In this document: positions 1-64,000 of the stretch, piece by piece
How positions within the stretch are numbered: the stretch's first letter is position 1
Layout of the letters: every line of letters starts with the position of its first letter
From: an uncultured bacterium
GTDB taxonomy: Bacteria > Eisenbacteria > RBG-16-71-46 > JABDJR01 > JAWXBZ01
Assembly (NCBI GenBank): GCA_964596775.1
Contig: CAZQVN010000012.1
Span: forward strand, 19,023-83,022
Direction of reading: 5' to 3'
Length of the DNA: 64,000 bases
Position numbers and translations under genes: made by a program
The notes under the pieces: generated by a model
What the model was told of the DNA's origin: nothing
Database searches by the model: none
What the model saw: the letters and a program-made list of their open reading frames with translations, nothing else

Positions 1-230
1 CGCACCGACTTCGACGCGGCGATCTTGATCGCCTCGCCGGTCTGGGGGTTGCGACCCGTGCGGGCCTTGCGCTTCGTGACCATGAACGAACCGAAACCGA
101 TCAACTGAACGCCGTCCTTCTTCACGCCCTTCTTGATGTTCGTGAGGATGGAGTCGACGGCCGCGGACGCGTCCTTCTTCGTGAGATCACAGTCCTTGGC
201 CAGGGCTTCAATCAGATCCTGTTTGTTCAT
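1..230 (-). CDS. hup: HU family nucleoid-associated DNA-binding protein (3' end cut by window edge)
   Basis: Minus-strand translation from ATG 230..228 reads MNKQDLIEALAKDCDLTKKDASAAVDSILTNIKKGVKKDGVQLIGFGSFMVTKRKARTGRNPQTGEAIKIAASKSV. The GFGSF...R.AR.GRNP.TGE.I.I arm motif is typical of HU/IHF. GGAGG lies 8 nt upstream of the ATG. The ORF runs off position 1. Confidence 0.8.
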   Translation of the reverse strand, partial: MNKQDLIEALAKDCDLTKKDASAAVDSILTNIKKGVKKDGVQLIGFGSFMVTKRKARTGRNPQTGEAIKIAASKSV

Positions 231-489
231 TCTTTGTACCTCCGTGTCCTGTGGGAGTCGGGAACCCGCATTCGGAGCACCCGCTTCATCACGCACTGTG
301 ATATCACCGGACAGGAAAAGCGTCAAGAGAAGAAACGCTGTGACCCTAGAAAAAATGCGGGTTTTCGGTGACTCGATCGCGGCATCCCCGGCGGGAAGCG
401 GGATCCCGGCTTTGGCTCCCGGCCATCACAGTGGGACAGCGGGTCGGCGGCGCCCCTGCGGGGCGCTCGAATCGGAAGGAGCAGGTGCC

Positions 490-3400
490 TCAGCGGTGGA
501 CGACGATCCGCTCGATCCGCGACAGCATCCGCCCGGACGCCGTCTCCACCGACAGCTTCCAGAGATAGACGCCGTTCGCCACCACGTCGCCGCGGCCGTC
601 CCTGAGATCCCAGTCGAGGCGGTTTCGGCCCAGTTCGACCGGGGCATCGAGGTTCCGCACCCGCCGGCCGCCGACGCTGAACACGGCGATCGTGGCCCGC
701 CTCGGGCGCTCTCCGGCCAGGTAGTTCAACTGGTAGGTGAAGAACGCGGTCCCCCCGCCCTCCCAGGGGTTCGGATAGAACCAGACCTCCTGGAGCGAGG
801 CTTCCGACTGCACGTTCAGCTGCACGGCCGCCCCGTCCGAACGGGCCGGCCGGCCGTCGATCCGGGTTTCCAGGCGCACGGTTCCGCCCGGGAGCGGCCC
901 GGAGTTCTCCGCGGTGAACACGCGCCCCGCCTCGTCCGCCTGGGTCACCGTGAACCGTCCCCCCTCGCCGTTCACGGTCACTTCGATCCGTTCGGCGGTG
1001 AGCGGCGCCGGGCTCTCGACCCGGACGGTGTAGGAGCCGTCCACCGGCACGTCCTGGCCGGGATCGACCCGGACGCCGTTGACCCGGTACTCCACGCCGA
1101 GCCTCACCGCCAGCGGAAAATCGAGCGGCCGCCCGAGCCAGTCCGTGGCCCTGAGCAGGATCACGTAGCTGGCCGGCTTCACCTCCGCGGTGTAGGTCAG
1201 CCGGGACGCGCGGCAGGCGCCCTCCCGGACCGGGGTGACGGTGATCGCCGAGGCGGGGACCGTCGTGCTGTCGTCCCGGATCGAGAACAGGCCGGTGGCC
1301 ACGTCGTCGTCCAGGCGCGCCGAGATCGTGAGCGACGAACCGCCCGGCTCGGCGACCACCGGCGAGCCCGCGGTGACCGGCTGCCCCCCGGCGGTCACGG
1401 ACAGGCGCGGGGGCGCCATGTCGATCGGCATCGTCGGATCCCCGAGAAGGATGTAGCTCTGGGGAAGGCTCCCGAACGTGGTGGTCCCGCTGTCGAACTC
1501 GAGGATCAGCCTCACGATCCCCATGTCCTTCCCCTCCCCGAGATACCGGCGCGGGCGCCCGGAATCGGGATCAACGGGCAGGTCGGTGAACATGGACCGG
1601 ACGAGGTACTGCTCCAGCGGGGCGTTGACGAAGATGTTCTCGTACGCCGTGCTGGCGATGGAGGCGATCGCTCCGGCGTTGGGAAGCAGCACCATCCGCT
1701 CGGCGATCGAGGCCTGCGTCCTCATCTCGTCGAAGTACTCGAATTCGTTCAGGTGGCAGGCCAGCCCGATGAAGATGAACGGCCGTCCGTTGTTCGCCAG
1801 CTGCTCGACGGTCCGGTTGCGCGGGTCCGAGAACTGGCCGATGAACTCGACCAGGTTTTCCGACGTCATGACCCCCTTGTTTCCGTGCCCGGAAAAGACC
1901 TGGAACAGGTGACCCCGGTTCGTCGCGGTCAACCAGAGCGAGCGGAGCGTGCTCACGGTGTAGGCCTGGGTGGCGGAGAGGTTCGCGCAGTCCCCCGGCA
2001 TCAGCGTGCGGGGCGCCGTCCGGAGGGTGTCCAGCCAGGCCGACATGCGGAACTCCTCCACGCTGAAGTCGGAGAGACAGGCGTTCCGTCCCAGTTCGAC
2101 GCGGGCGGAATCGGCCCCGCGCTCGAACGCCAGGTTGCGCGAGTCGTAGCAGTAGCTCGCTCCGCCGCGCACCGGATTGGAATAGATGTCGTCGCTGACG
2201 ATCAGGCCGCGGTTCCGCCACGTATCTCCCGGGGCGTACGTGTCGTAGGCGATCAGCTTGTCCACCACAACCCGGGCTTCCTCGACGCTCCCCACGGACA
2301 GTCGTCCCATGTGCATCTCGGGGAGGAGGTTCAGCTCGTTGTCGCCGGGAGCCAGCGCGCCGACGAAGTACCCCTCGCTCCCCACGAGTTCCCGGGGACC
2401 GAACACGTCCGGCGAAAACGCCATCTGCGTCGGCACCCAGTTCGTCTTCGAAGCCGGCCGGTCGTTCCGGTGGTCCTCGCTGGCATCGCCGAACAGGAGG
2501 AGATAGTCGGGCGCCGCCGCCCAGTTCCGGTACGTCCAGCGGAGCCACTCACGGAGCGCGGGCACGGACATGTCCCCGCCGGAAAACTGGTTCCAGATCG
2601 CCTGGGGCGAGACGACCTTGATCCGGCGCCCCTGCGCCTCCCGGTGCGCCACCCAGCGGTCGAGCTCGGCCCGGAACTGCGGGTGGCAGATGACCAGCAC
2701 GTCGGCGCCGGTGTCGAGCGCGGCGTCCTCCGGCTCATTGCGGACCAGCACCTTCGAGGTGATCGCGCGCGGGAACCGGTCGGGGCGGACCGCCTCCTCC
2801 AGGTCGGGGATTCCCGAGGCGGTATACAGTTCGTACGTCCGCGGAGCGGTGATGTCCGCCCGGAACCGCAGCCTGAATTTCGGCGACGGCGGCGGCGACA
2901 CCTGGGCGATCGAGGCGCCGGAGAGATCCACGGCGCGGGGGTTCAGCGAGTCGGTCACGTCGAAGACGTAGAGTTCGCGCTGGCCGAGACCGTCGATGGA
3001 AAACTCCACGTTTCCGGACGCGGTTCCCGAGTTGAATCGGAGCCGGCCGTTGACGGCCTCGTAACGGCGGCTGTAGCCGACGTCGAAGGAGTTGAAGAAC
3101 GCCCCGCTGCCCTGGCTGTTCGGATCGTTCGGATCGAATCCGTTCCCCTGGATCTTGAGCCGGTTGCAGCCGTCGGCCAGCCGCGCGGCCGGAATCGTGA
3201 TGCCGGAGTCGTAGTTGAGGCGGTTGATCCCGTCGAACGGGAACCGGTTCAGGAGCATCGTGTCCGACGGGGCGGCGCAGTTGCGCGTCAGCCACAGCGA
3301 GATGTAGTGCGTGCCTCCGGCTATTCCCTGCCAGCGCGCCCGGATCCGCGCCGACGTTCCGACAACCCGCCCCGGCGTATCGAAGGGCAGGCTGTCCCGG

Positions 3401-4683
3401 AACGCGGTCTGCGGAAGCCAGTAGTGCGTGTCGATCGGCGACGTCTGCCCGGAAATGGCCCCCTCGGAGGGGCCGTAGTAGATGTACTCGGCGTCCTCCT
3501 CGTAGTGCGTCGTCTGGTAGAACATCGCCGGCGTGGTGAAACCCGGGGCTTCGAACCAGCCGGGGGTCACGCTCATCCGGGCGCCACCGGCCTCGGACCA
3601 CGACACCCAGTACACGTGCAGCCGCGTGTAGCGGGCCTGCTCCACGCGCGGCTGAAAGCGGTCCATGAACCCCTGCCCGTACATGTAGAAGACGTCGTCC
3701 CCGTCGAAGATCCCGGCCTGGCCGGCGGCTCCCTCCTCGATCCGGATCGGGATCTCGCGGACAAGCGGGCTGGAGGGGTTCGCGGGGTTCAGCGACTTTT
3801 CGTACAGACGGATCCTGCCGACCGGAATGCCGGCGGGCCAGCCCTCCGCGGCGAGCCGGGCGTAGGTGACGGTGTAGATGCCGCTCCGTTCCACGTAGAC
3901 GCGGAACTCCGGTTCTCCGGCCGCCGCCTCGCCCGGCGCGCGCATCGCCGGCGCCCGCGGAACGGCCCGGGTGCGGAACCGTCGCGCCGCGTCGTAGTTG
4001 ACGAGCACGTTCCGGTACGTGTCCTCCCAGGCCGGCTCCTCGCCGAGCGGCACCAGCGGCACGGGCGAGGTCACCCGCGGCGACTCCGGCGCCGGTTCGA
4101 AGGTCACGCGGATCCGCGCCCGCACGATCCGCGTGACGGTTCCCCGGGCTCCGTCGTAGCGCAACGGCCGGACCGACACCTGGCCGACCCGGTAGTGACG
4201 GAGATGGCCGAGATCCCTGAGCACGACCGACTCGTCCGGGTAGCTTCCTCCGGCCCCGTAGAACGCCGGATCGGGCCGCGCCTCCTCGAGGCGGGCCGGC
4301 AGCGGACGGAGTCCGGGCAGGACGGTGGATTCGAGAATCTCCACGCTCATCCGCGGGCGGGTGCCGTCCGGCACCGCGAAGCCCGCGCCGCGGGCCGGAA
4401 GATTCGGCCGGCCGGGCTCCTCGAGATGGGCGTGGTCGGGCAGCGTCAGCGCCTGGAACATGCCGAACGGCGTATCCACGTCGTCGAGGACGGGCTCGGG
4501 CGAAGCATACTCGAGGACGATCCCGGCCGGCCCGCTCTCGAGGACGGTGAACGGCCCGGCCTCCGCGATCCCGTGGGCCGAAAGGAACAGCGCCGGAACG
4601 AGGAAAGCGGCGCACCGGGTGGCTCCGGACACGATTCTACTTGTGAACGACAATACGGTCCGTCCGGCTGAGTTTCTTGCCAT
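490..4683 (-). CDS. C25 family (gingipain-like) cysteine peptidase, ~1400 aa, with T9SS-type/FlgD-Ig-like C-terminal domain
   Basis: Track ORF 490..4818. It carries the clan-CD catalytic motifs QVFSGHGNKG (His) and FIFIGLACHLNEF (Cys; compare RgpB F-D-V-A-C-V-N-G). A signal peptide ...RCAAFLVPALFLSAHG precedes it. It is paralogous to the next gene over its whole length. It ends FYPNPWEGG...GVYLWKL...RIVVHR, a T9SS CTD-like tail. The start is uncertain: ATG at 4683 or GTG at 4632, since the track start 4818 overlaps the upstream gene by 180 nt. Confidence 0.75.
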   Translation of the reverse strand: MARNSAGRTVLSFTSRIVSGATRCAAFLVPALFLSAHGIAEAGPFTVLESGPAGIVLEYASPEPVLDDVDTPFGMFQALTLPDHAHLEEPGRPNLPARGAGFAVPDGTRPRMSVEILESTVLPGLRPLPARLEEARPDPAFYGAGGSYPDESVVLRDLGHLRHYRVGQVSVRPLRYDGARGTVTRIVRARIRVTFEPAPESPRVTSPVPLVPLGEEPAWEDTYRNVLVNYDAARRFRTRAVPRAPAMRAPGEAAAGEPEFRVYVERSGIYTVTYARLAAEGWPAGIPVGRIRLYEKSLNPANPSSPLVREIPIRIEEGAAGQAGIFDGDDVFYMYGQGFMDRFQPRVEQARYTRLHVYWVSWSEAGGARMSVTPGWFEAPGFTTPAMFYQTTHYEEDAEYIYYGPSEGAISGQTSPIDTHYWLPQTAFRDSLPFDTPGRVVGTSARIRARWQGIAGGTHYISLWLTRNCAAPSDTMLLNRFPFDGINRLNYDSGITIPAARLADGCNRLKIQGNGFDPNDPNSQGSGAFFNSFDVGYSRRYEAVNGRLRFNSGTASGNVEFSIDGLGQRELYVFDVTDSLNPRAVDLSGASIAQVSPPPSPKFRLRFRADITAPRTYELYTASGIPDLEEAVRPDRFPRAITSKVLVRNEPEDAALDTGADVLVICHPQFRAELDRWVAHREAQGRRIKVVSPQAIWNQFSGGDMSVPALREWLRWTYRNWAAAPDYLLLFGDASEDHRNDRPASKTNWVPTQMAFSPDVFGPRELVGSEGYFVGALAPGDNELNLLPEMHMGRLSVGSVEEARVVVDKLIAYDTYAPGDTWRNRGLIVSDDIYSNPVRGGASYCYDSRNLAFERGADSARVELGRNACLSDFSVEEFRMSAWLDTLRTAPRTLMPGDCANLSATQAYTVSTLRSLWLTATNRGHLFQVFSGHGNKGVMTSENLVEFIGQFSDPRNRTVEQLANNGRPFIFIGLACHLNEFEYFDEMRTQASIAERMVLLPNAGAIASIASTAYENIFVNAPLEQYLVRSMFTDLPVDPDSGRPRRYLGEGKDMGIVRLILEFDSGTTTFGSLPQSYILLGDPTMPIDMAPPRLSVTAGGQPVTAGSPVVAEPGGSSLTISARLDDDVATGLFSIRDDSTTVPASAITVTPVREGACRASRLTYTAEVKPASYVILLRATDWLGRPLDFPLAVRLGVEYRVNGVRVDPGQDVPVDGSYTVRVESPAPLTAERIEVTVNGEGGRFTVTQADEAGRVFTAENSGPLPGGTVRLETRIDGRPARSDGAAVQLNVQSEASLQEVWFYPNPWEGGGTAFFTYQLNYLAGERPRRATIAVFSVGGRRVRNLDAPVELGRNRLDWDLRDGRGDVVANGVYLWKLSVETASGRMLSRIERIVVHR

Positions 4684-7600
4684 CGGCAAGGTCGATCGTG
4701 AGCTTGTACAGGTACACACCATTGGCGAGTTCGTCCCCGCGGGCATCGCGCCCGTCCCAGTCGAGCCAGGTCCGTCCGCCGTCCGTGGGCGCGTCGAGCG
4801 TGACGACGCGCCGGCCACTCACCGTGAAGATCGTGACCGAGACCCGGTCGGGGCGGTCCCCCTCGCGGTAGCGGAGCTGGTAGGTGAATCGGGCCGGCGA
4901 GATGCCGTCCCAGGGGTTCGGATAGAAATAGATGTCGCTGAAATTCAGGTCGTCGCCCGCGGATACGCTGATGGCCCGCGCCTCGACGCCGCGGATCCGG
5001 GCGGAAATGTCGACGCGTCCGGCGGGAAGTTCCCGGACCAGCCGCCCGGTCCAGACCCGGTTGCCGGACTGGGGCTCGAGGGAAAAGTACCCGTCCTCGC
5101 CGTTGACGATCACGTCGATATCCGCCGCATCGAGCTCGACCGGGCTGCGGAAATCCACCTCGATCCCCGCGGAGCGCGGCACGAACTCCAGGTCGCCGAG
5201 AGGTCGACCGTCGATGCGGAACTGGATGTCGAACCGGACACTGAGCTGGAACGAGCGCTGGCGTCCGAGCCAGTCGGACAGCTTGAGATCGATCAGGTAT
5301 GTCTGCGGGCGGAGTTCCGGCTCATAGACAAGCGTCAGGCCGCGGCAGGCTCCCTCGCCCGACCCCTCGAACGGCGTCACCGTGTAGTCCTCCGGCGCCA
5401 CGACGCTGTCGCCGTCGGTGAGCACGAACCCCTCCTCGCGGTAGTCCACGTCGTCGGCGATCCGCGCCTCGATCCGGGCCCGCGAGGATCCCGCCGGCGC
5501 CGCGATTTCCGCGCCCGAGGTCACCGGCGCTCCGTTGACGGTCACGTCGAACCGGGGCGGGGCCATGTCGATGCGCATCGTGGGATCGCCGAGCAGACAG
5601 TAGCTGCGGAACGTGTTGAGGAATATGCCGCCTCCCCGCTCCGTGGCCATCCTGAGCAGCGCGTGGTGGATGCCGTCGCCGAGCACGCGGCGCGGGCGTC
5701 CCGTATCCGGATCCACGGGGTTGTCCACGAACACGCCGTTCATCATGTACACCTCGACCCAGAAGTTCGTCACCAGCCACTCGAAACCGGTGGAGGCCAT
5801 CGAGGCGATGGCGCCCGCGTTCGGGAGAAACAGCATGGCCTCGGCCAGCGCGTGCTTGGACACGAACTCCTCGGCGCTCTCGAACTCGTTCAGGTGACAG
5901 GCCACGCCGAAGTAGATGAACGGCTTGCCGAAGTTCGTCAGGCGGTCGGCGGTGCCCCGCCCGTTGAAATAGTCGACCCAGCTCTCGGTGGCCATCACGA
6001 ACCGGTTTCCGTGTCCCGAGTACATCTGGAACAGGTGGCCGCGGCTCGTCCGGTCCACCCAGATCGGCGCGCAGTTGACGTCCACGTAGCTGACGGTGGC
6101 CCCGAGGTTCGCATTGTGAAACGGCAGGATCGGGCACTCCCCGCGCGGGATGACCCTGCGACCCAGCGACTGCGCCACCAGGCTGTCGTTCAGGCAGTCG
6201 CCGAGGCGGAGGTCCTCGACCTCGAAGTCGGAAAAGCAGCCGCGTTTCGCGAACATCGAGAGAACCGAATCGGCGCCGGCCTCGAAGTCGCAGTCGTTGC
6301 GGGAGTAGGTGTAGGTGTTGCCGGATATCGGCAGGTTGTACTTGTCGTCGCTGGTGATCAGGCCGCGGTTCCGCCACGCGTCGCCGGGCGAGTAGTTGTC
6401 GTAGTTGACGAGCTTGCTGACCAGGATGTCGGCCTCCGCCGCGCTGCCGATCGGCATCCGGCCGATGTGCATGTCGGGAAGCAGGTCGAGCGGCGAATCG
6501 TTGACCCCCAGCGAGGCGATGAAATAGTGGTCCTGGCCGATGAGCTCGTAACGGTTGCCGTCCCCGACGACGGGGCCGAGGAGCATCATCGTCGGCACCC
6601 AGTCCGGATCCGACGACCCGAGGTCGCGCTTGTAGTCCTCCGAGGCGTCGCCGGCCAGCACCAGGTAGTCGGGAGGCTTCGCCCAGGTCCGGTAGATGGT
6701 GCGCAGCCATTCCCGGATCGCGGGAGGAGACTTGTCCCCCCCGGAATACTGGTTGTAGACCTCCTGCGGCGACACGACCTTGAGCCGGTGCCCCTGCGCT
6801 TCGCGAAGCGCCACCCACGGGGCCAGGTTTGCCTCGAACCCCGGATGGGTCAGGACGATGACGTCGGCGCCGGTGTCTTCGCTGACGTTCCGGGAACTGT
6901 CGCGGATCAGGTTCGTCGTTCCGAGTTCGCGGGGCAGACGCCCGGGCAACCGCATGTTTTCCGGGGTGTAGGCGGCGCGGTGCGAAGGGAGGGCCGCGTC
7001 CGTATAAAGGATGTACTTCCGCTCCCCGGTCGTCTGCGCCCGGAACCGGAGTTCGTACTCGCGGAACGGCGGCCCGGACAGCTGCGTGACCACGGCACCG
7101 GCAAGGTCGACCCAGCGGGGCGCGGCCGGGTCCGTCACGTCGACGAGGACGAGATCGGGCTGGGTCAGGCCGCGGACCGCCATTTCCACGTTGCCGGTGA
7201 CGCCTCCGGTGTTGAACTCGAGGAAGTCCCCGACGGCCACGTAACGGCGGTGGTAATCCACCTCGAACCAGTCGAAGTACGCCCCGCTTCCCTCGCTGTC
7301 CCGCCCCAGGTCGTCGAGACGGTTGCCGCTGAACTTGAACAGGTTTCTTCCGTCGGCGAGCCGGGTTCCCGGGAGGTCGCCGGAATCGAACGTGTAGACT
7401 TCCGGCTGCCCGAACTGGTGACGGAACACGAGCAGCGTGTCGTCCACGGCCGTGCCCCGTGTCTGCCAGATCGAGATCTGGTGCGAACGCAGGAAGAACC
7501 CCTGCCAGCGGGCCCGCAGCCGGAACGGCCGCGACGCGTCGCGGTGGACCGCGCTGAACTCGAGACTGTCGCGCGGCACCGAGGGCAGCCAGTACATCGT

Positions 7601-8872
7601 CTCCCAGTTCGGCTGCTCGAAGTACTGGACGAAGTTCGGATTGGGGCTGGGATAGATGTAGACGTTGTTCTGCTCGTAGTGCGTCGTCGCAGCGAAGCTC
7701 TGGGGCACCACGTATCCGCTTCCCTCGGCCCACCCCGCCTGCGTGTTCATGCGCGCTCCGCCGCCTTCGTCCCAGGTCAGCCAGTACACGTGAAAGTTCG
7801 TGAAGCGGTTGTCCTCGATCGACGGCTGGAAGCGGTCCCGGTAGTTCCGGGCGTGGAAGACGATCCCGTCGTCCTGGTCGAAGACGCCCGCCGTTCCCCC
7901 GTACTCCTGGACACGCACCGGGACCTCGGTGGTCAACGGGCTGGACGGGTCGTCCGGATTGCGGGATTTTTCAAAGAGCCGTATCCGGTCGACCGGTATC
8001 CCGGCCGGCCACCCCTGGGCCGTGAGATCGGCGAAACTCAGCCGGTACAGTCCGCTTCGCGAAACGTGAATCCGGAATTCCGGATTGACTCCGGCCGTGC
8101 GCGCCGGCGGTGACGCCGCCGCGCCGTGCCGCAGCGAACCGTCGAGCAGGACCGGCCGCACGCGAAACTGCCGGGCTGACTCGTAGTTGATCAGCGAGGA
8201 TTCGTAGAGACTCTCCCAAGCCTCCTCCCGCCCGACCGGAGCGAGCGTCCCGCCCGGCTTCGCCGCCCGCGGCCGGAAGTCGATCCGGATGCGCGCCCGT
8301 TTCAGGAAAGAGATGTCGCCGGTCCGGGGATCCCACTGCATCGGCGTCACGACGACCTGTCCGACGCGGTGGTGGCGGAGGTGGCCCATCTCCCGGAATT
8401 CCACGGACCGGACCGGCCACAACCCGCCGGCGTCGTAGAATTCCGCGTCGATGGCCGCGTTGTCCTTCCGGGTGACGCCCGGCGCCTCCGGATCGACGGG
8501 GCCGTCGGAAGCCGGAACGGGCCTGAGCCCGGGAAGGGACCGCGTTTCCAGCGGCTCGACGCTGATCTCCACGTCCGCGTGTTCCGGAATGCCCAGTCCG
8601 ACGCTCCGCACCGGAAGGGCCGGCCGACCGAGCACGGCCAGCGGATTGTGATCGGCCAGGGAGAGAACGTCGAACGTGCCGAGCGGCGAAACGTCCCGGG
8701 CAAGAGCCGGCTCGGGGGCCTCGTACTCGAGGGTCACACCCCGGCTGTCGGCGGTGATCATCCGGAACGGTCCGCTGGCGGGGGTCGCGTGGGCGGAAGA
8801 AACGAGGAGGATAAGGCCGAAAAGGACCAGCAGGCCGCGTGGAGCCGGCGGGGTGCATCGCAATTCGATCAT
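4637..8872 (-). CDS. C25 family (gingipain-like) cysteine peptidase paralog, 1411 aa, with T9SS-type C-terminal domain
   Basis: ATG at 8872 with signal peptide MIELRCTPPAPRGLLVLFGLILLVSSAHA. Motifs QMYSGHGNRF and FIYFGVACHLNEF are present. The C-terminus FYPNPWDG...GVYLYKL...RIVVHK matches the paralog. Balanced amino-acid composition contrasts with the R/G-rich antisense frame. Confidence 0.8.
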   Translation of the reverse strand: MIELRCTPPAPRGLLVLFGLILLVSSAHATPASGPFRMITADSRGVTLEYEAPEPALARDVSPLGTFDVLSLADHNPLAVLGRPALPVRSVGLGIPEHADVEISVEPLETRSLPGLRPVPASDGPVDPEAPGVTRKDNAAIDAEFYDAGGLWPVRSVEFREMGHLRHHRVGQVVVTPMQWDPRTGDISFLKRARIRIDFRPRAAKPGGTLAPVGREEAWESLYESSLINYESARQFRVRPVLLDGSLRHGAAASPPARTAGVNPEFRIHVSRSGLYRLSFADLTAQGWPAGIPVDRIRLFEKSRNPDDPSSPLTTEVPVRVQEYGGTAGVFDQDDGIVFHARNYRDRFQPSIEDNRFTNFHVYWLTWDEGGGARMNTQAGWAEGSGYVVPQSFAATTHYEQNNVYIYPSPNPNFVQYFEQPNWETMYWLPSVPRDSLEFSAVHRDASRPFRLRARWQGFFLRSHQISIWQTRGTAVDDTLLVFRHQFGQPEVYTFDSGDLPGTRLADGRNLFKFSGNRLDDLGRDSEGSGAYFDWFEVDYHRRYVAVGDFLEFNTGGVTGNVEMAVRGLTQPDLVLVDVTDPAAPRWVDLAGAVVTQLSGPPFREYELRFRAQTTGERKYILYTDAALPSHRAAYTPENMRLPGRLPRELGTTNLIRDSSRNVSEDTGADVIVLTHPGFEANLAPWVALREAQGHRLKVVSPQEVYNQYSGGDKSPPAIREWLRTIYRTWAKPPDYLVLAGDASEDYKRDLGSSDPDWVPTMMLLGPVVGDGNRYELIGQDHYFIASLGVNDSPLDLLPDMHIGRMPIGSAAEADILVSKLVNYDNYSPGDAWRNRGLITSDDKYNLPISGNTYTYSRNDCDFEAGADSVLSMFAKRGCFSDFEVEDLRLGDCLNDSLVAQSLGRRVIPRGECPILPFHNANLGATVSYVDVNCAPIWVDRTSRGHLFQMYSGHGNRFVMATESWVDYFNGRGTADRLTNFGKPFIYFGVACHLNEFESAEEFVSKHALAEAMLFLPNAGAIASMASTGFEWLVTNFWVEVYMMNGVFVDNPVDPDTGRPRRVLGDGIHHALLRMATERGGGIFLNTFRSYCLLGDPTMRIDMAPPRFDVTVNGAPVTSGAEIAAPAGSSRARIEARIADDVDYREEGFVLTDGDSVVAPEDYTVTPFEGSGEGACRGLTLVYEPELRPQTYLIDLKLSDWLGRQRSFQLSVRFDIQFRIDGRPLGDLEFVPRSAGIEVDFRSPVELDAADIDVIVNGEDGYFSLEPQSGNRVWTGRLVRELPAGRVDISARIRGVEARAISVSAGDDLNFSDIYFYPNPWDGISPARFTYQLRYREGDRPDRVSVTIFTVSGRRVVTLDAPTDGGRTWLDWDGRDARGDELANGVYLYKLTIDLADGKKLSRTDRIVVHK

Positions 8873-9042
8873 GAACAGAGGTCCCTCGCTTCAGTGTGGG
8901 TTGAAGAGTCGGGGGGAACGGCGATGTGCATCGGGACAGCCGTGTTGTGAACCCGGGGGATACTGTCGGGTTCCCCCGCCCCAAACCCCGTCGAAGCAAT
9001 CGATTGTTTGACGGCCACGCGAAGCGATGTTAACCTTACTCC

Positions 9043-9996
9043 TTGTCGCGGCGCAAGTTAGATTCCCGGCTGGAGGAACGACCCTCTTTGGTTTTCGACT
9101 CGAAACGCGTCTCTCTCTACTGGGAATTCGCCCGCCCGTTCACGCTCGTCGCCCCCGCCCTGGGGATCCTTTCCGGCGGCATCACGGCCTACGGCGCCCA
9201 TCCCCATGAGTCCTTCGCCTGGATTCATGTCCTCAACATCGGCATGGGAACGCTCATGGCCGCGGTTCTGAACGCGGCCAGCAACGGGCTGAACCAGATC
9301 TACGACCTCACGAACGACACCGTGAACAAGCCGGGCCGCGCCATCCCGTCCGGCCGGATGGGGGTCCGCGAGGCGTTCTGGTATTCGGGAATCCTGTTCG
9401 CTGTGGCCCTCGGACTGGCGGCGGCGGTCAACCTGCAGTGCTTTCTCCTGGCGCTGGCCGCCACGGTGTTCACGATTGCCTACTCCGCTCCACCTCTCCG
9501 CACGAAGAAGCGGGGCGTCTGGGCCAACATCACCATTGCGATTCCGCGGGGGTTGCTGCTCAAGGTGGCCGGCTGGTCCACCGTCAAGTCGGTCTGGGGC
9601 GCGGAACCGTGGTACATCGGGGCGATCTTCGGCCTGTTTCTCCTCGGAGCGTCCACCACCAAGGATTACTCCGACATCAAGGGAGACATGGCCGACGGCT
9701 GCCGCACCCTGCCCATCGTGTACGGAATCCGGAAGAGCGCGTGGATGATCGCGCCCTCCTTCGTCATTCCCTTTCTCCTGCTGCCGCTGGGCGCCCTCAC
9801 CGGGGTGATGACCGGAAACCGCGTGTTTCTCGTCATCATGGGACTCGCGCTCGCGGCCTGGGGCAGCTACGTCTGCTGGCTGATCCTCCGGCGCCCTGAA
9901 GATCTTGCCGCGACGGAAAACCACGTTTCCTGGACCCACATGTACTGGATGATGATCACGACGCAGCTCGGGTTCATGGCGGCCTACCTGCTGTGA
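9043..9996 (+). CDS. UbiA family aromatic/polyprenyl prenyltransferase (membrane)
   Basis: Multi-TM protein with the UbiA Asp-rich motif NQIYDLTNDTVNKPGRAIPSGRM and a second AxxDxxxD-like motif (DYSDIKGD). TTG start at 9043; a true start slightly downstream is possible. A possible sigma70 promoter TTGACG-17-TAACCT lies at 9007..9035. Confidence 0.75.
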   Translation: MSRRKLDSRLEERPSLVFDSKRVSLYWEFARPFTLVAPALGILSGGITAYGAHPHESFAWIHVLNIGMGTLMAAVLNAASNGLNQIYDLTNDTVNKPGRAIPSGRMGVREAFWYSGILFAVALGLAAAVNLQCFLLALAATVFTIAYSAPPLRTKKRGVWANITIAIPRGLLLKVAGWSTVKSVWGAEPWYIGAIFGLFLLGASTTKDYSDIKGDMADGCRTLPIVYGIRKSAWMIAPSFVIPFLLLPLGALTGVMTGNRVFLVIMGLALAAWGSYVCWLILRRPEDLAATENHVSWTHMYWMMITTQLGFMAAYLL

Positions 9997-10751
9997 TCGG
10001 CACCCGGCTGCTCGAGAAGGATGCAACGGCCGGACTCTTCCTGGCCCTGGCTTCGGTCCTGTCGGCAGGAGCCGGCATCGCGTCCGGGCAGCCGGCGGTC
10101 CTCCTGCTCTTGTCCTTCCCTCCCGCGTGGCTCGTGTTCCTGGACCGCGTGCGCGCGGAGCGGCGCGGATCAGCCCTCGGGCTGATGGTGTTCTGGGCCG
10201 CGGCATGGAGCGTGTCGGCGATCGTCTTCATCCAGCTGTTTCCGGAAGGCGCGGCCGCCGCGATACTCAACGGGACGGCCTACCGGGCCGAGATGTTCCA
10301 CTGGCTGGAAACCGGCCGCGGAAGCGAGGGGGACTGGCGCCTGTTCCTGCCGCAGCACGCCCTGCACTACGGAGCGTTCCTCCTCGTCTCGGCGCTGACC
10401 GCGGGCGCCGGCGGCCTGCTGCTCGGCGTGATCCTGCTCGGCTACATGAACTACTACGTGGCCGCCCTGTTCCTGGCGGATCCGGGGGGGCACCACACCC
10501 TTCCGCTGGCGCTCATGGGGTGGCATGTCTGGGCCGTGGTTCGGGTGATCGGATTCATCGCCGGGGCGGTGGCCATGGCGGATCTCACGCTGGCGCTCGT
10601 CGACCGGTTGAAGGACCGGCCCGGCCGATGGCCGGGCCGGAGCTCCCATTTCCTGTCTCTTTCCCTCGCCCTCGTCATCCTCGACGCCCTGCTGAAGGCG
10701 CTGCTCGCCCCGTACTGGCGGGAGCGGCTGTCGGGACTGGTCGGGTTCTAG
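9993..10751 (+). CDS. Polytopic membrane protein of unknown function, translationally coupled to UbiA gene
   Basis: GTG start overlaps the UbiA stop (GTGA). About 6 hydrophobic segments are visible. Coding-like composition. No recognisable motif. Confidence 0.5.
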   Translation: MIGTRLLEKDATAGLFLALASVLSAGAGIASGQPAVLLLLSFPPAWLVFLDRVRAERRGSALGLMVFWAAAWSVSAIVFIQLFPEGAAAAILNGTAYRAEMFHWLETGRGSEGDWRLFLPQHALHYGAFLLVSALTAGAGGLLLGVILLGYMNYYVAALFLADPGGHHTLPLALMGWHVWAVVRVIGFIAGAVAMADLTLALVDRLKDRPGRWPGRSSHFLSLSLALVILDALLKALLAPYWRERLSGLVGF

Positions 10752-10755
10752 GACG

Positions 10756-12510
10756 TCAGGCGTCGGTTTTCGTGTCGGCGCCGACCAGCATGGCGGGCGT
10801 GACCGCGTCGACCAGCTTCTGGTTGATCTTGACCGGGTGCTTTGCCCGGACCTCGTCGAGGTAGGTCTTGAGCGCGGCCTCGGCGGTGGCGGCGCGGGCC
10901 GCTTCGATCACGTGTTCCCGCGCCTCGTCGAACGTCATCAGGCGCTCCGGCTTGATCTCGTGCGCCTGGGCCACGACCCAGCGCTCCTCGCGCGGCGTCC
11001 CGTCGGGGTAGGTTCCGGCCGGAACCAGGAACGGTCCGACCACCGTGCCGGGATCGCTGGAATAGATGGCCTGCTCGACCGGGTCGTCGTCGATCCGCGG
11101 GATTTCGAACGTGCGGGCCACCGAGGCGAGATTCGGGTCCTGGCGCTTCGCCATGGCCTCGACTTCGGCAAACGGGCGCCCCCCCTTCCACATTTCGGCG
11201 ACCTTCCGGGCCAGTTCCTCGTTCTTCGTTTCGATGCGCGCCTGCTGCGAGCGCTCGACGATCTTGTAACCGGAGCGGTTCTTCTCGAAGTAGTCGCGGT
11301 AGTCCTTTTCCCCCAGCGTGATGCTTCCGGTGATGTGCGTGTAGTAAAGCGTGTTGACGCGGACCTCGTTTTCCTTCTTCTTCACCAGCGTCACGTACTC
11401 GGGATCCTTGTCCAGACCGAGCTTCATGGCCCTTTCCCGCATCAGCTTCGTCCGCAGCATCTGGCGGATGATGTCCTCCACCTCCGGCACGCCGTTGCCC
11501 TTCGGCCAGATGCCCGGGGCCATCCAGTTCAGCATCTCGAGAAAATCCTTGATCGTCATGTCCGGCCGGTCCGCGAACTTGACGACGGGGATGGCCATCT
11601 GCTCCGCGGTGAACGTGGGCAGGACCCGGGGCTCGTTGAGGATCGCGTAGGGATCGTCGGACTTGGGATTTGCGCTCTCGAAGTAGAACTTTTCGTTGAT
11701 GAGCAGGATGCCCGGCGTCTGGTTTTCCGGGGCGGCTTCCGCGAGCAGTTCGTTCTGGAACTCCTCCTGGCGGTCGAGCGACCTCTGCTGCAGCAGAGTG
11801 AGCTCCACCTTTTCCTTGACCTCCTCGAACGAGGGCTTTTCCACGCTGCGCACGGAATCCACCACGAGGAAGTGCGTTCCGAACCGCGTCTTGACCGGTC
11901 CGGTCACCGTGCCGATTTCGGCCTTGAACAGCGCGCGGTCGAACGGTTCCACCATCTGTCCGGCGGTGATCCAGCCCAGACTCCCCCCCTGCTCCGCCGA
12001 CCTCCAGTCCGTGGACTTGCTGATGAGGTCCTCGAACGGCACGCCCTTCGCCAGGGCCTCCTCGACCTCGTGCAGAACGGCTTCGTGCTCCACGAGGATA
12101 TGACGGGCCTTGATCTCGCGGTCGCTGCGGTTCCAGACCTCGCGGATGTCGCTTTCCGGCACCTGGGACTTGTCCTGGACTTCGACCTTCGTGAGGAGGG
12201 TCAGCAGCTGGCTTTCCGCGAAGCGGTGCAGACGGCGGCGCTGGCCGGCGTCCAGTTCCGGCTGGAATTCATAGGCGGCGATCTCGAGAAGATGCTTGTT
12301 GACCAGGTCGTTGATCAGGCGCTCCCGCCCGGCGGGATCGGCCGGATCGGGCCGCTCCGTCCCCGACAGCTTGGCGTAGGCGGCGATGAAGTCGCTCTGG
12401 GTGACCTTTCTGTCTCCCACCGTGGCCAGAACGGGATCATTCGACTTCCTGGCGCAGGAGACGAGCAGCGGCAGGACAAGCAGGGACAGCAGAACGGACC
12501 TCTTAGTCAT
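10756..12510 (-). CDS. SurA/PpiD-like lipoprotein peptidyl-prolyl cis-trans isomerase (parvulin/PpiC rotamase domain)
   Basis: ATG 12510 is preceded by AAGGAG 5 nt upstream. Lipoprotein signal MTKRSVLLSLLVLPLLVSC. Parvulin domain: IKARHILVEHE...GGSLGWITAGQMVEPFDRALF...GPVKTRFGTHFLVV. Confidence 0.75.
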   Translation of the reverse strand: MTKRSVLLSLLVLPLLVSCARKSNDPVLATVGDRKVTQSDFIAAYAKLSGTERPDPADPAGRERLINDLVNKHLLEIAAYEFQPELDAGQRRRLHRFAESQLLTLLTKVEVQDKSQVPESDIREVWNRSDREIKARHILVEHEAVLHEVEEALAKGVPFEDLISKSTDWRSAEQGGSLGWITAGQMVEPFDRALFKAEIGTVTGPVKTRFGTHFLVVDSVRSVEKPSFEEVKEKVELTLLQQRSLDRQEEFQNELLAEAAPENQTPGILLINEKFYFESANPKSDDPYAILNEPRVLPTFTAEQMAIPVVKFADRPDMTIKDFLEMLNWMAPGIWPKGNGVPEVEDIIRQMLRTKLMRERAMKLGLDKDPEYVTLVKKKENEVRVNTLYYTHITGSITLGEKDYRDYFEKNRSGYKIVERSQQARIETKNEELARKVAEMWKGGRPFAEVEAMAKRQDPNLASVARTFEIPRIDDDPVEQAIYSSDPGTVVGPFLVPAGTYPDGTPREERWVVAQAHEIKPERLMTFDEAREHVIEAARAATAEAALKTYLDEVRAKHPVKINQKLVDAVTPAMLVGADTKTDA

Positions 12511-12680
12511 CGAAACTCCTTTGGCCTTCGGCACAGAATGGATCAAGAAATCAGACGTAAAATTGTAGTCGACCGGGGAGCCGAGAACAAGGATTAGTGC
12601 AGGAATGGCTTGTCCGGCACCCGGCGGAATGCTAGACTTTTTGGCGACTTACCGCCCCGTACCCTGGAGTTCATGATCTC

Positions 12681-15600
12681 TTGACGAAACAGCCTTCCCC
12701 CCGCGAACGGTCGGCCCCGTCCCCATCCCGCGCCGACTTTCTGGTTCTCTGCCTCTTCTTTCTTTCCGGCGCCAGCGCCCTTGTCTACGAAGTTGTCTGG
12801 AGCCGCCTCCTCACGTTTGTCTTCGGGGGCACGGCGTTCGCCATCGCCACCGTCCTGGCCGCCTATATGGCCGGACTGGCCATCGGTTCCTGGACATTCG
12901 GGCGCCGGATCGACAAGGGGGGGCACCCGATCATCGTGTATGCCCTCCTCGAAGGAGGGATCGCGTTGTGGGCGCTGGTCTTACCGGCCATTCTCACCGC
13001 CCTCAACGGTTTCTACGGCGTCCTCTACCAGAGCCTGAACCCGGGCCCCAGTGTGCTGGCACTGATCCGGTTTCTCATCTGCTTCCTCGTCCTTCTCGTG
13101 CCCACGATCCTCATGGGCGGCACCCTGCCCGTCCTCTCCCGCCTTCTCGTCGGAGGGCGGAAAAGCCTGGGACTCAAGACCGGCATTCTCTACGGAACGA
13201 ACACGATCGGCGCCGTGGCCGGAACCGCGGCGGCCGGCTTCTTCCTGATCCCGAACCTCGGAATGCAGCTTTCGACCTGGGTGGCCATCGCCTTCAACGT
13301 GGCGGTCACGATTCTGGCCTTCGGGCTCAGACCGCTTCTCCCCTACGAGGAGCCCTCATCGAAGCCGGTGGCGGCCCCGGAGCCCGAGCCGGTTCCGGCC
13401 GATCATCGTCTCAAGAAAATCGTCCTGTTCGTCTACGCCTCGAGCGGCTTCGCCGCGCTGACCTACGAAGTGGCCTGGACCAAGGTCCTGTCCGGGGCGC
13501 TGGGAACGACCACCTACGCATTCTCGGCGATGCTCACCACGTTCCTGCTCGGGCTCGCGCTGGGCGCGTTCATCATGGCCCGGCTGGCCGACCGCCACAA
13601 TCCGGTTCTCCTGCTCGCCTGGTCCCAGCTCGGCGTGGCCGTTCTGGGTCTTCTCGCCCTGCCGGTCTTCGGCAACCTCCCCTACCTGTTCATCGAGGCG
13701 TACCGGCAGCTCGGACCGTCGTGGCAGGCCCAGACGCTCGCCAAGTTCGCGCTCTGCGCGGTCACGATGCTCCCGCCCACGCTCCTGATGGGAGGCGCGT
13801 TTCCGCTGGTCGCCCGCATTTACGCAGACGCCATGGGAAAACTCGGCCGGCAGGTGGGGACGCTCTACTCTTCCAACACGCTCGGCGCCATTCTCGGGTC
13901 GTTCTCGGCCGGGTTCATCCTCATCCCCCTCGTGGGCCGGCAGGGAACGATCCTTACGGCCGCGGCGGTCAACATCGTCTCCGCGAGCCTGCTCTACTGG
14001 ACGATCGGCCGAACTCTGAGCGGCCGGGCCAGGATCGTGGCCGCGCTGACCGCCCTGGCGATCCTTCCCGCCCTCTATTTCGGATCCCGTCCCTGGGATC
14101 CCTACGTCATGTCGAGCGGCGCCTACGTGTACGCGGAAACGTATGCCAGGGAACCAGACCTCAGGAAGTCGTTTCACGACTCGCGGCTTCTTTACTATGA
14201 AGAGGACACCGAGGCCATCATCGCGGTGTACCGGGCCCAGCACGTCCTGTCGCTCCGGACGAACGGGAAGGTGGAAGCCTCCTCGTCGGGAGACATGCTG
14301 ACGCAGAAGCTGATTTCCCACCTGCCGCTCCTTCATCATCCGAACCCCGCCGACGTCCTGATGATCGGGCTGGCCAGCGGAATATCCCTGGGGTCGGCGC
14401 TGGCCTATCCCCAGGTGCAGCAGGCGGATTGCGTGGAAATGCTCGAAGGAATGACGAACGTCACCGACTTCTTCCGGAAGTACAACCACGACTGCATGAA
14501 CGACCCGCGCACCCGGCTGATCATCAACGACGGGCGCAATCACCTGGCGCTGTCGGACAGGACGTACGACATCATCATATCCCAGCCCTCGAACCCGTGG
14601 ATCGCCGGCATCGGATCGCTGTTCACAAGGGAGTTCTTTGCCATCGGCGCGCGACGGCTGAAGCCGGACGGGATTTTCTGCCAGTGGGTCCAGATGTACC
14701 AGATGTCGCGCGAGGACTTCGGATCCGTGGTCAAGACGTTCCACGAAGCATGGCCGCACATGAGCATCTGGATGGGCTCCCCGGGCGACATCGTGCTTCT
14801 CGGCAGCCGTGTGCCGCTGGAACTCGACTACCGGAAGCTCTCTTCGGATCTCTCCATCGAATCCGTCACCGCCGACCTTCAGCAGGTCGGTGTGCGGGAC
14901 GTGTTCGGATTTCTCCAGTCGTACATCGGCGGCGACGATGCCGCCGCGGCGCTGACCCGCGGGGCCGGACGCACGATCACCGACGATAACCTGCTCCTCG
15001 AGTTTTCCATGCCCCGCTACCTCTACTCCTCGGACGTGGACATGATGATTCTCCCGGTGCTGGCGCCGCTGCGCCAGCCGTACACGAACGTGGTCGAGGT
15101 GCGTGGTCTCGAACCGGACAGCGCCCGCGCCGTTACGGACACCATGGAGCGTTATTACAGGGGGCGCAACAAGGCCATCGACGGAATCTACCTGGCCATC
15201 GGCAAGGAGCACGGTTCGGCGGTGACCATCCTCGAGGAGGCCCTGCAGCTCGCCCCCACCGACCCTCTGATCGGCCATTACATCTCCTCGAGCCGGAACG
15301 AGGTGGGCATCACGCTGCTTCAGGGCGGACAGGAAACCCAGGCCCTGAAGGAGTTCCGCCGATCCGCCGAGGTCGGGTCGGCGTCCGAGCGCGCGCTGGC
15401 CTACAACAACATCGGTCTCCACCATTACTCGGCGGGGATCGCGGACTCCGCGGCCTGGTACTGGAAAATGGCGGCGGATCTCGAACCGGAGAGCCCGATC
15501 ATCCGCTACAACCTCGGGCTCGTCTACGACGGACTCGGCCGGCGCGATCTCGCGGCCGCCGAGTACCGGGATGTCCTCAAGATCGAACCGGACAACGAAG

Positions 15601-15944
15601 TCGTCCTGAACAACCTGGCCTGGATTCTCGCCCAGAACCAGGCCGGCGCCGGAGAAGCCGTGGAACTGGCCCGGCGCGCGGTGGAGCTGAACCCGTCCTC
15701 CGGCAACCTCGATACGTTCGGCTTTGCGCTCGGCGAGGTGGGCAAGCTGTCCGAAGCGGAAGCCGTGCTGCGCAGGGCCCTGGCCGAAGGCGACGGGAAC
15801 GCGGAAACCGCGTTTCATCTCGGCCAGGTGCTGGCCCGCGCCGGCAAGCAGGACGAAGCCAGGGTGCTGTTCCGGAAAGCAGCCGACAGCGATCCTTCCG
15901 GCGATCTCGGAGCGCGCGCCCGCGCCGCGCTGGCGGGGCTCTGA
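12681..15944 (+). CDS. Fused polytopic-membrane / spermidine-synthase-like (aminopropyltransferase fold) protein with C-terminal TPR repeats, 1087 aa
   Basis: Two blocks of ~7 TM helices come first. Then a SpeE-like module: LMIGLASGISLGSALAYPQVQQADCVEMLEGMT...LIINDGRNHL...YDIIISQPSNPW. At least 6 TPR-like repeats follow at the C-terminus. This architecture matches proteins annotated as fused MFS/spermidine synthase. TTG start. Confidence 0.7.
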   Translation: MTKQPSPRERSAPSPSRADFLVLCLFFLSGASALVYEVVWSRLLTFVFGGTAFAIATVLAAYMAGLAIGSWTFGRRIDKGGHPIIVYALLEGGIALWALVLPAILTALNGFYGVLYQSLNPGPSVLALIRFLICFLVLLVPTILMGGTLPVLSRLLVGGRKSLGLKTGILYGTNTIGAVAGTAAAGFFLIPNLGMQLSTWVAIAFNVAVTILAFGLRPLLPYEEPSSKPVAAPEPEPVPADHRLKKIVLFVYASSGFAALTYEVAWTKVLSGALGTTTYAFSAMLTTFLLGLALGAFIMARLADRHNPVLLLAWSQLGVAVLGLLALPVFGNLPYLFIEAYRQLGPSWQAQTLAKFALCAVTMLPPTLLMGGAFPLVARIYADAMGKLGRQVGTLYSSNTLGAILGSFSAGFILIPLVGRQGTILTAAAVNIVSASLLYWTIGRTLSGRARIVAALTALAILPALYFGSRPWDPYVMSSGAYVYAETYAREPDLRKSFHDSRLLYYEEDTEAIIAVYRAQHVLSLRTNGKVEASSSGDMLTQKLISHLPLLHHPNPADVLMIGLASGISLGSALAYPQVQQADCVEMLEGMTNVTDFFRKYNHDCMNDPRTRLIINDGRNHLALSDRTYDIIISQPSNPWIAGIGSLFTREFFAIGARRLKPDGIFCQWVQMYQMSREDFGSVVKTFHEAWPHMSIWMGSPGDIVLLGSRVPLELDYRKLSSDLSIESVTADLQQVGVRDVFGFLQSYIGGDDAAAALTRGAGRTITDDNLLLEFSMPRYLYSSDVDMMILPVLAPLRQPYTNVVEVRGLEPDSARAVTDTMERYYRGRNKAIDGIYLAIGKEHGSAVTILEEALQLAPTDPLIGHYISSSRNEVGITLLQGGQETQALKEFRRSAEVGSASERALAYNNIGLHHYSAGIADSAAWYWKMAADLEPESPIIRYNLGLVYDGLGRRDLAAAEYRDVLKIEPDNEVVLNNLAWILAQNQAGAGEAVELARRAVELNPSSGNLDTFGFALGEVGKLSEAEAVLRRALAEGDGNAETAFHLGQVLARAGKQDEARVLFRKAADSDPSGDLGARARAALAGL

Positions 15945-18119
15945 TTGAAAAGGACACCCTCCCGGCCCGCCTCGTCCTGGCCCGCCCTGCTGATTCCGGC
16001 AATGCTCGGCGCCATGATCGCGCTGGGAGGGCTCACCGTTGCCGGCCAGGGCCCCGTCTTCCGTAACGCCACGGGGATCGAGATCCCCTGGGAAAACGCC
16101 ACCCGCAACCTTTCGACCCCGCCCCCGCGCGGCTCGGCCGTTCCGCCGGCGCCCCTCTACCCGCATGTCCTCAAGGGGCTGGGGCTGAACAGCGACCCCG
16201 CCCGGGCCCGCTCCACGCAGTTGATCCTGCTCGGATTCCTGCTTCCGTTCTTCGCCGCCCTGGCCGGGCTCCGCTGGAAGGGGACCGGTGCGGCATGGAG
16301 CGCCGGCTGCCTGGTTCTTCTGACCGGTTCCTTCCATGTCCATGCCGCATGGTTCGTGCCCGCCGCATGGCAGGCGGCCTGCGTGCTCGCCCTCCTGGCC
16401 CTGGTGGCCGGCCGGAAGACCGGACCGGTGACCGCCGTCGGCGCCGGCGTTCTCCTCGGAATCTCCGGTCTCTGCGGCAGCCTCTGGGCCGTTCCGGCCG
16501 CGCTGGGACTGGCCGCGGCATTCCTCGTGGACCGGAGACCTGCCCTTTCAGGACTGCTCGCCGCGGGATTCCTCGTGTTCCTCGCCGGGCCGACACTCGC
16601 CCCGGGAGGTGGAGGACCGGGGCTCCCCGCCACCACGACCGGCATCGACGCCGCGCTGGGATTTCATTCCGGCGCCTCCGGCCTGGATTCACGCCGGATC
16701 GACGCTCCCGGCTGGCGGTGGCTGAGCCCCGCGGACATCCTGACCCGGATGACCAGGGAGTCGGGAGAACCCCCGGACCCGCAGCGCGTCAACGCCGTCT
16801 TCGGCGCCTCCGCGCTGCGCTTCGTCGCCGCAAATCCCGTCGAGGCTCTCGGGCTCGTCGGGTGGAAACTGCTGCTGATGCTCCAGGCCTACGACCCTCC
16901 GTCGCCGGAAAGCGTGCTGTTCCGCGCTTCCGCCACGGTGCCCTGGGCGAAATGGCTCCTCCCGGTTGCCGCGCTGGTTCTCGGGTTCGGGGTGGCCGGA
17001 TTGATCTTCGGGAAGGACGGGCGGCGGCCCCTCCTCATTCTCGGCGCGTCCGTGCTGCTGGTCTCGGCCTTCGGCGTCGTCCGGTCCGGCGACCGGCTGG
17101 CGCTGCTCGCAGTGCTTGCCCTGCCGGCGGGGGCGGCGCTTGCCGTCCGGGACCGCCGGACGGTCGCCGCGGGCGTGGCGCTGACCGCACTGCTCGGCGC
17201 CTCGTGGTTCGTCCTTCCGGCGCGCTACGAGTCCCGGGCCGACGAGCACTATGCAATGGGAGTCGCCTTCGACCGCCTGAAGCGACCGGCGGAATCGATG
17301 GCGGAACTGGACCGGGCCGTGCGGCTCGATCCGCACCATGTCAGCGCCCGCGTGACCCTGGCCGCGGGGCTCGCCCGGGACGGCCTGCATGAACAGGCGG
17401 CGGAGGAGATCCAGCGGGCGCTCGAAGACGCGCCGGACCTGGTCCAGGGGTGGCGGTTCCTGGCCCGCATGCAGCAGGATGCCGGGCGTCTCGAGGACGC
17501 GGCGCGGTCCTGGATGGAAGTGGGGCGCCTCGACCCCCGAAACGCCGAGGCCCGCAACAATCTCGGAACCGTGTACGCCGCGCTCGGAAAGTACGACGAA
17601 GCCGTGGACGCGCTCGAGGAGGCGCTGGTCCTCGATCCGACGTACCGGGAGGCCGGAATCAACCTCACGGAGATCCGCCGGCGCGGACCCGAGGGGCTTA
17701 CCGGAGCGCGGCTGGAAACGCAGGGGCCAGGCAACGCAGTGCTGCAGATCCAGTCCGGCGTGGCCGAGGCCATGCAGAAGCTGCAGGCCGGCGATGCCGA
17801 GGGCGCGGCAGTGCGGATCCAGGAGTTGCGCGCCACTTACGGGGCCACACCCGACATCGACTTTGCCTCGGGCAACCTGGCGATGAACCGGGGCGAGTTC
17901 GAGCAGGCCATCGAACTGTACGAACGCAGCCGGACCCAGATATCCAACAATCCGGTACTGCTGTTGAACCTCGGGGCCGCCTACGCGCAGACGGGCAACC
18001 TGGAAAGAGCCGTGCCCCTCTGGGAAGAGGTGTTGCGCATCGATCCGTCCAGCGCGGTGGCCCGCCAGAACCTCGAGGCCGCCCGGGCTTCCGGGGCAGC
18101 GCCCTCTACGACCCCCTAG
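15945..18119 (+). CDS. Polytopic membrane protein with C-terminal TPR repeats
   Basis: N-terminal ~440 aa has many hydrophobic helices. The C-terminus has TPRs (YAMGVAFDRLKRP...AEARNNLGTVYAALGKYDEAVDALEEALVLDP...). The track start (TTG 15945) abuts the upstream stop. The first ATG is at 16002 (MLGAMIALGG), so the start is uncertain. Confidence 0.6.
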   Translation: MKRTPSRPASSWPALLIPAMLGAMIALGGLTVAGQGPVFRNATGIEIPWENATRNLSTPPPRGSAVPPAPLYPHVLKGLGLNSDPARARSTQLILLGFLLPFFAALAGLRWKGTGAAWSAGCLVLLTGSFHVHAAWFVPAAWQAACVLALLALVAGRKTGPVTAVGAGVLLGISGLCGSLWAVPAALGLAAAFLVDRRPALSGLLAAGFLVFLAGPTLAPGGGGPGLPATTTGIDAALGFHSGASGLDSRRIDAPGWRWLSPADILTRMTRESGEPPDPQRVNAVFGASALRFVAANPVEALGLVGWKLLLMLQAYDPPSPESVLFRASATVPWAKWLLPVAALVLGFGVAGLIFGKDGRRPLLILGASVLLVSAFGVVRSGDRLALLAVLALPAGAALAVRDRRTVAAGVALTALLGASWFVLPARYESRADEHYAMGVAFDRLKRPAESMAELDRAVRLDPHHVSARVTLAAGLARDGLHEQAAEEIQRALEDAPDLVQGWRFLARMQQDAGRLEDAARSWMEVGRLDPRNAEARNNLGTVYAALGKYDEAVDALEEALVLDPTYREAGINLTEIRRRGPEGLTGARLETQGPGNAVLQIQSGVAEAMQKLQAGDAEGAAVRIQELRATYGATPDIDFASGNLAMNRGEFEQAIELYERSRTQISNNPVLLLNLGAAYAQTGNLERAVPLWEEVLRIDPSSAVARQNLEAARASGAAPSTTP

Positions 18120-20035
18120 TCCGGACCGGCCTGTCCCGCGGCATTGAGCTCGCTCAATCGCGCACGGACCCGGTCCGCATCCCCTGGATAACGCAGCGCG
18201 CGGTTCCAGGTCTCGCGCGCCTCGCGCCGGCGCCCCATCCGGAGGTGAATCTCCGCCAGCGTGTCGAGCGTAGCGGCATCCGGCTGCAGCGCCACCGCCC
18301 GCTCGGCATGCGAGAGCGCTTCGTCGAGATCGCCGCCGGACAGCAGGAGGTACCAGGCCAGGCTGTTGTGCGCGTCGGCGTCCGCGGGGTTGAGCGCCGC
18401 CGCCCGGCGGAACGCGCGAACCGCGCCCGTCGTGTCGGCCACGCCGAGACGGGCCAGCCCCAGGTTGAACCAGGCCAGATCGATCGTGGAGTCCCTGGCC
18501 ACCGCCCGTTCCAGGAGCGCCACGGCCTCCCGGTGATTCCCGCTGTTCACTTCGAGCCCGCCCAGCGTGATCCACGCGCTGGAATAGGAGGAGTCGCTGG
18601 CGATGGCGGCCCGGAGGTCGCGGCGGGCCTCCTCCACTCTTCCGAGCGACATCCGGTAGCCGCCGAGATTCACCCATGCTTCGGTGTAGGTCGGATCCAG
18701 GGACACCGCCGTTTGCAGCGAGGCGATCGCCTCCTCGACCCTCCCCTGATCATGCAGATTCACGCCGAGATTGTAATGAGCCCGTCCGCTCCGCGGGGAA
18801 GACCGCACCGTGGCCCTGGCCAGGGTCGCGTCGTCCGCCCAGTCGCGGTTCCGGACCAGCGAGGTCGCGGTGCCGGCCACTCCGAGCAGAGCCACCACGG
18901 CGACCGCCGCGCGGCGGTCCGCGGCTCCCGATCGTCCGGCCAGCGCCATTCCCGCGCCGGCCACGGCAAGGAGAAAGCCGGCCGACGGCAGGTACAGCAG
19001 GCGCTCCGCCATGACCGTGCCGATCCGGATCACGAAGTTGGACACGGGGAACAGGGTGAGGCCGAACAGGCCGAGGCCGACGGCCATGGCCGACGCCGGG
19101 CCGCGGGGTTCCGCTCCCTCCCGTCGCGCGGCGCGGAATGCCCCGACGAAGGCAACGGCCAGCCCGAGGACGCACGCCGTGCCGAACCAGGCCCACGCGT
19201 CGCCCGGCGCGGCGGCGTCGATCTGGGGCCACGAATAGTCCGCCGACAGCCGCCACGGAAAGACGAGCAGCACGACGTAGCGCCCGAACACCGACAGCGC
19301 CGTCCACAGGGCGGACAGGAACGGGAGCGTGGCGATCACGTTGTCCATCCGGTAGAGAATCATCCCCTTCGGGTTCGTGAACGCCCCGAGGACGGCGTAC
19401 CGGGCGGCCAGGTAACCGACCAGGACGGCGGCGTAGAGGGCGTACGCCCGGAGGTCGATGCGGCGCCGCCGGAGCAGGTCGCGCAGCAGCAGCGCGGCCG
19501 GCAGCACCACGGCGATCTCCTTGGCCAGCAGACCGGCCGCGAACACCGTCGCCGCCGCGGTGCGGCGCCTGTCGTGAAGGAGCCATGCGGCGAGAAAACC
19601 GGCCGCCGCCAGGAGCTCGGCGCGCCCGACAAGGTTGGCCACCGCCTCGGTGTGAACCGGGTGCACGGCGAACAGGAGCGCGGCGGCCAGCGCACCCGCC
19701 GGGGAGAGAAACTCCAGGGCACAGAGAAACAGGAGGATCGACACGAGCGCGTGGAGCAGCACGTTGACGACGTGCCAGGCCAGGGGTTCCAGGGAGGCAA
19801 CCCGGTGGTTGAGGGCGAAGGAGAACACGGTCAGCGGCCGGTAGAGTCCGCCGGTGAGCCGCCCGCCCCAGTAGGGAGTCGTCCAGACCTCGGACATCCG
19901 CGCCGGATCCGTCACCCGCGGGTTGGCGACGATGATCTGCGCGTCGTCGTACACGAATCCGCCCGGCAGGCTCGTCGCGTACGCCGCGCACGCCGCGGCC
20001 AGAACGAGCAGCAGGGGGAGGATCCGGGAGCGCAT
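18116..20035 (-). CDS. TMTC/PMT_2-like GT-C membrane glycosyltransferase-like protein fused to TPR repeats
   Basis: ATG at 20035. N-terminal FVYDDAQIIVANPRV, YRPLTV and AVHPVHTEAVANLVGR are hallmark motifs of bacterial TMTC/DUF1736 (PMT_2 superfamily) proteins. C-terminal TPRs follow. It is convergent with, and overlaps the 3' end of, the previous gene by 4 nt. Confidence 0.7.
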   Translation of the reverse strand: MRSRILPLLLVLAAACAAYATSLPGGFVYDDAQIIVANPRVTDPARMSEVWTTPYWGGRLTGGLYRPLTVFSFALNHRVASLEPLAWHVVNVLLHALVSILLFLCALEFLSPAGALAAALLFAVHPVHTEAVANLVGRAELLAAAGFLAAWLLHDRRRTAAATVFAAGLLAKEIAVVLPAALLLRDLLRRRRIDLRAYALYAAVLVGYLAARYAVLGAFTNPKGMILYRMDNVIATLPFLSALWTALSVFGRYVVLLVFPWRLSADYSWPQIDAAAPGDAWAWFGTACVLGLAVAFVGAFRAARREGAEPRGPASAMAVGLGLFGLTLFPVSNFVIRIGTVMAERLLYLPSAGFLLAVAGAGMALAGRSGAADRRAAVAVVALLGVAGTATSLVRNRDWADDATLARATVRSSPRSGRAHYNLGVNLHDQGRVEEAIASLQTAVSLDPTYTEAWVNLGGYRMSLGRVEEARRDLRAAIASDSSYSSAWITLGGLEVNSGNHREAVALLERAVARDSTIDLAWFNLGLARLGVADTTGAVRAFRRAAALNPADADAHNSLAWYLLLSGGDLDEALSHAERAVALQPDAATLDTLAEIHLRMGRRREARETWNRALRYPGDADRVRARLSELNAAGQAGPD

Positions 20036-20090
20036 GTCAGGCGATCGCGGGATGGAGTGGGGAGAGTTTCCGGGAGCGCATTTCAGGGAA

Positions 20091-21620
20091 TCACTTGATG
20101 TAGGGAACGGCTTCGAGCTGGCGTTTTTCCTCGGGTGACAGGGTCCGCTCCGGCCGGTCGGTCAGGATCGTCGTGCCGTCGGAGTAGCAGGGCGGCCGCT
20201 TCTTCAGCGTTTCCGCGCCGAACACCGCGGTCAGCACCCGGCCGTCCATGTCCTGCGGCACGCACTCGCCCATCGTGTAGAGGATCGTCGGGGCCACGTC
20301 GACGAGCGAGGCGCCCGCCAGTTCGCCGCGATTGATCCCCGGGCCCTTGATGATGAAGATCCCGTTCGGGCGGTGGTAGCCCGAATAGGACGTGGAATGG
20401 AGGTCGGTGACCGTGTCCAGGTCCTTCGCGGGGTCGCCGGGTCCGATGTAGCACTCGGGCGCCTCGATCATCACGAGGTCGGGGGCCTTTTCGACCATCC
20501 GCCCGGAGTAGAGTTCCTCACGGCGCACGACCCGCTCGACCGGTTTCTTTCCCGTCAGCGGATCGACGATGGCGGTGGCCTGCTCCACGAACATGGAGCG
20601 GAACGTGTCGTACTCGGGCGACATCGGCCAGGTCGTTCCGAGCCGGTAACGGAAGATCCCGTTCGTGATGAAGACGTCCGGCACCTTGTGATTGCGCACG
20701 TAGTCGTTGAGCGACGACCGTCCGAACCAGTTCAATGCGTTCACCTCGCGGTAGATCGGCCCGAAACCGTGGTCGGAAATGACGATCACCACGGCGTCCT
20801 CGGGCAGCAGGGCGAGGATTTCGCCGAGGCGCTTGTCCATCCCCTTCCAGAACTCGTGAATCGCCTCGCCGAAGTCCTTTCCGAGCTGCTCCGTGTAGTA
20901 GGGATGCTGCGGATCCATCATCCCCCAGAAGAAGTGCTGGATGCGGTCGGTGGCGGTGAACACGGTCCAGGTGAAATCGTCGTTCCGCGTGCGCAGCCAG
21001 TCGCCGGTCACGCGGGCCACGTCGTCCCGCGACTTGACGATCGTGGCCAGCATCGCCGCCTCGGCGTCCCGGATGAGCGCCTCCCCCATCCGGTCGAGCG
21101 CGTAGTCCCCGAGGGAGGCCTGCAACTCCTTCGGATACGTGTAGGACAGGTTCGGGGCGTCGGGAAAGGGAAACCCGGACACCATGACCCCGTTCACCGG
21201 GTCGGGGGGCCACGTCATCGGAACATTGAGAATGCCGACGGTCCGCCCCGCGTCGGACAGGAGTTTCCAGACCGGAACCGCGCGGCGGCTTTCCGACGTG
21301 TACAGGAGCGACTTTCCCGGCTGGTCGGGATCGGGGCGCTCGAAGTCGAAGATGCCGTGCTTGCCGGGATTCACGCCGGTGGCCGCCGAGGTCCACGCCA
21401 CCGGGGAGAGGATCGGGTGCACGGAGTGGAGTTCGCCGTAGACGCCGCCGTCCATCAGGCTCTTCAGGTTCGGCAGCTCCCCCGCCGCGAGCCAGGGATC
21501 GAGGAGATCGAACGTGGCTCCGTCCAGCCCGATCACGAACACCTTCGGGCCCGTCGGCTTCCGGCCGCAGGAGAGCGCGGACAGCGCGAGGACGAGGGCC
21601 AGGGCGATGAAGGAGCGCAT
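20091..21620 (-). CDS. Alkaline phosphatase family protein (type I phosphodiesterase/nucleotide pyrophosphatase fold), lipoprotein
   Basis: VFVIGLDGATFDLLDPWLAAGELPNLKSLMDGG...SPVAWTSAATGVNPGKHGIFDF is typical of the AlkP/NPP superfamily. Lipobox LALSALSCG. ATG at 21620 (MRSFIALAL); an alternative GTG at 21662 exists. Confidence 0.75.
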   Translation of the reverse strand: MRSFIALALVLALSALSCGRKPTGPKVFVIGLDGATFDLLDPWLAAGELPNLKSLMDGGVYGELHSVHPILSPVAWTSAATGVNPGKHGIFDFERPDPDQPGKSLLYTSESRRAVPVWKLLSDAGRTVGILNVPMTWPPDPVNGVMVSGFPFPDAPNLSYTYPKELQASLGDYALDRMGEALIRDAEAAMLATIVKSRDDVARVTGDWLRTRNDDFTWTVFTATDRIQHFFWGMMDPQHPYYTEQLGKDFGEAIHEFWKGMDKRLGEILALLPEDAVVIVISDHGFGPIYREVNALNWFGRSSLNDYVRNHKVPDVFITNGIFRYRLGTTWPMSPEYDTFRSMFVEQATAIVDPLTGKKPVERVVRREELYSGRMVEKAPDLVMIEAPECYIGPGDPAKDLDTVTDLHSTSYSGYHRPNGIFIIKGPGINRGELAGASLVDVAPTILYTMGECVPQDMDGRVLTAVFGAETLKKRPPCYSDGTTILTDRPERTLSPEEKRQLEAVPYIK

Positions 21621-21674
21621 CAGCGGGACGCGGGCGCCGGGGGCGGATTTCGATACGGGCACGTGTGTCACTCC

Positions 21675-23210
21675 TCAGTGCATGTAGGGCAGGCTGCCGA
21701 CCTTCTGGTCCAGGGTGTCGGCGGCGGAATTGTCCTTCACGTCCTTCCGCTCCGAACGCACCGGGTTCTTCCTGACGTAGTCGGGCTGGAACAGCGCGGT
21801 CAGCACCCGGCCGTCGCAGTAGTTCGGAACGGGCTGTCCGAGCAGGTACAGGATCGTCGGGGTAATGTCCAGCAGCGTGGCGCCCGAGTCAAGGCGGCCG
21901 CGCACGAACGGTCCGCCGGTGGCGATCAGGATTCCTTCCATCTCGTGATGGCCGGAAAACGTGTAGGACGGCGTGCCCCACGGTTCGCGATAACCGCGGT
22001 CGTTGGAAATGTACACCTCCGGCGACGGGGTCATCACGATGTCCGGCCCCTTGTCCGCATAGCGGCCGATGTAGGCCTCCTCGCGGCGGTACGTGGCACG
22101 GGCCGGACCGAGCCCCGTCTCGGGGTCCCGCGTGCGCTTCAGCCGGTCGAGGACGTCGTTGCGGACCGCTTCGTAGTCGCTCTTCGAAACGACGCCATTC
22201 GGCTCGCGCCCTTCCACGTTCAGGTACAGCAGGGAACCGTTCGTTTCGAACGAATACGTGCAGCTCAGCGGCGGTTCGCCGGCGCCCGGGTTCCGCAGGA
22301 ACGACTGCATCCGGAACTCGCGGTGCACGCCTCCGAACCCGTGATCGGAGAGGACGACGATCGGCAGGTCCGCCCCCTTCCGGCGCCGGGCCGTTTCGAG
22401 GATCGTGCCGAGGTGCCCGTCCAGTTCCACCCACAGATCGTGGATGGCGGTGCCGTAGCGGGACGCCTTCTCCTCGTCGTACTTCGGCCACTGCGGGTCC
22501 ATGTACTGCCAGAAGAAGTGCTGGATCCGGTCCGTGGAGGTGAACACGACCCAGGCCATGTCCCACTCCTCGGTGTCCAGCAGCCGGTTCACGTTTTCCG
22601 CGCGGCTCCGCATCGTGGCCATGATGTCCTCGAGCAGGCGGTCCTCGGTGCCGTCCTCGATCGACAGGTCCATCCTGTCGATCCGGTAGCCGGTCAGTTG
22701 CGCCTCGAGTTCGGGCGGGTAGGTGTAACCGGTGATGCCGGTGTGGGGCATCCCGGAGATCATGAACCCGTTCACCGCATCGGGCGGGTCCGAAGCCGGC
22801 ACGTTGATCACGCCGACCTTGATCTTCGCGTCGGAGAGCAGCTGCCAGATGGCCGGAACACGCCGGCTCCGCGAGGTTTCGTTGACGAACGTCATCTCGT
22901 TGGGGAGGCGTTTCAGGAAGTCGAAGATGCCGTGCTTGCCCGGATTGACGCCGGTGACCGCCGAGGTCCAGGCCGGCGGCGAAAGAAAGGGGACGACGGA
23001 GGTCAGGTCGCCGGAGACGCCGGAATCCACCAGCGACTTGAGATGCGGCAGGTCCCCGGCCTCCATCCACGGGCGCAGGAGCTTCCAGGTGGCGCCGTCC
23101 AGGCCGATGACGAGGGCGCTACCGGCTCCGGGATGTTTCTTTCCGCAGGCGGGCGCGATGAGAACCAGGCCGAAGACGACCAGGGTTCGGATGAGGGACC
23201 CGATGGACAT
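21675..23210 (-). CDS. Alkaline phosphatase family protein paralog (NPP-type), lipoprotein
   Basis: ATG at 23210. MSIGSLIRTLVVFGLVLIAPACG lipobox. LVIGLDGATWKLLRPWMEAGDLPHLKSL...SPPAWTSAVTGVNPGKHGIFDF is colinear with the neighbouring paralog. Confidence 0.8.
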   Translation of the reverse strand: MSIGSLIRTLVVFGLVLIAPACGKKHPGAGSALVIGLDGATWKLLRPWMEAGDLPHLKSLVDSGVSGDLTSVVPFLSPPAWTSAVTGVNPGKHGIFDFLKRLPNEMTFVNETSRSRRVPAIWQLLSDAKIKVGVINVPASDPPDAVNGFMISGMPHTGITGYTYPPELEAQLTGYRIDRMDLSIEDGTEDRLLEDIMATMRSRAENVNRLLDTEEWDMAWVVFTSTDRIQHFFWQYMDPQWPKYDEEKASRYGTAIHDLWVELDGHLGTILETARRRKGADLPIVVLSDHGFGGVHREFRMQSFLRNPGAGEPPLSCTYSFETNGSLLYLNVEGREPNGVVSKSDYEAVRNDVLDRLKRTRDPETGLGPARATYRREEAYIGRYADKGPDIVMTPSPEVYISNDRGYREPWGTPSYTFSGHHEMEGILIATGGPFVRGRLDSGATLLDITPTILYLLGQPVPNYCDGRVLTALFQPDYVRKNPVRSERKDVKDNSAADTLDQKVGSLPYMH

Positions 23211-23265
23211 CCGCGGAGGCCGCCGCCCCTGGGGACGGGCGCGCCGTGGCGCCTCTTCGGGTCGC

Positions 23266-23985
23266 CTAATTGCCGTTCGGATTCGACTTCACTCCGCTCC
23301 AGGTCGTTTCCTGCACGGGACGGGCCTGGCCGCAGGGGTTGTACCCGTCTTCGGATGCTCCCTCGGAAAACGTGACGAACCCGAGATGGGGGCGCGGGAA
23401 TATCGGGGCTCCCGCACCGGCCACGAGCGTCTCGCGGGCGGCGCAATCGGCCACCTTGGCCGCGTTGTCCACCGGCCGGGGAATGACCTCGAATTTGTCC
23501 GCGGTGTAGGCGGTGATGTAGAAATAGCCGGCCACCCCGGTGACTCCCGTACCGACCCCTCCGGGCTCCGAACGCTGGCAGTTGTTTTCCGCGTCCCAGG
23601 TGATCTGGTTGCTTCCGCCGGGATTGGGCCAGCCGCCGAAGGGAAACTGGAGGGCCCCGCAGAGGGACCACTCGATGACGTCCACCCCGAGCCTCCGGGC
23701 ACCGTTGTAATCGATGCCGCACTGGAGACCGGCCAGCCCGATCGACGGGTTCGCGTCCGTGACCACGAGATAGGCGTAGTAGGGCTCGTTCAGCTTCCCC
23801 TTCGTGACCATGTCCTGGCAGGCCGGCCTGGCCTTGTTGCTCGAGCACTTGTTCCCGCCGACCGATCCGACCGGCACGATGTGTATCATGATCTTGGCGT
23901 ATTCGTTCTCGTCGGCCCGGACCGGTCCGGCCGCCAGGACGACGGCGAGGGCGGTCAGCGCCAGAAACTGCGCGGGATGCTTCAA
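23266..23985 (-). CDS. Secreted Cys-rich hypothetical protein (family A, copy 1)
   Basis: TTG start at 23985 is preceded by GGAG 6 nt upstream. Signal peptide MKHPAQFLALTALAVVLAAGPVRA. About 8 Cys are conserved with the paralog at 24175..24846 (AKIMIHI.../AKIAIHI..., ...GVAGYFY..., ...YNPCG...). No recognisable domain. Confidence 0.55.
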   Translation of the reverse strand: MKHPAQFLALTALAVVLAAGPVRADENEYAKIMIHIVPVGSVGGNKCSSNKARPACQDMVTKGKLNEPYYAYLVVTDANPSIGLAGLQCGIDYNGARRLGVDVIEWSLCGALQFPFGGWPNPGGSNQITWDAENNCQRSEPGGVGTGVTGVAGYFYITAYTADKFEVIPRPVDNAAKVADCAARETLVAGAGAPIFPRPHLGFVTFSEGASEDGYNPCGQARPVQETTWSGVKSNPNGN

Positions 23986-24039
23986 GACGGACTCCGTGAG
24001 GTCAGAGGGAACTCGACCGGGACCAGACCCCGGCACGGG

Positions 24040-24080
24040 CGGATACAATTATAGAGGATCGATGGACCGTTGTCGTCACC
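24040..24080 (-). promoter_or_regulatory. Candidate sigma70 promoter for the 23985 gene (perfect -10 TATAAT)
   Basis: Minus strand reads ...GTGACGAcaacggtccatcgatcctcTATAATtgtatcc.... TATAAT is at 24053..24048, about 55 nt upstream of the TTG start, with a GTGACG -35-like hexamer 19 nt further upstream. Confidence 0.35.
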
Positions 24081-24119
24081 CGCGAGGACCGAACCGGGTT
24101 CCCGCGCGGAGGCGGGAAC

Positions 24120-24165
24120 TAAAAAAAAAAGGGTGGCGCCGAAGCACCACCCTTTTCTTTACGCT
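24120..24165. terminator. Bidirectional rho-independent terminator (GC hairpin flanked by A10 and T-rich tract)
   Basis: Plus strand AAAAAAAAAA-GGGTGGCGCcgaaGCACCACCC-TTTTCTTT. The 9-bp stem has one mismatch and a 4-nt loop. On the minus strand the hairpin is followed by T10, directly downstream of the 24175 stop. Confidence 0.65.
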
Positions 24166-24174
24166 CAGGAAAGC

Positions 24175-24846
24175 TTAGTTCGAGTACGAACCCTTGATGT
24201 TCGACCAGGTCGTATTCTGAACCGGGGTCACGAGACCGCAGGGATTGTAGCCCGAGCCGGCGCCCGTTCCCCAGCACGCGCGGCCGTAGTGCGACGGCGT
24301 GCCGGTGATGATGTCTTCCACCGCGTTGCAGTTGGCCACCTTGCCGGCGTTGTCGACCGGACGGGGTCCGGCGCTCAGGCAATCGGGCGTGTAGGCACCG
24401 TTGTAGAAGTATCCGGCCACGGCCACGACGCCGGTACCGGCTCCGCCGGGCTCGGTGACCTGGCAGCCGTTCCAGGTGATCAGGTTACCGGAGCCGTTCT
24501 GTCCCCAGGCCGGGCCGGGGGAGATGAACTCCAGGGTGGCGCAGAGCGTCCACGCGAACTGTGCCAGACCGTTGCCCTTGGCAAGACCAAGCTGGCAGCC
24601 GGACACGCCTTCGGCGGCGCTGCCGTCCGTGACGAGCACATAGGTGTAGTAGGTGTTGGGCGGATAGAGTCCGCCCTGGGTGACGATGGCGTTACACGCC
24701 TTGAGGCCGGCGCCACAGGCGTTCTTCGTGGTCTTGGGGCCGATGTGGATCGCGATCTTGGCGTTGGCGTTACCGGCTGCGAACGACTCCGAAGAGAACG
24801 CGAGCAGCGCGACGCCGGCGAGCAGTGCGGTGGCAAAACGCTTCAT
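24175..24846 (-). CDS. Secreted Cys-rich hypothetical protein (family A, copy 2)
   Basis: ATG 24846 is preceded by AAGGAGG 8 nt upstream. Signal peptide MKRFATALLAGVALLAFSSESFA. Paralog of 23266..23985 with the same Cys spacing. Followed by a strong terminator. Confidence 0.6.
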   Translation of the reverse strand: MKRFATALLAGVALLAFSSESFAAGNANAKIAIHIGPKTTKNACGAGLKACNAIVTQGGLYPPNTYYTYVLVTDGSAAEGVSGCQLGLAKGNGLAQFAWTLCATLEFISPGPAWGQNGSGNLITWNGCQVTEPGGAGTGVVAVAGYFYNGAYTPDCLSAGPRPVDNAGKVANCNAVEDIITGTPSHYGRACWGTGAGSGYNPCGLVTPVQNTTWSNIKGSYSN

Positions 24847-24949
24847 GAGAGAGGGCCTCCTTTGCGATGTTGCAACTACTAGGGATGAGGTGTGCGGCCT
24901 CCTGGATCTGCCTGCTTCATTCGTCACCCTTGCGGGTGAACCGGAGGAG

Positions 24950-24975
24950 CCCCGCCCCCAGGCACGGGGCGGGGC
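24950..24975 (-). terminator. GC-rich hairpin (CCCCGCCCC-N7-GGGGCGGGG) downstream of the 24999 gene; possible terminator without U-tract
   Basis: Perfect 9-bp inverted repeat about 25 nt after the stop of the 24999..25676 gene. No T-run follows, so the call is weak. Confidence 0.3.
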
Positions 24976-24998
24976 CTCCGTATCACTATCGAACCAGA

Positions 24999-25676
24999 CT
25001 AGGGGCCGGCGTCGCCAGCGCAGGAAGCCGCGCCGGCAAGGAACGGCGTCAGGATGGTGGCATCAGACAGACCAACCGCGAGATCGCAGTTGATGTCGGT
25101 GCACCACTGATACACGCTCGTCGCCAGAGGCGTCGTGTGCTGAACGGCATCGGCAAGACCCGTGGCACAGGAACCAGCCGGGTTCCACACACCACCCGTG
25201 AAGGTGGTCGGGAGCTTTCCGGCCGAGTCCACCGCGTCCGGGGACACGGTGCCGTACTCCTGGAGCTTCACGCCATCGGCGAACACTTCGCCGGCGAACT
25301 TGAGCACGCCAGGGATTCCAGCCAGGTTGTACTGAATGCAACCGCCGGCGGTGATGTTGAACGTGGCAACACCGGAGCCGTTGGTAACACCACTGATGAC
25401 ACGGGGGCGGGGGCCAGGAACAGTATTGCACCAGCAGATCAGCGTGTCGCCGACCGTGGTGAACCGGAGATCAACCGCGGCCGCGGCGATAGGTCCGCCG
25501 GAGCCGACAACAGTCACCGAGTACCCGAGGGCACCGGTGGGGCTGATTCCGAGGCAATTCGGGACAGTGCTCAGCCCGGGAACAGGCACGTTGGCCATTG
25601 CGGGGGCGGCAAAAACCAACCCCATCACGGCCAGAGCACAACCCTTGCGCAACAAACTGCGCAGAAAACGGTCCAT
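24999..25676 (-). CDS. Secreted Cys-containing hypothetical protein (family B)
   Basis: ATG 25676 is preceded by GGAGG 7 nt upstream. Signal peptide MDRFLRSLLRKGCALAVMGLVFAAPAMA. Gly/Thr/Val-rich mature part with about 8 Cys. Unrelated to family A. Confidence 0.55.
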   Translation of the reverse strand: MDRFLRSLLRKGCALAVMGLVFAAPAMANVPVPGLSTVPNCLGISPTGALGYSVTVVGSGGPIAAAAVDLRFTTVGDTLICWCNTVPGPRPRVISGVTNGSGVATFNITAGGCIQYNLAGIPGVLKFAGEVFADGVKLQEYGTVSPDAVDSAGKLPTTFTGGVWNPAGSCATGLADAVQHTTPLATSVYQWCTDINCDLAVGLSDATILTPFLAGAASCAGDAGP

Positions 25677-26085
25677 CGTTACACCTCCTAAACGTTACCG
25701 AGAGCTAGGATGTCCGAGGTAAGTAGCAGCGTCGTATGCAACTCCCAGAATAAGGTGACAACACCCCCCTTCGCACACCCGGCACAGGCGTGGAAAAAAT
25801 GTCATACACTCACACGACAAGAGTTTAATGGAGAAATCGCCTGAGCGTCAAGAACAAAGACAGTTTACGAGCCTCGACCGGGGAGAGATGGCTCCCGGGA
25901 GACTCCCTGTGCGGGCCTCGTGACGAACGGTTGATTTCAAAGGTGCCTCGCGAAAGGTCACGGGTTCTGAAGAAGATTCAGATATACGGGACACCCTACG
26001 ACGGCGCGGGGAGGACGTCAATCCCGGTTCTGAGGCACCGGGATCGAATTCGGGGGGGGGCGCATCACGGGGCGTTTTCGGGGAC

Positions 26086-26161
26086 TGGTGGGCGAAACAG
26101 GGCTCGAACCTGTGACATCTTGCGTGTAAGGCAAGCGCTCTACCAACTGAGCTATTCGCCC
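26086..26161 (-). tRNA. tRNA-Val (anticodon TAC), CCA encoded
   Basis: Reverse complement GGGCGAATAGCTCAGTTGGTAGAGCGCTTGCCTTACACGCAAGATGTCACAGGTTCGAGCCCTGTTTCGCCCACCA. It folds into a canonical cloverleaf: acceptor GGGCGAA/TTCGCCC, D arm GCTC..GAGC, anticodon stem CTTGC/GCAAG with loop CTTACAC, T arm ACAGG-TTCGAGC-CCTGT. Confidence 0.85.
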
Positions 26162-26193
26162 GAACTGATTGTAAATAAGCAGGTTAGACTGGC

Positions 26194-26442
26194 TCAGTCT
26201 CTGGCCAGGATCGCGTAGGGCACGAGGACGCAGTATCCGAGGACCAGCAGGAGCGGGGCCAGAGTGATCGATCCGGAGGCCAGGGCGATGTATCCGGCAA
26301 TGATGACGCCGATCGCGCCCCCGAGGATCATCCAGTTCTTGCGGGACAGCCGGACCTCATCGCGGGGGTGTACGCCCCGCTGGGTGCGACCGGGTGCGGG
26401 ACGCTTTCTGCTGGCGGCACTCCCGCCGGATTTCATGGACAT
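26194..26442 (-). CDS. Small two-TM membrane protein (82 aa), coupled to mltG
   Basis: ATG 26442 lies 1 nt after the mltG stop, with GGAGG 8 nt upstream. MSMKSGGSAASRKRPAPG... then two hydrophobic helices. The track ORF extends upstream into R/C-rich non-coding-like sequence and was trimmed. Confidence 0.45.
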   Translation of the reverse strand: MSMKSGGSAASRKRPAPGRTQRGVHPRDEVRLSRKNWMILGGAIGVIIAGYIALASGSITLAPLLLVLGYCVLVPYAILARD

Positions 26443-26443
26443 T

Positions 26444-27460
26444 TCATTCTCCTCCCTGGCCGCTCCGCCGCCCCGCCGCCACCCGGCGGCGGGCTTCGTT
26501 GTGCGCCGCATTGGTTTCCGAAAACAGATGATGGCCGTCGCCGGTGGCCACGAAATAGAGATCGCGGCAGTCCGGCAGCGGGTCGAGCACGGCGCGGAGC
26601 GCCGACACCCCCGGAGAACAGATCGGGCCGGGCGGCAGGCCGTAAACGAGATACGTGTTATAGGGTGAGTCCACCGCCAGGTCCTTCTCGAAGATCCTGG
26701 ACGGGCGCACCCCGAGAGCATACGCCACCGTGGGGTCGGATTGCAGTTTCATTCCGAGCCGCAGCCGGTTCAGGAAGACCGCGGCGATCCGCGGCCTCTC
26801 CTCCGCCACGGCGGCCTCGGCCTCCACGAGACTGGCCAGGGTCAGGACACGGTGGCGATCCAGTCCGAGGGAATCCGAACGAGCGGCAAACGAAGCCCCG
26901 TACACCTCGAGGGTCCGGGTCACGAAACGGCGGACGAGATCCTCGCACCGCGTCCCGGGGATGACGTGATAGGTATCCGGAAAAAGATAGCCTTCCAGTG
27001 TGTTGCCCGGCAACCCCAGCTTCCGGACGAGCGTCGAGTCGCCGACCAGGGCCAGGAAGTCGGAGGCCCGGCACCCGGTCAACTCCGCGACCCGGGCGGC
27101 GATCTCCCGGCTGTTCCATCCTTCCGGAATCGTGAGGACGGTCTGGAGAACATCGCCGCGGACCATCCGGTCGAGAACACCCCAGATCGTTTCCGAAGGC
27201 CGGAACTCGTAGGGGCCGGCCCGCAGCCTCGAGGCCCGGCCGGACACCGCGGCGGCGATCCGGAACGCCGGCCCGGACCGGATCACGCCGGCCTCCTCCA
27301 GTTTCCGCCCGATGGCCGCGGAAGAGAGCCCGGGTTCCACGTTGACCCGGATCGACGCCGCGCCCGGCCCGAAATCGGCGGGAAGCACGTAGATGGCGGC
27401 GAGAAGCGCGAGTGTAATGAGAAACGCCAGCATGCCGAGCAGTCGCAGCGGTGATCTCAC
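26444..27460 (-). CDS. mltG: Endolytic murein transglycosylase MltG (YceG family)
   Basis: GTG 27460 (GGAG 8 nt upstream) overlaps the ruvX stop as GTGA. One N-terminal TM helix. The YceG-like domain runs through ...GYLFPDTYHV..., ...LVEAEAAVAEERPRIAAVFLNRL... and ...PYNTYLVYGLPPGPI.... Confidence 0.8.
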   Translation of the reverse strand: MRSPLRLLGMLAFLITLALLAAIYVLPADFGPGAASIRVNVEPGLSSAAIGRKLEEAGVIRSGPAFRIAAAVSGRASRLRAGPYEFRPSETIWGVLDRMVRGDVLQTVLTIPEGWNSREIAARVAELTGCRASDFLALVGDSTLVRKLGLPGNTLEGYLFPDTYHVIPGTRCEDLVRRFVTRTLEVYGASFAARSDSLGLDRHRVLTLASLVEAEAAVAEERPRIAAVFLNRLRLGMKLQSDPTVAYALGVRPSRIFEKDLAVDSPYNTYLVYGLPPGPICSPGVSALRAVLDPLPDCRDLYFVATGDGHHLFSETNAAHNEARRRVAAGRRSGQGGE

Positions 27461-27951
27461 GATCCGGACTCCGGTTCGTTCCAGAGGAGACGGGCCCGGC
27501 GGGCCGCCTCGTCCGCCATCCACGACTCCATGAGAATGACGGCCGCCAGGTCGTCGATGGCCCGCCCCTTTCTCGCGCGGCCGGCCCGGGAGAGGTCGCG
27601 GGCCGCCTCGGAGGTCAGCCGCTCGTCCACGAAAAACAGGGCGAGCCCGGCGGCGGTTTCGAGCCGGCGCCCGAAGGCCCTGGTCCGGCGGGCCGCGCGT
27701 CCCTCGGTGCCGTCCATGTTCAGGGGGAGACCGAGAAGGATGCGGGACACCCCCTCACGCCGGGCGATGTCCGCGACCTGCGCCTCGGGAGCCGCCCCCC
27801 CCGCATCGAGATGAAGGGTTTCCAGGGGCACCGCCTGCGACAGGGCGACATGCCCGACGGCCAGTCCGATCCGGCGCGAGCCGAAGTCCACGGCCAGTAT
27901 GCGTTCTTCAGTCTCCGCCGCCGGCCTCCGATTCCTGCGCGCCCCCTGCAT
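27457..27951 (-). CDS. ruvX: Holliday-junction resolvase-like RuvX (YqgF)
   Basis: ERILAVDFGSRRIGLAV...GLPLNMDGTEG...DERLTS is the classic YqgF fold. The start is ambiguous (ATG 27951 or GTG 27963). Either start overlaps the upstream RsbW-like gene end (27908) by at least 44 nt. Confidence 0.75.
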   Translation of the reverse strand: MQGARRNRRPAAETEERILAVDFGSRRIGLAVGHVALSQAVPLETLHLDAGGAAPEAQVADIARREGVSRILLGLPLNMDGTEGRAARRTRAFGRRLETAAGLALFFVDERLTSEAARDLSRAGRARKGRAIDDLAAVILMESWMADEAARRARLLWNEPESGS

Positions 27952-28390
27952 CAGCGGGCGCACCCGTCCGCCGCTTCTTGACGAGACGGCAGACCGTGCC
28001 TCTTTCGCTGAAGTCGTACAGGACCGCGTCCATCATGGACCGCATGATGAAAATGCCGCGGCCGCGCGCCTTGAGCAGGTTCTCGGGAGCCGAGGCGTCC
28101 TCGACGAGATCCAGGTTGAAACCCGTTCCGCGATCGGTGACGTCGACTTCGAGCGCGTCCACGGTCATCCTGAAGACGATCTCGACCGGGTCACCGGGCT
28201 TGCCGTGCTGGATGGCGTTCGTTCCGGCCTCGATCACCGAAATGGCGATCGCGTCCTTGTCGTCATCCTCGAACGACATCTGGTCGGCGATGCCGTCCAC
28301 AACCTTGTCGACGATGGACAGAAGCTCGAGCTGCCCTGGCAACTCGAGTCGTATCTCCTCCGTATCGCCCTCCGCTCGGGGTAGCGGCAT
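27908..28390 (-). CDS. Anti-sigma regulatory factor, RsbW/SpoIIAB-like serine protein kinase (HATPase_c)
   Basis: ATG 28390. Motifs IAISVIEAGTNAIQHG (N-box), DRGTGFN (G1) and RGRGIFIMRSMMDAV (G2) match GHKL anti-sigma kinases. It lies 3 nt downstream of the STAS gene. Confidence 0.7.
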   Translation of the reverse strand: MPLPRAEGDTEEIRLELPGQLELLSIVDKVVDGIADQMSFEDDDKDAIAISVIEAGTNAIQHGKPGDPVEIVFRMTVDALEVDVTDRGTGFNLDLVEDASAPENLLKARGRGIFIMRSMMDAVLYDFSERGTVCRLVKKRRTGAPADAGGAQESEAGGGD

Positions 28391-28393
28391 GGC

Positions 28394-28747
28394 CTATTCT
28401 CCTCCTCTTCCGAAACTGCCGACGACGGCCTCCTCGTCTGTATACGACTCGAAGACCGTACTCAGTTTGGTCACCTGGAGAATCTGTTCGATCCGGCGGG
28501 ACACGTTGAGAAGCTTGAGCCCGCCGCCGTTCTCCTTGAGCGATGTGTAGGCGGCGATCAGGAGACCGAGCCCCGAACTGTTGACCCAGGCCACGCCGGA
28601 CAGATCCACGACCACGTGCACCTGTCCCTGCCCGATCAGGTTCTTGATTTCCCGGGGGAAGTGGTCGGAATCGGGGCCGCCCATCAACCGGCCCCCGAGC
28701 TCCAGGATGGCCACTGTGCCGCGATCGCGGCGCGTTACTTTCAGCAT
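28394..28747 (-). CDS. STAS-domain anti-sigma factor antagonist (SpoIIAA/RsbV-like)
   Basis: 117 aa. ...VDLSGVAWVNSSGLGLLIAAY... carries the conserved phosphorylatable Ser context of STAS antagonists. Paired with the downstream kinase. Confidence 0.75.
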   Translation of the reverse strand: MLKVTRRDRGTVAILELGGRLMGGPDSDHFPREIKNLIGQGQVHVVVDLSGVAWVNSSGLGLLIAAYTSLKENGGGLKLLNVSRRIEQILQVTKLSTVFESYTDEEAVVGSFGRGGE

Positions 28748-28767
28748 CGAATCCGAACTCCTCTTTA

Positions 28768-29724
28768 TCAGGGCGACTCGAAAACCGCGTCCAGGAGCCG
28801 CTGCATGTCGGCCGGCGGAGGGGCGGTCAGATCCATGAATTCCCCCGTGACCGGATGATCGAACGTCAGGCGGGTGGCGTGCAAGGCCTGCCGGCGGATC
28901 AGGGACAACCAGTGTTTTGCCCGGGCCTTGTCCTCACCGACGAGTCCGGCCTGCCGCGACCGCCCGCCGTAGTCCGGATCCCCGAAAACGGGATGCCCCC
29001 GGTGCCGCCAGTGTACCCGGATCTGGTGCGTCCGTCCCGTGTCCAGTTCCAGGTCGAGCAGGGTGACCAGTCCGTGACGCCGCCGCACCCGGAAGCGCGT
29101 GCGCGCGGTCCGCCCCCCCTTGCGCACCACGGTCATCTTTCTCCGGTCCGACCGGCTGCGGGCGATGTCCCCCTCGATTTCGCCGGACTCCTCGCCGACC
29201 TCCCCCCAGACGAGCGCCACGTAGTGCCGGTGGATCTCGCGGGCCGCGATCGCTTTCTGGAGCGCCCGGAAGGCGACGTCCGTCCGGGCCACGATGAGCA
29301 GGCCCGAGGTGCTGCGATCCAGCCGGTGGATGATGCCGGGGCGGTCCGGCCCCCCGAGCGGCGCGAGCGAGATCCGGAGCCCCTTCAGCGCCGACACGAG
29401 CGTGCCGCTCCGGACCCCGGCCCCCGGATGAACGACGAGGCCGGGCGGCTTGTCCACGACGACGAGATCGTCGTCCCGGTACACGATCGGCACCGGGATG
29501 TCCTCGGCCTCCGGTCCGCGATCCGGGTCCGCTTCCGGGATCTCCCAGGCGACTTCGTCCCCTTCGCGGAGAGCGTGCCCGGCCCGGGCCACCGCACCGT
29601 TGACCGTCACCTTGTCCAGGTCGATCCACTTGCGGATCTGGGATCGGGTGACCGGCTCCAGTTCCTCGGCGAGGCGGACGTCGAGACGCCGGCCCGCGTC
29701 AGCCCGGCTCGCCAGGAAGCGCAT
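28768..29724 (-). CDS. rluD: RluA/RluD family 23S rRNA pseudouridine synthase
   Basis: N-terminal S4-like region. Catalytic motif HRLDRSTSGLLIVART. The track start overlaps the lspA 3' end by 26 nt; the true start may be slightly downstream. Confidence 0.8.
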   Translation of the reverse strand: MRFLASRADAGRRLDVRLAEELEPVTRSQIRKWIDLDKVTVNGAVARAGHALREGDEVAWEIPEADPDRGPEAEDIPVPIVYRDDDLVVVDKPPGLVVHPGAGVRSGTLVSALKGLRISLAPLGGPDRPGIIHRLDRSTSGLLIVARTDVAFRALQKAIAAREIHRHYVALVWGEVGEESGEIEGDIARSRSDRRKMTVVRKGGRTARTRFRVRRRHGLVTLLDLELDTGRTHQIRVHWRHRGHPVFGDPDYGGRSRQAGLVGEDKARAKHWLSLIRRQALHATRLTFDHPVTGEFMDLTAPPPADMQRLLDAVFESP

Positions 29725-30238
29725 TGTCGCGGGGCTCCTCTTCCCGGGGAAGCGGCGGCCCGGATCCGTCCTCCGGTGCGGGCGAATCCTCCTGCCCCTT
29801 GAAGTAGACGCCGAACGCCAGGATGGCCACGCCGATCGTCACCGCCGAATCGGCCACGTTGAAGACCGGCCAGCGCGGGCCGCCGGGAATGCCGACGTTG
29901 ATGAAATCGGTAACGCGGCCGACGAGGACCCGGTCGATCAGGTTGCCGATGGCGCCGCCGAGGATCAGGGCCAGGGGGAGGATCTTCGCACGGTCCCCGC
30001 GGGTCCGCACGGCCATGACGACGACGATGATCGAAGCCAGGATGGAGATGACGATCAGGGGGAGAATGCTGCCGGGAAACAGGCCGAACGCCGCCCCGGG
30101 GTTCTTGATGTGCGTGAGCATGACCCACTCGCCGAGAACGTGGATGTCGTGCCCGAGATCCATCGTCATGATGACGACATACTTCGTCAGGTGGTCCAGG
30201 GCGACGACGAGAACCGCGATCAGCAGGAAGAAGATCAC
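29699..30238 (-). CDS. lspA: Lipoprotein signal peptidase II
   Basis: Four TM segments. Conserved NLIDR and FNVADSAVTIG motifs of LspA. Confidence 0.85.
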   Translation of the reverse strand: MIFFLLIAVLVVALDHLTKYVVIMTMDLGHDIHVLGEWVMLTHIKNPGAAFGLFPGSILPLIVISILASIIVVVMAVRTRGDRAKILPLALILGGAIGNLIDRVLVGRVTDFINVGIPGGPRWPVFNVADSAVTIGVAILAFGVYFKGQEDSPAPEDGSGPPLPREEEPRDNALPGEPG

Positions 30239-30242
30239 CGGA

Positions 30243-30623
30243 TTATCGCCGCCCGGCCTTCTCTTGCTTCTCCTTGCAGGTCAGGCAGAAGGTCGTGTAG
30301 GGAACGGCCTCCAGCCGCTTCCGCGCTATGTCCCCGCCGCAGGCCTCGCATTTTCCGAACTCCCCCAGGAACAGGCGCCTCAGCGCCTCGTAGACTTCGA
30401 TCAACTGCCGGCCTTCCGTGGAGGCGGCCAGGAACGCCTTCTCGCGCTCCATGGAATCCGTTCCCTGGTCGGCCATGTGAAAGGAGTACGACGAGAGATC
30501 CCCGGTGGAGTCCTTGAGGCTCTTGTTGAGAATCGTGTCGTCGAGGTGCTTGAGTTCCTTGACCAGACGGGCGCGCTCTTCCTGAAGACGCGCTTCGAAG
30601 AATTCCAGGTCCTTCTTCTTCAC
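30243..30623 (-). CDS. DksA/TraR family C4 zinc-finger protein (YlyA-like)
   Basis: Coiled-coil N-terminus plus CEACGGDIARKRLEAVPYTTFCLTC zinc finger. It sits between ileS and lspA, as B. subtilis ylyA does. Confidence 0.75.
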   Translation of the reverse strand: MKKKDLEFFEARLQEERARLVKELKHLDDTILNKSLKDSTGDLSSYSFHMADQGTDSMEREKAFLAASTEGRQLIEVYEALRRLFLGEFGKCEACGGDIARKRLEAVPYTTFCLTCKEKQEKAGRR

Positions 30624-33600
30624 GAACGAGCCTCCTCCGCCGCTCTGGCGATGGACACCGCGAACGACTGCCCGTCGATCTCCCAGGCAGCCTGGAATGA
30701 GCCGCTTTCCGCCGCCCTCCCGGTCAGGGTCAGCGCCAGTGTTTCGGCGCGGACCAGGTCCGCGTGGGCGAGAAGAGCCTCACCCAGAGCCTGCGAAGCA
30801 TCGTATTCTACATGAATCCGGTCGGTGACGGCGAGTCCCTGGTCCTTGCGCAGCCCCTGCAGCCGGTGGACGAGTTCGCGGATCCGCCCCTCCGCGACGA
30901 GGGCTTCCGTGACCTCCGTGTCGAGGCCGATGGTCACGGCTCCCTGCTCCCCGGTGACGAGCCCGGACCGGGGTTTCCGCTCCACGTCGACCATCTCCGG
31001 CGTGACCGACGCCGGCCTGCCGTCGATCACGATCGTGACCGGCTCCCCGCGGGTCAGCGGGGCCGCCTCTTCCGGGGCGAGCGCCTTGATGGCTCCCGCC
31101 GCCTGGTTGACCGCCTTGCCGAATCCCGGGCCGAGGGCCTTGAAATTCGGCTTGACCATGAGGTCGAACAGCTCGGCCTGGTCCGCGCGGATCACCGACT
31201 TGACGTTCAGCTCGTCGGCGATCAGCTCGGCGAGTTCGCCGACCGCGCGATCCGCGGAGGCGCCGCCTCCGCAGACGAGGAGACGGGCCAGCGGCTGGCG
31301 CACCTTGAGGCCGGCGAGGTTCCGGGCGGCGCGTGCGGCTTCCACGATGTCCATGGCGGAGCGCATGGCCGCCTCCAGCGGCTCGTCCCTCCGGCCGGCC
31401 GGCGGCTTCGGAAAGTCCGTCCAGTGGACGCTGGCCGGGGCATCGGGGCGGGCCGGGCGGACGATCTTGCCGTGGATCTCCTCGGCGATGAACGGGGTGA
31501 ACGGGGCGATGAGCCCGCAGAGCACCGTGAGCGTTTCGTGAAGCGTGGCGTAGGCGCCGTTCTTGTCCGCCCCCGTTTCCCCCTTCCAGAACCGCCGCCG
31601 GTTCCGGCGGACGTACCAGTTGGACAGGTCGTCGAGGACGAAGTCCTGGATGGCCCGCGAGGCCCGCGTGACGTCGTACTGATCGAGGTCCCTGGCCACC
31701 TTCTCGGTGAGACCGTCGAGGCGGCTGATCAGCCAGCGGTCGATCAGCGGACGTCCGGCCACCGGCGGAGATTCGGCCGGCGTTCCGGACCAGCCGTCGA
31801 CGTTCGCGTACACGGCGAAGAACGAGGACACGTTGCGGAGCGTGGCCAGGAACTTGCGGGCCACCTCGGTCACGCCGTCCCTGCCGAAGCGCGTGTGGAC
31901 CCACGGGGGCGAATTGACGATCAGGTACCAGCGGACGGCGTCGGCGCCCACGCCGTTCACGAGCTCCCAGGGGTCGACCGTGTTCCCCTTGTGCTTGGAC
32001 ATCTTGGCCCCCGTGGCGTCGAGCACGAGGCCGTTGACGACGCAGCTCTTGTAGGACGACTCGTCCATGATGCAGGCGGAGATGGCCAGCAGCGAGTAGA
32101 ACCAGCCGCGGCACTGGTCGACGCCTTCCGAAATGAAATCGGCCGGGAAGAGCGACCGGAACCGCTCCCTGTTCTCGAACGGGTAGTGCCACTGCGCGAA
32201 CGGCATGGCCCCGGAGTCGAACCAGACGTCGATGACCTCGGGCACGCGCGACATCGGCTGCCCGCATTTTTCGCACGGGAACTGGATCCGGTCGACGTAG
32301 GGGCGGTGCAGGTCGAGATCCTCCGGCAGGTCGGCGCCCCTCTCCGCGAGATCGGCGCGGCTTTCCACCATCGTCGTGTGGGCGCAGCCGCCGCAGCGCC
32401 AGACCGGCAGCGGCGTGCCCCAGTAGCGGTCGCGGGAGATGGCCCAGTCGATGTTGTTCTCGAGCCAGTTGCCGAAACGGTTTTCGCCGACTTCCGGCGG
32501 CACCCAGCGGATCGACCGGTTCAGTTCGACCATCCGGTCGCGGAACGCGGTGGTCCTGAGATACCAGGAGTCGCGCGCGTAGTAGATGAGCGGCGAGTCG
32601 CAGCGCCAGCAGAACGGGTAGCTGTGGGTGATCGTCCCCGCCGTGTACAGCGCGCCGCTCTCGCGGAGGCGGTCGACGATCAGCGGGTCGGCCGTCTTGA
32701 CGAAGACGCCCAAGTAGTCGGACACGTCCCCGGTGAACGCGCCGCTGCGGTCGACCGGGCGGATCACCGGCAGATCGTGGGCCCGGCCGAGCTGGTAGTC
32801 GTCCTCGCCGAACGCGGGCGCGGAGTGAACGATGCCGGTGCCGTCCTCCATGGACACGTAGTCGGCGGTGAGGACGCGGAACGCGTTCTCTTCCGCGGCG
32901 AAGTACGGGAACAGCGGCCGGTACTTCCTCTCGTTGAGTTCCGAGCCGGGAAACTCCGCCTCGACTTCGCAGGGGCCGTACAGGGCGGACAGCCGCGCCT
33001 TGGCCAGGATCAGTTTCTGCCCGGCGTCGTGCCCCCTGTCCTCCTTCGGATTCCCGTCCTTGTCCAGCCGCGGCTTGAGCGCCACCCGGACGTACGTTTC
33101 CTTCGGGTGGACGGCCAGCGCCACGTTGGAGATGAGCGTCCACGGCGTCGTGGTCCAGGCCAGGAAGAACGTGCCGGGTTCGTCGACGCTCTCGAACTTG
33201 ACGAAGACGGACGGGTCTTCCGTGTCGGCGTAGCCCTGGCTGACCTCGTGGCTCGACAGCGGCGTCTCGCAGCGTGGACAGTACGGAAGGATCTTGAACC
33301 CCTCGTACACGAGCCCCTTCTTCCAGAACTGGTTGAGGCACCACCAGACGCTCTCGATGTAGTCGTTCTCGAGCGTCACGTAGGGGTGTTCGAGATCCAG
33401 CCAGAAGCCGATGCGCGCCGTGATCCGCTCCCACTCGTCCTTGTACGTGAACACGGACTCCCGGCACATCGCGTTGAACTTCTCGAGACCGTAGGCCTCG
33501 ATCTGCTCCTTCCCCTGGATGCCGAGCTTCTTCTCGACCTCGAGTTCCACGGGAAGGCCGTGGGTGTCCCAGCCGCTCTTCCGGTTGACGAGGCGGCCGT

Positions 33601-33829
33601 TCATGGCCTGGTAGCGGCAGACCATGTCCTTGACGGTGCGCCCGAGCACATGGTGGATGCCGGGGCGGCCGTTGGCCGTGGGGGGGCCTTCGTAGAAGAT
33701 GAACGGCGGCGCGTCCCTGCGGATTTCGAGCTGGCGCGCGAAGACGTCCTGCTCCTTCCAGAAGGCGAGCGTCTTTTCCTCCTCTTCGGCGAGGAGGATC
33801 GATTTCGAGAAGTCGATGAATCGGCTCAC
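30620..33829 (-). CDS. ileS: Isoleucine--tRNA ligase
   Basis: Class I aaRS HIGH motif (PTANGRPGIHHVLGRT) and KMSKS motif (KMSKHKGN). Editing (CP1) and anticodon-binding regions are recognisable. 1069 aa. Confidence 0.95.
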   Translation of the reverse strand: MSRFIDFSKSILLAEEEEKTLAFWKEQDVFARQLEIRRDAPPFIFYEGPPTANGRPGIHHVLGRTVKDMVCRYQAMNGRLVNRKSGWDTHGLPVELEVEKKLGIQGKEQIEAYGLEKFNAMCRESVFTYKDEWERITARIGFWLDLEHPYVTLENDYIESVWWCLNQFWKKGLVYEGFKILPYCPRCETPLSSHEVSQGYADTEDPSVFVKFESVDEPGTFFLAWTTTPWTLISNVALAVHPKETYVRVALKPRLDKDGNPKEDRGHDAGQKLILAKARLSALYGPCEVEAEFPGSELNERKYRPLFPYFAAEENAFRVLTADYVSMEDGTGIVHSAPAFGEDDYQLGRAHDLPVIRPVDRSGAFTGDVSDYLGVFVKTADPLIVDRLRESGALYTAGTITHSYPFCWRCDSPLIYYARDSWYLRTTAFRDRMVELNRSIRWVPPEVGENRFGNWLENNIDWAISRDRYWGTPLPVWRCGGCAHTTMVESRADLAERGADLPEDLDLHRPYVDRIQFPCEKCGQPMSRVPEVIDVWFDSGAMPFAQWHYPFENRERFRSLFPADFISEGVDQCRGWFYSLLAISACIMDESSYKSCVVNGLVLDATGAKMSKHKGNTVDPWELVNGVGADAVRWYLIVNSPPWVHTRFGRDGVTEVARKFLATLRNVSSFFAVYANVDGWSGTPAESPPVAGRPLIDRWLISRLDGLTEKVARDLDQYDVTRASRAIQDFVLDDLSNWYVRRNRRRFWKGETGADKNGAYATLHETLTVLCGLIAPFTPFIAEEIHGKIVRPARPDAPASVHWTDFPKPPAGRRDEPLEAAMRSAMDIVEAARAARNLAGLKVRQPLARLLVCGGGASADRAVGELAELIADELNVKSVIRADQAELFDLMVKPNFKALGPGFGKAVNQAAGAIKALAPEEAAPLTRGEPVTIVIDGRPASVTPEMVDVERKPRSGLVTGEQGAVTIGLDTEVTEALVAEGRIRELVHRLQGLRKDQGLAVTDRIHVEYDASQALGEALLAHADLVRAETLALTLTGRAAESGSFQAAWEIDGQSFAVSIARAAEEARS

Positions 33830-33850
33830 GGCTGGCGGACTCCCGGAGGT

Positions 33851-34690
33851 CTAGAGTTTTTCGAGGACCCGCTCCACGAGGCGCTTCAGGACCGGCTCGG
33901 TCCGGGCGGCCGTGGCCAGGATCTTTTCGATGTCCACGGGCTCGAGGGCATCGGGCAGGCAGGAGTCGGTGACGACGGAAAATGCGAGAACCTTCATGCC
34001 GCCGTGCACGGCCACGATGTTTTCGGGGATGAGGCTCATGCCGACGACGTCGCCCCCGATCTGGCGCAGGAACCGGTACTCGGCGCGCGTTTCGAGATTC
34101 GGCCCGGCCACGGCCACGAACACGCCCTTGTGGAGCTTTATCCTTTCATCGAGCGCCACCTTTTCGGCGGTGGCGATCAATGCCCGGTCGTACGGCTCGC
34201 TCATGTCGGGAAAGCGCGGCCCGAGTTCCTCGTCGTTCGGACCGATGAGCGGGTTGTCCCCCATGAGATTGATGTGATCGTGGATCACCACGATGTCGCC
34301 GGCGTCGTAGATCGGGTTCATGCCGCCCACGGCGTTGCTGGCGAGAAGGACTTCGGCGCCGAGCGCCCGCATCACCCGGATCGGGAACGTGACCTGGGCC
34401 ATCGTGTAGCCCTCGTAGTAGTGCACGCGCCCGTTCATGGCCACGACCGGCTTGCCGGAGAGCGTTCCGAGGATGAGTTCGCCGGAGTGGGAGACGACCG
34501 TCGACTTCGGGAAGTTCGGGATCTCGCCGTACGGAATGCGCACCGCGTCCCGGATGGCCCCGGAGGCATCCCCGAGCCCGGTGCCCAGGATGAGGCCGAA
34601 ACGGGGAGCGATCTTCGACTTCCCGCGGATGAACTGGACGGCCTCTTCGATCTGACGGCGCAAGTCGGACGACACGGTTTCCCCTTTCAC
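33851..34690 (-). CDS. Purine nucleoside phosphorylase (PNP/MTAP family, PunA-type)
   Basis: ...RFGLILGTGLG..., ...VSHSGELILG..., ...VAMNGRVHYYEGY..., ...GMSLIPENIVAVHGGM... match trimeric PNP. Confidence 0.85.
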   Translation of the reverse strand: MKGETVSSDLRRQIEEAVQFIRGKSKIAPRFGLILGTGLGDASGAIRDAVRIPYGEIPNFPKSTVVSHSGELILGTLSGKPVVAMNGRVHYYEGYTMAQVTFPIRVMRALGAEVLLASNAVGGMNPIYDAGDIVVIHDHINLMGDNPLIGPNDEELGPRFPDMSEPYDRALIATAEKVALDERIKLHKGVFVAVAGPNLETRAEYRFLRQIGGDVVGMSLIPENIVAVHGGMKVLAFSVVTDSCLPDALEPVDIEKILATAARTEPVLKRLVERVLEKL

Positions 34691-34971
34691 GAATCCAGGG
34701 CCTGTTCGACACGGGCCCTGGTGACGGCTTCTATTTCAACGGTCTTCGCCCGGCCGGTCCGGCCGGACACGACATGAATGCACGATCTGGGACACTTCAA
34801 TATCCGCGACAACCAGATGATCAGGGCATCGTTGGCCGCGCCTTCGACGGGGGGAGCGGCCACGCGCACCCTGAGACGCCCTTCCGGATCGAATCCCACC
34901 GCTTCCGTGCGGGAAGCGCGCGGCGTGACCCGGATGCGGAGTCGGACTCCCGAAGCGGTTTCCTCGATCAA
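34687..34971 (-). CDS. DUF167 (YggU-like) family protein
   Basis: 94 aa. ...RVAAPPVEGAANDALIIWLSRILKCPRSCIHVVSGRTGRAKTVEI is the conserved YggU core. 4-nt overlaps on both sides. Confidence 0.7.
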   Translation of the reverse strand: MIEETASGVRLRIRVTPRASRTEAVGFDPEGRLRVRVAAPPVEGAANDALIIWLSRILKCPRSCIHVVSGRTGRAKTVEIEAVTRARVEQALDS

Positions 34972-35546
34972 TCGTCTCCGGACACGGAGTGCACCGGTTC
35001 CGGCACGGATGCCAGGTTCGACGACGGCTTCTCGAAAGGCATGATCCGCGACGGCGCGTTTCCGCGGCTCGTGGAGTGCGCCTCGAGGATCGCCTTCTGG
35101 TCCTCGATGAGCGTCCGGAACTTGGCCAGCGTGTAGTTCCTCTGGCTTTCCAGCGCTTCCAGTTCCAGGATCAGCGACCGCCGCCGCGTTTCCGCGTCGG
35201 AGAGAATCTGGCGCCCCTTGCCTTCCGCCTCCCCGACGATGTTCCTGGCCTTCAGTTCCGCCTCCTGGACCATCGCTTCGGCCCGTCTCTGGGCGGAATC
35301 GCTGGCCTCCGTCGACATCTTCTCGGCCATCACGAAGGCGTCGCGGAGAGACTTTTCGATCTCCTTGAACTCCGCCAGCTGGGCCTCGAGAGCGACGATC
35401 CGCTCCGCGGTCTGCGTCTTCTCGTTGATCAGTGCCTCCACGTCGTCGGCAATGAGGTCGAGAAACGTGTCCACTTCCTCCGGGTCATAGCCCCGGAAGC
35501 GCTGCGGGAATTCCTGTCTACGAATGTCGAGCGGAGTCAGTCGCAT
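34968..35546 (-). CDS. divIVA: DivIVA domain cell-division protein
   Basis: ATG 35546 (GGGAG 9 nt upstream). MRLTPLDIRRQEFPQRFRGYDPEEVDTFLD is the canonical DivIVA N-terminus, followed by coiled-coil. Confidence 0.8.
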   Translation of the reverse strand: MRLTPLDIRRQEFPQRFRGYDPEEVDTFLDLIADDVEALINEKTQTAERIVALEAQLAEFKEIEKSLRDAFVMAEKMSTEASDSAQRRAEAMVQEAELKARNIVGEAEGKGRQILSDAETRRRSLILELEALESQRNYTLAKFRTLIEDQKAILEAHSTSRGNAPSRIMPFEKPSSNLASVPEPVHSVSGDD

Positions 35547-35682
35547 TATGGTGTCTCCCAAAGAGTTAGGAAAGCACCGCCCCCCCGGGCCGCAAAAAAC
35601 GCGAATCGGGGGTCACTATACGGAGGAACGGGCTTCAAGCGCAAGTGGAGAAAGTGCGGGTAACTCTTTTCAGGGGAAGTCC

Positions 35683-36450
35683 CTATGGATGGCGTTCCCC
35701 GAAGAGGGCCGTGCCGACCCGTATCAGGGTGGCGCCCTCGGCGATGGCGATCTCGAAATCGCCGGTCATTCCCATCGACAGTTCGGGGAGGACCCGGCCG
35801 AGATCCTCTTCGGAGTCGGACTTCAGCCGGACCAGTTCGCGGAACGCCGGGCGCGCGGTTTCCGGATCGTCCGAGAGCGGGCCGATCGTCATGAACCCCC
35901 GGAGATCGAGGTTCGAACAGGCTTCGACCGCCCGGCGGAGGGCCGGTACGTCGGCGGGGTCACAGCCGTTCTTCCGCGCCTCGCGGGAGCAGTTGACCTG
36001 GATCAGGACCGGCTGGACCTTTCCGATCCGTTCCGCGCGGCGGTTCACGTCGCCGGCCAGCGACTCCGAGTCGATGGAATGGATCAGGTCGAACACCTCC
36101 ACGGCCTTGCCCGCCTTGTTGGACTGGAGGTGGCCGATCAGGTGGAAGCGGACGGGCCGGGGCGGTCCGCCGGGCGGTACCGGCCCTGATGAACCGGAGG
36201 AGCCCGGTGCGGCCGGCGCTCCGCCCCCGCCGCGCGCCGCGCGGAGCCGTTCGATCTTGGGGATCGCTTCCTGCACGCGGTTCTCGCCGAACTCCGTGAG
36301 CCCCGCCGCGATCGCCTCCTCGATGGCCTCGACCGGACGCGTCTTGGACACGGCGACCAGGGTGACCGTGGACGGGTCGCGGCCGGCGGCCGCGCAGGCC
36401 GCGGCGATGCGCTCCCGGACGCGGGCGAGGTTTCCCTGGAAGTCGCTCAC
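35683..36450 (-). CDS. YggS/PLPBP family pyridoxal-phosphate homeostasis protein, with Gly/Pro-rich insertion
   Basis: ...LVAVSKTRPVEAIEEA...FGENRVQE...HLIGHLQSNK...SMGMTGDFEIAIAEGATLIRVGTALFG. An unusual ~30-aa insert RAARGGGGAPAAPGSSGSSGPVPPGGPPRP is present. Confidence 0.8.
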   Translation of the reverse strand: MSDFQGNLARVRERIAAACAAAGRDPSTVTLVAVSKTRPVEAIEEAIAAGLTEFGENRVQEAIPKIERLRAARGGGGAPAAPGSSGSSGPVPPGGPPRPVRFHLIGHLQSNKAGKAVEVFDLIHSIDSESLAGDVNRRAERIGKVQPVLIQVNCSREARKNGCDPADVPALRRAVEACSNLDLRGFMTIGPLSDDPETARPAFRELVRLKSDSEEDLGRVLPELSMGMTGDFEIAIAEGATLIRVGTALFGERHP

Positions 36451-38741
36451 GGGAGCCCCACCCTTTTCCTCAGGTCGGCGAACCGGGAATCGGACCGGAG
36501 CGAATCCAGCCGCGGATCCACATCGAGAAACGCGAGCCAGTGCTCCCGTTCGCGGAACGCCGTTTCCAGCGCGGAGAACGCCCCGTCCGTGTCGTCCAGC
36601 GCCAGGTGCAGCAGCGCGACGAGGAAGGCGGGAACGAATTCGTGCCGCGCCGTTTCACGGAGCTCTTCAAGGATCCCTCGCGCATCGTCGGACCGGCCGC
36701 CCAGCGCCGCCTCCATTCCGGAAAGGAACCGGCGGAGCGGCTCGTGGTCGAGTTGCCGCGCGGCCCGACCCATGGCCCGGGACGCCTCGTCGCGCCGCCC
36801 GGTGACCATCCAGGTCCAGCCGAGCCACTGGTGCGAGTAGGCAAAGTCGGGGGTGATCTCGAACGGCCGCTTCAGCTCGCGGACGGCCTCGTCGTAGTCG
36901 CGCCGGAAGAAGTGGGCCCATCCGGTCACGATGTTCGGGATGACGGACAGCGGATCGAGTTCGCGGCTCTTCCGGCCGTTGGCGATCGCCTCCTCGAACC
37001 GCCCGGTGACGACCAGGAGGTTCGTGTACCAGAGATACCCGGTGCCGTAGCTCGGCCTCGACTCGATCGCCGCGAGGAAGTCGCGCTCCGCCTGCGCCCA
37101 GTCCCAGTCGTAGTAAAGGCGCGCATAGCCGAGAGCCGCGTACGCCTCCCCGGCGGTCGGATCGAGTTCGAGCGCGCGCTGCGCGGCCGCCCGCGCCCGC
37201 GTGAACGAGGCCTCGGGCCGCATGATGTTCTGGAAACCGAGAAGACCGTACGCCTCGGCGAGACCGACGTAGGCGGGCGCGTAGGCCGGATCGCGGCCGA
37301 TCGCCGCCTGGAAATGGTCGACCGCCCGGCGGAGGCCGTCGGCGTTCCGCAGGCTCATCTGGTGTCGTCCGCGGAGTACCGCGTCGTACGCCTCGGGATC
37401 CATTCTCCGCGCCGTCGTGCGCGGATCCCGCGGTCCGGACAGCGCCCCCTCGATCTCTTGGGCCACCGCGGCCGCCACGTCGCTCTGCAGCATGAGGATG
37501 TCGGTCATGTCGCGCTCGTAGCGCTCCGACCACAGCAGGTTTTCCGAACCGGCGTCGCTGAGCTGGGCGGTGACCCGGACGCGGTCGCCGGAACGGATGA
37601 CGGTGCCCTCGAGGATTCCCTCCACGCCGAGTTCCGCCGCGATTTCCCGCAGCGGGCGCCGGACCCCCTTGAAACGCATGACCGAGGATCGGGAGATGAC
37701 CCGGAGCGCCTTGATGCGGGCCAGGTCGGAAATCAGCGCGTCGGTCATTCCATCCGCGAAGAATTCCTGGCCGGGGTCGCCGGAAAGGTTTTCCAGCGGG
37801 AGAACGGCGAGGGTACGGATCGCGCCGGCCCGGGGAGAAGGGGGCGCACTACCACCCGCTCCAGCTTCCGACCGCCGCGACCGGTCCGGCGCCCCCGCGT
37901 GTGACGGAGAGGAGGACTCCGCGCCCGCCCGGAGTTCGCGGAGGAGTTCGCGCGCGGACGGGAAGCGGTCGGCCGGATCGCGCTCGATGAGCCTCATGAC
38001 GATCCGGTCCGCGAATGCGGGGACATCGGGATTGAGCAGCGCCGGAGGGCGCGGCACATGGTTCGCGATCGCGTACATCAGGGCGAGGATCGTGTCCGCC
38101 TCGAACGGGCGGCGCCCGGTCGCGAGTTCGTAGAGAAGGACGCCGAGCGCGTAGAGATCGCTCCGTTCGTCGCCGGAACGGCCGTCGAGTGTTTCCGGGG
38201 CCATGTAGGCAAGCGTTCCGACTGCTGCGCCGTATTCCGTGGCGGTTGCCGTGGCTCCATCCGGGGCGGCGTAGAGATGGCGGGCCAGGCCGAAATCGAG
38301 GATCTTGAGGCGCCCGTCCGGCGTCACCCGGAGGTTGCCGGGCTTGAGATCGCGGTGGATGACGCCGCTCTCATGAGCCACGGTGAGCCCCTCGGCGGCC
38401 TGGACCGCGATCGACCGCCAGGTGTCCGGATCGACGCGACCCCGCGCGATGACCGCATCGAGGGTTTCGCCAGGAATCAGCTCCATCACCAGGAAGTCGA
38501 CGTCGTCCTGCGTGTCGAAATCGAAGATCGTGGCGATGTTCGGATGATTGAGGCGCGACAGCGCCAGCGCCTCCCTGCGGAAGCGCCGGCGCATCGCGTC
38601 GTCGGCGAGCAACCCCTTCCCGAGAACCTTGACGGCCACGTCACGCTCGAGGTGCTCGTCACGGGCCCGGTGAACGACGCCCATGCCGCCGGCGCCGATC
38701 GGATCGGCGATCCGGTAATGGGAGAGCCGGGTGCCCTTCAT
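36447..38741 (-). CDS. Hanks-type Ser/Thr protein kinase fused to TolB-N-like module and TPR repeats
   Basis: Kinase motifs GAGGMGVVHRA, VAVK, HRDLKPGNL, DFGLAR, APE. The middle segment has LAVLPLENLSGDPGQEFFADGMTDALISDLARI. C-terminal TPRs. The 3' end overlaps yggS by 4 nt. Confidence 0.8.
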   Translation of the reverse strand: MKGTRLSHYRIADPIGAGGMGVVHRARDEHLERDVAVKVLGKGLLADDAMRRRFRREALALSRLNHPNIATIFDFDTQDDVDFLVMELIPGETLDAVIARGRVDPDTWRSIAVQAAEGLTVAHESGVIHRDLKPGNLRVTPDGRLKILDFGLARHLYAAPDGATATATEYGAAVGTLAYMAPETLDGRSGDERSDLYALGVLLYELATGRRPFEADTILALMYAIANHVPRPPALLNPDVPAFADRIVMRLIERDPADRFPSARELLRELRAGAESSSPSHAGAPDRSRRSEAGAGGSAPPSPRAGAIRTLAVLPLENLSGDPGQEFFADGMTDALISDLARIKALRVISRSSVMRFKGVRRPLREIAAELGVEGILEGTVIRSGDRVRVTAQLSDAGSENLLWSERYERDMTDILMLQSDVAAAVAQEIEGALSGPRDPRTTARRMDPEAYDAVLRGRHQMSLRNADGLRRAVDHFQAAIGRDPAYAPAYVGLAEAYGLLGFQNIMRPEASFTRARAAAQRALELDPTAGEAYAALGYARLYYDWDWAQAERDFLAAIESRPSYGTGYLWYTNLLVVTGRFEEAIANGRKSRELDPLSVIPNIVTGWAHFFRRDYDEAVRELKRPFEITPDFAYSHQWLGWTWMVTGRRDEASRAMGRAARQLDHEPLRRFLSGMEAALGGRSDDARGILEELRETARHEFVPAFLVALLHLALDDTDGAFSALETAFREREHWLAFLDVDPRLDSLRSDSRFADLRKRVGLP

Positions 38742-38748
38742 CGCGGGA

Positions 38749-40311
38749 TCAGTCGCCGAACTTGAGACCCTGCGCCAGCGGCAGGTCGGTGCTCCAGTTG
38801 ATCGTGTTCGTCTGGCGGCGCATGTAGACCTTCCAGGAATCGGAGCCCGACTCGCGGCCGCCGCCGGTTTCCTTCTCGCCGCCGAACGCGCCGCCGATCT
38901 CGGCGCCCGAGGTGCCGATGTTCACGTTCGCGATCCCGCAGTCCGAACCGCGGTGCGACAGGAAGTACTCCGCCTCGCGCATGTTCTCGGTGAAGATCGC
39001 CGAGGAAAGCCCCTGCGGCACGCCGTTGTGGAGGGCCAGCGCCTCTTCGATCTCGCCCACCGCCTCCGCGGCGGATGCGCCCTTCTTTCCGTAGCCGATG
39101 ATGTAGAGGATCGGCGCGAACGTTTCGTCCTGGACGATCTGGTACTCGTTCTTCGCCAGGGCGATGCAGGGCTTAACGTAATGGCCGCCCGGATACTCCG
39201 GCCCGTCTAGGACTTCGCCTCCGCAGACGACCGTGCCCCCTTCCGCCTTGAGCTTCGTGATGGCGTCCTGCATGTCCTTGACGGCGCCGTGCGTGACGAG
39301 CGGCCCCATCAGCGTGTCGGGCTTGCGGGGGTCGCCGATCTGGATCCCCTCGTACGCCTTCTTGAGGCGCTGAACGAGCGTGTCCTTGATCGATTCATGC
39401 GCGATGATCCGCCGGGTCGACGTGCAGCGCTGGCCGGCCGTGCCGACCGCGCCGAACAGGATGGCCCGCAGCGCCAGGTCCATGTTCGCCGAAGGCGTGA
39501 CGATGATCGCGTTGTTGCCGCCGAGTTCGAGGATCGTCCGGCCGAGGCGCTTGTTGACGACTTCGGCCACCCGGTAGCCCATCGTGCAGCTGCCGGTGGC
39601 GGAGATCAGCGGGATCTTCCGGTCGTGCAGCATCCGGTCGCCCACGGTGGAGCCCTTGCCGATCGTCAGCGAGAAGACCGCCGGGTCGATGCCGTTCTCC
39701 CGGCAGACGGCTTCGGCGATCTTCGTGCAGGCGATGGCGGTGAGCGGCGTCTTGCTGGCCGGCTTCCAGACGACGGAATCGCCGCAGACGGCGGCGATCG
39801 CGGTGTTCCAGCTCCACACGGCCACCGGGAAGTTGAACGCCGAGATCACGCCGACGACGCCGAGCGGATGCCACTGCTCGTACATCCGGTGGTCCGGGCG
39901 CTCGGAGTGCATGGTCAGGCCGTAGAGCTGGCGCGACAGGCCGACGGAAAAGTCGCAGATGTCGATCATTTCCTGGACCTCCCCCTCCCCTTCCGCCGCG
40001 ATCTTCCCCATCTCCAGCGTGACGAGCTGGCCGAGCTCCGTCTTCAGATCGCGCAGGCGGTTGCCGAGCAGGCGGACGATCTCGCCGCGGCGCGGGGCCG
40101 GGAGCTTCCGCCACTCGAGGAACGCGGCGTGGGCGCGGGTCACGATCTGGTCGTACTCCTCTTCGGTGACCTGGGTGACGGAGCCGATCTTCGTGCCGTC
40201 GACGGGCGTGGTCACGTCGAGAACGGGGCCGGAACCGATCCACTCGCCGCCGAAGCCGCCGGGGTTCAGATCCTTGAGGCCGAGTTTTTTCATGAAATCG
40301 TGACTGGTCAT
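38749..40311 (-). CDS. Aldehyde dehydrogenase, ALDH7/piperideine-6-carboxylate dehydrogenase-like
   Basis: ATG 40311 (MTSHDFMKKLGLKD...NPGGFGGEW) resembles the antiquitin-type N-terminus. Catalytic region ELGGNNAIIV and the catalytic Cys context GQRCTSTRR are present. The 134-codon upstream extension in the track is R/G-rich and was discarded. Confidence 0.8.
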   Translation of the reverse strand: MTSHDFMKKLGLKDLNPGGFGGEWIGSGPVLDVTTPVDGTKIGSVTQVTEEEYDQIVTRAHAAFLEWRKLPAPRRGEIVRLLGNRLRDLKTELGQLVTLEMGKIAAEGEGEVQEMIDICDFSVGLSRQLYGLTMHSERPDHRMYEQWHPLGVVGVISAFNFPVAVWSWNTAIAAVCGDSVVWKPASKTPLTAIACTKIAEAVCRENGIDPAVFSLTIGKGSTVGDRMLHDRKIPLISATGSCTMGYRVAEVVNKRLGRTILELGGNNAIIVTPSANMDLALRAILFGAVGTAGQRCTSTRRIIAHESIKDTLVQRLKKAYEGIQIGDPRKPDTLMGPLVTHGAVKDMQDAITKLKAEGGTVVCGGEVLDGPEYPGGHYVKPCIALAKNEYQIVQDETFAPILYIIGYGKKGASAAEAVGEIEEALALHNGVPQGLSSAIFTENMREAEYFLSHRGSDCGIANVNIGTSGAEIGGAFGGEKETGGGRESGSDSWKVYMRRQTNTINWSTDLPLAQGLKFGD

Positions 40312-40453
40312 ATGAGTTCCATCGCTTTCAGGAGGAATGTCGTGTCGGGGGCCGAGGCCCCGGTGGAAAGAGCGCGGGAAGCTTAACACAGGAAGGGGCA
40401 CATTCCGGAAGCCCGGGGCGGGGACCGTCCTCCGGAAGCGGCGAAATGATGTT

Positions 40454-41659
40454 TCAGTCGCCGGTGCGGAACTCGATCCGCCGCGGCAGCGCCGGTCCCG
40501 TGGCATCCCCCGCCGGAACGTCGAACAACCGGTCGATGCGGTTCCCCGAAAGATCCTCGAGTTCCGGCCGGACCGCCACCGCGTACCGTCCGGGCTTCCA
40601 CGGTTCCGCCGGCCTGAAGAGCAGGACGGTGCCCCCGTCCGCCGATTCCACCCAGGCACTGACCAGCGAGCCGTCCTCCCGTTCCACGAGCACGAACCGG
40701 CTCGCCTGGGCAACGTCCACGACCTCGTTCAGCGTGATGCGGAGCGGGTCCGTGCTCCCGGCCGCGGGAGGGTCCAGCGTCCACGCGGCGGGATCCGGCG
40801 ATGTCCGGTCCGCGGCAACGGCACGGAAGACCTTCGTGAACGGCCGCCCGGTCAGGCCGCCGGTGGCGGTTCTCATCCCGGCATCGATCACCAGGCGATA
40901 GGCGCGCCCTTCCACCAGCGGAGCGCCGGCGCGGTCGTGCATCGCGAGCCCCTGCTTGATCCGGCCGGGATGCAGGAGCAGCGTCAGGCGGCGCATGGAG
41001 GGATCCCACAACTCCGGAGTCGTCTCCACGAAGGCCTGCTCGATCCGCGTTCCAGTGTCGTCCTCGAGACGGACATGGGCGGCCGCGTCGCCTCCCTGCA
41101 TCGGTTCGGAAAAGTGGACATAGAACCGGAGCAGGTTTTCCGGCAACCGATCCCCGCCGGGAAGCACCTCGAGCACCGAAGCGGTTTCCAGCGGCCGCAC
41201 CGGTGCGATCCGGAAGCGGGCCTCGATCGCGGTGCCCTCGAACCGGAACGCCACGCGGTAGGGAATGCCGGGCACGAACGGAAGAACCGGGCGGAACTCG
41301 ACGGCTCCGTCCGCCGGCGCGACCCGGCCGAAGACCGGCGGCAGCTCCCGGCCGCGATCCACGGTAACGGTGAGGATGTCCCCGGCGGCGGGGGCGGCCG
41401 CGATCCGCGCCGCGGTCCCGGGGGCGAGACCGGTCACGCGCACCGGATCGGTGGGCACCGCGGGCGTGACGATCCGGGGTGCGGGGGGTGCGGCGCGCGG
41501 GGCAACGGACGAATCCACGACCGTGGATGCGGATGCCGCGACCTGCGCGGACGAGGTCGCCGGAGCGGCCGAAGTCTCCGTGACCTCCGGAACCGTGACC
41601 AGCGCAGTCACGATCAAGGCCGCCGCGGTGCACCGGACCGCGAACACCCCTGTCGCCAC
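40454..41659 (-). CDS. Hypothetical exported protein (Pro/Ala-rich N-terminal linker, beta-rich C-terminal part)
   Basis: Coding-like composition, unlike the overlapping plus-strand 843-aa R/G-rich ORF. Hydrophobic N-terminus MATGVFAVRCTAAALIVTALVTV. The start abuts the upstream gene stop (41660). Confidence 0.5.
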   Translation of the reverse strand: MATGVFAVRCTAAALIVTALVTVPEVTETSAAPATSSAQVAASASTVVDSSVAPRAAPPAPRIVTPAVPTDPVRVTGLAPGTAARIAAAPAAGDILTVTVDRGRELPPVFGRVAPADGAVEFRPVLPFVPGIPYRVAFRFEGTAIEARFRIAPVRPLETASVLEVLPGGDRLPENLLRFYVHFSEPMQGGDAAAHVRLEDDTGTRIEQAFVETTPELWDPSMRRLTLLLHPGRIKQGLAMHDRAGAPLVEGRAYRLVIDAGMRTATGGLTGRPFTKVFRAVAADRTSPDPAAWTLDPPAAGSTDPLRITLNEVVDVAQASRFVLVEREDGSLVSAWVESADGGTVLLFRPAEPWKPGRYAVAVRPELEDLSGNRIDRLFDVPAGDATGPALPRRIEFRTGD

Positions 41660-42826
41660 CTAGAGCGCCATCCGCTCGATCGAGTAGAGAACGAGGTCGA
41701 GCCGGCCCGAGGGCATCCGCTGGAGGCCGGCCACCGCCTTGTCGCTGAAGTTGTCGATGTGCTGGACGCCGGTGCCGGCTCGGGCGGTGTACGGTACGCC
41801 CTCCGTGTACGTCGGCGTCTCGCGGGTGATCCCCGGCTTCTTCAGTTCCTCGCGCACCGCTTCCGGCGTGAACGTCATCAGAGGGAGCTGGCTGTTGGAC
41901 ATCACGAAGATGTCCCGGTCCTTCCAGCGGACCCGCAGCATGTCCATCGGGTAGTTGCCGGAGCCGAACTCGGCGATCGTGTGCCCCTTAACGTGTTCCC
42001 CCTCGCGGAGATCCGCGAGCGGAAACGCCACGAGCGGCGTGCAGAGATACGACGCCAGCATGTAGTCCGTTCCGTCCAGCGTGTACGGCAGGAACGTGCG
42101 GATCGGCGCGGAGGTTTCCCACTCGCCGTGCGCACCGTGATAGATCTCCACGGTGGTCCAGGCCGCGTCGCCGGTGGACGGGTCGATCTTCCAGAGCGCC
42201 GCGGAGAACTCCTCGTTGGACAGCCCCGACACATAGAGCGTTCCGTCGTGAACCGCCATGTCGGTGATGGCCTCGACGCGCATCGGCAGGTCCTTCTTCC
42301 ACGGGTGCTTCGCCTCCGTGCCGACCGGGTTCGGCAGCGTGATCCTCCGGTGGGGCACGTCGTCGAGGCTTACCAGCTCGAACTTTTCCTCGACCGTGAC
42401 CCGGAGCAGCACGTCCGCGTCGGCGAGATCGTTGGGGAGCGACCAGCGGTCGTTCCACTGGCGCCGGGCCCGCGAAACGGAAAAATAGGTGCTCCGGGAC
42501 ACCGGATTCACGGCCATGTCGTGGATCATGACGTCTTCCGCGGTCGTCCCGAGCACCGCGGCGATCTTCGCCTCGAGATCCTTGATGCCGAAGGTGTCGG
42601 GCGCTTCGGCCGGCGTCCGGTCGCCGGTGTCGACGGCGATCACGGCGCCCCCCCTGGAATCCCCGATGAACAGCACGCCGTCGGAACCGAACACGAGCGT
42701 TCCGATGGACCGGATGTCCGGGCGTCCCGGGGTCAGCCCGGGAAACGCGGCGGCGCGGCCGGCGGGCACGGCGGCGAGAAACGCGGCGAGACAGAGATAG
42801 GCGCGGACAGTCCTGCTCATCTTCAA
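41660..42826 (-). CDS. Hypothetical secreted protein
   Basis: Signal peptide MKMSRTVRAYLCLAAFLAAVPAGRAAA. 388 aa. No motif recognised. Same transcriptional direction as, and tightly linked to, its neighbours. Confidence 0.5.
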   Translation of the reverse strand: MKMSRTVRAYLCLAAFLAAVPAGRAAAFPGLTPGRPDIRSIGTLVFGSDGVLFIGDSRGGAVIAVDTGDRTPAEAPDTFGIKDLEAKIAAVLGTTAEDVMIHDMAVNPVSRSTYFSVSRARRQWNDRWSLPNDLADADVLLRVTVEEKFELVSLDDVPHRRITLPNPVGTEAKHPWKKDLPMRVEAITDMAVHDGTLYVSGLSNEEFSAALWKIDPSTGDAAWTTVEIYHGAHGEWETSAPIRTFLPYTLDGTDYMLASYLCTPLVAFPLADLREGEHVKGHTIAEFGSGNYPMDMLRVRWKDRDIFVMSNSQLPLMTFTPEAVREELKKPGITRETPTYTEGVPYTARAGTGVQHIDNFSDKAVAGLQRMPSGRLDLVLYSIERMAL

Positions 42827-42902
42827 TCCTCCTCGGTTTGCGGGGTCGGGTTTCCGATCCGAGTGTAGGACAGGAGCGCGGCGGGGTCCAGAATCGACGG
42901 GA

Positions 42903-45900
42903 TCAGCGACCGGCGGAAGGCAGGAGCGACCCGCGCGGAACCTCCACGTCGATCCGTGTGATGCCGCCGTCGCGACCCAGCAGAGAGGCGCTCTCGACGG
43001 GAGTGAGAGCGTCGCCGGGGCGTTCCGAGACGCCGTTCGTGCCGGTCACGCGGATGGACGGTCCCCTGCCCGTTCGTGTGTAAACGACCGGCACACCGGC
43101 GAACGTGAACGCCAGGGCACCTCCCGGCGGGAGGTCGATCCCCTGCTCCTCCCCCTCCAGGTCGACGTAGTCGAAGCGGTCTCCGCCCGCGGCAAACTCG
43201 CTGTCGCGGAGCAGCACCGGTCGAAAGCGGACGATCCCCCGGCTGACGAAGACGCCGAGTTCGCCGAACCGGGTGAGGATCTCCTCCTTGACCTGGCCGG
43301 TCATTCCCGGCTGCTGGGCCCCGGCGTGACCGGGCGTGTGCGAGTAAGGGTCGGTGGGAAACGCGCCGTACTCCGTCGGCGTCTTTTCGAATCCGAGGCC
43401 GGCGCGGATCCGGTAGTAGTACACGGCCAGCGTGTCGAACGCTTCGCCGGTTGCGCCCGAGTCCGCCGCGCGGAGCAGGATCTCCTGCACGGCGAGAAGC
43501 AGCTTGGCGACCATGTGCCAGTAGATGCAGCCGAGCCCCTCGTATCCGTACATCGTGCCGGAGCGGCCGGTCCACCTGTCGTGCCGGAACACCCGCTCGA
43601 ACAGGTCGAGGACCGGCTGTCGGTCCCTCGCCACGAGCGCCGCCCAGTTCGGCCGCTCGGCAATGCGGTCCAGCGCCAGCCCGACGTCGGCGGCGCGACC
43701 GATGTCCGGGGCGAAACGGACGACGTCCGCGGACTCCCGGACGACCAGCGTTTCGTCGCCCGAGTCGACGAGGCTGCGGAGGAGCGGGCTCGCCAGGACC
43801 GCGTCCGCGGCCATGCGGTTCTTCTCGAGAAAACCGGGGAGGTCGCGAAACGGATAGAGAAGGAAGCTCCCCTGGTCGGCCCGGTACATGCGGCTCGCGA
43901 ACAGCGCGGCGAGGATGTCCGCCGCCTCCTCCGGGGTCATGATTCCCGAACTCAGCACGGCCACCTGCCCCTCGAGCATCTCGTACAGGGGCTCAACGGA
44001 CAGCGACCGGCCGTCCGGCGCGAAGCGCAGCAGGGAGTAGGCCTGATACAGACCGTCGTCGCGCCGGGCGCCCCGGATCGTCGCATCGAGGTGCTCGAGG
44101 ACCCTCCGGCAGAAGGCGACGATCCCGTCGACCGGCACGTCGACGCGCCCGGACATCCCCCCGTCGTACACCCGGGTCCGGTACTCGTGATACACACCGC
44201 CGACCGCGTCGAGGAAACGCCGGCGCTTCGCGTCCGGATCGTCTTCCCCGCCGGGCTCCGCCGGCGCCCCGGGCGGACACGACATGGCGTCCGGGGAGTG
44301 CCCGGCGAATGCCTCCGCGATCCCCCGGTACCAGTCCGCCACCTCCGTACTCAGCGCGACGGAACTCCGCCCGGCCCCTGCGGCCAGGTCGGCCAGGCAT
44401 TCCATGTACCGGCGGAGATGGCAGAGCGTCACCATCGACACGCCGTTCCCCACCAGCGCGTTGTTCGCGTCGTTCCACTCCGGCCGCTGCGTGTTCATCC
44501 AGATGCCGCCGCCCGGAACATGATTGGACAGGCGCGCGAGGGCGGTGACGAGCAGCTTTTCGAACAGGCTGACGTGGTGCACCCGTCCGGCGGCATCGAG
44601 AACGAGCTTGCCGTCGGTGCCGAGTGCCGCGACCCGCTCATCGATCCGGGCGGCCAGCGCCGCGTCGAAATCGATCGTTTCGCGCGGATTCCGCACCATC
44701 TCCGCGTAGGAGCGGAGCCGGTAGGGCACGTTCGTGTAGCTGCAGATCTCGCGGAACAGGCTCGCGCCGAGCCCCTCGGGAGAAACGCGCCGCATCATCT
44801 CGATGAACCGGAGCAGGTACACGACCTGGTGATCCCCCCAGTAGCCGATGTGGCTCCAGGGATCGCGGGAGTCGGGGACCTCCCAGTCCACGCCGTCCCG
44901 GGTGACCCGGTACGGGTTGAAACCGTCCATCGTGGATGCGTTCACGAACCGGGCGATCATCCCCGGGAGAAAACCGGGATAGCCGAGGGCGAGCGCCTCC
45001 CAGTTCTGGAAGATGTCGCGCCAGTTCCCTTCGTAACCGAGGGCCCGCTCCCCCGCCGCGTTCTTCGTGCGGATCGCGAAGCGGTTCCACGGGCGGCTCG
45101 GGTCGCCGTGGCGGCGCCCGAACCAGAGCGGCAGGTACTCCCGGCAGAGGCGTTCGAGATCGGGATCCCCGACGGCCGCGGCGCGCCTCTCGAGGTCCGC
45201 CACCGACAGGAGCGGGGGCAGGGATTTCAGAAAGGACTCGTGGCGCCGGGCCGTGTCCCGGTTGCGCTCCCGGATCACGTCGCGGAGATCCGAGGCGGGA
45301 ATGTCATGGTTCCGCACGAAGGCACCGCCACGCATCGTGTTGAACAGCACGTTGGCACAGTGATGCGCGGACTCCTCGGCTCGGGCGGTGCACTGCAGGG
45401 CGTCGGCGGCGGCGATGATCTTCCGGAGCGATGCCCCGGCCGCGCGGATCCGGCCTTCCGTATCCCCGGCCGCATCGTCGCCGTCGAGAAGGCGGCGGGA
45501 CAGCTCCCCGATCTGCCGGGCATCCCGGCCGGTGTCCGCGACGATATGCCAGGTGGCGGACGCGCCCGGCGCGAGGCGCAGCGACGCGGCGGCAAGGTAG
45601 TGACCGCGGCGTCCGGTCACCAGCGTTTCCGGGGCCACGCTCCCTCCGGCCAGGAACGCGTCGATGGCCCCGGTCGACAGGGCCACCGTGGCCCCGGGCA
45701 ATCCGCGGACGTGCACCGTGGCGGCGCGCAGGACCTCGGCCGCCTCCACCCGGTCGGTGATCCGCGACGTCAGGGAGTAGATCGCGAGTCCCGTGCGGGG
45801 ATCGCACTCGGTGCGCTTGTACGCATCGACGAGGCAGCTGGACTGCTGGTACAGGGCGAGCGGCGCCCCGAACGGCAGTATGTTCCGGAGCCCGTCGAGC

Positions 45901-46424
45901 AGTTCGACACGCAGCGGGGTTTCCCCGGTGTTCTCGAGGACGGCGGTCCGAACGATGCCGAGGGCGTCACAGAGGGCCCAGCGGTAACGGAAGGACAGCC
46001 CGAGGCCGGGATGGATCGCCTCGAAGATCAGCTGCGTTCCGAAGATGTTCTTGTAGAGATTGCGCTTCACGGACTCGTCGCCCCACGCGCGTTCGGGAAA
46101 CGGCTGCCAGAGCGTCTCGCCGCCGGTCCCGCGTTTCACCCGGAGCAGCGTGATCGGCCCGGTATGGTGATGGCCGTCCATGAGGCGGTCCGCGGTTTCA
46201 TAGGGGAACAGGGCGCCGTCGGGTCCGACGCGACCGGCGGTGAGGCCGCCGCTCGACGCGACGAACATCCAGAGGTCGCTGTCCCCGGCCAGGGTCATCA
46301 GGAACGGCGGCATCCGGTCGTGACGGGAGATCCGGTAGAACAGCTCCCCGTCGATCTCCGTGAAGGCCCCGCGCGGGGCGTCGGCGGCGGCGCCCCGGTT
46401 CGCTTCGTGCGGAGAGCGGATCAC
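42903..46424 (-). CDS. Large cytoplasmic protein, candidate GH94/GH149/GH161-like (clan GH-Q) beta-glucan phosphorylase
   Basis: GTG 46424 overlaps the upstream stop as GTGA. About 1170 aa with no signal peptide. QRPEWNDANNALVGNG resembles the catalytic (G)DWND motif of GH94 phosphorylases. The size matches beta-1,3-glucan phosphorylases. The context is GH16, GH1 and an oligosaccharide importer. The 130-codon track extension was discarded. The family call is tentative. Confidence 0.5.
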   Translation of the reverse strand: MIRSPHEANRGAAADAPRGAFTEIDGELFYRISRHDRMPPFLMTLAGDSDLWMFVASSGGLTAGRVGPDGALFPYETADRLMDGHHHTGPITLLRVKRGTGGETLWQPFPERAWGDESVKRNLYKNIFGTQLIFEAIHPGLGLSFRYRWALCDALGIVRTAVLENTGETPLRVELLDGLRNILPFGAPLALYQQSSCLVDAYKRTECDPRTGLAIYSLTSRITDRVEAAEVLRAATVHVRGLPGATVALSTGAIDAFLAGGSVAPETLVTGRRGHYLAAASLRLAPGASATWHIVADTGRDARQIGELSRRLLDGDDAAGDTEGRIRAAGASLRKIIAAADALQCTARAEESAHHCANVLFNTMRGGAFVRNHDIPASDLRDVIRERNRDTARRHESFLKSLPPLLSVADLERRAAAVGDPDLERLCREYLPLWFGRRHGDPSRPWNRFAIRTKNAAGERALGYEGNWRDIFQNWEALALGYPGFLPGMIARFVNASTMDGFNPYRVTRDGVDWEVPDSRDPWSHIGYWGDHQVVYLLRFIEMMRRVSPEGLGASLFREICSYTNVPYRLRSYAEMVRNPRETIDFDAALAARIDERVAALGTDGKLVLDAAGRVHHVSLFEKLLVTALARLSNHVPGGGIWMNTQRPEWNDANNALVGNGVSMVTLCHLRRYMECLADLAAGAGRSSVALSTEVADWYRGIAEAFAGHSPDAMSCPPGAPAEPGGEDDPDAKRRRFLDAVGGVYHEYRTRVYDGGMSGRVDVPVDGIVAFCRRVLEHLDATIRGARRDDGLYQAYSLLRFAPDGRSLSVEPLYEMLEGQVAVLSSGIMTPEEAADILAALFASRMYRADQGSFLLYPFRDLPGFLEKNRMAADAVLASPLLRSLVDSGDETLVVRESADVVRFAPDIGRAADVGLALDRIAERPNWAALVARDRQPVLDLFERVFRHDRWTGRSGTMYGYEGLGCIYWHMVAKLLLAVQEILLRAADSGATGEAFDTLAVYYYRIRAGLGFEKTPTEYGAFPTDPYSHTPGHAGAQQPGMTGQVKEEILTRFGELGVFVSRGIVRFRPVLLRDSEFAAGGDRFDYVDLEGEEQGIDLPPGGALAFTFAGVPVVYTRTGRGPSIRVTGTNGVSERPGDALTPVESASLLGRDGGITRIDVEVPRGSLLPSAGR

Positions 46425-48037
46425 TTGAGAAGGACGATGCGCCGGGTTTCCACGGCCGGTCCCGACCGGAAGCGCAGCATGTAGATGCCGGAAGCGAGAC
46501 GGCGACCGGCATCGTCCCTGCCGTTCCAGACGGCTTCGTGCTCGCCGCGGTCGTACGGGCCGTCCGCGAGAACGCGAATCCGGCGCCCGGCGAGATCGTG
46601 GACGGTCACCTCGGCGTGCCCCGCCTCGCGCATCCGCCAGCGCAGCGTCGTGCCCGCGCTGAACGGGTTGGGACTGGGCGGGAGGAGCGCCGGGATGCGG
46701 CCGGCGGCCGGGGGTTCCTCGGGAACCGCCACGACGGAACCGTGCGGAATGAAGTTGAACCCGGAGAGGATCACTTCCTGGTTGGATGCCGGAGCCCCGG
46801 TGATGCGCCACAAGTTGATATGCACCCGCGGCTGTTCAGGGCGCGGGATGTGGGCTCCGGCATAAGTCCAGGAATGTATGAGCGAGCCCGGAGATTCGTC
46901 CCCGGGACCGCCGCGCCAGCTCCGGTACTCCACCTTGTCGGGGAGCCAGCGGAACGCGTGACTCGTGATCTCGCCGTTGCCGAACGTGGCGGCGAAGCGG
47001 CTGATGTTGGCCGGGCCGTCGAAAGGCTGGGCCACGAACTGGCCGATGCTGTTGGCCGGATTGCCCCAGCGGCTGAACTCCACGTCGATTTCGTTGAACG
47101 GGTTCCACCAGAGCCAGGCGGGATCCCAGCAGTGGCCGTACTGCCAGAGAAACAGGCCGAGAACGACCTGCGGGTCGATCAGGTCGAGGCGCCCTTCGGT
47201 CGTGAAGATGTAATCGCCGTAGCCGAGGGCGTCCACGAGCGCCACCTCGGTGCTGTACCAGGATCCGCCGATGTTCTTCACGGTGACGTGCAGGCGCCCC
47301 TGGGGGTCGACCCAGACGGAACCGGAGCCGTCGCTGAACAGGTTCGGGCCGGGACCGTAGTAGCCGGGACCCTTGACCCGCCACGTCCGGCCGCCGAACG
47401 ACAGCGTCCTGCCGCCCGGAAAATCGTTCCACTGGATGGCGGCCAGGGAGGGCGACGTCTTGTGAAATTCCGCGGTGTCGAAGTAGACGTCGGGCACGGA
47501 GGTCCCGGGAGCCTGCAGCACGCCGAGCATCAGGCGGACGGCCACCGTCCCCGACGGAGCCGGACCGCTGGTGACCGTGAATTCCTGGACCTGGCCGGTC
47601 GGCGTGGCCGCGCCTGCCACCGTGTGGGATTCGTAGCTGATGAGCACGCCGCTGGAATTCCGCCACTCGATGTTGAGGATGGCCGCCGACTGGCCGGTCA
47701 GCGGCCTGACGGCGGTATGCCAGCCGTCGACGGACGCGATCCAGCGGTCGCCGGGCACGGAGGCCAGCTGCTGCCAGTAACCGGACACATCCCATCCCCC
47801 GGCGTTCGGGCCGGTGAGGCGGGCGGCTTTCGACCCGTGAACGGCGTTCGGGGAGGACCCGACGCTGCCGAACTGGTTCCATCCGCCGAACACCGTGCCG
47901 GACCCGACGACTTCAAAGCTGGGATTGGCCAGCAGGCACTGCGCTGCGGCCCGCGGGGCGCCGGCCGCAGCAGACAGAACAAGGATCGCACTCAGCGCCG
48001 CGGCGAGGCGGACGATGCCCGGGTTCCCCCTCTTCAA
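46421..48037 (-). CDS. Secreted CBM4_9-like + GH16-like (ExDxE) module protein with T9SS-type C-terminal domain
   Basis: Signal peptide. N-terminal CLLANPSFEVVGSG...GGWN CBM4_9-like module. Central FNEIDVEFSRWG resembles the GH16/XET DEIDFEF active site. The C-terminal ~75 aa (HAEVTVHDLAGRRIRVLADG...GIYMLRF...RIVLLK) matches the tail of the C25 peptidases. Confidence 0.65.
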   Translation of the reverse strand: MKRGNPGIVRLAAALSAILVLSAAAGAPRAAAQCLLANPSFEVVGSGTVFGGWNQFGSVGSSPNAVHGSKAARLTGPNAGGWDVSGYWQQLASVPGDRWIASVDGWHTAVRPLTGQSAAILNIEWRNSSGVLISYESHTVAGAATPTGQVQEFTVTSGPAPSGTVAVRLMLGVLQAPGTSVPDVYFDTAEFHKTSPSLAAIQWNDFPGGRTLSFGGRTWRVKGPGYYGPGPNLFSDGSGSVWVDPQGRLHVTVKNIGGSWYSTEVALVDALGYGDYIFTTEGRLDLIDPQVVLGLFLWQYGHCWDPAWLWWNPFNEIDVEFSRWGNPANSIGQFVAQPFDGPANISRFAATFGNGEITSHAFRWLPDKVEYRSWRGGPGDESPGSLIHSWTYAGAHIPRPEQPRVHINLWRITGAPASNQEVILSGFNFIPHGSVVAVPEEPPAAGRIPALLPPSPNPFSAGTTLRWRMREAGHAEVTVHDLAGRRIRVLADGPYDRGEHEAVWNGRDDAGRRLASGIYMLRFRSGPAVETRRIVLLK

Positions 48038-49446
48038 TCGACCAGCACCATGGTGCGGGACAACCGGCCGCCGGACGTGGTCATGACGTAGCGGTAGATG
48101 CCCGCGGCCGCGCGCGACCCGGCGTCCGTTTCGCCGTTCCAGAGAACGGAGTGCGATCCGCCGTCCATCCGCCCGTCGAGCAGCGTGGCCACCCGGCGTC
48201 CGGCGACGTCGAACACGGAGAGGCGGACGTCATCGGCCCCGTCGAGGCTGAACTCGATCCGGGTGGACGGGCTGAACGGATTCGGACTGTTCTGGCCGAG
48301 CCGGAACGCCACCGGCGGCGTCGTGATCGGCGCGGCGGTGGGATCCACGGAACGGAACGAAAGATCATCCACCCAGACTGCTCCGCCCATCAGCGTCGGC
48401 GAGATGAACAGGATGAACGCCTCCACCGTGGCCGTGCCGGCCGGAGCGATCCCCTGGGTGGCGTGATGCGCCCATTTTCCGAGCGGCGCCTTGTTGTCGG
48501 CGACGACCGTCTCGACCGATCCGACCTCGTCCCCGATCCCGTTGCGGAACACGATGCGGGCCACGGCATAGTTGTCGTTCGTTCCGGCGATCGGGTCCTC
48601 GCGGCAGGTCACGAGCGCGTGCGCGTCCATCCGCCAGGCCGATCCGGGCGCCGCGGCAAACGACTGGAACAGGCCGGACGGCGCATCGGCGACGAACGTG
48701 GAAAACAGCTTGGCGCTTCCGGCCGGCGTCCGCACGGTGAAATTCCGCGCATCGTAGAACACGTTGCCGAACGTGGACCATCCGGACAGCCCGCCGCTGA
48801 AGGACGGGTTCGCGAGCACGTTGGGCAGCGAGGCCGGCAGCGTCTCGCAGAAATTCACGTCGTCGAGGTACACGGCTCCGGGGTCGCAGCCGGGCTGCAG
48901 GAAGAGAAACAGGGCCTCGACGCGCAGGGCGCCGGCCGGGACCGGCGCGGAAACCGTGAAGTGGTGCCACTTGTTGATCGGAGTCGAGTAGTCGCCGATG
49001 ACCACCTCGCTCGCGGAGATTTCCGATCCTCCCGAAGCCATGTTGAAGAAAACGATCTTGGCGATCATGCGGTTGCGGTTGCAGGTGTCCGTACCCGGGA
49101 TCGGATCGGCACCGGACACGAACGAGTAACCGCTCAGCTCGTAGACGCGACCGGACGTCGGCGTGAAGGCCTGCCCGAATCCGCCGACCCGGTAGCCGGG
49201 CGTTCCGGGGCATCCGGTGAACTCGCCGAACGTCTTGGACGCGGCGGTTCCGGAGCGGAAGATGTTGTCGCCGGGTGTGGGCAGGGACAGATTGGGGCCG
49301 CTGCCGAACTTGAACCAGCCGGTGTACGAACCTCCCCCGGTTTCAAACCCGGGATTGGCCAGGAGATTGACGCCGGCGGAAGCGGGCGCGGCCGCGAGGA
49401 ACGCCAGCACTGCGCCCATGCCGGCGGCGATAAGGAATCTCTTCAT
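48034..49446 (-). CDS. Secreted tandem CBM4_9-like carbohydrate-binding protein with T9SS-type C-terminal domain
   Basis: ATG 49446 (GGGAGG 7 nt upstream). MKRFLIAAGMGAVLAFLAAAPASA signal. Two repeats start NLLANPGFETGGGSYTGW and NVLANPSFSGGLSGW. C-terminal NPFSPSTRIEFSL...GIYRYVM...RTMVLVD tail. Confidence 0.65.
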   Translation of the reverse strand: MKRFLIAAGMGAVLAFLAAAPASAGVNLLANPGFETGGGSYTGWFKFGSGPNLSLPTPGDNIFRSGTAASKTFGEFTGCPGTPGYRVGGFGQAFTPTSGRVYELSGYSFVSGADPIPGTDTCNRNRMIAKIVFFNMASGGSEISASEVVIGDYSTPINKWHHFTVSAPVPAGALRVEALFLFLQPGCDPGAVYLDDVNFCETLPASLPNVLANPSFSGGLSGWSTFGNVFYDARNFTVRTPAGSAKLFSTFVADAPSGLFQSFAAAPGSAWRMDAHALVTCREDPIAGTNDNYAVARIVFRNGIGDEVGSVETVVADNKAPLGKWAHHATQGIAPAGTATVEAFILFISPTLMGGAVWVDDLSFRSVDPTAAPITTPPVAFRLGQNSPNPFSPSTRIEFSLDGADDVRLSVFDVAGRRVATLLDGRMDGGSHSVLWNGETDAGSRAAAGIYRYVMTTSGGRLSRTMVLVD

Positions 49447-49522
49447 GATGGGTCCTCCCGGAGTGTGAACCGGGGGCGGTACTCGGGGCCTCTTCGACTC
49501 CTGCCCCGCCCCCCGGCAGAGC

Positions 49523-49540
49523 CTCGAATATCTCGAATAT
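49523..49540. repeat. Tandem direct repeat CTCGAATAT x2 in divergent promoter region
   Basis: ctcgaatatctcgaatat at 49523..49540. On the minus strand it gives TATATTCGAGATATTCGAG, with a TATATT -10-like hexamer for the minus-strand CBM operon. Confidence 0.4.
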
Positions 49541-49552
49541 AGTGTGGTCGCC

Positions 49553-49582
49553 TTGACTTCTCCCATCATGATACACTATGTT
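49553..49582 (+). promoter_or_regulatory. Candidate sigma70 promoter (TTGACT-18-TATGTT) for the plus-strand ABC-ATPase/GH1/GH-fusion operon
   Basis: -35 TTGACT at 49553..49558 and -10 TATGTT at 49577..49582. This is about 45 nt upstream of the GTG at 49629. The -10 overlaps the palindromic operator. Confidence 0.45.
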
Positions 49583-49597
49583 CGGCAATCGAACAAA
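49577..49597. promoter_or_regulatory. Palindromic operator TGTTCG-gcaat-CGAACA (copy 1 of 2)
   Basis: tATGTTCGgcaatCGAACAAAg has 6-bp perfect arms (8 bp with one mismatch) and a 5-nt spacer. It overlaps the -10/TSS. The same half-sites recur at 63286..63308. Confidence 0.55.
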
Positions 49598-49628
49598 GTC
49601 GAAAATGGACCTGTCCGGGAGATGATCC

Positions 49629-50516
49629 GTGACCACCCACACTGGAGTCGACACTCCGCCGCTGCTCGAAGTCCGGGACCTCCGCAAGGAGTTCGTCTCG
49701 AAGGGGCTTTTCAAGCCGGAACGCCGGATTGTCGCCGCCGACAACGTGTCCTTCCGGATCGAGCGCGGCGAGGCCCTGGCCCTCGTGGGGGAGTCGGGCA
49801 GCGGCAAGAGCACGGTGGCCCGGATACTCCTCCGGCTGCTCGAACCGGACGGCGGCTCCATCCTGCTCGACGGAATCGACGTTCTGGCCCGGGAACCGCG
49901 GGGGGCCTCGCTCGGCTACCGCGGACGCGTCCAGATGGTGTTCCAGGACCCGTTCGGCTCGCTGAACTCCGTGCATACCATCCTGCACCACCTCGAGAGG
50001 CCGCTGATCCGGCACGGCCGGACCGGAGCCACGAACCCGTCGCAGACGGTGTCACGGCACGTGGAACGACCGATGAAGCGGCACGGTCGCGGCGCCTCCG
50101 CGGACATCCGGGCACGCGCGCTGGAACTGCTGTCCATCGTCGGCCTTGATCCCGCGGCCGAGTTCATCGACCGGTACCCCTACGAGCTGTCCGGCGGGCA
50201 GCGCCAGCGCGTGGCCATTGCGCGGGCCCTGGCCGTGGAACCCGACCTCCTCGTGGCCGACGAGCCCACTTCCATGCTCGATGTGTCCATCCGCATGGAC
50301 ATCCTGAACCTTCTCGCCCGGCTGAAACGGGACCGGGGGCTGGCCATACTGCTGATCACTCATGACCTGGCCTCGGCACGCTACCTCGCGGAGCGGATCA
50401 TGGTCCTCTACCGCGGACGGATCGTCGAGGAAGGCGCGGCCGCCTCCATCGTGAACGCACCCACCCACCCCTACACGGTGTCCCTTCTCGAGGCGATCGC
50501 CGGAGCGTCGGCGTGA
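49629..50516 (+). CDS. ABC transporter ATP-binding protein (OppF/DppF-like)
   Basis: GTG 49629 with GGGAG 7 nt upstream. Walker A GESGSGKST, signature LSGGQRQR, Walker B LLVADEPTSMLD, H-loop ITHDL. Confidence 0.85.
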   Translation: MTTHTGVDTPPLLEVRDLRKEFVSKGLFKPERRIVAADNVSFRIERGEALALVGESGSGKSTVARILLRLLEPDGGSILLDGIDVLAREPRGASLGYRGRVQMVFQDPFGSLNSVHTILHHLERPLIRHGRTGATNPSQTVSRHVERPMKRHGRGASADIRARALELLSIVGLDPAAEFIDRYPYELSGGQRQRVAIARALAVEPDLLVADEPTSMLDVSIRMDILNLLARLKRDRGLAILLITHDLASARYLAERIMVLYRGRIVEEGAAASIVNAPTHPYTVSLLEAIAGASA

Positions 50517-51919
50517 CCCGGCGCCGGTTTCCCGAGGGCTTTCTCTGGGGGGCGGCCACGTCCGCGCCGCAGATCGAAGGAAGTCCCGACGCCGGGGGGC
50601 GCGGCGAGTCGATCTGGGACCGGTTTGCCGCCACGCCCGGCCGCATCGAGGACGGTTCGGACGCCCGGGTCGCCTGCGATCACTACAACCGCTGGCGCGC
50701 CGACATCGGCCTGATGCGCTGGCTGGGGATCGGCGCGTACCGGTTCTCCATCGCCTGGCCGCGCGTCCTTCCGAACGGTGACGGCGCGGTCAACGAACGC
50801 GGGCTCGACTTCTACGACCAGCTCGTGGACGGCCTGCTCGAGGCCGGGATCGACCCGTTCGTGACGCTCTATCACTGGGATCTCCCCCAGGCACTCGAGG
50901 ACCGGGGGGGCTGGGGCAACCGCGACACCGTGGACGCCTTCACGGCGTATGCCGAGGCGGTCGTGGCCCGCCTCGGCGACCGGGTGCGGAACTGGACCAC
51001 CCACAACGAGCCGTGGTGCATTGCCGCGCTCGGACACGAGGAGGGGGTCCACGCGCCGGGGCACAAGGATCCGGCCCTTTCGCTCTCGGTGGCGCATCAC
51101 CTGCTGCTCTCGCACGGCCGCGCGGTCGAACTCATCCGGGCCCGCCGCCCCGACGCCCGCGCCGGAATCGTCCTGAACCTGACCCCGGCCCATCCGGAAA
51201 CGGAAGGCTCCGCGCGAGACATCGACGCGGCCCGCCAGTTCGACGGACTCTTCAACCGCTGGTACCTCGATCCCCTGTTTCACGGCCGCTACCCGGCGGA
51301 CGCCGTCAACGACCGGGTGCGTTACGGCCATCTCGAGGATCACGATCTTCCGTTCGTGCTGCCGGGAGACATGGACGAGATCCGGACTCCGCTCGATTTC
51401 CTCGGCATCAACTACTACAGCCGCGTCGTCGTCCGCGCCGGAGACGACGGACGCCCCCGGGCCGTTCCCGGAGCGCCGGCCGAGGAACTGACCGACATGG
51501 GCTGGGAGGTGTATCCGCAGGCGCTCGACCCCCTCCTCGTCCGGATCCACGAGGAGTACGGCCCTCCGGAGATCTGCATCACGGAAAACGGGGCCGCCTA
51601 CACCGACGCCCGCGACGAGCACGGGCGGGTCATCGACCGGCGCCGCATCGAGTACTTCCGCGGACACCTTGCCGCGGCGCACCGGGCGATCGAGGCCGGC
51701 GTGCCGCTGTCCGGATACTTTGCCTGGTCGCTGCTCGACAATTTCGAATGGGCGCACGGTTACGCAAGGCGGTTCGGCCTGTTCGACGTGAACTACAGCA
51801 CGCAGGAACGCGCGGCGAAGGAAAGCGCGTTCTGGTACCGCGACGTGATCGCCGGAAACGGGTTCGACGACCGACCCGCGTCCCGCCGCGCCGAACACTC
51901 TTCGAGGAGGTTCCCTTGA
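50513..51919 (+). CDS. GH1 family beta-glucosidase
   Basis: GTGA overlap with the upstream stop. N-terminal FPEGFLWGAATSAPQIEG. Acid/base TTHNEPW. Nucleophile ICITENGAAY. 468 aa. Confidence 0.9.
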   Translation: MTRRRFPEGFLWGAATSAPQIEGSPDAGGRGESIWDRFAATPGRIEDGSDARVACDHYNRWRADIGLMRWLGIGAYRFSIAWPRVLPNGDGAVNERGLDFYDQLVDGLLEAGIDPFVTLYHWDLPQALEDRGGWGNRDTVDAFTAYAEAVVARLGDRVRNWTTHNEPWCIAALGHEEGVHAPGHKDPALSLSVAHHLLLSHGRAVELIRARRPDARAGIVLNLTPAHPETEGSARDIDAARQFDGLFNRWYLDPLFHGRYPADAVNDRVRYGHLEDHDLPFVLPGDMDEIRTPLDFLGINYYSRVVVRAGDDGRPRAVPGAPAEELTDMGWEVYPQALDPLLVRIHEEYGPPEICITENGAAYTDARDEHGRVIDRRRIEYFRGHLAAAHRAIEAGVPLSGYFAWSLLDNFEWAHGYARRFGLFDVNYSTQERAAKESAFWYRDVIAGNGFDDRPASRRAEHSSRRFP

Positions 51920-54900
51920 GCTTCATCCGGACAGGATCTGCCGGCGGCCGCGCGATGCTGGCCGCCATGGTGATGACGACACTGCTGGCGGCGGCCCCGG
52001 CCTCCTCGGCCGAGGACAGCGCATCCGCCGCGGTTGCGAAGGTGGCGGTGGTCACCGACGGCCAGGGAAGCCGGATCCAGGTCGACGGCCGGGACATGAT
52101 GATCTACGGCATGAACTGGGACTGCTTCCCCGTCGGCACGAACTACACGTTCGACCTCTGGTCGCAGCCGGACGCGATCATCGAGGAGATGCTGGCCCGC
52201 GACATGCCGCTCCTCCGGGAAATGGGGGTCAACGCCATCCGGCTCTACGTGGGCGTCCCCCCCCGCTGGGTCCGGTTCATGTACGAGCGCTACGGCATCT
52301 ACACGATCCTCAACCACCCGATGGCCCGCTACGGCTTTCTCCTCGACGGCGTCTGGGTGGCATCGGTGGATTACGCGGACGAACGACTGCGCGAGGCGGT
52401 CAAGGCCGAGATCCTGGCGGTCGTCGAGGAGTTCCGGGACACGCCGGGCGTGCTGATGTGGCTGCTCGGCAACGAGAACAACTACGGGCTCACCTGGACG
52501 TCCGCGGAAACCGAGGCGCTTCCGGAAGGGGAGCGGGACGGAGCACGGGCCCGCAAGCTCTATTCGCTGTTCAACGAGGTGACGAAGGGGGTCAAGGCCC
52601 TCGACCCGAACCGCCCGGTGGCCATCGCCAACGGCGACGTCCAGTACATCGACATCATCGCCGAGGAGTGCACGGACATCGACGTCTTCGGCACGAACGT
52701 CTACCGCGGTCTCTCGGCGCGCGACCTCTTCCAGGTCGTCAAGGACAAGCTCGGCGTTCCGGTGTTGTTCACGGAGTTCGGAGCCGACGCGTTCAACGCC
52801 CGCGAGATGCGCGAAGACCAGGAGACGCAGTGCCGCTATCTCGTCGCCCAGTGGGAGGAGATCTACGAGCAGTCGAGCGGCAAGGGTCGGGTCGGCAACG
52901 CCGTCGGCGGCCTCGTCTTCCAGTGGACGGACGGCTGGTGGAAGTACAAGCAGGAGGAGCGGCTGGACGTGCACGACACGAACGCGTCCTGGCCGAATGC
53001 CGGTTACCCCGAGGACTACGTGGCCGGCGCGAACAACATGAACGAGGAGTGGTGGGGCATCACCGCGAAGGGGCCGACGGAGCTCAACGGCCTGTACAAG
53101 GTCTATCCGCGGGCCGCCTACTACGCGCTCAAGAGGGCGTTTTCCCTCCCGGCCTACGCGCCGGGCACGGACATCGAGGCGATCCGGGATCACTTCCGCA
53201 CGATCTCCGCCGCGGCGGCCGCTCTCGAGGCCCGCGGTGACCGCGCGGCCCTCGTGGCCGAGCAGCTGTCGCGCGTCCGCCTGTCCGGGCTCCGCCTCGA
53301 GTTCGAAACGTATTCGACCGGCGGCACCGGCATCACCACGCCCGAGGCATCGGGCGGCGCCGGCGGGGCCTACCCCTCGTTCCGGGGTTTCGACCAGATG
53401 CAGTCGTTTTATGCCGCACTCGAGGCGAAGCCGGCGGAAAACGTCACCGGGACGGTCACGATGAACGTGCTCGGCAGCGTCCCGGCCAATCCGATCGACG
53501 AGATCTTCTATGAAAACCGCGGGAGGCCGGTCAGCGTGGAAACCGGCGGGACGCAGGCGCTCGCGCTCGAGGACATCGAGCGGGTCAAGGTGTACCAGGC
53601 CGGCGTGTCCTGGGACGACACCCACTTCCTGCTCGACGGGTTCTACCGCACCGGTCACCTGCACTGGGCGTACGAAGGCGATTTCTTCGGCCTGTACCGC
53701 GAGGCGTACTACGGCGACAACATCGACATCTACAACGGCGTGGCCCCGGTCGGCCTGGAGTTGACCGGCAAGCGGCAGTTTTCGGGCCTCAAGCTGGCCA
53801 TGGGACCGGAGCTCTGGTGGGGCGCGAACCCGGCGGTGTTCCTGAAATACAACCGGCAGATCGGGTCGATCGCGGCCACCGGCATCTACCAGGAGGACAT
53901 CGCCGAGAAGTCGGGAGCGGCCAGCTCCACCGCCATTCCGGTGCCGCCGACGCGGAAGGCCACGCTGCAGCTGGCCACGCGGCGCGGCCTGTTCGGCCTC
54001 GAAGTCGGAGGCATCTGGTCCGGCCAGACGAAGGTCGGCGACCCGTTCGAGGTCGTCGACGACACCGGAGACGGCACCCTCCTGCTCCAGGACGAGGTGA
54101 AGGGCTCCGACGCCTTCGGAGCCAAGGCCAAGCTGACGTTCCAGAAGGGGCGCTGGAACTGGTACGGACAGGCCGCGTACATGGGCGTCGTGGCGGACGC
54201 GGGCCCGACGACGATTCCCACGTTCACCGGATGGACGCTCAAGGACTCGGGCTCCGGCAACCAGGCCAACGTCCTGACCGGCCTGGCCGTGAACATGGGC
54301 CATTTCCAGGTGGCGCCGAACTTTCTCTACCAGAAGCCGCTCGTCGGCCCGCTCCCCTTCGATCCGGACGGGCGGTTCTTCGCCCGCAACGTCATCGACG
54401 ATCCGTTCGCGGTGCGCGGCAACCGGGAAACCGTGGGCACGGAGCTCCTGTTCACGTTCGATCCGACGCCGGCCACCTGGTTCTGGATGTGGGACAATGA
54501 CGTGCGCGAGGACGCCCGTTTCGCGGCGAGCCTGGGCTGGACGCTGCGCCACCTGCCGACGACGCAGGACGGGGCGCTCTACGTGTCGGCGGACGGCATC
54601 ACGTTTCCGTTCCTGTCGGCCACGCCCCCGCGCGACCTCTGGGAGGTCAGGAGCCGCATCGTGTCCCGCATGAGCCCGACCACCCGCCTGGTGGCCCACA
54701 TCTACGGGGGGACCGCGGAGCCGAACGGCGACGACCCGCGGCTCCTCAAGCGGTTCGGCGCCGATGCGCGGCTGGCGGTCGAGTCGATCGCGTTCGAGAC
54801 GTTCGTCAAGATCAACGACTTCGGTCCGTACGACTACCATCGCGACTTCAACCTGACGTTTCCGGTCCAGCTGATGGGCGACCTCTCGCACACGCTCGGA

Positions 54901-55053
54901 AACCCGCGCTGGTTCAACTTCGCGCAGACGAAACTCGGCGTCCGGGGCACGTGGAGATCGCTCGACGATTTCTCGCCGCGCTACGCGCCGGAACTCGGCA
55001 CGACGAAGAGCAACGAGTGGGAGATCCGGACCTACCTGCACCTGGGGCTGTAG
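51916..55053 (+). CDS. Secreted clan GH-A TIM-barrel glycoside hydrolase fused to a ~700-aa C-terminal beta-rich domain (possible outer-membrane beta-barrel), 1046 aa
   Basis: TTG 51916 (AGGAGG 5 nt upstream) overlaps the GH1 stop as TTGA. Signal peptide MSFIRTGSAGGRAMLAAMVMTTLLAAAPASSA. Catalytic-pair pattern WLLGNENNYG (acid/base NE) and VLFTEFGADAF (nucleophile E). The C-terminal half is Gly/Tyr/Trp/Thr-rich with alternating hydrophobic patterns and ends ...WEIRTYLHLGL. The earlier part of the track ORF (51013..51915) is an out-of-frame overlap with the GH1 gene and was discarded. Confidence 0.6.
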   Translation: MSFIRTGSAGGRAMLAAMVMTTLLAAAPASSAEDSASAAVAKVAVVTDGQGSRIQVDGRDMMIYGMNWDCFPVGTNYTFDLWSQPDAIIEEMLARDMPLLREMGVNAIRLYVGVPPRWVRFMYERYGIYTILNHPMARYGFLLDGVWVASVDYADERLREAVKAEILAVVEEFRDTPGVLMWLLGNENNYGLTWTSAETEALPEGERDGARARKLYSLFNEVTKGVKALDPNRPVAIANGDVQYIDIIAEECTDIDVFGTNVYRGLSARDLFQVVKDKLGVPVLFTEFGADAFNAREMREDQETQCRYLVAQWEEIYEQSSGKGRVGNAVGGLVFQWTDGWWKYKQEERLDVHDTNASWPNAGYPEDYVAGANNMNEEWWGITAKGPTELNGLYKVYPRAAYYALKRAFSLPAYAPGTDIEAIRDHFRTISAAAAALEARGDRAALVAEQLSRVRLSGLRLEFETYSTGGTGITTPEASGGAGGAYPSFRGFDQMQSFYAALEAKPAENVTGTVTMNVLGSVPANPIDEIFYENRGRPVSVETGGTQALALEDIERVKVYQAGVSWDDTHFLLDGFYRTGHLHWAYEGDFFGLYREAYYGDNIDIYNGVAPVGLELTGKRQFSGLKLAMGPELWWGANPAVFLKYNRQIGSIAATGIYQEDIAEKSGAASSTAIPVPPTRKATLQLATRRGLFGLEVGGIWSGQTKVGDPFEVVDDTGDGTLLLQDEVKGSDAFGAKAKLTFQKGRWNWYGQAAYMGVVADAGPTTIPTFTGWTLKDSGSGNQANVLTGLAVNMGHFQVAPNFLYQKPLVGPLPFDPDGRFFARNVIDDPFAVRGNRETVGTELLFTFDPTPATWFWMWDNDVREDARFAASLGWTLRHLPTTQDGALYVSADGITFPFLSATPPRDLWEVRSRIVSRMSPTTRLVAHIYGGTAEPNGDDPRLLKRFGADARLAVESIAFETFVKINDFGPYDYHRDFNLTFPVQLMGDLSHTLGNPRWFNFAQTKLGVRGTWRSLDDFSPRYAPELGTTKSNEWEIRTYLHLGL

Positions 55054-55057
55054 GCGG

Positions 55058-55076
55058 TCCCGGGGCGCTTCCGGGA
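55058..55076. terminator. Hairpin TCCCGG-ggcgctt-CCGGGA between convergent genes (possible bidirectional terminator, no U-tract)
   Basis: 6-bp stem with 7-nt loop, centred in the 38-nt gap between the + gene ending at 55053 and the - gene ending at 55092. Confidence 0.3.
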
Positions 55077-55091
55077 GATTCCGCCCGCGGC

Positions 55092-56060
55092 TCAGCGCTC
55101 CGGCGCCTCCGCCACATGGCACGCCGCGGCGTGACCGGTACCGAACGTGCGCAGCTCCGGCCGCGACTCGCGGCAGCGCTCCTCGACCAGCGGGCAGCGC
55201 GGGTGAAAACGGCAGCCGGCCGGCGGGTTCACGAGCGACGGGGGTGAGCCGGGAATGCTCACCGGCACCACGTCTCCCTTGACCGAAGGAAACGCCTGGA
55301 GCAGTCCCTTCGTGTACGGGTGGTGCGGCTCCTTCCGGAGCGCCGCCACCGGCCCGACCTCCACGAGGCGGGCGGCGTAGAACACGGCCACCCGGTCCGA
55401 CACCGACAGCATCCGGGCCAGGTCGTGGGTGATGAACATCACCGCGAAGCCGACCTCCTTCTGCAGGGCGCGGATCCGGTTGAGGATGTCCCGCTCGACG
55501 ACGACGTCGAGCGCGGTGGTCGGCTCGTCGAGGATCACCAGCGACGGCCTGAGCGCCAGCGCCAGCGCGATCCCCACCCGCTGCCGCATCCCCCCCGACA
55601 GCTGGTGGGCGTACGCGTCCAGCCGGTCCACGGGGATGTCGACCATGTCCAGCAGTTCGCGGGCCCGGGCGCGGGCGGCGCCGCCGGACGACACTCCGTG
55701 CGCCTCCAGCGTGTCCACGATCTGTTCGCCGACGGTGATGACCGGGTTCAGCGCATCCATGGCGCTCTGGAAGACCATCGAGATCCGGTTCCAGCGGATG
55801 GCCCGGAGTCCCGCTTCATCGAGGTCGAGAATGTTCTTCCCCTCGAACCGCACCGTGCCGCCGGAGATCACCGCGGGCGGCGGAAGGATGCGCATCACCG
55901 CCTGGGCCAGCGTGGACTTTCCGCTCCCCGACTCCCCGGCCACGCCGAGGATCTCGCCGGGCAGGAGATCCAGCGACAGGTCGTCGATGGCGCGCACCGG
56001 CCCCCGGTCGGTGATGTAGTCCACGTTCAGCCCGCGGATCGACAGGAGCGGCTCAGCCAC
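55092..56060 (-). CDS. ABC transporter ATP-binding protein (OppD/DppD-like, with C-terminal oligopeptide-ABC extension)
   Basis: Walker A GESGSGKST, signature LSGGMRQR, Walker B LVILDEPTTALD, ITHDL. C-terminal CxxHPRC Cys motif typical of the OppD family. Confidence 0.85.
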   Translation of the reverse strand: MAEPLLSIRGLNVDYITDRGPVRAIDDLSLDLLPGEILGVAGESGSGKSTLAQAVMRILPPPAVISGGTVRFEGKNILDLDEAGLRAIRWNRISMVFQSAMDALNPVITVGEQIVDTLEAHGVSSGGAARARARELLDMVDIPVDRLDAYAHQLSGGMRQRVGIALALALRPSLVILDEPTTALDVVVERDILNRIRALQKEVGFAVMFITHDLARMLSVSDRVAVFYAARLVEVGPVAALRKEPHHPYTKGLLQAFPSVKGDVVPVSIPGSPPSLVNPPAGCRFHPRCPLVEERCRESRPELRTFGTGHAAACHVAEAPER

Positions 56061-56988
56061 GATCCACCACCACCGGCGTCGAGCGCGACGGCTCCTGCCC
56101 GCGCTTCCTGAGCCACGCTCCCCACGCCCGCTCCAGCTGCAGGCGCGGGTTCGTGATCTCGTCGAAACCCGAGTTCAGCATCGTCAGCGCGAACCCGACG
56201 AGCGCCACGCAGAACCCGGTCGGCGCGAACGTCCACCACGCGCCGGTCAGCAGCGCGGAATCGTTCTGCGCCCAGTAGAGATTCGTGCCCCAGGTCACCG
56301 AGGACACGTCGCCGAGGCCGAGATACTCGAGGCCGACCTGGGCGCCGATGGCGTACACGGTGCTGCCGATCACCTGGGCGACGATGAGGCTCGTCATCGT
56401 GGGGAGGATCTCGCGGGTGATGATGCGGAAGTTCGACTCCCCGGTGACGATCGCCGCGGCGACGAAATCGCGGCGCCGCTGGGCCAGCGTCTGGGCCCGC
56501 ATCACGCGGGCGTTCCAGGCCCAGCCGGTGACCACGAGAACGAGGCCGAGCGTCAGCGGCCCGGACGGCAGGTAGGCCGCGATCACGATGGCCAGGGGAA
56601 GGCCGGGAATGACCAGGAACACGTTGAACAGCAGCGACAGGAGCCCGTCGACCCGCCCGCCGAAGTATCCGGCGGCGACGCCGATGAGCGCCCCGATCAG
56701 GACCACGATCAGGCCGACGCTGAAGCCGAGCAGGAGCGACGTCCGGGTGCCGGCCACGAGCTGGGCCAGCACGTCCTGCCCCTGCCCGGTCGTGCCGAGC
56801 CAGTGCTCCGCGGACGGGGGCGACAGCGGAATGCCGACCAGCGCGCCGGGGTCGCCGACGAACAGCGGGCCGAACGCGGCGATCAGGACGAACACGAGGA
56901 GGATCGCGGCGCCGATCGACGCCTTCCGGTCGCGGCGGATCGCCTGCAGCCACGACCCGATGCCGGTGGCCTTCGCGGAGCCGGTCAT
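56053..56988 (-). CDS. ABC transporter permease (OppC/DppC-like)
   Basis: ATG 56988 overlaps the upstream stop as ATGA. About 6 TM segments. The ABC permease EAA-like region ...AAIVTGESNFRIITREILP... is present. The upstream part of the track ORF is R/G-rich and was trimmed. Confidence 0.8.
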   Translation of the reverse strand: MTGSAKATGIGSWLQAIRRDRKASIGAAILLVFVLIAAFGPLFVGDPGALVGIPLSPPSAEHWLGTTGQGQDVLAQLVAGTRTSLLLGFSVGLIVVLIGALIGVAAGYFGGRVDGLLSLLFNVFLVIPGLPLAIVIAAYLPSGPLTLGLVLVVTGWAWNARVMRAQTLAQRRRDFVAAAIVTGESNFRIITREILPTMTSLIVAQVIGSTVYAIGAQVGLEYLGLGDVSSVTWGTNLYWAQNDSALLTGAWWTFAPTGFCVALVGFALTMLNSGFDEITNPRLQLERAWGAWLRKRGQEPSRSTPVVVDRG

Positions 56989-57968
56989 TCGCCGGAATCC
57001 CGGGTGCGGGGATCGAGCCAGATGTAGACCATGTCGACGAGCCAGTTCGCGCCGAGCACCGCGAGCGTGATCACGAGGAAGATCCCCTGCATCAGCGGAT
57101 AGTCCTGGTTCCGCACCGCCTGGACCAGCAGGTAGCCCTGGCCGGGATAGGAAAAGACGATCTCGGTGAGCAGCGACCCGCCGAGCACGTAGCCGAGCGC
57201 CATGCCGAAGCCGGTGACGGAGGGAAGCAGCGCGTTCCGGGCCGCGTAGCGCAGGACGACCCGCGACGGGGACAGCCCCTTGGCCCGGGCCAGGTTCACG
57301 TAGTCGGCGGAGAGAACGGTGATCATCGTGTTGCGCATCGACAGGAGCCAGCCGCCCAGGGTGACGAGGACGACGGTGCCCACCGGGAGCGCGGCGTGGC
57401 GGACCACGTCGGCGAGGAACACCGCCGAGAACCCGGGCGTCAGGTCGTCGCCGTAGGCGTGGCCGAGCGGAAACCACCCGAGCGTGAAACCGAACACGTA
57501 GAGCGCCACCATCGCCAGCCAGAAGTAGGGAAACGCGCCGACGAACACGAGGACCGGGGGCAGCACCGTGTCCAGCCAGCCGCGCCGCCACCAGGCGGCG
57601 GCCACGCCGAGCAGCGTGCCGATCACGAAACTCAGCACGACCGCGGTGCCGGCCAGGAAGATCGTCCAGACGAGGCCCGACCCGATCACGTCGACCACCG
57701 GCGTCGGAAAGTAGGCCACCGAGATGCCGAGATCCCCCCTCAGCACATGGGCGAGATACTGGAAGTACTGTTTCCAGAGCGGAGCCTCGGTCAGGCCGAA
57801 TGTCTGCCGGAGGGCGTCCAGCGCCTCGGGCCCGAGGCGCCCCTTGAACCGCGCGAACAGCGCCGTGGCGGGGTCACCGGGCATGAGCCGCGGCAGGAAG
57901 AAGTTCAGGGTCAGCGCCGCCCAGGCGGCCACCAGGTAGAACCCGAGACGGCGGAGCAGAAACCTCAC
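56985..57968 (-). CDS. ABC transporter permease (OppB/DppB-like)
   Basis: GTG 57968 overlaps the SBP gene stop (GTGA). MRFLLRRLGFYLVAAWAALTLNFFLPRLMPGDP is the typical OppB N-terminus. Six TM segments. Confidence 0.8.
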   Translation of the reverse strand: MRFLLRRLGFYLVAAWAALTLNFFLPRLMPGDPATALFARFKGRLGPEALDALRQTFGLTEAPLWKQYFQYLAHVLRGDLGISVAYFPTPVVDVIGSGLVWTIFLAGTAVVLSFVIGTLLGVAAAWWRRGWLDTVLPPVLVFVGAFPYFWLAMVALYVFGFTLGWFPLGHAYGDDLTPGFSAVFLADVVRHAALPVGTVVLVTLGGWLLSMRNTMITVLSADYVNLARAKGLSPSRVVLRYAARNALLPSVTGFGMALGYVLGGSLLTEIVFSYPGQGYLLVQAVRNQDYPLMQGIFLVITLAVLGANWLVDMVYIWLDPRTRDSGE

Positions 57969-59646
57969 GGCGCCTCCGTCTTCGGCACGAGCGACGTGAG
58001 CACGAGCAGGCATTCCCCGCGGTCGAACTTGTTCGGGGACGGATCGGCGTACGGATTGTCGCGCGAGGGAAAGCCGTCGAACCGGCGCGTGTTGTACTCG
58101 GCCCACGACGGGTTCGGGTACAGCGGAATGGCCGGCACTTCGGCGGCGAAGACCGCCTGCAGGTTGTCGACGAGACGCCGCTGCTCCGCGGGGTCCGGCT
58201 CGCGCTCGAACGCCAGCAGCGCGGCATCCGCGGTCGGACTGCCGTAGCGGTGCCAGTTCGCGCCGGACACCTCGCCCGGCGGCTTGACCGTGGCGGTGGA
58301 CATCAGCGTGCGGTAGAAGATGTACGGCGTGGGGCCCTCGAAGGACCAGCCGAGCGTCAGGTCGAAGTTCCCCTCCTGGACGCGCTGGAACCAGGCGCCG
58401 AAGTCGTAGGTGCGGACGGTCGCGTCCACGCCCGCCTCCGCGAGGCCGCGGGCGATCACCTGCGCCGCGCGGACCCAGTCGGACCAGCCGGAGACGGTGA
58501 GGATTTCATACCGCCACGGCGTTCCGTCGGGCAGCGTGCGGAAACCGTCCGCCCCCCTCCGGTATCCCGCCGCGTCGAGGATCGCGTTGGCGCGCTCCAG
58601 ATCGTGACGCACCCAGTCCGCCGTATCCGCCACCGTCTCGTTCCGCCACGCGGAGTACGCGTCGGAGAGGGCCGTGGCATCGGCCGGCCGCGAGTAGCGG
58701 TAGCAGGCCACGTCGACGAGAAGGTCGCGGTCGATGGCCATGCTGAGCGCCTTGCGCACCTGGATGTCGTCGAACGGCGCCCGCGTCGTGTTCGCGTACA
58801 GGAAGACGGTGCTCCCGGTCAGCGGGAACCAGTAGTGGTGATCCTCGGGGTTGCGGTCGCGGTACACGCGCTCCACCGCGGGAATGAAGTTCCCGGCCCA
58901 GTCCACCTCGTCGAAGACGAGGGCGAGATTCGCCCGGTCGTTCGACGGGTAGGCCGGAAAGCGCAGCGCGTCGAAGCGCGGCACCCCGGGCTGCCAGTAG
59001 TGCGGATTGCGACCGAGCTCGAAGAACTGGTTCTTGAACACCCGGACTTCCGTGAACGGCCCGGTGGCCACCGGATTCTCGTTGGGGAAGGCCACCGGGT
59101 CCTCGATGAGGCTCCAGACGTGCTCCGGCACGATCTGCGAAGCAGCGACCTCGTCGAACCCGGGGATGTAGACCCGCTGGAACCGGAACTCCACGGTCGT
59201 GTCGTCGGGCGCCGAGACGCTCTCGAGAAAGCTCCACACGGCGCGGCGGTCCAGCGCCGGGTGCCGGCGCATCAGGTCGAACGTGAACGCCACGTCGGCG
59301 GCGCCGAACGCCTCCCCGTCCGACCAGCGAACGCCGCGGCGCGTCGTCAGGCGGAGCACCCGGTTGTCCTCCCGCCAGAGGTGCCCGGTGGCCAGCCAGG
59401 GCACCTGTTCCGAGGTGACGCTGTTGAAGACGAACAGCGGCTCGTACACGCCGGCCATGGTCGGCCAGCGCGCCGCCGAAGCGGTGGACAGCGGATTGAA
59501 GTTGCGGACCCAGGAGGCGTGCTGTTCCTGCGAGACGACCAGGACGCCCAGCGGAGGTTCCGGGGGCTTGCGCACGCAGGCCGGCCCGGCGAAGCCGAGC
59601 GCGATAAGGACGGCGAGAATCCGGCTCATTCCGCGGGCGGCCCGGT

Positions 59647-59650
<4 letters not shown>
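57965..59650 (-). CDS. ABC transporter substrate-binding lipoprotein, family 5 (Opp/Dpp-like; probable oligosaccharide binder by context)
   Basis: ATG 59650 overlaps the GH16 stop (ATGA). Lipobox LIALGFAGPAC. Family-5 SBP length (561 aa) and conserved ...YEPLF..., ...GTPWRYEIL... blocks. Confidence 0.8.
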
Positions 59651-60491
<841 letters not shown>

Positions 60492-60495
<4 letters not shown>

Positions 60496-61742
60496 CGAGC
60501 TCTCGCGCCCGCCGCGGCCGGAAACAGCGACGGGTCCGACAGCGCCGCCTCGAGCACGAGTGTGGCCGCGCCCACCGCGGAAGCCTGCGGGCCGAGCCGG
60601 CTGATGAGTATTTCCGCGGCGGCCACGGAACTGACCAGGGAGCGATGCTTCACGGTTTCCCGCAGGGGATCGAGCAGCGTATCGCCGAGTCGGGCCAGGC
60701 CGCCTCCGAGAATGACCCGGGCCGGATTCATGAGATTCAGGAGGCCGGCCACGGCGATACCGAGATGCTCCGCGGCCTCGCCGGTGAGCTTGAGGGCGAG
60801 CGGGTCGCCGGCCAGGGCGGCATCCTCGATCCCCGAGATCGTGACGGGTCGTCCGGCGAGGCGGCTTTCCGGAAACTCCGCCAGGAGCCGGCGGGCCCGC
60901 TCCTCCAGCGCCGGTGCGCCGACGAACGTGGCCAGGCATCCGCGGAGCCCGCAGAGACAGGGCCGCCCGCCCGGATCGATGGCCATGTGACCGATCTCGC
61001 CGGCCACTCCCGCGGAACCGCGGTAGACGTCGCCGCGGATGACGTGACCCGACCCGATTCCGGTGGCCAGCTTGATGTAGGCGAAGTCCTCGACGCCCTG
61101 CCCCGCGCCCCACCAGCGCTCGGCGAGGGCGCCGAGATTGGCGTCGTTGTCCACGAAGTGCGGAACGCCGTACCTTTGCGACAGGAGGCCGAGCCCGCTC
61201 TTCCCCTTCCACTCCGGCATCACGATTTCCGAAAGGTCGTCGGGGTGCAGCGGATCCACCGGGCTCGGCACCGCGACTCCGATTCCCACGAGGTTCTTCC
61301 GGGCCACCCGCGCCGAAGCAAGGACCGCGTCGCAGAGGTCGACGATCAGCCTGCGGGTTCCGTCCGGGTCGGAGCGGACGGGATGAGCGCGGAGTTCCCA
61401 GGCCACGACCTTGCCGCGAAGATTCGTGAGGGCCACGCCGACATGGGCCGCCCCCATCTCCACGCCGACGAGGAAACAGGCATCGTCCTGGAATTCGAGA
61501 ACGATCGGCCGCCGCCCCCCGCGCGACTCCCCCGCCCCGACTTCCGCCACGAGCCCGGTGGGAAGGAGGGCATCGATCACTCCGGAAACCGTGGAGCGGG
61601 ACAGGCCGGCGGCGCGGGCGATGTCGGCCCGGGAAATCCGCTGTTCCCCCCATATGAGCCGAAGGACCGGATGGATGAGCGGCGCCGGCCGGGAAAAGTC
61701 CTCGTGCCGGTCGTTGCCCCGGATGACCGAGGCCCCCTTCAT
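60492..61742 (-). CDS. ROK family transcriptional regulator (NagC/XylR-type: N-terminal HTH + sugar-kinase-like domain)
   Basis: HTH ISRADIARAAGLSRSTVSGVIDALLPTGLV. ROK glycine-rich region VGVEMGAAHVGVAL. Zn-binding motif HMAIDPGGRPCLCGLRGCLATF. The start is set at the internal ATG (MKGASVIRGND), about 61742 in the track frame. My manual count placed this ATG 1 nt higher (61743), so the start coordinate is +/-1. The 106-codon R-rich upstream extension was discarded. Confidence 0.75.
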
Positions 61743-61798
61743 GAGAGCGGTTCCCCGCGGTGATTCTTCCGGTTCATGCCGCGGACATCCTTTCGTCG

Positions 61799-63160
61799 TT
61801 ACCGGTGGAAGTAGATGTTGTCGACGAAGATCGTCTTTCCGTCGCCGGCGATGATAATCTGCGCCATGTGCCCCCGTGAAATCAGCCCGGTGAACGCCGT
61901 CAGCGGGATGTCCAGGGAAGCCCAGCGGCCCGAAGCATACGGCGGCGTGGACGCGGCATCCAGCGTCAGCTCGTGCTCGTGGTCGGGAGCCCCTCCGAAC
62001 GTGCCGTCCTCGCCGAAGTCGACGAGCTTGACCTTGAACACCGAACCCTCGGTGCCCCACACGTCGATGTGGAAATGGGTCATGGCCGACGCGTCGATCG
62101 TCGCGTTCCCGAACTCGATCCCGGCAAAGACGAGGTTCGTGTAGGCCTTCGTGTCGTTGCCGGCGATCTTCAGGTCGGCCACGTCGGCCTGGTCCCAGGT
62201 GGCCGACCAGGTGTCCACGGGCACGGCGGCATAGCTGTTGCTGTACAAGGCAATGACGTTACCCGCGGGGAGCGTGGGCGCCGGCGCCGCCGTCGGGGGC
62301 ACGGCGCTCGTGTTGAGCGTGACCGTGCCCGACACCGGCACGGCGCCGAGCAGCGCGGTGATCATGGCCGTTCCTCCGCCGACGACCTGGATCGACCCGT
62401 TCCGGACGACGGCCACGTCCTCGTTCGACGACAGGAACGTGAAGTATCCCGGCTGGTGCCCGATCGTCCGGTCGGTTCCGGCAACGCTGAACACCGTGCG
62501 CGTCCCCTCCACGGTTACGGTGGCCCCGACGAACCCTCCGGCCGTGCGGGTGGTCATGGACGGCCGCGGGTTGGAAATTATGGTTACGGTTTCGAACTGG
62601 ATCTCGTCGAACCAGATGTCGTACGACGCGGCGCCCTCCGGACCCTCGGCAAAGAAGAACAGGCCGCGCTCCGCGGACAGCCTCTCCGGCAGCGGGATGG
62701 GGATCACGTACTTTCGCCAGGTCGTGGTGAGCGCGATCGCGCTCTGGCTGGCCTCGTACTTCGATGTTCCGGTGTTGTCGTTTCCGAGCCCCGCGACATC
62801 GAGGACGGCCGCCTTGCCGGCCTTGGCCCAGAAGGTGAGCGCGTTGTAGGAGGACAGGTCGCGCGCCGGCCGGGTCGTGAACGCCCCCCCGGCATAGCCG
62901 CCGGTGGTGCTCCCCGGGGCGGGAACCGTCACCTTGAGCGATGCGGATCCCTGGTAGCGCTCGTTCGTGTCGATGGACACGGCATCCAGCCGTGACCCCT
63001 GGAACGCCTGGAAATCGAGCCCCCCTTCGAACGCGTCGAGAAAGACGACGGGATTCGAGTCGAGCGGCACGGGCTGGAGGCCGGAAATGTCCCGTTCGCA
63101 GCCGGCGACGCAGAGAATCGCCGCAACGGCGGCCGTTCCTGTCATGTGTCTACGATTCAT
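61799..63160 (-). CDS. Surface lipoprotein with two CBM-like beta-sandwich modules (candidate glycan-binding protein)
   Basis: ATG 63160 (GGAGG 4 nt upstream). MNRRHMTGTAAVAAILCVAGC lipobox. Two modules: ...ALTFWAKAGKAAVLDV...YDIWFDEIQFE and ...THFHIDVWGTEGSVFKVKLVDFG...IFVDNIYFH. The track's upstream 155 codons were discarded. Confidence 0.55.
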   Translation of the reverse strand: MNRRHMTGTAAVAAILCVAGCERDISGLQPVPLDSNPVVFLDAFEGGLDFQAFQGSRLDAVSIDTNERYQGSASLKVTVPAPGSTTGGYAGGAFTTRPARDLSSYNALTFWAKAGKAAVLDVAGLGNDNTGTSKYEASQSAIALTTTWRKYVIPIPLPERLSAERGLFFFAEGPEGAASYDIWFDEIQFETVTIISNPRPSMTTRTAGGFVGATVTVEGTRTVFSVAGTDRTIGHQPGYFTFLSSNEDVAVVRNGSIQVVGGGTAMITALLGAVPVSGTVTLNTSAVPPTAAPAPTLPAGNVIALYSNSYAAVPVDTWSATWDQADVADLKIAGNDTKAYTNLVFAGIEFGNATIDASAMTHFHIDVWGTEGSVFKVKLVDFGEDGTFGGAPDHEHELTLDAASTPPYASGRWASLDIPLTAFTGLISRGHMAQIIIAGDGKTIFVDNIYFHR

Positions 63161-63285
63161 CCCGCCTCCGGTGTTGAAGCGACGGCCCCCCGAAGGAGCC
63201 GGGCCTTTCGAAACCGCCCGTGCCCCCCTCGTCGCATCACCCATTCGCGACCCTTTGGCCGGGCACGCCGGACGGCTCCCGCCAT

Positions 63286-63308
63286 CTTTGTTCGATACAC
63301 GAACAAAG
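63286..63308. promoter_or_regulatory. Palindromic operator CTTTGTTCG-ataca-CGAACAAAG (copy 2 of 2)
   Basis: Perfect 9-bp inverted repeat with a 5-nt spacer, about 126 nt upstream of the 63160 start. It shares the TTGTTCG-N5-CGAACAA core with the site at 49577..49597. Confidence 0.55.
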
Positions 63309-63360
63309 TTAGGGGAACCGGGGAGATCTGTCAAGCGGACAGGATTGCGCCGATCGCGGG

Positions 63361-64000
63361 CTATTCCGTCATCCCCGCGCAGTAGCAGGACGCGTGGATC
63401 ACGATGTCCGACCGCTCCCAGGCCTTTTCGAACTGCGCACGGGTGTCGTCCGCCACCTTCGTGAGGCCCCGGCCGCGCTGGCAGCGTTCCAGGCCGAGCA
63501 GGGCCCAGCCGTTGGCCGGGTGCAGGACAAGATCGCGGCGGTACACCGACTCCGCCTCCTCGAAGTGCCCCTGTTCGACGAGGAGCGCGCCGAGCGCATG
63601 GCGGACCGGCTGCATCCACCCCCACGGCTCGTCGTAGCGGAGCGCATCATCCCGCCGGACCGCTTCCCGGAGGATCTCGAAGGCGTGATCCCGGTTGCCG
63701 CGGCGGTACTCCAGCTCCCCTTCGGCCATCAGCAGCCCGATCTTCATCACGTCGTTGAGGGGGTTGTTCCCCCAGAGGCGGGACTCCGGCACCTCGGCCG
63801 CGGCCTTCTGGAACGCGCCCCAGGATTCGGCGGCTTCGTCGAGGCGACCGAGCGACGAGAGCGCCACGGTCCGCCCGTAGTGCCAGAACGCCACGGAGCC
63901 GAACAGGTCGGCGGGAGGCTGCGGCTCCTTCAGCAGTTCCTCCCACATGCCGAACCGCACGAGGACGTGGATCGGCACGGACAGGAACGCGTCAAGGAAG
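63361..64000 (-). CDS. TPR-like hypothetical protein (5' end beyond window)
   Basis: Coding-like ORF reaching the window edge. TPR-like helices (...AFEILREAVRRDDALRYDEPWGW...GHFEEAESVYRRDLVLHP...). The track start GTG 63978 is probably not the true start. Confidence 0.35.
   Translation of the reverse strand, partial: FLDAFLSVPIHVLVRFGMWEELLKEPQPPADLFGSVAFWHYGRTVALSSLGRLDEAAESWGAFQKAAAEVPESRLWGNNPLNDVMKIGLLMAEGELEYRRGNRDHAFEILREAVRRDDALRYDEPWGWMQPVRHALGALLVEQGHFEEAESVYRRDLVLHPANGWALLGLERCQRGRGLTKVADDTRAQFEKAWERSDIVIHASCYCAGMTE

Follow-up and report, generated by a model that had tools for sequence, protein, structure and literature searches.

Are three small, cysteine-rich proteins encoded beside a tRNA gene the cargo of an acquired islet, or are they a resident part of the cell surface, and what might they do there? 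The question arises from a locus in a 64,000-nucleotide stretch of the genome of an uncultured bacterium (the window), which a preliminary description had read as a tRNA-linked accessory islet. Here, we propose that the locus is a vertically inherited cell-envelope and surface-protein cluster of Candidatus Eisenbacteria, an uncultured phylum often found in soils, sediments, and microbial mats, and is not acquired cargo. The genes concerned are:

20091..23210, minus strand: two paralogous Phosphodiest genes (PF01663, alkaline-phosphatase superfamily; Pfam E=5.8e-48 and 2e-35)
23266..23985, minus strand: gene A, an ORF of 239 aa; paralog of B, with the tail variant TTWSGVKSNPNGN
24175..24846, minus strand: gene B, an ORF of 223 aa; predicted signal peptide, AB domain (six-Cys core), and tail PVQNTTWSNIKGSYSN
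24999..25676, minus strand: gene C, an ORF of 225 aa; predicted signal peptide, Ig-like β-sandwich, and C-terminal domain resembling dockerin
26086..26161, minus strand: tRNA-Val(TAC) (ARAGORN; Rfam, 75 bits)

Three predicted secreted proteins

The preliminary description had listed three minus-strand genes with strong SDs, and all three are found where it placed them: gene A starts at a TTG (23985) with GGAG 6 nt upstream, gene B at an ATG with AAGGAGG 9 nt upstream, and gene C at an ATG with GGAGG 7 nt upstream (25684..25688). It had also reported cleavable signal peptides, in agreement with the Sec-like N-termini that we read in all three proteins (predicted cleavage between GPVRA and DENE in A, ESFA and AGNA in B, and APAMA and NVPV in C) and with the AF2 models of B and C, whose N-terminal helices are a rendering of these peptides. 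Export by Sec is predicted for each protein. The mature forms have 7 (A), 9 (B), and 8 (C) cysteines, close to the eight or so described, and probably carry disulfide bonds.

A and B are the clear paralogs they were said to be (44% identity, E=3e-48), and the third gene is indeed unrelated to them, both by BLASTP and by profile-profile comparison (probability 5%). No domain had been recognised in any of them, and searches of Pfam, NCBIfam, PADLOC, and PHROGs with A, B, and C likewise returned no family. Of the lectin, toxin, and surface-protein options then considered, that of a surface protein fits best and that of a toxin or bacteriocin is without any support.

A conserved cluster beside tRNA-Val

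The core order YceG-DUF3098-tRNA-Val-C-AB×2-4-Phosphodiest×2-TPR, where AB stands for genes of the A/B family, recurs in MAGs and metagenome contigs of divergent Candidatus Eisenbacteria. In one Eisenbacteria MAG (GCA_034440375.1, locus L001) the order is the same as in the window over RluD-STAS-HATPase-RuvX-YceG-DUF3098-tRNA-Val(TAC)-C-AB-AB-AB-Phosphodiest-Phosphodiest-TPR. The gene order, tRNA-Val included, is common to L001, L002, L003, and a JGI contig, and in both L001 and L003 the tRNA at this position is again tRNA-Val(TAC). A further locus (L011) shows the C-AB-AB-Phosphodiest×2 part, and another (L010, GCA_036383525.1) has the same genes with C between AB copies (AB-AB-AB-C-AB-Phosphodiest×2). 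Wherever a related locus covers this site, the cluster is present there. Its neighbours are envelope genes, namely MltG/YceG, Phosphodiest, and a TPR protein with a weak PMT_2 match. Between the window and L001, C is 59% identical and A and B are 48% identical to their positional orthologs, values like those of the flanking housekeeping neighbours (42-66%). Because A and B each have positional orthologs, their duplication predates these lineages.

The preliminary description had instead supposed a horizontally acquired islet beside tRNA-Val that carries accessory secreted proteins (toxin, bacteriocin, or lectin), a supposition that draws on the adjoining tRNA gene, the AT-richer spacer between, the tandem duplication, and the promoter-like and terminator signals of the genes' own. 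This reading fails because the region is conserved and syntenic in relatives, the outcome that the same description had named as one that would refute it, and we regard it as very improbable: the synteny, including the tRNA, is identical in distant relatives whose flanks are only 42-66% identical, and A, B, and C have diverged as much as their neighbours. No integrase, transposase, or other mobility gene lies near the cluster in the window or at the syntenic locus, and A, B, and C gave no PADLOC or PHROGs matches. The last 20 nt of tRNA-Val, sought with up to 3 mismatches, occur within the window only in the tRNA itself, so that the direct repeat suggested as an island border is missing there. 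GC3 is ordinary (A 0.85, B 0.85, and C 0.74, against 0.81-0.90 in neighbours), and the spacer holds a conserved promoter and leader (see below), not junk. Like tRNA-linked genomic islands, the cluster adjoins a tRNA gene across a spacer poorer in GC; unlike them, it has no integrase, direct repeat, or patchy distribution, and its arrangement is conserved in the lineage. Thus tRNA-Val is a conserved neighbour rather than an integration site.

Expression signals and the downstream genes

The following signals were read around the three genes:

26052..26060, plus strand: G9 homopolymer in the spacer, C9 on the coding strand (read from sequence)
25822..25851, minus strand: promoter-like site of gene C, TTGACG-18-TAAACT (consensus scan)
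25677..25815, minus strand: 5' leader of gene C, about 140 nt (conserved blocks in alignments)
24942..24980, minus strand: GC-rich hairpin 3' of gene C, without a U-tract (-43.8 kcal/mol, z=-2.8)
24121..24160, minus strand: intrinsic terminator between B and A (GC stem and T10, with an A-tract upstream)
24048..24076, minus strand: promoter-like site of gene A, ACGACA-17-TATAAT (consensus scan, 10/12 matches)

The spacer between tRNA-Val and gene C is 409 bp long and less GC-rich (56.7%) than the window as a whole (67.7%). The G9 run lies within it, much as described beforehand (an AT-richer spacer of about 400 bp with G9). The run is not conserved in the L001 spacer and is for that reason probably incidental. 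In alignments, the -35 and -10 hexamers of gene C are kept in L001 and in metagenome loci, and the leader that follows contains the conserved blocks GUGUGAGUGU, CCUGUGCnnGGUGnnnGAArGGGGGU, and ACAUCCUAGCUCUCGG, and then the SD GGAGG. All 7 matches to this leader pattern in metagenomes precede a C-family gene. The leader corresponds to no Rfam family and shows no covariation among 6 sequences. The hairpin 3' of gene C may be an attenuator or a stabiliser.

Between B and A, the terminator folds at -30.7 kcal/mol (z=-5.4), with none of 200 shuffles equally good, and its upstream A-tract means that it could work in both directions, as the preliminary description of a bidirectional terminator had it. 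The TATAAT promoter named there does precede gene A, as a consensus match only. After gene A, folding finds no terminator (z=0.26) and the next gene follows after 55 nt; A is probably co-transcribed with the two Phosphodiest genes, since they are adjacent with no terminator between. At each syntenic locus, the final AB gene is followed by the Phosphodiest pair, and in L011 the genes overlap. The gene A subfamily always adjoins Phosphodiest genes, and the AB copy beside them in L001, L010, and L011 shares the gene A tail type. The strong SDs, the conserved promoter and leader of C, and the strong terminator of B fit highly expressed structural proteins, and high expression of A, B, and C is predicted on the strength of these signals.

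The AB module and its resemblance to cohesins

Gene B has 118 homologs, all of which, where the source is named, come from Candidatus Eisenbacteria, apart from one partial sequence labelled only "bacterium". The wider AB domain family comprises 1496 representative clusters at 50% identity (E<=1e-3). Some copies of the domain stand alone and some are in tandem; others directly follow the signal peptide of large surface proteins. Those proteins combine 2-3 copies of AB with PKD, ASH/HYDIN, fn3, or Reprolysin and end in FlgD_ig or Por_Secre_tail (e.g. P0234, P0290, and P0271). Six cysteines are conserved, and several aromatic residues are near-invariant (W99, W114, W125, Y146, F147, Y148, and Y152).

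The AF2 model of B has a pLDDT of 90.5, with the C-terminal tail disordered. Its best Foldseek match in the PDB is a cohesin (2vo8; E=1.3e-5, TM 0.63 on target), and cohesins (types I, II, and III as well as non-cellulosomal kinds) make up about 20 of the best 50 matches, at moderate TM-scores of 0.55-0.65 on target; integrin domains, pilins, and Als adhesins are among the same matches. As modelled, the β-sandwich jelly-roll of B superposes on solved cohesins, so that AB looks like an unannotated β-sandwich module with a cohesin-like fold.

How far does the resemblance to cohesins (PF00963; PDB 2vo8 and 2jh2 from Clostridium perfringens, 2xdh from Archaeoglobus fulgidus, 4dh2, and 5nrm) extend? 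Cohesins, which the B model matches best in structure, share with AB an occurrence in multiple copies: as in scaffoldins, AB is found 2-3 times in large secreted proteins that also have Ig-like repeats and a surface-anchoring domain (FlgD_ig or Por_Secre_tail), and by analogy these proteins with T9SS-type domains resemble scaffoldin in architecture. In contrast, no sequence similarity between AB and the Cohesin profile can be detected: A and B have no Pfam match at E<=1, none of 94 family members matches Cohesin at E<=10, and a sequence search of the PDB with AB found no match. AB also differs from cohesins in being about 60 residues larger, in its six conserved cysteines, in its host (a Gram-negative, FCB-type uncultured phylum), in an anchor that is a T9SS-type C-terminal domain and not an SLH or sortase signal, and in the conserved C-terminal tail that AB proteins carry.

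Gene C and its resemblance to dockerins

Gene C has 92 homologs, none with a Pfam domain. Its AF2 model (pLDDT 94.1) consists of an Ig-like β-sandwich bearing a CWC motif and, at about residues 145-219, a Ca-loop/helix domain resembling dockerin, with helices at 174-186 and 203-214. The second domain is internally repeated (residues 158-189 against 187-219; hhalign probability 95.9%, E=6.4e-9). Its second loop follows the EF-hand pattern D-x-N-x-D-x6-D, with D194 in 84, N/D196 in 78, D198 in 81, and D205 in 84 of 85 family members. In the first loop, position 1 (D/N165) is kept in 70/85 and position 12 (D176) in 85/85, position 5 is mostly S, T, or N, and position 3 is A or G. From sequence and model, C would be a secreted protein in which an Ig-like domain precedes a dockerin-like domain built of two calcium-loop/helix (F-hand) repeats, and it is predicted to bind calcium.

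With type I dockerins (PF00404; PDB 2y3n_B and 5m2s_B), C shares the two duplicated loop-helix segments, the second loop followed by a hydrophobic helix, and the C-terminal position of the domain. Weak profile matches fall exactly on the motif: two of four weak matches in a PDB sequence search are dockerins (2y3n_B and 5m2s_B; E=0.6-1.3), and 2 of 85 C-family members have sub-threshold Dockerin_1 matches in Pfam at E=0.04. All such matches are below threshold, however; the Dockerin profile does not match gene C itself and is significant in no member, and the whole C model has no significant match among PDB and viral structures, no dockerin ranking well. C further departs from dockerins in its degenerate first loop, in repeats that lie about 29 residues apart, in four conserved cysteines inside the domain, and in the joining of the domain to a single Ig-like domain, not an enzyme. 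Searching with a profile of just the C-terminal domain, at limited sensitivity, gave nothing but C-family fragments and no enzyme fusions.

A C-terminal tail that alternates with the T9SS domain

A tail motif, TTW[S/G]x[I/V]K, is found in 216 of 253 AB proteins, its end lying 3-7 residues (mostly 4-6) before the C-terminus. In its fuller form, PVxxTTW[S/G]x[I/V]K, this tail is short, disordered, and present on stand-alone and tandem AB forms. The closest relatives of gene A bear TW[ST]GVK tails. N-terminal AB copies stop before the tail, which is independent of the AB fold and can stand about 500 residues away from it; P0324, P0326, and P0339 are examples of proteins whose tail is remote from any AB domain. 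Every tail-bearing protein examined also has an AB domain, an association that is biased because these proteins were gathered by an AB-domain search.

T9SS-type C-terminal domains are found in 18 larger AB-family proteins, and none of the 18 has the tail. These relatives, from the same phylum, resemble T9SS cargo (Por_Secre_tail PF18962 or FlgD_ig PF13860) in that C-terminal domain and in a similar modular build with Ig-like repeats; A, B, and C differ in having no sorting domain of about 80 residues, and the last 15 or so residues of A and B make up the tail. We read the tail as a candidate C-terminal recognition, sorting, or docking tag. A bolder proposal, which we consider rather unlikely, is that it is a previously undescribed Eisenbacteria surface signal that replaces the T9SS domain, either as a new sorting or attachment tag or as a peptide ligand of the cohesin-like AB module; as a ligand, it would let AB-tail proteins and C self-assemble into a disulfide-stabilised, cellulosome-like scaffold on a Gram-negative surface.

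A possible role at the cell surface

In light of these resemblances, what might the cluster do? Our tentative answer, to which we give slightly less than an even chance, is that the locus encodes vertically inherited building blocks of a non-cellulosomal, cohesin-dockerin-type surface assembly. A and B would be exported by Sec, each as a stand-alone, disulfide-stabilised β-sandwich AB module, and the AB modules would act as protein-binding receptors. Their ligands would be the dockerin-like domain of C, the C-terminal tails, or both, and together these parts would build the assembly on the cell surface. The two families do co-occur in one genome (GCA_942491735.1), which encodes a protein with three AB copies and a T9SS-type C-terminal domain as well as C genes in a tandem array of four.

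One alternative, unlikely in our judgement yet deserving serious attention, is that AB is a carbohydrate- or ligand-binding β-sandwich (CBM-, lectin-, or adhesin-like) that directs enzymes and surface proteins towards either a polymer or the envelope glycan of the cell itself, with C an unrelated Ca-binding, Ig-like structural protein and no binding between the two. The many near-invariant aromatic residues of the β-sandwich, its fusion to protease, PKD, fn3, and Ig repeats (as is often the case for CBMs), the adhesin and pilin domains among the Foldseek matches, the existence of AB paralogs without C, and the position of the cluster among envelope genes are all consistent with it. Yet the best 50 Foldseek matches, dominated by cohesins, hold no CBM or lectin structure, no Pfam CBM matches even at E<=10, and both the conserved tail and the dockerin-like features of the neighbouring C are left unexplained. 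Alternatively, AB could bind the TTW[S/G]xIK tails of other members, as a groove peptide or in a donor-strand-like manner, to give a head-to-tail surface layer or fibre anchored by the members with T9SS domains, with C as an accessory. A tail that is disordered in the monomer model, keeps a fixed distance from the C-terminus, is independent of an AB fold up to about 500 residues off, never accompanies a T9SS anchoring domain, and in every protein examined comes with AB would suit such an arrangement. We think it improbable, as the association of AB and tail is biased by the AB-based collection, and so short a motif at the C-terminus might just as well serve in sorting or processing.

Whatever the assembly, the locus defines two sizeable families absent from Pfam and NCBIfam (about 1,500 AB clusters at 50% identity and 92 C homologs), offers a testable structural reading of them as cohesin-like and dockerin-like modules, and points to a short C-terminal motif that alternates with a T9SS sorting domain. 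If the binding or sorting roles are true, assemblies of the cohesin-dockerin type, here very divergent and disulfide-bonded, would be known from a Gram-negative lineage of FCB type as well, and the tail would be a new tag for predicting the Eisenbacteria surface proteome. If these roles fail, the locus is still a clean case in which tRNA adjacency, tandem duplication, and private promoters alone do not mark an island.

Several observations run against the cohesin-dockerin reading. No member of either family has a significant Cohesin or Dockerin profile match, the TM-scores are moderate and generic β-sandwiches appear in the same Foldseek list, and the C-terminal domain of C, unlike classical dockerins, has no enzyme fusions. 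Nor are the AB and C families strictly linked across loci: AB paralogs also occur alone in unrelated contexts, and C arrays are also found with no AB gene nearby.

A vertically inherited secreted-protein cluster

We propose that A, B and C, three neighbouring genes for small secreted cysteine-rich proteins, are core genes and not an island, and we hold with high confidence that they form a vertically inherited secreted-protein cluster. The features of the locus are as follows.

20091..23210, minus strand: two paralogous Phosphodiest (PF01663) genes in tandem, which in every case come after the last AB gene (AB being the family of A and B)
23266..23985, minus strand: gene A, 239 aa, start TTG, GGAG upstream
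24175..24846, minus strand: gene B, 223 aa, start ATG, AAGGAGG upstream
24999..25676, minus strand: gene C, 225 aa, start ATG, GGAGG upstream
25677..25851, minus strand: promoter-like site of C (TTGACG-18-TAAACT) and leader of ~140 nt, kept across divergent Eisenbacteria
26086..26161: tRNA-Val(TAC), the sole tRNA in the window

What the preliminary description had observed in the sequence is confirmed. The three consecutive ORFs with their Shine-Dalgarno sequences are present, and the cleavable signal peptides and roughly eight cysteines attributed to each product are borne out by a basic n-region, a hydrophobic core and an A-x-A-like cleavage site (the putative signal stretches being modelled by AF2 as N-terminal helices) and by 7, 9 and 8 cysteines in mature A, B and C. 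A and B are paralogs (44% identity over 214 residues, E=3e-48), while C has no relationship to either by BLASTP. A stretch in common (PDAVDSAGKL / PRPVDNAGKV) raised the idea of C as a remote A/B relative, which is ruled out by profile-profile comparison (hhalign probability 5%). Scans of A, B and C against Pfam, NCBIfam, PADLOC and PHROGs gave no match, in keeping with the reported lack of a recognisable domain. The terminator between B and A was also found (strong and intrinsic, a hairpin followed by T10, z=-5.4), as was the AT-richer spacer between tRNA-Val and C (409 bp, 56.7% GC, in a window of ~68% GC) with its G9 run.

The same description read these genes as a tRNA-linked islet of accessory cargo, a reading that we abandon: gene order around tRNA-Val is the same in divergent relatives, an outcome that the description itself had named as refuting the islet, no integrase or transposase was found in the window neighbourhood or the syntenic locus, a search for a repeat of the tRNA 3' end as an island border found none, and GC3 of A, B and C is ordinary. 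In L001 (GCA_034440375.1, an Eisenbacteria MAG), the order is IleRS-DksA-LspA-RluD-STAS-HATPase_c_2-RuvX-YceG-DUF3098-tRNA-Val(TAC)-C-AB-AB-AB-Phosphodiest-Phosphodiest-TPR, and the window has the same gene order. The identities of A, B and C to their L001 counterparts are comparable to those of the flanking genes, so that the cluster and the housekeeping genes around it have diverged to a similar extent.

Table. Identity between the window and L001
RluD: 60%
STAS: 57%
HATPase_c_2 protein (RsbW-like): 65%
RuvX: 42%
YceG: 53%
C: 59%
B, to the first AB copy of L001: 48%
A, to the last AB copy of L001: 48%
Phosphodiest, both: 65-66%
TPR: 50%

The related locus L011 and a JGI contig have the same arrangement, with an AB copy number of 2-4, and L010 (GCA_036383525.1) has the order AB-AB-AB-C-AB-Phosphodiest-Phosphodiest. 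In every case the AB copy adjacent to the Phosphodiest genes is of the A subfamily (tail TW[ST]GVK), which makes the A/B duplication ancient.

Homologs of B (118) and of C (92) are all "hypothetical", with a Pfam domain in none. Those with a named source come from Candidatus Eisenbacteria MAGs, save for one partial protein labelled only "bacterium". A genome scan with a narrower C alignment returned only two loci, both from Eisenbacteria and neither with AB nearby. A/B and C define two unannotated, phylum-restricted families, for which there is a structural reading that is coherent and can be tested.

The AB domain

When 1.84 billion representative proteins were searched with an AB profile, 1496 clusters matched at E<=1e-3, of which 509 reached E<=1e-30; multidomain proteins are frequent among the best 150. 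In these, the AB domain lies directly after the signal peptide, often in 2-3 copies, and is joined to PKD_6, ASH/HYDIN-type Ig, fn3, DUF1573 or a Reprolysin-like metalloprotease, the C-terminus being a FlgD_ig or Por_Secre_tail (T9SS-type) domain. Six cysteines are conserved in the alignment (C44, C51, C102, C128, C173 and C203, numbered as in B), and many members contain six and no more.

The AF2 model of B, a confident one (pLDDT 90.5), is an all-beta sandwich with its last 20 residues disordered. When compared with the PDB by Foldseek, its top match is the cohesin 2vo8 (E=1.3e-5, TM 0.63 normalised to the cohesin), and cohesins of all types make up ~20 of the top 50 matches, interspersed with integrin, pilin and adhesin sandwiches. 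No sequence-profile link to Pfam Cohesin was found; against PDB sequences, the AB profile yielded nothing beyond spurious matches to BLIP-II repeats (E ~2), and a family-wide Pfam scan at E<=10 gave only noise. With cohesins first by fold and with these architectures, yet lacking a sequence-profile link, AB is cohesin-like in fold and usage and stands outside the cohesin sequence family. In our view AB is, with reasonable probability, a cohesin-like module that binds proteins.

Two AB genes have other surroundings. In L006 (10001..11925), the C-terminus encoded by the AB-family gene P0079 is aberrant and lacks the tail; transposase genes (HTH_23, DDE_3) come immediately after this gene, which points to its probable disruption by an IS element. 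In L021 (7001..9203), a lone AB paralog, P0100, lies beside DsbD-like and DsbA/thioredoxin-like genes, neighbours that may be compatible with a disulfide-rich exported protein or may be a coincidence.

Protein C

The AF2 model of C, likewise confident (pLDDT 94.1), begins with an Ig-like sandwich, a part with weak matches to Big_1, CarboxypepD_reg and macroglobulin-type domains. Its C-terminal part (~residues 145-219) has helices at 174-186 and 203-214, the second being preceded by the loop D194-I-N196-C-D198-x-A-V-G-L-x-D205. As in EF-hands and dockerins, this patterned loop is followed by a hydrophobic helix. The loop ligands are conserved (D194 in 84/85 members, N/D196 in 78/85, D198 in 81/85, D205 in 84/85), and distant members have DIDGDG or DINGDQ there. 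Residues 158-189 and 187-219 form an internal repeat (hhalign probability 95.9%, E=6.4e-9), and the segment before the first helix is a degenerate copy of the loop-helix unit.

Four weak matches were returned when the C profile was searched against PDB sequences; in two of them, with the dockerins 2y3n_B and 5m2s_B (E=0.6-1.3), the alignment falls on the loop motif. Pfam Dockerin_1 was touched by two of the 85 members (E=0.04), and a family-wide Pfam scan at E<=10 returned weak Ig or Dockerin_1 matches only. Against the motif, the repeat and these weak matches, a structural search with the C model gave no significant dockerin match and a search for enzymes bearing C's dockerin-like domain found none. 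Hence we use "dockerin-like" for a well-motivated resemblance, and not for membership.

In another Eisenbacteria lineage (L004, 8887..12707; L008, 8936..10621), C occurs in arrays, each with 1-4 tandem copies and located behind an unannotated ~300-aa gene. These arrays adjoin giant proteins with Peptidase_C25, FG-GAP and FlgD_ig, along with MgsA/UvrA-like genes, and the surrounding 10 kb hold no AB gene.

The C-terminal tail

The tail of both A and B is PVQ[N/E]TTWS[N/G][I/V]K, with 5-6 residues after it; an example of the tail peptide is TPVQNTTWSNIKGSYSN. The motif W[SGT]x[IVLM]K occurs near the C-terminus of 216 of the 253 AB-family proteins collected, mostly ending 4-6 residues from it, and in the ~200 kb of Eisenbacteria DNA examined it is confined to AB proteins. 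In multidomain proteins, the N-terminal AB copies end before the tail; in P0324, P0326 and P0339 it lies hundreds of residues downstream of the sole AB domain, and in P0256, P0319 and P0342 it follows an extra domain of ~90 residues. A T9SS-type C-terminal domain is present in 18 of the 253 proteins, none of which has the tail motif. Being separable from the AB domain and absent where there is a T9SS domain, the tail is an independent C-terminal element that alternates with that domain. WGxIK is a linker preceding T9SS C-terminal domains; it was absent from all 18 family members with such a domain, and the idea of a T9SS linker was dropped. The tail is a candidate sorting, attachment or docking tag, possibly a new one.

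A possible role in surface assembly

What might AB and C do together? The cohesin-like fold of AB and the duplicated F-hand of C are two independent signals, each modest by itself, in adjacent genes of a conserved cluster, and they suggest one and the same kind of system. AB relatives have architectures like those of scaffoldins, with a surface anchor, and GCA_942491735.1 encodes, besides four C genes in tandem, a 1281-aa protein with three AB domains that ends in a T9SS-type domain. Taken together, these favour a role in surface protein assembly, where the binding would be of the cohesin-dockerin type and the tail would be a further ligand or signal, or an alternative one. The main rival is that AB is a CBM/adhesin-like ligand-binding module. 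Counting against an AB-C system, AB paralogs occur alone in unrelated contexts and there are C arrays with no AB gene close by. That C or the tail is the ligand of AB is a tentative proposal, and a somewhat doubtful one.

Transcription and the leader of C

Both Phosphodiest products have a signal sequence ending at a cysteine, making them possible lipoproteins, and have similar short C-terminal motifs (…LPYMH and …VPYIK). Folding revealed nothing significant as a terminator after A, and the two Phosphodiest genes overlap in L011, which suggests that A-Phosphodiest-Phosphodiest is a co-transcribed operon. A 1000-aa plus-strand ORF (20373..23375), antisense to both Phosphodiest genes and the end of A, is most likely an artefact of high GC, the Pfam-supported genes being on the other strand.

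A GC-rich hairpin (z=-2.8) that lacks a U-tract lies after C. The G9 run (26052..26060), between the tRNA and the C promoter, is not conserved in L001 and so is probably incidental. The promoter-like site and leader are conserved where the relatives' proteins are only ~50-60% identical, and the spacer is more than junk. At the locus, Rfam returned only the tRNA and sub-threshold terminator look-alikes, with no family for the leader, and RNAalifold on six leader sequences gave no compensatory changes. A conserved AUCCUA block in the leader could pair with the Shine-Dalgarno sequence. The leader pattern matched seven metagenome contigs, all seven with a C-family gene 60-176 nt downstream.

Follow-up and report, generated by a model that had tools for sequence, protein, structure and literature searches.

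Organization of a beta-1,3-glucan gene cluster

We analyzed a 64-kb window (64,000 nucleotides) of DNA from an uncultured bacterium, which contains a gene cluster for beta-1,3-glucans (laminarin and the like) arranged as two convergent operons (Table 1). A first-pass annotation had read this region as a beta-glucan (laminarin-type) locus with binders, cutters, a GH1 enzyme and a phosphorylase, and family profiles bore out both the gene positions and this content. The 38-nt gap that it placed between the convergent arrays is real (55054–55091); the gap contains a GC-rich hairpin (–24.5 kcal/mol), the stability of which was not in significant excess over that of shuffled sequences (z = –1.3). 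The locus itself had been drawn from 40454 to 63310. Since the two leftmost genes (40454–42826) have counterparts in none of 84 related loci, we place the start of the conserved locus at 42903.

The closest relatives of the locus genes are found in Eisenbacteria and Krumholzibacteria metagenome-assembled genomes, and we take the host to be an uncultured, high-GC bacterium related to one of these groups. We detected no TonB_dep_Rec, Plug or SusD family in the locus genes or in the other large ORFs of the window, in agreement with the earlier statement that a TonB-dependent transporter is absent. SusC/D pairs are known as a Bacteroidota trait; given that the nearest gene relatives lie in Eisenbacteria and Krumholzibacteria, their absence is unsurprising. 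Most parts of the locus are of known kinds. The part previously overlooked, missing altogether from the earlier gene listing, is a 1045-aa enzyme-barrel fusion protein that is a candidate outer-membrane component.

Table 1. Genes and operator sites of the locus, in window coordinates.
Feature	Position	Strand	Basis
GH149 beta-1,3-glucan phosphorylase (by family), 1173 aa	42903..46424	-	NCBIfam NF058639, PDB 6hq6
538-aa secreted protein: CBM-like beta-sandwich, GH16-fold domain, T9SS-type tail	46421..48037	-	AF2, Pfam
470-aa secreted protein: two CBM-like repeats, T9SS-type C-terminal domain	48034..49446	-	FlgD_ig, BLASTP
Putative operator, copy 1, TGTTCGGCAATCGAACAAAGT	49579..49599	.	divergent promoter region
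ABC ATPase, OppF-like	49629..50516	+	ABC_tran 112.7 bits; oligo_HPY weak, partial
GH1 beta-glucosidase	50513..51919	+	Pfam Glyco_hydro_1, 530.7 bits
1045-aa fusion protein, candidate outer-membrane component	51916..55053	+	structure model, fold matches
ABC ATPase, OppD-like	55092..56060	-	ABC_tran 100 bits; oligo_HPY 64.7 bits
ABC permease, OppC-like	56053..56988	-	BPD_transp_1 73 bits; OppC_N match
ABC permease, OppB-like	56985..57968	-	BPD_transp_1 135.7 bits; BPD_transp_1_N match
Family-5 substrate-binding protein, N-terminus lipoprotein-like	57965..59650	-	SBP_bac_5 231.6 bits
GH16 laminarinase-type lipoprotein	59647..60495	-	Glyco_hydro_16 84.7 bits, motif GEIDIME
ROK-family regulator, N-terminal winged helix-turn-helix	60492..61742	-	ROK 182 bits; MarR, HTH_24
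453-aa lipoprotein, candidate surface glycan-binding protein	61799..63160	-	lipobox VAGC, weak CBM_11, Big_2
Putative operator, copy 2, TGTTCGATACACGAACAAAGT	63289..63309	.	perfect 9+5+9 palindrome, upstream of minus-strand operon

Glucan-degrading and glucan-binding proteins

The phosphorylase candidate of the first-pass annotation (~1170 aa) is a GH149 beta-1,3-glucan phosphorylase by family, with predicted activity on laminari-oligosaccharides. It scored 1389.8 bits against the NF058639.1 equivalog model (cutoff 1150) over residues 18–1162 of 1173, and aligned over residues 23–1164 with a bacterial beta-1,3-oligosaccharide phosphorylase (PDB 6hq6, E = 1.1e-289). No N-terminal signal peptide was seen on reading its sequence, hence the enzyme is probably cytoplasmic; the same reading revealed none in the GH1 protein.

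An AlphaFold2 model of the 538-aa secreted protein (pLDDT 84) comprises an N-terminal CBM-like domain, a divergent GH16 fold, and a FlgD_ig C-terminal domain that may be of T9SS type A. Foldseek matched this model to GH16 lichenases and laminarinases at TM 0.66–0.69, and further to CBM22/4/16 and, for the tail, to PorU/PorZ C-terminal domains. Residues E316, D318 and E320 of the EIDVE motif (EIDVEF) are invariant. The protein gave no match to Pfam or NCBIfam GH16 models even at E ≤ 5, nor any in a sequence search of the PDB. Its tail scored 33 bits against FlgD_ig and 24.3 bits against TIGR04183, just over the cutoff of 23. The tail of the 470-aa protein, which is homologous to it (BLASTP, E = 3e-17), scored 38.6 and 17.2 bits, the latter under the cutoff. 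Both repeats of the 470-aa protein align with the CBM-like part of its 538-aa neighbor (BLASTP, E = 7e-10 and 6e-6), so that the earlier description of the 470-aa protein as a tandem CBM protein holds as two CBM-like repeats followed by a FlgD_ig tail, while a Pfam search gave no match for the CBM4_9 label. Elsewhere in the 64-kb window, at 490–8890, are two PorU-like C25 proteins (230 and 213 bits, under the equivalog cutoff of 420).

The GH16 lipoprotein matched the family HMM and also carries the ExDx(x)E catalytic motif, in its laminarinase-type form ExDxxE. In the 453-aa lipoprotein, a weakly CBM11-like N-terminal domain (E = 2.8e-4 against CBM_11, under cutoff) precedes a profile-recognized Big_2 domain and a C-terminal domain of no known kind; its Chryseobacterium homologue scored 31 bits against CBM_11, over the cutoff of 27.

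A ROK regulator and two putative operators

The earlier claim of a ROK regulator accompanied by two copies of one operator was upheld. The MarR and HTH_24 matches of the regulator fall at residues 26–65, and it scored 205.8 bits against a NagC-like model, under the equivalog cutoff. The motif TGTTCG-N5-CGAACAAAGT occurs in exactly two copies in the window, with 0 expected by chance. Copy 1 shares bases with the second hexamer of a sigma-70-like site, and related loci keep it in the corresponding place; copy 2 is kept upstream of the lipoprotein gene in loci L001, L002, L004, L023, L030, L055 and others. The motif was present in all 34 of the 34 related loci that contain a ROK gene, in most cases shortly ahead of the fusion gene or of a GH1-fusion operon, and was mostly absent from Bacteroidota loci without ROK. 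These patterns in the sequence suggest that the two operators are putative ROK sites, co-inherited with the regulator.

The Opp-family importer belongs with sugar transporters

The importer is complete, comprising an SBP_bac_5 binding protein, two BPD_transp_1 permeases and two ATPases. The binding protein did not cluster with peptide binders, in keeping with the earlier view of it as a sugar binder. Its best matches among solved structures were PDB 1zty and 6lzq, the Vibrio chitooligosaccharide binder (~1e-85, 288–290 bits), followed by the Thermotoga binders of cellobiose, laminarin and mannosides 2o7i, 4jsd and 4pfu (1e-51 to 1e-45, 159–179 bits); NikA (nickel) and DppA (dipeptide) reached only 1e-22 to 1e-21 (≤83 bits). 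By sequence it falls in the oligosaccharide-binding clade of family 5 rather than among the peptide binders. Its predicted ligands are beta-1,3-gluco-oligosaccharides, although its nearest solved relative is a binder of chitooligosaccharides rather than glucans.

The OppF-like ATPase gene is syntenic in loci L001, L004, L007, L010, L014, L042 and L054. An Opp binding protein was found in 10 of 62 fusion-gene loci, and others have MFS transporters together with GH3; the Opp importer is an interchangeable accessory of these loci. The first-pass annotation had this importer substituting for SusC/D, which confuses two membranes: an ABC importer works at the inner one, SusC/D at the outer one.

A glucanase-like domain fused to a large beta-barrel

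The 1045-aa protein consists of a signal peptide, a TIM barrel (residues ~43–410), a helical linker (420–451) and a beta-barrel (454–1044). The model of its N-domain is a GH158/GH157-like TIM barrel of clan GH-A, for which GH158 and GH157 were the top fold matches, at only ~20% identity and sequence E-values of only 1e-3 to 1e-4. The catalytic glutamates are conserved. The C-terminal barrel, modeled with moderate confidence (pLDDT 77.6, pTM 0.54), has ~26 strands as read off the secondary-structure string rather than from coordinates. Its strands are amphipathic to a degree reached by 0 of 1000 shuffles. No Pfam family matched the barrel; its fold matches include outer-membrane proteins, among them FepA, BtuB, PfeA, AlgE and a chitoporin. 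Stand-alone homologues of the barrel, which have no passenger, carry signal peptides and aromatic C-termini.

The C-domain does not fit the TonB-dependent transporters, which have a plug domain and a receptor barrel of 22 strands: it matched neither Plug nor TonB_dep_Rec, and its resemblance to FepA, BtuB and PfeA is a likeness of fold only. A VAVVT stretch at the N-terminus, considered as a TonB box, is part of a beta-hairpin leading into the glycosidase fold. A type Va autotransporter would have 12 strands, not ~26; the linker helix fits this type, but there was no match to Pfam Autotransporter.

The fusion protein is present in at least 592 species-representative genomes from Eisenbacteria, Krumholzibacteria, Gemmatimonadota, Ignavibacteria, Fibrobacteria, Calditrichota, Myxococcota and Bacteroidota, the cultured Chryseobacterium aquaticum among them. 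Of 62 loci, 57 have a homologue of the GH16 lipoprotein beside the fusion gene, and 54 have one of the ~450-aa lipoprotein there. Synteny extends across phyla, from Eisenbacteria (L001) to Krumholzibacteria (L002, with MFS instead of ABC), Chryseobacterium (L085) and a complete genome that NCBI labels Latescibacterota (L004). In the Bacteroidota carriers, the fusion gene comes first in the operon, followed by the lipoprotein and GH16 genes. Related loci additionally carry GH17, GH30 and GH3. The fusion protein and the two lipoproteins (GH16 and 450-aa) make up the evolutionary core, and the inner-membrane transporter is interchangeable. The barrel may supply the otherwise missing passage of glucan oligosaccharides across the outer membrane.

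A proposed pathway and its alternatives

We consider it likely that these genes form a regulon under ROK repression by which the cell breaks down beta-1,3-glucans (laminarin, or glucans from fungi or bacteria), in a sequence running from surface cutting through the fusion barrel and ABC import to phosphorolysis. Outside the cell, the tandem CBM-like binder and the CBM+GH16-like glucanase, both with T9SS-type tails, would bind and cut the polymer, joined by the GH16 laminarinase and CBM/Big_2 lipoproteins. Oligosaccharides would then cross the outer membrane via the C-terminal barrel of the 1045-aa protein and be shortened by its attached GH158/157-like domain, facing either the periplasm or the surface, before the sugar-clade binding protein passes them, as its presumed ligands, to the Opp-type ABC importer. 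In the cytoplasm, phosphorolysis by the GH149 enzyme would yield glucose-1-phosphate and the GH1 enzyme would hydrolyze the remainder, as expected of the two enzyme families observed. The ROK protein would bind the two conserved TTGTTCG-N5-CGAACAA operators and be released by a sugar effector.

It is also conceivable, if somewhat on the doubtful side of even, that the fusion protein defines an undescribed class of outer-membrane glycan-uptake system, in which a beta-1,3-glucanase is covalently attached to a TonB-independent barrel of very large size. With the GH16 and glycan-binding lipoproteins, it would form a SusC/D-independent capture and import module, kept at 50–68% identity in at least 592 species and feeding interchangeable inner-membrane transporters (Opp-ABC here, MFS elsewhere).

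Uptake through the barrel has a rival, which we regard as rather unlikely: that the locus does serve beta-glucans but the barrel is an anchor or translocator displaying the glucanase on the surface, in the manner of an autotransporter, with entry via porins or TonB-dependent transporters encoded elsewhere. The order of enzyme, helical linker and C-terminal barrel resembles that of type Va autotransporters, BuGH158 is a surface enzyme, and our view covers 64 kb of the genome, so that a transporter or porin elsewhere could do the uptake. Against display speak the strand number and the lack of an Autotransporter match given above, and also the existence of stand-alone barrels of the same family without any passenger. 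Moreover, across phyla the surroundings of the fusion gene rarely contain TonB-dependent receptor domains (2 of the 50 large ORFs flanking it), and at the head of the Bacteroidota operons the fusion gene takes the position expected for SusC.

Beta-1,3-glucan as the main substrate was weighed against other beta-glycans, namely mixed-linkage glucan, cello-oligosaccharides or chitin oligosaccharides, which we find improbable. The 538-aa protein has the lichenase-type EIDVE motif and lichenases as its best fold matches, the binding protein is nearest a chitooligosaccharide binder, and GH1 enzymes have broad specificity. By contrast, the GH149 protein exceeds the cutoff of an equivalog model for 1,3-beta-glucan phosphorylase, the GH16 lipoprotein has the laminarinase-type motif, the fusion enzyme is most similar in fold to GH158 and GH157, and the GH17, GH30 and GH3 added in related loci are the usual laminarin set; the scanned genes included no GH18 or GH20.

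Catabolism could further be replaced by synthesis, export or remodeling of the cell's own beta-glucan, with the barrel as an exporter (as AlgE, BcsC or PgaA) and GH149 run synthetically. Exopolysaccharide systems do pair barrels with periplasmic glycoside hydrolases, and AlgE is among the fold matches of the barrel. Phosphorylases are reversible in vitro (PMC5827456). Nevertheless, the locus holds no glycosyltransferase or synthase, whereas a high-affinity importer or MFS, GH1/GH3 beta-glucosidases, surface endo-glucanases and a repressor of the sugar-responsive ROK type are present, which makes a role in synthesis very improbable.

Least credible is an Opp-type transporter for peptides or nickel that lies beside glycan genes by chance: close homologues are annotated as "peptide/nickel transport system substrate-binding protein" and the top NCBIfam model is nickel NikA, yet far under cutoff, whereas at least 10 species of several lineages have the cassette in the same place, with the fusion gene on one side and GH16 on the other, one ATPase gene is co-oriented just upstream of GH1 in an apparently shared operon, sugar binders match ~60 orders of magnitude better than NikA/DppA, and operators flank both operons.

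Comparison with known glycan utilization systems

The BglR locus of Thermotoga maritima combines a ROK regulator, an Opp-type ABC importer and GH16 (PMC3553997). It shares with our locus a ROK repressor, a ~23 bp palindromic operator, a family-5 oligosaccharide ABC importer, and a GH16 laminarinase outside the cell with a beta-glucosidase inside it, and Thermotoga binders are the second-best solved relatives of our binding protein (E ~1e-51). We take the T. maritima locus, which serves laminarin and beta-glucosides, to be TM0024–TM0032, with GH16 Lam16A, GH3 BglB, the binding protein TM0031/BglE and the ROK protein BglR/TM0032. It lacks GH149, T9SS-type cargo, the enzyme-barrel fusion and the two conserved lipoproteins; its operator is unrelated in sequence to ours, and the phyla and envelopes differ.

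The first-pass annotation had also called the combination of T9SS-type cargo with an Opp-type sugar importer and a phosphorylase unusual; the pairing of such an importer with a GH149 phosphorylase is already described in the "Type I" GH149 clusters of Proteobacteria (e.g., Vibrio), proposed scavengers of beta-1,3-gluco-oligosaccharides in which GH149 accompanies an ABC cassette (Kuhaudomlarp et al., 2018, PMC5827456). As here, GH149 lies beside a COG0747 binding protein, two permeases, two ATPases and a regulator, although that regulator is LacI or AraC rather than ROK. "Type I" clusters have no extracellular laminarinase or outer-membrane component, whereas our locus has a laminarinase, a candidate outer-membrane component and CBM proteins.

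The chitin cascade of Vibrio consists of the chitoporin ChiP, a periplasmic chitodextrinase, a chitooligosaccharide-binding protein with an Opp-family ABC importer, and a cytoplasmic GH94 chitobiose phosphorylase; GH94 and GH149 are related families. The compartment logic would be the same: secreted endo-enzymes, a sugar-specific TonB-independent outer-membrane channel (a candidate here), periplasmic trimming, a family-5 ABC importer and a phosphorylase, and the binding protein of this cascade is the closest solved relative of ours (E ~1e-85). In Vibrio, however, the substrate is chitin and the channel and trimming enzyme are separate; here the substrate would be glucan and both would reside in one polypeptide. 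The chitoporin barrel, at 18 strands, is also much smaller than the fusion barrel (~26).

Laminarin polysaccharide utilization loci (PULs) of Bacteroidota, as in Bacteroides uniformis (its beta(1,3)-glucan locus, PMC7157763) and Formosa (PMC6246565), combine SusC/D with GH16, GH17, GH30, GH3, GH149 or GH158. Shared features are a surface GH16 or GH158 endo-glucanase (GH158 a candidate here), glycan-binding lipoproteins and, in some PULs, GH149; the fusion gene, lipoprotein and GH16 of the Bacteroidota carriers mirror SusC, SusD/SGBP and GH. Our locus differs in the absence of a SusC-like TonB-dependent transporter and SusD, in a fusion protein without plug or TonB-receptor domain, and in its ROK regulator, where PULs have a one-component or hybrid two-component system. 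Transport and cleavage are coupled, at the inner membrane, in the MFS-GH17 fusion of Formosa (PMC6246565), which sets a precedent. Structures of GH158 and GH157 endo-beta-1,3-glucanases include BuGH158 (6pal), GH158(Pro) (9oro, PMC13195107) and LaGH157 (9fz9); in place of the Ig-like C-terminal domain of GH158, the fusion protein has the helical linker and a ~600-residue beta-barrel.

Layout and borders of the beta-glucan locus

Because the window is ~68% G+C, we selected its genes first on third-position GC and second on family searches. The first-pass annotation had proposed a locus for the use of laminarin-type beta-glucan at 40454–63310. We confirmed the locus, with its left border moved to 42903 and one gene added, encoding a 1045-aa protein; it consists of three operon-like arrays. 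The two genes directly downstream of GH149, formerly counted as members, were rejected since their homologues are absent from 84 related loci. One of the pair encodes a 401-aa protein with Big_5 as its only domain, the other a 388-aa protein with a signal peptide and no family. A hairpin in the 38-nt gap was no more stable than shuffled sequence (z = –1.3), and a consensus scan of 49300–49700 found no terminator; we therefore propose none. The search for RNA genes in the window detected one, a tRNA-Val (anticodon TAC); Rfam gave nothing else there at gathering score, hence none inside the glucan locus. Elsewhere in the window, a 1102-aa protein whose membrane region is MFS-like also has a spermidine-synthase-like domain and, at its C-terminus, TPR repeats. 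Two more large TPR proteins follow it; these three have no relation to the locus.

Positions of the locus genes and of other features in the window
Feature	Position	Strand	Array
PorU-like ORF	490-4818	minus	
PorU-like ORF	4637-8890	minus	
1102-aa protein	12636-15944	plus	
two large TPR proteins	15945-20161		
tRNA-Val	26086-26161	minus	
gene downstream of GH149, rejected as member	40454-41659	minus	
gene downstream of GH149, rejected as member	41660-42826	minus	
GH149	42903-46424	minus	first minus
538-aa secreted protein	46421-48037	minus	first minus
470-aa secreted protein	48034-49446	minus	first minus
putative operator, copy 1	49579-49599		
ABC ATPase	49629-50516	plus	plus
GH1	50513-51919	plus	plus
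1045-aa protein	51916-55053	plus	plus
gap, 38 nt	55054-55091		between plus and second minus
ATPase	55092-56060	minus	second minus
permease 1	56053-56988	minus	second minus
permease 2	56985-57968	minus	second minus
family-5 binding protein	57965-59650	minus	second minus
GH16 lipoprotein	59647-60495	minus	second minus
ROK regulator	60492-61742	minus	second minus
453-aa lipoprotein	61799-63160	minus	second minus
putative operator, copy 2	63289-63309		

GH149 and the secreted glucan-acting proteins

What had been listed as a phosphorylase candidate is a firm GH149: it scored 1389.8 bits against the NCBIfam equivalog (cutoff 1150) and matched 6hq6, a solved beta-1,3-oligosaccharide phosphorylase, with E = 1e-289. 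The 538- and 470-aa proteins had been labelled GH16-like and CBM4_9, respectively. Sequence profiles recognized only their FlgD_ig / T9SS type A tails, and thus confirmed neither label; the case for GH16 comes from a structure model and a motif. The AlphaFold model of the 538-aa protein, built from 43 homologues (pLDDT 84), has an N-terminal beta-sandwich that matches CBM22, CBM4 and CBM16, a central jelly-roll that matches GH16 lichenases and laminarinases (TM 0.66–0.69), and a tail that matches the C-terminal domains of PorU and PorZ. Because this fold is joined by the motif E316-I-D318-V-E320, invariant within the family, the 538-aa protein is probably a divergent, active GH16-like glucanase. 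The 470-aa protein contains two repeats homologous to the modeled CBM-like domain, plus the same tail; its reading as a tandem CBM protein is based on this homology. In PDB and Pfam profiles, only a Big_2 domain was recognized in the 453-aa lipoprotein; its CBM_11 match was weak.

The presence of two PorU-like C25 proteins in the same window fits, without proving, T9SS-type secretion. Their adjacent ORFs of ~1420–1440 aa (stop-to-stop lengths, hence upper bounds) have Peptidase_C25 and C25-propeptide domains and resemble the T9SS sortase PorU at 230 and 213 bits, under the curated cutoff of 420; one has its own FlgD_ig tail. Such a tandem pair is unusual, and may be tied to the processing of FlgD_ig-tailed cargo in this lineage.

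A predicted outer-membrane barrel fused to a glucanase

Close homologues of the added 1045-aa protein number more than 4500 and carry "glycosidase" as their most specific annotation. The model of the protein (pLDDT 77.6) comprises a TIM barrel (residues 43–410), a helical linker (420–451) and ~26 long beta-strands from residue 454 to the C-terminus. This C-terminal part matches the outer-membrane barrels MOMP, FepA, AlgE, BtuB, OccAB3 and chitoporin in fold, and its predicted strands alternate in hydrophobicity (2.29 vs 1.54 ± 0.22 in shuffles, with none of 1000 shuffles as high). We therefore consider it very likely to be an outer-membrane barrel, and have good confidence that the whole protein is such a barrel fused to a glucanase. 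No Pfam family was found for the barrel even at E ≤ 5, and kinship with DUF5916 or other Pfam outer-membrane families was rejected on zero matches at that threshold. A candidate TonB box (AKVAVVTDG) was also rejected, as this stretch aligns with the first beta-hairpin of GH158. The defining features that could be tested here place the barrel outside both the TonB-dependent transporters and the type Va autotransporters.

A full HMMER scan with the barrel gave 475 cluster representatives; among the full-length representatives listed, most share this fusion architecture. Stand-alone homologues of ~570–600 aa (P0462, P0394, P0446 and P0426) are without a glycosidase domain; a signal peptide is clear in one of them, and several C-termini read ...YSF or ...ISY. 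In the longer relatives P0496 (1218 aa) and P0365 (1351 aa), the addition is a CBM4_9 domain or more N-terminal sequence. Given these stand-alone and longer forms, the barrel is a module whose passengers vary. Five of the 50 large ORFs flanking the fusion gene combine CBM9_1 with DUF5916, which is suspected to be another outer-membrane barrel joined to a carbohydrate-binding domain; these ORFs may parallel the present fusion, with a glycan-handling domain attached to a barrel. In the open-access literature we found no description of a GH-barrel fusion, nor of this locus type in Eisenbacteria, Krumholzibacteria or Gemmatimonadota. A laminarin transporter-enzyme fusion of the inner membrane, MFS-GH17, is known from Formosa (PMC6246565).

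Distribution and neighbors of the fusion gene

The fusion gene occurs in at least 592 species-representative genomes, at 51–66% identity over ~1000 residues. Its carriers include Krumholzibacteria, Eisenbacteria, Gemmatimonadota (Longimicrobiales, Palauibacter, Gemmatimonadaceae), Fibrobacteraceae, Ignavibacteriales, Rhodothermales, Calditrichota, genomes labeled Myxococcales, and Bacteroidota (Saprospiraceae, Chitinophagales, Lentimicrobium, Mariniphaga, Flammeovirgaceae and the cultured Chryseobacterium aquaticum C-174). Of 62 loci with sufficient flanking sequence, 57 had a homologue of the GH16 lipoprotein and 54 one of the 453-aa lipoprotein, with both together in 53; counts were lower for ROK (33), GH149 (25), GH1 (18) and the Opp binding protein (10). 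What deserves attention is this conserved trio: the enzyme-barrel fusion and two lipoproteins, one of GH16 and the other a candidate glycan binder.

The arrangement in the window is matched gene for gene by an Eisenbacteria locus (L001) and by one in a complete genome that NCBI labels Latescibacterota (L004), while in a Krumholzibacteria locus (L002) the core is unchanged but an MFS transporter takes the place of the ABC cassette. GH3 follows the fusion gene in Gemmatimonadota and Ignavibacteria, together with an MFS_2 transporter in the Gemmatimonadota loci checked. The Chryseobacterium locus reads, in one direction, fusion gene, CBM11/Big_2 protein, GH16, GH149, GH17 and GH30, and had no SusC/D among the ORFs of at least 150 aa scanned within 10 kb. 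Across loci, a TonB-receptor barrel was seen in only 2 of 50 large flanking ORFs scanned. A further copy of the locus (L005; ERZ25039492 contig_2005, 3.2 Mb) has fused or split gene calls, including a 636-aa permease and a fusion gene in pieces of 301, 60, 323 and 106 aa; these are probably frameshift errors of long-read assembly, not real pseudogenes.

A possible uptake route without SusC/D

The uptake route known from textbooks is that of Bacteroidota, the SusC/D pair; since this pair is absent, the locus is not a canonical PUL. In the Vibrio chitin cascade, a porin and periplasmic trimming are followed by a family-5 binding protein with an ABC importer and by a GH94 phosphorylase. Our locus has the same compartment-by-compartment logic, partly by inference, and the Vibrio chitooligosaccharide-binding protein is the closest solved relative of its binding protein (288–290 bits). 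The Thermotoga cellobiose, laminarin and mannoside binders gave 159–179 bits and NikA and DppA at most 83; by the refuting condition set in the first-pass annotation, it is therefore not a peptide-type OppA or DppA. Its ~2000 close homologues, 72–79% identical, come from Eisenbacteria, Krumholzibacteria and related MAGs. The first-pass interpretation is partly supported. Its reading of the pathway was right, but its claim that an Opp importer in place of SusC/D is unusual found no support; by itself, this importer is ordinary. GH149 adjoins exactly this ABC type in the "Type I" cluster published for Proteobacteria (PMC5827456), and the T. maritima laminarin locus combines ROK, an Opp-type ABC importer, GH16 and a beta-glucosidase (PMC3553997).

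We propose that enzymes and binders of the families identified here, presumably located at the surface, would hold and cut the polymer. Oligosaccharides would then cross via the barrel and be shortened by the attached glucanase; whether the barrel is the uptake route we regard as close to an even call. Outer-membrane barrels usually have both termini in the periplasm, and we therefore expect the N-terminal enzyme to be periplasmic, where it would act as a sink against back-diffusion. Display of the enzyme on the surface, in the manner of an autotransporter, is a possible alternative. Next, the sugar-clade binding protein and ABC importer would carry the presumed oligosaccharide ligand into the cytoplasm, and GH149 and GH1, as their families indicate, would release glucose-1-phosphate and glucose, respectively.

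The locus illustrates the equipment of poorly known, uncultured phyla for a laminarin-type substrate, and points to a conserved outer-membrane module without SusC/D. If the fusion were the entry route, cutting would be coupled to passage in a new glycan-uptake mechanism, which would explain laminarin-type loci without a TonB-dependent transporter, some Bacteroidota included; the idea is open to test in the cultured carrier Chryseobacterium aquaticum. That the fusion defines a new outer-membrane glycan-import mechanism is a suggestion we make tentatively.

A putative operator accompanies ROK

The palindrome TGTTCG-N5-CGAACAAAGT occurs exactly twice in the window (0 expected by chance). Each copy falls in a promoter region of the arrays, with copy 1 overlapping a sigma-70-like promoter site at its second hexamer. 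With up to two mismatches, TTGTTCG-N5-CGAACAA was found in 34 of 34 ROK-containing loci, usually 100–250 nt ahead of the fusion gene or of the GH1-fusion operon, with a second site preceding the lipoprotein gene. Such co-inheritance links the putative operator with ROK and puts the fusion gene at the center of the predicted regulon. By analogy with T. maritima BglR, whose effectors are glucose and cellobiose (PMC3553997), ROK may keep the locus repressed in the absence of a sugar effector.

In Bacteroidota loci, a Y_Y_Y-type regulator replaces ROK and the motif is mostly missing. Six Saprospiraceae and Flammeovirgaceae loci (L062, L065, L067, L069, L071 and L080; about 6700–9700, minus strand) encode, in ROK's place, a divergently encoded protein of ~950–970 aa immediately upstream of the fusion gene; a Y_Y_Y domain is present in the one checked, to which the rest are ~60% identical. 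These proteins may be the equivalent of the membrane-spanning type of beta-glucan regulator reported from marine Bacteroidota (bioRxiv 10.64898/2026.01.10.698779).

Follow-up and report, generated by a model that had tools for sequence, protein, structure and literature searches.

A full-length GH149-family protein encoded in a probable laminarin-type β-glucan utilisation cluster of an uncultured bacterium, most likely of the Eisenbacteria

Two described phosphorylases of family GH149, Pro_7066 and the Euglena gracilis enzyme EgP1, phosphorolyse β-1,3-gluco-oligosaccharides down to glucose, and their kinetics differ at 45% identity (PMC5827456). The catalytic loop of Pro_7066 (PDB 6HQ6) is formed by W651/N652/D653 (PMC6771811). 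Bacterial GH149 genes are found in "Type I" clusters together with a COG0747/0601/1173/0444/4608 ABC cassette (PMC5827456; PMC6484121), and the enzymes of GH161 are unable to cleave laminaribiose (PMC6484121).

The gene compared here with these systems lies in a window of 64,000 nucleotides (the whole stretch of DNA that was analysed) with 68% GC, and is described as follows.

42903-46424, minus strand: gene of the GH149 β-1,3-glucan phosphorylase family, coding for 1173 aa from GTG to TGA, signal peptide absent

The frame runs on the minus strand from 46424 to 42903 with the TGA stop included, and its GC3 of 0.85 and GC2 of 0.53 are those of real genes in this window. Its start codon, GTG at 46424-46422, shares bases with the stop codon of the upstream T9SS cargo gene (T9SSa), TGA at 46423-46421 (context ...ctcaaGTGAtcc), and at the N-terminus, VIRSPHEANRGAAADAPRGAFTEIDGE..., a hydrophobic signal segment is missing. 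A first-pass annotation had placed the gene at the correct coordinates without giving the strand, and had rightly noted both the GTGA overlap, in which start and stop codons share bases, and the lack of a signal peptide; its length of 1170 aa has to be corrected to 1173 aa, which is also the length of the NCBI gene call for an identical protein. The exact protein is not new to NCBI. A longer reading from 46811 was dismissed because it would overlap the well-supported T9SSa gene by 390 nt, and it is further opposed by the homologues, which start near residue 17-24, and by the NCBI call. A 1052-aa plus-strand open reading frame opposite the gene (43326-46484) was dismissed as a high-GC antisense artefact. 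A scan of 42500-50000 for sigma-70 promoters and intrinsic terminators gave none above shuffled expectation.

The protein is an ordinary full-length member of GH149. The NCBIfam equivalog NF058639 (GH149_beta_1_3) matches residues 18-1162 to profile positions 6-1133 of 1134 with 1389.8 bits, 240 bits over the cut-off of 1150, and Pro_7066, the closest enzyme that has been characterised, is matched with E = 1.1e-289 and 41% identity over 1124 positions, in an alignment that spans query residues 23-1164 and has no large gaps in Dom1 or Dom2. The AF2 model (pLDDT 77.7, pTM 0.82), in which confidence is low precisely in the active-site loops, fits 6HQ6/6HQ8 in Foldseek with a TM of 0.91-0.94 over 1156-1160 columns; since the superposition extends over about 1156 columns, it takes in both insert domains peculiar to GH149. 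Without exception, the first 37 matches in Foldseek are phosphorylases of GH149, GH161, or GH94 or phosphorylase domains of cyclic glucan synthases, which places the protein in clan GH-Q, whose families GH94, GH149, and GH161 share an (α/α)6 catalytic domain with an N-terminal β-sandwich. No Pfam family matched the protein at E ≤ 0.01, which is not evidence against GH149 membership, as Pfam has no GH149 model. Membership of GH161 was dismissed because the match is only local (E = 1.9e-8, residues 527-675) and the structures fit with a TM of 0.61-0.63 at 15-16% structural identity. GH94 was likewise dismissed, with no GH94-type Pfam or NCBIfam model matching at E ≤ 0.01 and a TM of 0.44-0.57 at 10-14% identity to laminaribiose and cellobiose/chitobiose phosphorylases. 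The first-pass annotation had proposed a long-form clan GH-Q β-glucan phosphorylase of GH149/GH161 type with a GH94-like motif; equivalents of the profile search and structural alignment that it had suggested bear out the clan and narrow the family to GH149. With nothing but sequence to go on, that annotation had correctly recognised a clan GH-Q phosphorylase by a single short motif, the length of the protein, and the genes around it.

All of the active-site residues described for Pro_7066 are kept.

44442-44489, minus strand: catalytic-loop motif QRPEWNDANNALVGNG, aa 646-661, identical to Pro_7066 and invariant in 30 homologues
44469-44477, minus strand: W650-N651-D652, with D652 the predicted general acid
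45015-45020, minus strand: R469-D470 "RD" motif, predicted sugar 1-phosphate recognition, aligned to Pro_7066 R470-D471 and invariant in 30 homologues
43539-43541, minus strand: E962, predicted −1 subsite Glu, aligned to Pro_7066 E951 and invariant in 30 homologues
43515-43517, minus strand: H970, predicted phosphate-recognising His, aligned to Pro_7066 H959 and invariant in 30 homologues

The motif QRPEWNDANNALVGNG lies inside a 23-residue block that is identical to Pro_7066, so its resemblance reflects homology and not chance, and the mean column identity over the alignment of 30 homologues is 67%. D652 is aligned to D653, the residue predicted to be catalytic in Pro_7066, in agreement with the earlier proposal that the Asp of the EWND motif is the general acid; the likeness to the (G)DWND motif of GH94 is equally real, a WND-type loop with a catalytic Asp being common to GH94 and GH149. 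Three peculiarities stand beside these constant residues: the surface oligosaccharide-binding site E990/Y993/E994 of Pro_7066 is not conserved and reads V/Y/R, a clade-unique 11-aa loop is present at 714-724, and 12 substitutions occur at positions that are invariant among the 29 nearest relatives. To our knowledge, no ligand has ever been observed in the acceptor (+1) subsite of GH149, and linkage and chain-length specificity are for that reason not readable from the sequence.

The GH149 gene closes a T9SSb-T9SSa-GH149 unit with overlapping start and stop codons, an arrangement that suggests co-transcription and common regulation.

46421-48037, minus strand: T9SSa, T9SS cargo of 538 aa with signal peptide, CBM4/22-like jelly roll, cryptic GH16-like domain, and T9SS C-terminal domain
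48034-49446, minus strand: T9SSb, T9SS cargo of about 470 aa from MKRF..., with signal peptide, two tandem CBM-like jelly rolls, and T9SS C-terminal domain

T9SSa had been called a T9SS cargo before, and this assignment holds, with TIGR04183 (Por_Secre_tail) at 24.3 bits (cut-off 23) and FlgD_ig at 33.1 bits (cut-off 27). The GH16-like domain was recognised from its fold: the AF2 model (pLDDT 83) matches lichenase/GH16 folds in Foldseek (3i4i_B, E = 7e-8, TMt 0.66-0.70) and carries an invariant, bulge-free ExDxE motif (EIDVE, E316-I-D318-V-E320), whereas the Pfam GH16 model does not match even at E ≤ 1 and the T9SSa family aligns weakly with the GH16 of the window in hhalign (E = 0.012). The family of this type (CBM plus cryptic GH16-like ExDxE domain) counts over 760 proteins, lacks a Pfam model, and is unclassified, and it adjoins GH149 in 6 of the 80 related GH149 loci over which synteny was counted. 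T9SSb has a FlgD_ig match, its stop shares bases with the start of T9SSa (TTGA), and its internal repeats show 27-30% identity to the N-terminal domain of T9SSa; homologues are found in two Eisenbacteria loci (L001 and L002) and in a third locus (L081).

The remaining genes comprise a divergent plus-strand operon and a second minus-strand group.

49629-50516, plus strand: Opp/Dpp-type ABC ATPase (Pfam ABC_tran), first gene of the divergent operon
50513-51919, plus strand: cytoplasmic GH1 β-glucosidase without signal peptide (PF00232, 530.7 bits), syntenic in 7 loci
51916-55053, plus strand: GH158-like secreted clan GH-A TIM-barrel protein, 1045 aa, with signal peptide (PF02836 GH2_C, 37.5 bits)
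55092-56060, minus strand: ABC ATPase with oligo_HPY domain (Pfam)
56053-56988, minus strand: ABC permease 2, OppC-like (BPD_transp_1 and OppC_N), ATGA overlap with permease 1
56985-57968, minus strand: ABC permease 1, OppB-like (BPD_transp_1, 135 bits), GTGA overlap with the solute-binding protein gene
57965-59650, minus strand: family-5 solute-binding lipoprotein of COG0747 type (SBP_bac_5, 231.6 bits; lipobox)
59647-60495, minus strand: GH16 lipoprotein, 282 aa, with EIDIME catalytic motif (PF00722, 84.7 bits)
60492-61742, minus strand: ROK-family transcriptional regulator, wHTH plus ROK (PF00480, 182.2 bits; MarR/HTH_24 matches; GC3 frame analysis)
61799-63160, minus strand: 453-aa lipoprotein (lipobox), candidate surface glucan-binding protein with weak CBM11/CBM4_9 similarity

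Together, these genes make the locus a typical laminarin-type β-glucan utilisation cluster, and the GH16/GH1 context to which the first-pass annotation had appealed is real. The solute-binding lipoprotein, permeases, and ATPases make up a complete Opp-type ABC importer. In L001, L002, and L081, the place of the first ABC ATPase is taken by homologues with 62-67% identity. The GH158-like protein has GH158 9oro as its best PDB sequence match (E = 7e-4), and its homologues adjoin GH149 in 15 of the 80 loci. The stop of the ROK gene overlaps the GH16 start (ATGA); a 668-aa reading of the GH16 gene was rejected as over-extended once GC3 frame analysis had refined the start. The CBM_11 match of the 453-aa lipoprotein (E = 2.8e-4) is below cut-off, and homologues occur near GH149 in nine of the 80 loci. 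Downstream of the GH149 gene, the lipoprotein gene at 41660-42820 and the Big_5 gene at 40454-41659 are without homologues throughout the 80 loci and were therefore treated as outside the cluster. Within the window, a tblastn search gave no GH17, no outer-membrane route for oligosaccharides was found, and no glucan synthase occurs among the genes.

GH149 relatives occur in at least 588 species genomes from many phyla, among them MAGs of Eisenbacteria and Krumholzibacteria in which the gene neighbourhood is the same, so that the earlier suggestion of a sparsely characterised family extended into a new lineage was overstated. The neighbourhood recurs in L001, L002, and L081, while GH17 and a GH16-SBP5-permease block adjoin GH149 in L081 and a further locus, L083. 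A literature search for Eisenbacteria and laminarin found no papers. The family is not rare, and little about the protein itself is new.

The protein is very probably a cytoplasmic phosphorylase acting on β-1,3-gluco-oligosaccharides within a laminarin-type import and breakdown pathway. Outside the cell, T9SSb, T9SSa, the GH16 lipoprotein, and the secreted GH158-like enzyme would bind and cut a laminarin-type β-glucan, and the family-5 SBP/Opp-type ABC system would import the resulting oligosaccharides, which GH149 would phosphorolyse before the cytoplasmic GH1 hydrolysed the remainder. Judged by its homologues, GH149 would work as an inverting exo-phosphorylase at the non-reducing end, (Glc-β1,3)n + Pi → α-D-glucose 1-phosphate + (Glc-β1,3)n-1, with D652 as the putative general acid, R469/D470 and E962 holding the −1 glucose, and H970 holding the phosphate. 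Phosphorolysis would spare one ATP for each glucose entering glycolysis as Glc1P, and the ROK regulator of the cluster probably controls expression.

A more far-reaching reading takes the Eisenbacteria/Krumholzibacteria GH149 clade and the T9SS GH16-like family as a distinct SusC/D-free β-glucan system with a new phosphorylase specificity or secreted enzyme family. It draws on the identity of the clade to the studied protein (≤60%), the 41% identity to Pro_7066, the absence of the Pro_7066 surface site, and the coupling to an unclassified T9SS family, and we consider it improbable; if true, the new specificity could be, for example, for mixed-linkage or branched oligosaccharides. Decidedly improbable, too, is a true GH149 acting on another substrate, such as mixed-linkage β-1,3/1,4 or branched β-1,3/1,6 fragments or another β-1,3-linked sugar. 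Such a substrate would suit the co-translated T9SSa, whose bulge-free ExDxE motif and best fold matches to lichenases make it a possible source of mixed-linkage oligosaccharides, and would suit the low identity to Pro_7066, the lost surface site, the clade-unique loop, and the 12 substitutions, in a family where EgP1 and Pro_7066 already diverge kinetically (PMC5827456). It is nevertheless opposed by the wide margin over the NF058639 cut-off, by the identity of all −1 subsite and phosphate residues, and by neighbours (GH16 of EIDIME type, GH158-like, and GH17 in relatives) that are classical β-1,3-glucan enzymes. In addition, the non-reducing end of lichenase products carries β-1,4 links, on which a β-1,3-specific exo-phosphorylase would not act.

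A mainly synthetic or endogenous role, in which an intracellular β-1,3-glucan reserve is built or recycled from Glc1P, is highly unlikely. GH149 reactions are freely reversible, with the in vitro products of Pro_7066 reaching DP 11, and the Euglena enzyme is linked to the storage glucan paramylon; however, the present gene is surrounded by secreted endo-glucanases, glycan-binding proteins, an oligosaccharide ABC importer, and a β-glucosidase, the window holds no glucan synthase, and the founding paper concluded catabolism for the bacterial clusters (PMC5827456). That the protein is inactive or no more than hydrolytic (a pseudo-enzyme or GH-Q hydrolase) is scarcely credible, since the low AlphaFold confidence in the active-site loops is set against an intact, full-length frame, conservation of the gene in syntenic clusters, and a catalytic Asp, RD motif, Glu, and phosphate-binding His that are invariant across the homologues.

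Read as a catabolic β-1,3-glucan phosphorylase, the protein adds one more GH149 to a family of thousands of sequences; its source is an uncultured lineage of the FCB group, by best hits and synteny most likely Eisenbacteria. On this reading, such bacteria would carry a complete laminarin-type route of T9SS-exported enzymes, ABC import, and energy-saving phosphorolysis, of relevance to the carbon cycle of soils and sediments, with a mechanism that is not new. Almost all GH149 homologues are labelled "hypothetical protein" in public databases and Pfam lacks a family model, so many pipelines under-annotate GH149. The neighbouring T9SS family with its cryptic GH16-like domain is the more interesting loose end.

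Among the known systems, the GH94 enzymes (PsLBP 6GGY/6GH3; 3QDE, 1V7V) share the (α/α)6 phosphorylase fold and the catalytic Asp in a WND-type loop, but lack Dom1 and Dom2 and are about 800-900 aa long. The GH161 enzymes (PapP; PDB 9QQK, 9GY9, 9H8V) belong to the same clan, with a similar fold and the same substrate class, and their clusters also contain GH1 and ABC transporters. EgP1, the founding member of GH149, has the same reaction and active-site motifs by its published description, the only basis of comparison here, and by that description differs in being eukaryotic and paramylon-linked with an N-terminal extension (PMC5827456). Pro_7066 shares the four-domain architecture with two GH149-specific inserts (PMC6771811), the identical WND-loop block, and the RD motif, Glu, and His, and both proteins lack a signal peptide and come from β-glucan gene clusters. 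The source of Pro_7066 is Flavobacteria-like, whereas the studied protein comes from a high-GC, Eisenbacteria-like FCB lineage, has the extra 714-724 loop and the altered surface site, and is encoded by a gene that is not part of a SusC/D PUL and stands in translational coupling with the gene for a T9SS-secreted GH16-like protein. The family-5 SBP/Opp system of the window is of the same transporter type as that of the "Type I" GH149 clusters (PMC5827456).

The gene at 42903-46424 lies on the minus strand, with a GTG start at 46424 and a TGA stop at 42905-42903, and encodes 1173 residues; the first-pass annotation had placed the coordinates correctly, had named no strand, and had given a slightly shorter length (1170 aa). 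The GC content of the window is 64–72% throughout and both strands carry long spurious ORFs, and the reading frame of this gene has the codon-position signature of the window's real genes (GC1 0.72, GC2 0.53, GC3 0.85). A 1052-aa plus-strand ORF at 43326-46484 was rejected as an antisense artefact by GC codon-position analysis. The start codon overlaps the stop codon of the upstream gene, T9SSa, in the sequence GTGA, no hydrophobic signal segment is found at the N-terminus, and the upstream product is a T9SS cargo protein (type A sorting-domain model TIGR04183, 24.3 bits against a cut-off of 23, plus a FlgD_ig match), all three as originally read. The QRPEWNDANNALVGNG motif occupies residues 646-661, and NCBI-derived data already contain an identical protein of 1173 aa (P0001), encoded on an 88.5-kb contig.

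By profile, sequence and predicted fold, the protein is a member of clan GH-Q, specifically of family GH149, which supports the earlier phosphorylase interpretation and settles between the GH149 and GH161 families that it had named. Residues 18-1162 match positions 6-1133 of 1134 in NF058639, the NCBIfam equivalog '1,3-beta-D-glucan phosphorylase, GH149 family', at 1389.8 bits, well above the curated 1150-bit cut-off, while a Pfam scan returned no model for the protein. The best PDB sequence match is Pro_7066, a characterised bacterial GH149 enzyme (6HQ6/6HQ8; E=1.1e-289, query residues 23-1164), with 41% identity over 1124 positions as counted from the printed alignments, and GH161 structures give a local match alone (E ~2e-8, residues 527-675). 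Similarly, an AlphaFold2 model built from an alignment with 30 homologues (pLDDT 77.7, pTM 0.82) superposes best on 6HQ8/6HQ6 (TM 0.91/0.94, ~1156 columns), followed by GH161 structures (TM 0.61-0.63), GH94 laminaribiose phosphorylase (TM 0.56-0.57), and cellobiose/chitobiose phosphorylases (TM 0.44-0.47).

In Pro_7066, the catalytic loop W651/N652/D653 is accompanied by R470-D471, which recognize the sugar 1-phosphate, E951, a ligand contact of the -1 site, and H959, which recognizes phosphate (PMC6771811). After correction of the 6HQ6/6HQ8 chain numbering, which is offset by 19 from that of the publication, these residues align to W650-N651-D652, R469-D470, E962, and H970 of the window protein and do not vary when the protein is aligned with 29 homologues (52-60% identity); the catalytic Asp of the EWND motif is therefore retained as D652, where it had been predicted. 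Differences from Pro_7066 and the nearest relatives are minor. Residues E990, Y993, and E994, which make up the surface oligosaccharide site of Pro_7066, correspond to V, Y, and R, at a site whose conservation is low among distant bacterial GH149s (PMC6771811). A loop of 11 residues (714-724) is absent from all of the 29 nearest relatives, and none of the 12 substitutions at positions invariant in those relatives affects a named active-site residue. The scaffold of the model is confident, and pLDDT falls below 50 in residues 441-470, 505-530, 647-658, 949-964, and 1028-1041. These lowest-confidence segments coincide with the most conserved, active-site-forming loops, possibly because a complete active site requires the homodimer or a bound ligand, or possibly because the alignment of 30 sequences is shallow.

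GC3 frame analysis together with Pfam/NCBIfam scans delimits a beta-glucan cluster at ~42.9-63.2 kb of the window, which contains the following genes in minus-strand unit A, a divergent plus-strand unit, and minus-strand unit B:

42903-46424, minus strand, GH149 gene (unit A)
46421-48037, minus strand, T9SSa, T9SS cargo protein (unit A)
48034-49446, minus strand, T9SSb, T9SS cargo protein (unit A)
49629-50516, plus strand, ABC ATPase (divergent unit)
50513-51919, plus strand, cytoplasmic GH1 (divergent unit)
51916-55053, plus strand, secreted clan GH-A protein of 1045 aa, best PDB sequence match GH158 (divergent unit)
55092-56060, minus strand, ATPase with oligo_HPY domain (unit B)
56053-56988 and 56985-57968, minus strand, two permeases (unit B)
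57965-59650, minus strand, family-5 solute-binding lipoprotein (unit B)
59647-60495, minus strand, GH16 lipoprotein of 282 aa with an EIDIME motif (unit B)
60492-61742, minus strand, ROK regulator, ATGA overlap with the GH16 gene (unit B)
61799-63160, minus strand, 453-aa lipoprotein with weak, sub-threshold CBM11/CBM4_9 similarity (unit B)

Adjacent genes share a 4-nt start/stop overlap throughout unit A and the plus-strand unit, and mostly so within unit B. The GH16/GH1 context proposed for the phosphorylase is thus present in the cluster. A 668-aa 'GH16' ORF was rejected as over-extended since GC3 frame analysis reveals that it conceals the ROK gene in another frame. The 1045-aa protein has a weak GH2_C TIM-barrel match and a marginal GH158 match (9oro, E=7e-4), and could represent a large beta-1,3-glucanase related to GH158, with uncharacterised extra domains; the 453-aa lipoprotein is a candidate surface glycan-binding protein. 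Downstream of GH149, the minus strand encodes a lipoprotein (41660-42820) with a strong GAGGAGG ribosome-binding site, a Big_5 protein (40454-41659), an aldehyde dehydrogenase (38749-40713), and a Ser/Thr kinase with TPR repeats (36447-38741). No counterpart of these genes (36447-42820) was found near GH149 in related loci, and the end of the cluster is therefore placed at 42903.

In a Pfam scan relaxed to E<=1, T9SSa (538 aa) matches nothing outside its C-terminal sorting domain, and the GH16 model also misses it. Its AlphaFold model (pLDDT 83) contains three beta-sandwich domains, of which the middle one (~205-431) resembles GH16 lichenases/laminarinases in Foldseek searches (3i4i_B, E=7e-8, TMt 0.66-0.70) and the N-terminal one resembles CBM4/CBM22/CBM16 modules. 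The residues E316-I-D318-V-E320, which form the classical GH16 ExDxE catalytic motif, are invariant in the T9SSa family, which numbers >760 proteins, and in a weak profile match to the window's canonical GH16 (E=0.012) NEIDVE falls on GEIDIME. Fold and motif together suggest that T9SSa is a secreted CBM plus divergent GH16-like endo-beta-glucanase, and its family may represent an unclassified GH16-like subfamily accompanying GH149 in Eisenbacteria, Krumholzibacteria, and Fibrobacteres. T9SSb combines a T9SS tail with two CBM-like jelly-roll domains in tandem, which share 27-30% identity with the T9SSa N-terminal domain; a search for a catalytic motif found none, and the protein is probably a cell-surface glucan-binding protein. 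The signal peptide of T9SSb starts at MKRF (49446), which makes the longest-ORF start at 49569 an unlikely one.

Relatives of the GH149 protein are numerous, with 7990 of 8000 scored candidates matching at E<=1e-10. Among the matches listed, the nearest are 52-60% identical and, where named, derive from MAGs of Eisenbacteria, Krumholzibacteria, and Latescibacterota; each named homologue among the best 120 matches bears the label 'hypothetical protein.' Pfam has no GH149 model and names come from the recent NF058639 alone, and GH149 is therefore systematically under-annotated in MAGs. With each species represented by a single genome, at least 588 genomes carry a relative, and the listed carriers include Eisenbacteria, Krumholzibacteriota, Planctomycetota, Fibrobacterota, Bacteroidota, Gammaproteobacteria, Verrucomicrobiota, Chloroflexota, Gemmatimonadota, and one Brockarchaeota MAG. 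In the last, a Candidatus Brockarchaeota archaeon, a 46%-identity homologue lies on a 93-kb contig (locus L055, 10001-13366), as a result either of misbinning or of horizontal gene transfer to archaea.

When the window's neighbours were searched by tblastn against 80 fetched GH149 loci, two Eisenbacteria loci (L001 and L002) showed near-complete synteny. GH149 is adjoined by the GH158-like protein in 15 of the 80 loci, including Flavobacteriaceae (~52% identity), by GH16 in 11, by GH1 in seven, and by T9SSa homologues and the SBP5/permease pair in six each, and homologues of the 453-aa lipoprotein occur nearby in nine loci from several phyla. The locus of the closest homologue (L081, 60% identity) reads ATPase, GH2_C-like, GH1, ATPase, FlgD_ig, GH17, GH149, FlgD_ig, and in a Krumholzibacteria locus (L083) GH16, SBP5, permeases, and ATPase adjoin GH17 and GH149. 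GH17 lies directly upstream of GH149 in both (L081 8849-9997; L083 8855-9937) and was not found anywhere in the 64-kb window, where T9SSa holds that slot in inverted orientation compared with L001, L002, and L081, in which it is downstream of GH149 on the opposite strand.

The proposed pathway is one in which T9SS-exported and lipoprotein enzymes and binders would cleave a laminarin-type glucan at the cell surface, an SBP5/Opp-type ABC system would take up the oligosaccharides, and the cytoplasmic GH149 would release alpha-Glc1P by phosphorolysis of beta-1,3 links, working from the non-reducing end until glucose is left, as described for Pro_7066 acting on G2 and G3 (PMC6484121). GH1 would hydrolyse leftover or branched disaccharides, the ROK protein would control the cluster, and the energy-saving logic earlier proposed for a phosphorylase in a beta-glucan context holds. 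A preference for a different substrate is unlikely, though the strongest of three alternatives. A synthetic or storage role is considerably less probable, and the founding GH149 paper concluded that GH149 degrades external beta-1,3-glucan (PMC5827456). Least credible is an inactive or hydrolytic relative. By homology, the protein is an inverting phosphorylase of clan GH-Q whose active site is intact.

The preferred reading, a beta-1,3-glucan phosphorylase, adds a new but uncharacterised protein to a known, well-populated family that already has a naming model at NCBI, a solved crystal structure, and cluster analyses in the literature. The suggestion that it extends the family into a new lineage carries little weight, as public MAGs of Eisenbacteria and Krumholzibacteria already contain the same cluster. 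Separate attention is merited by the T9SS-secreted family that joins a CBM to a cryptic GH16-like domain and accompanies GH149 in these candidate phyla. The transport genes have a published parallel, with 'Type I' bacterial GH149 clusters carrying exactly the same ABC cassette (COG0747, 0601, 1173, 0444, and 4608; PMC5827456).
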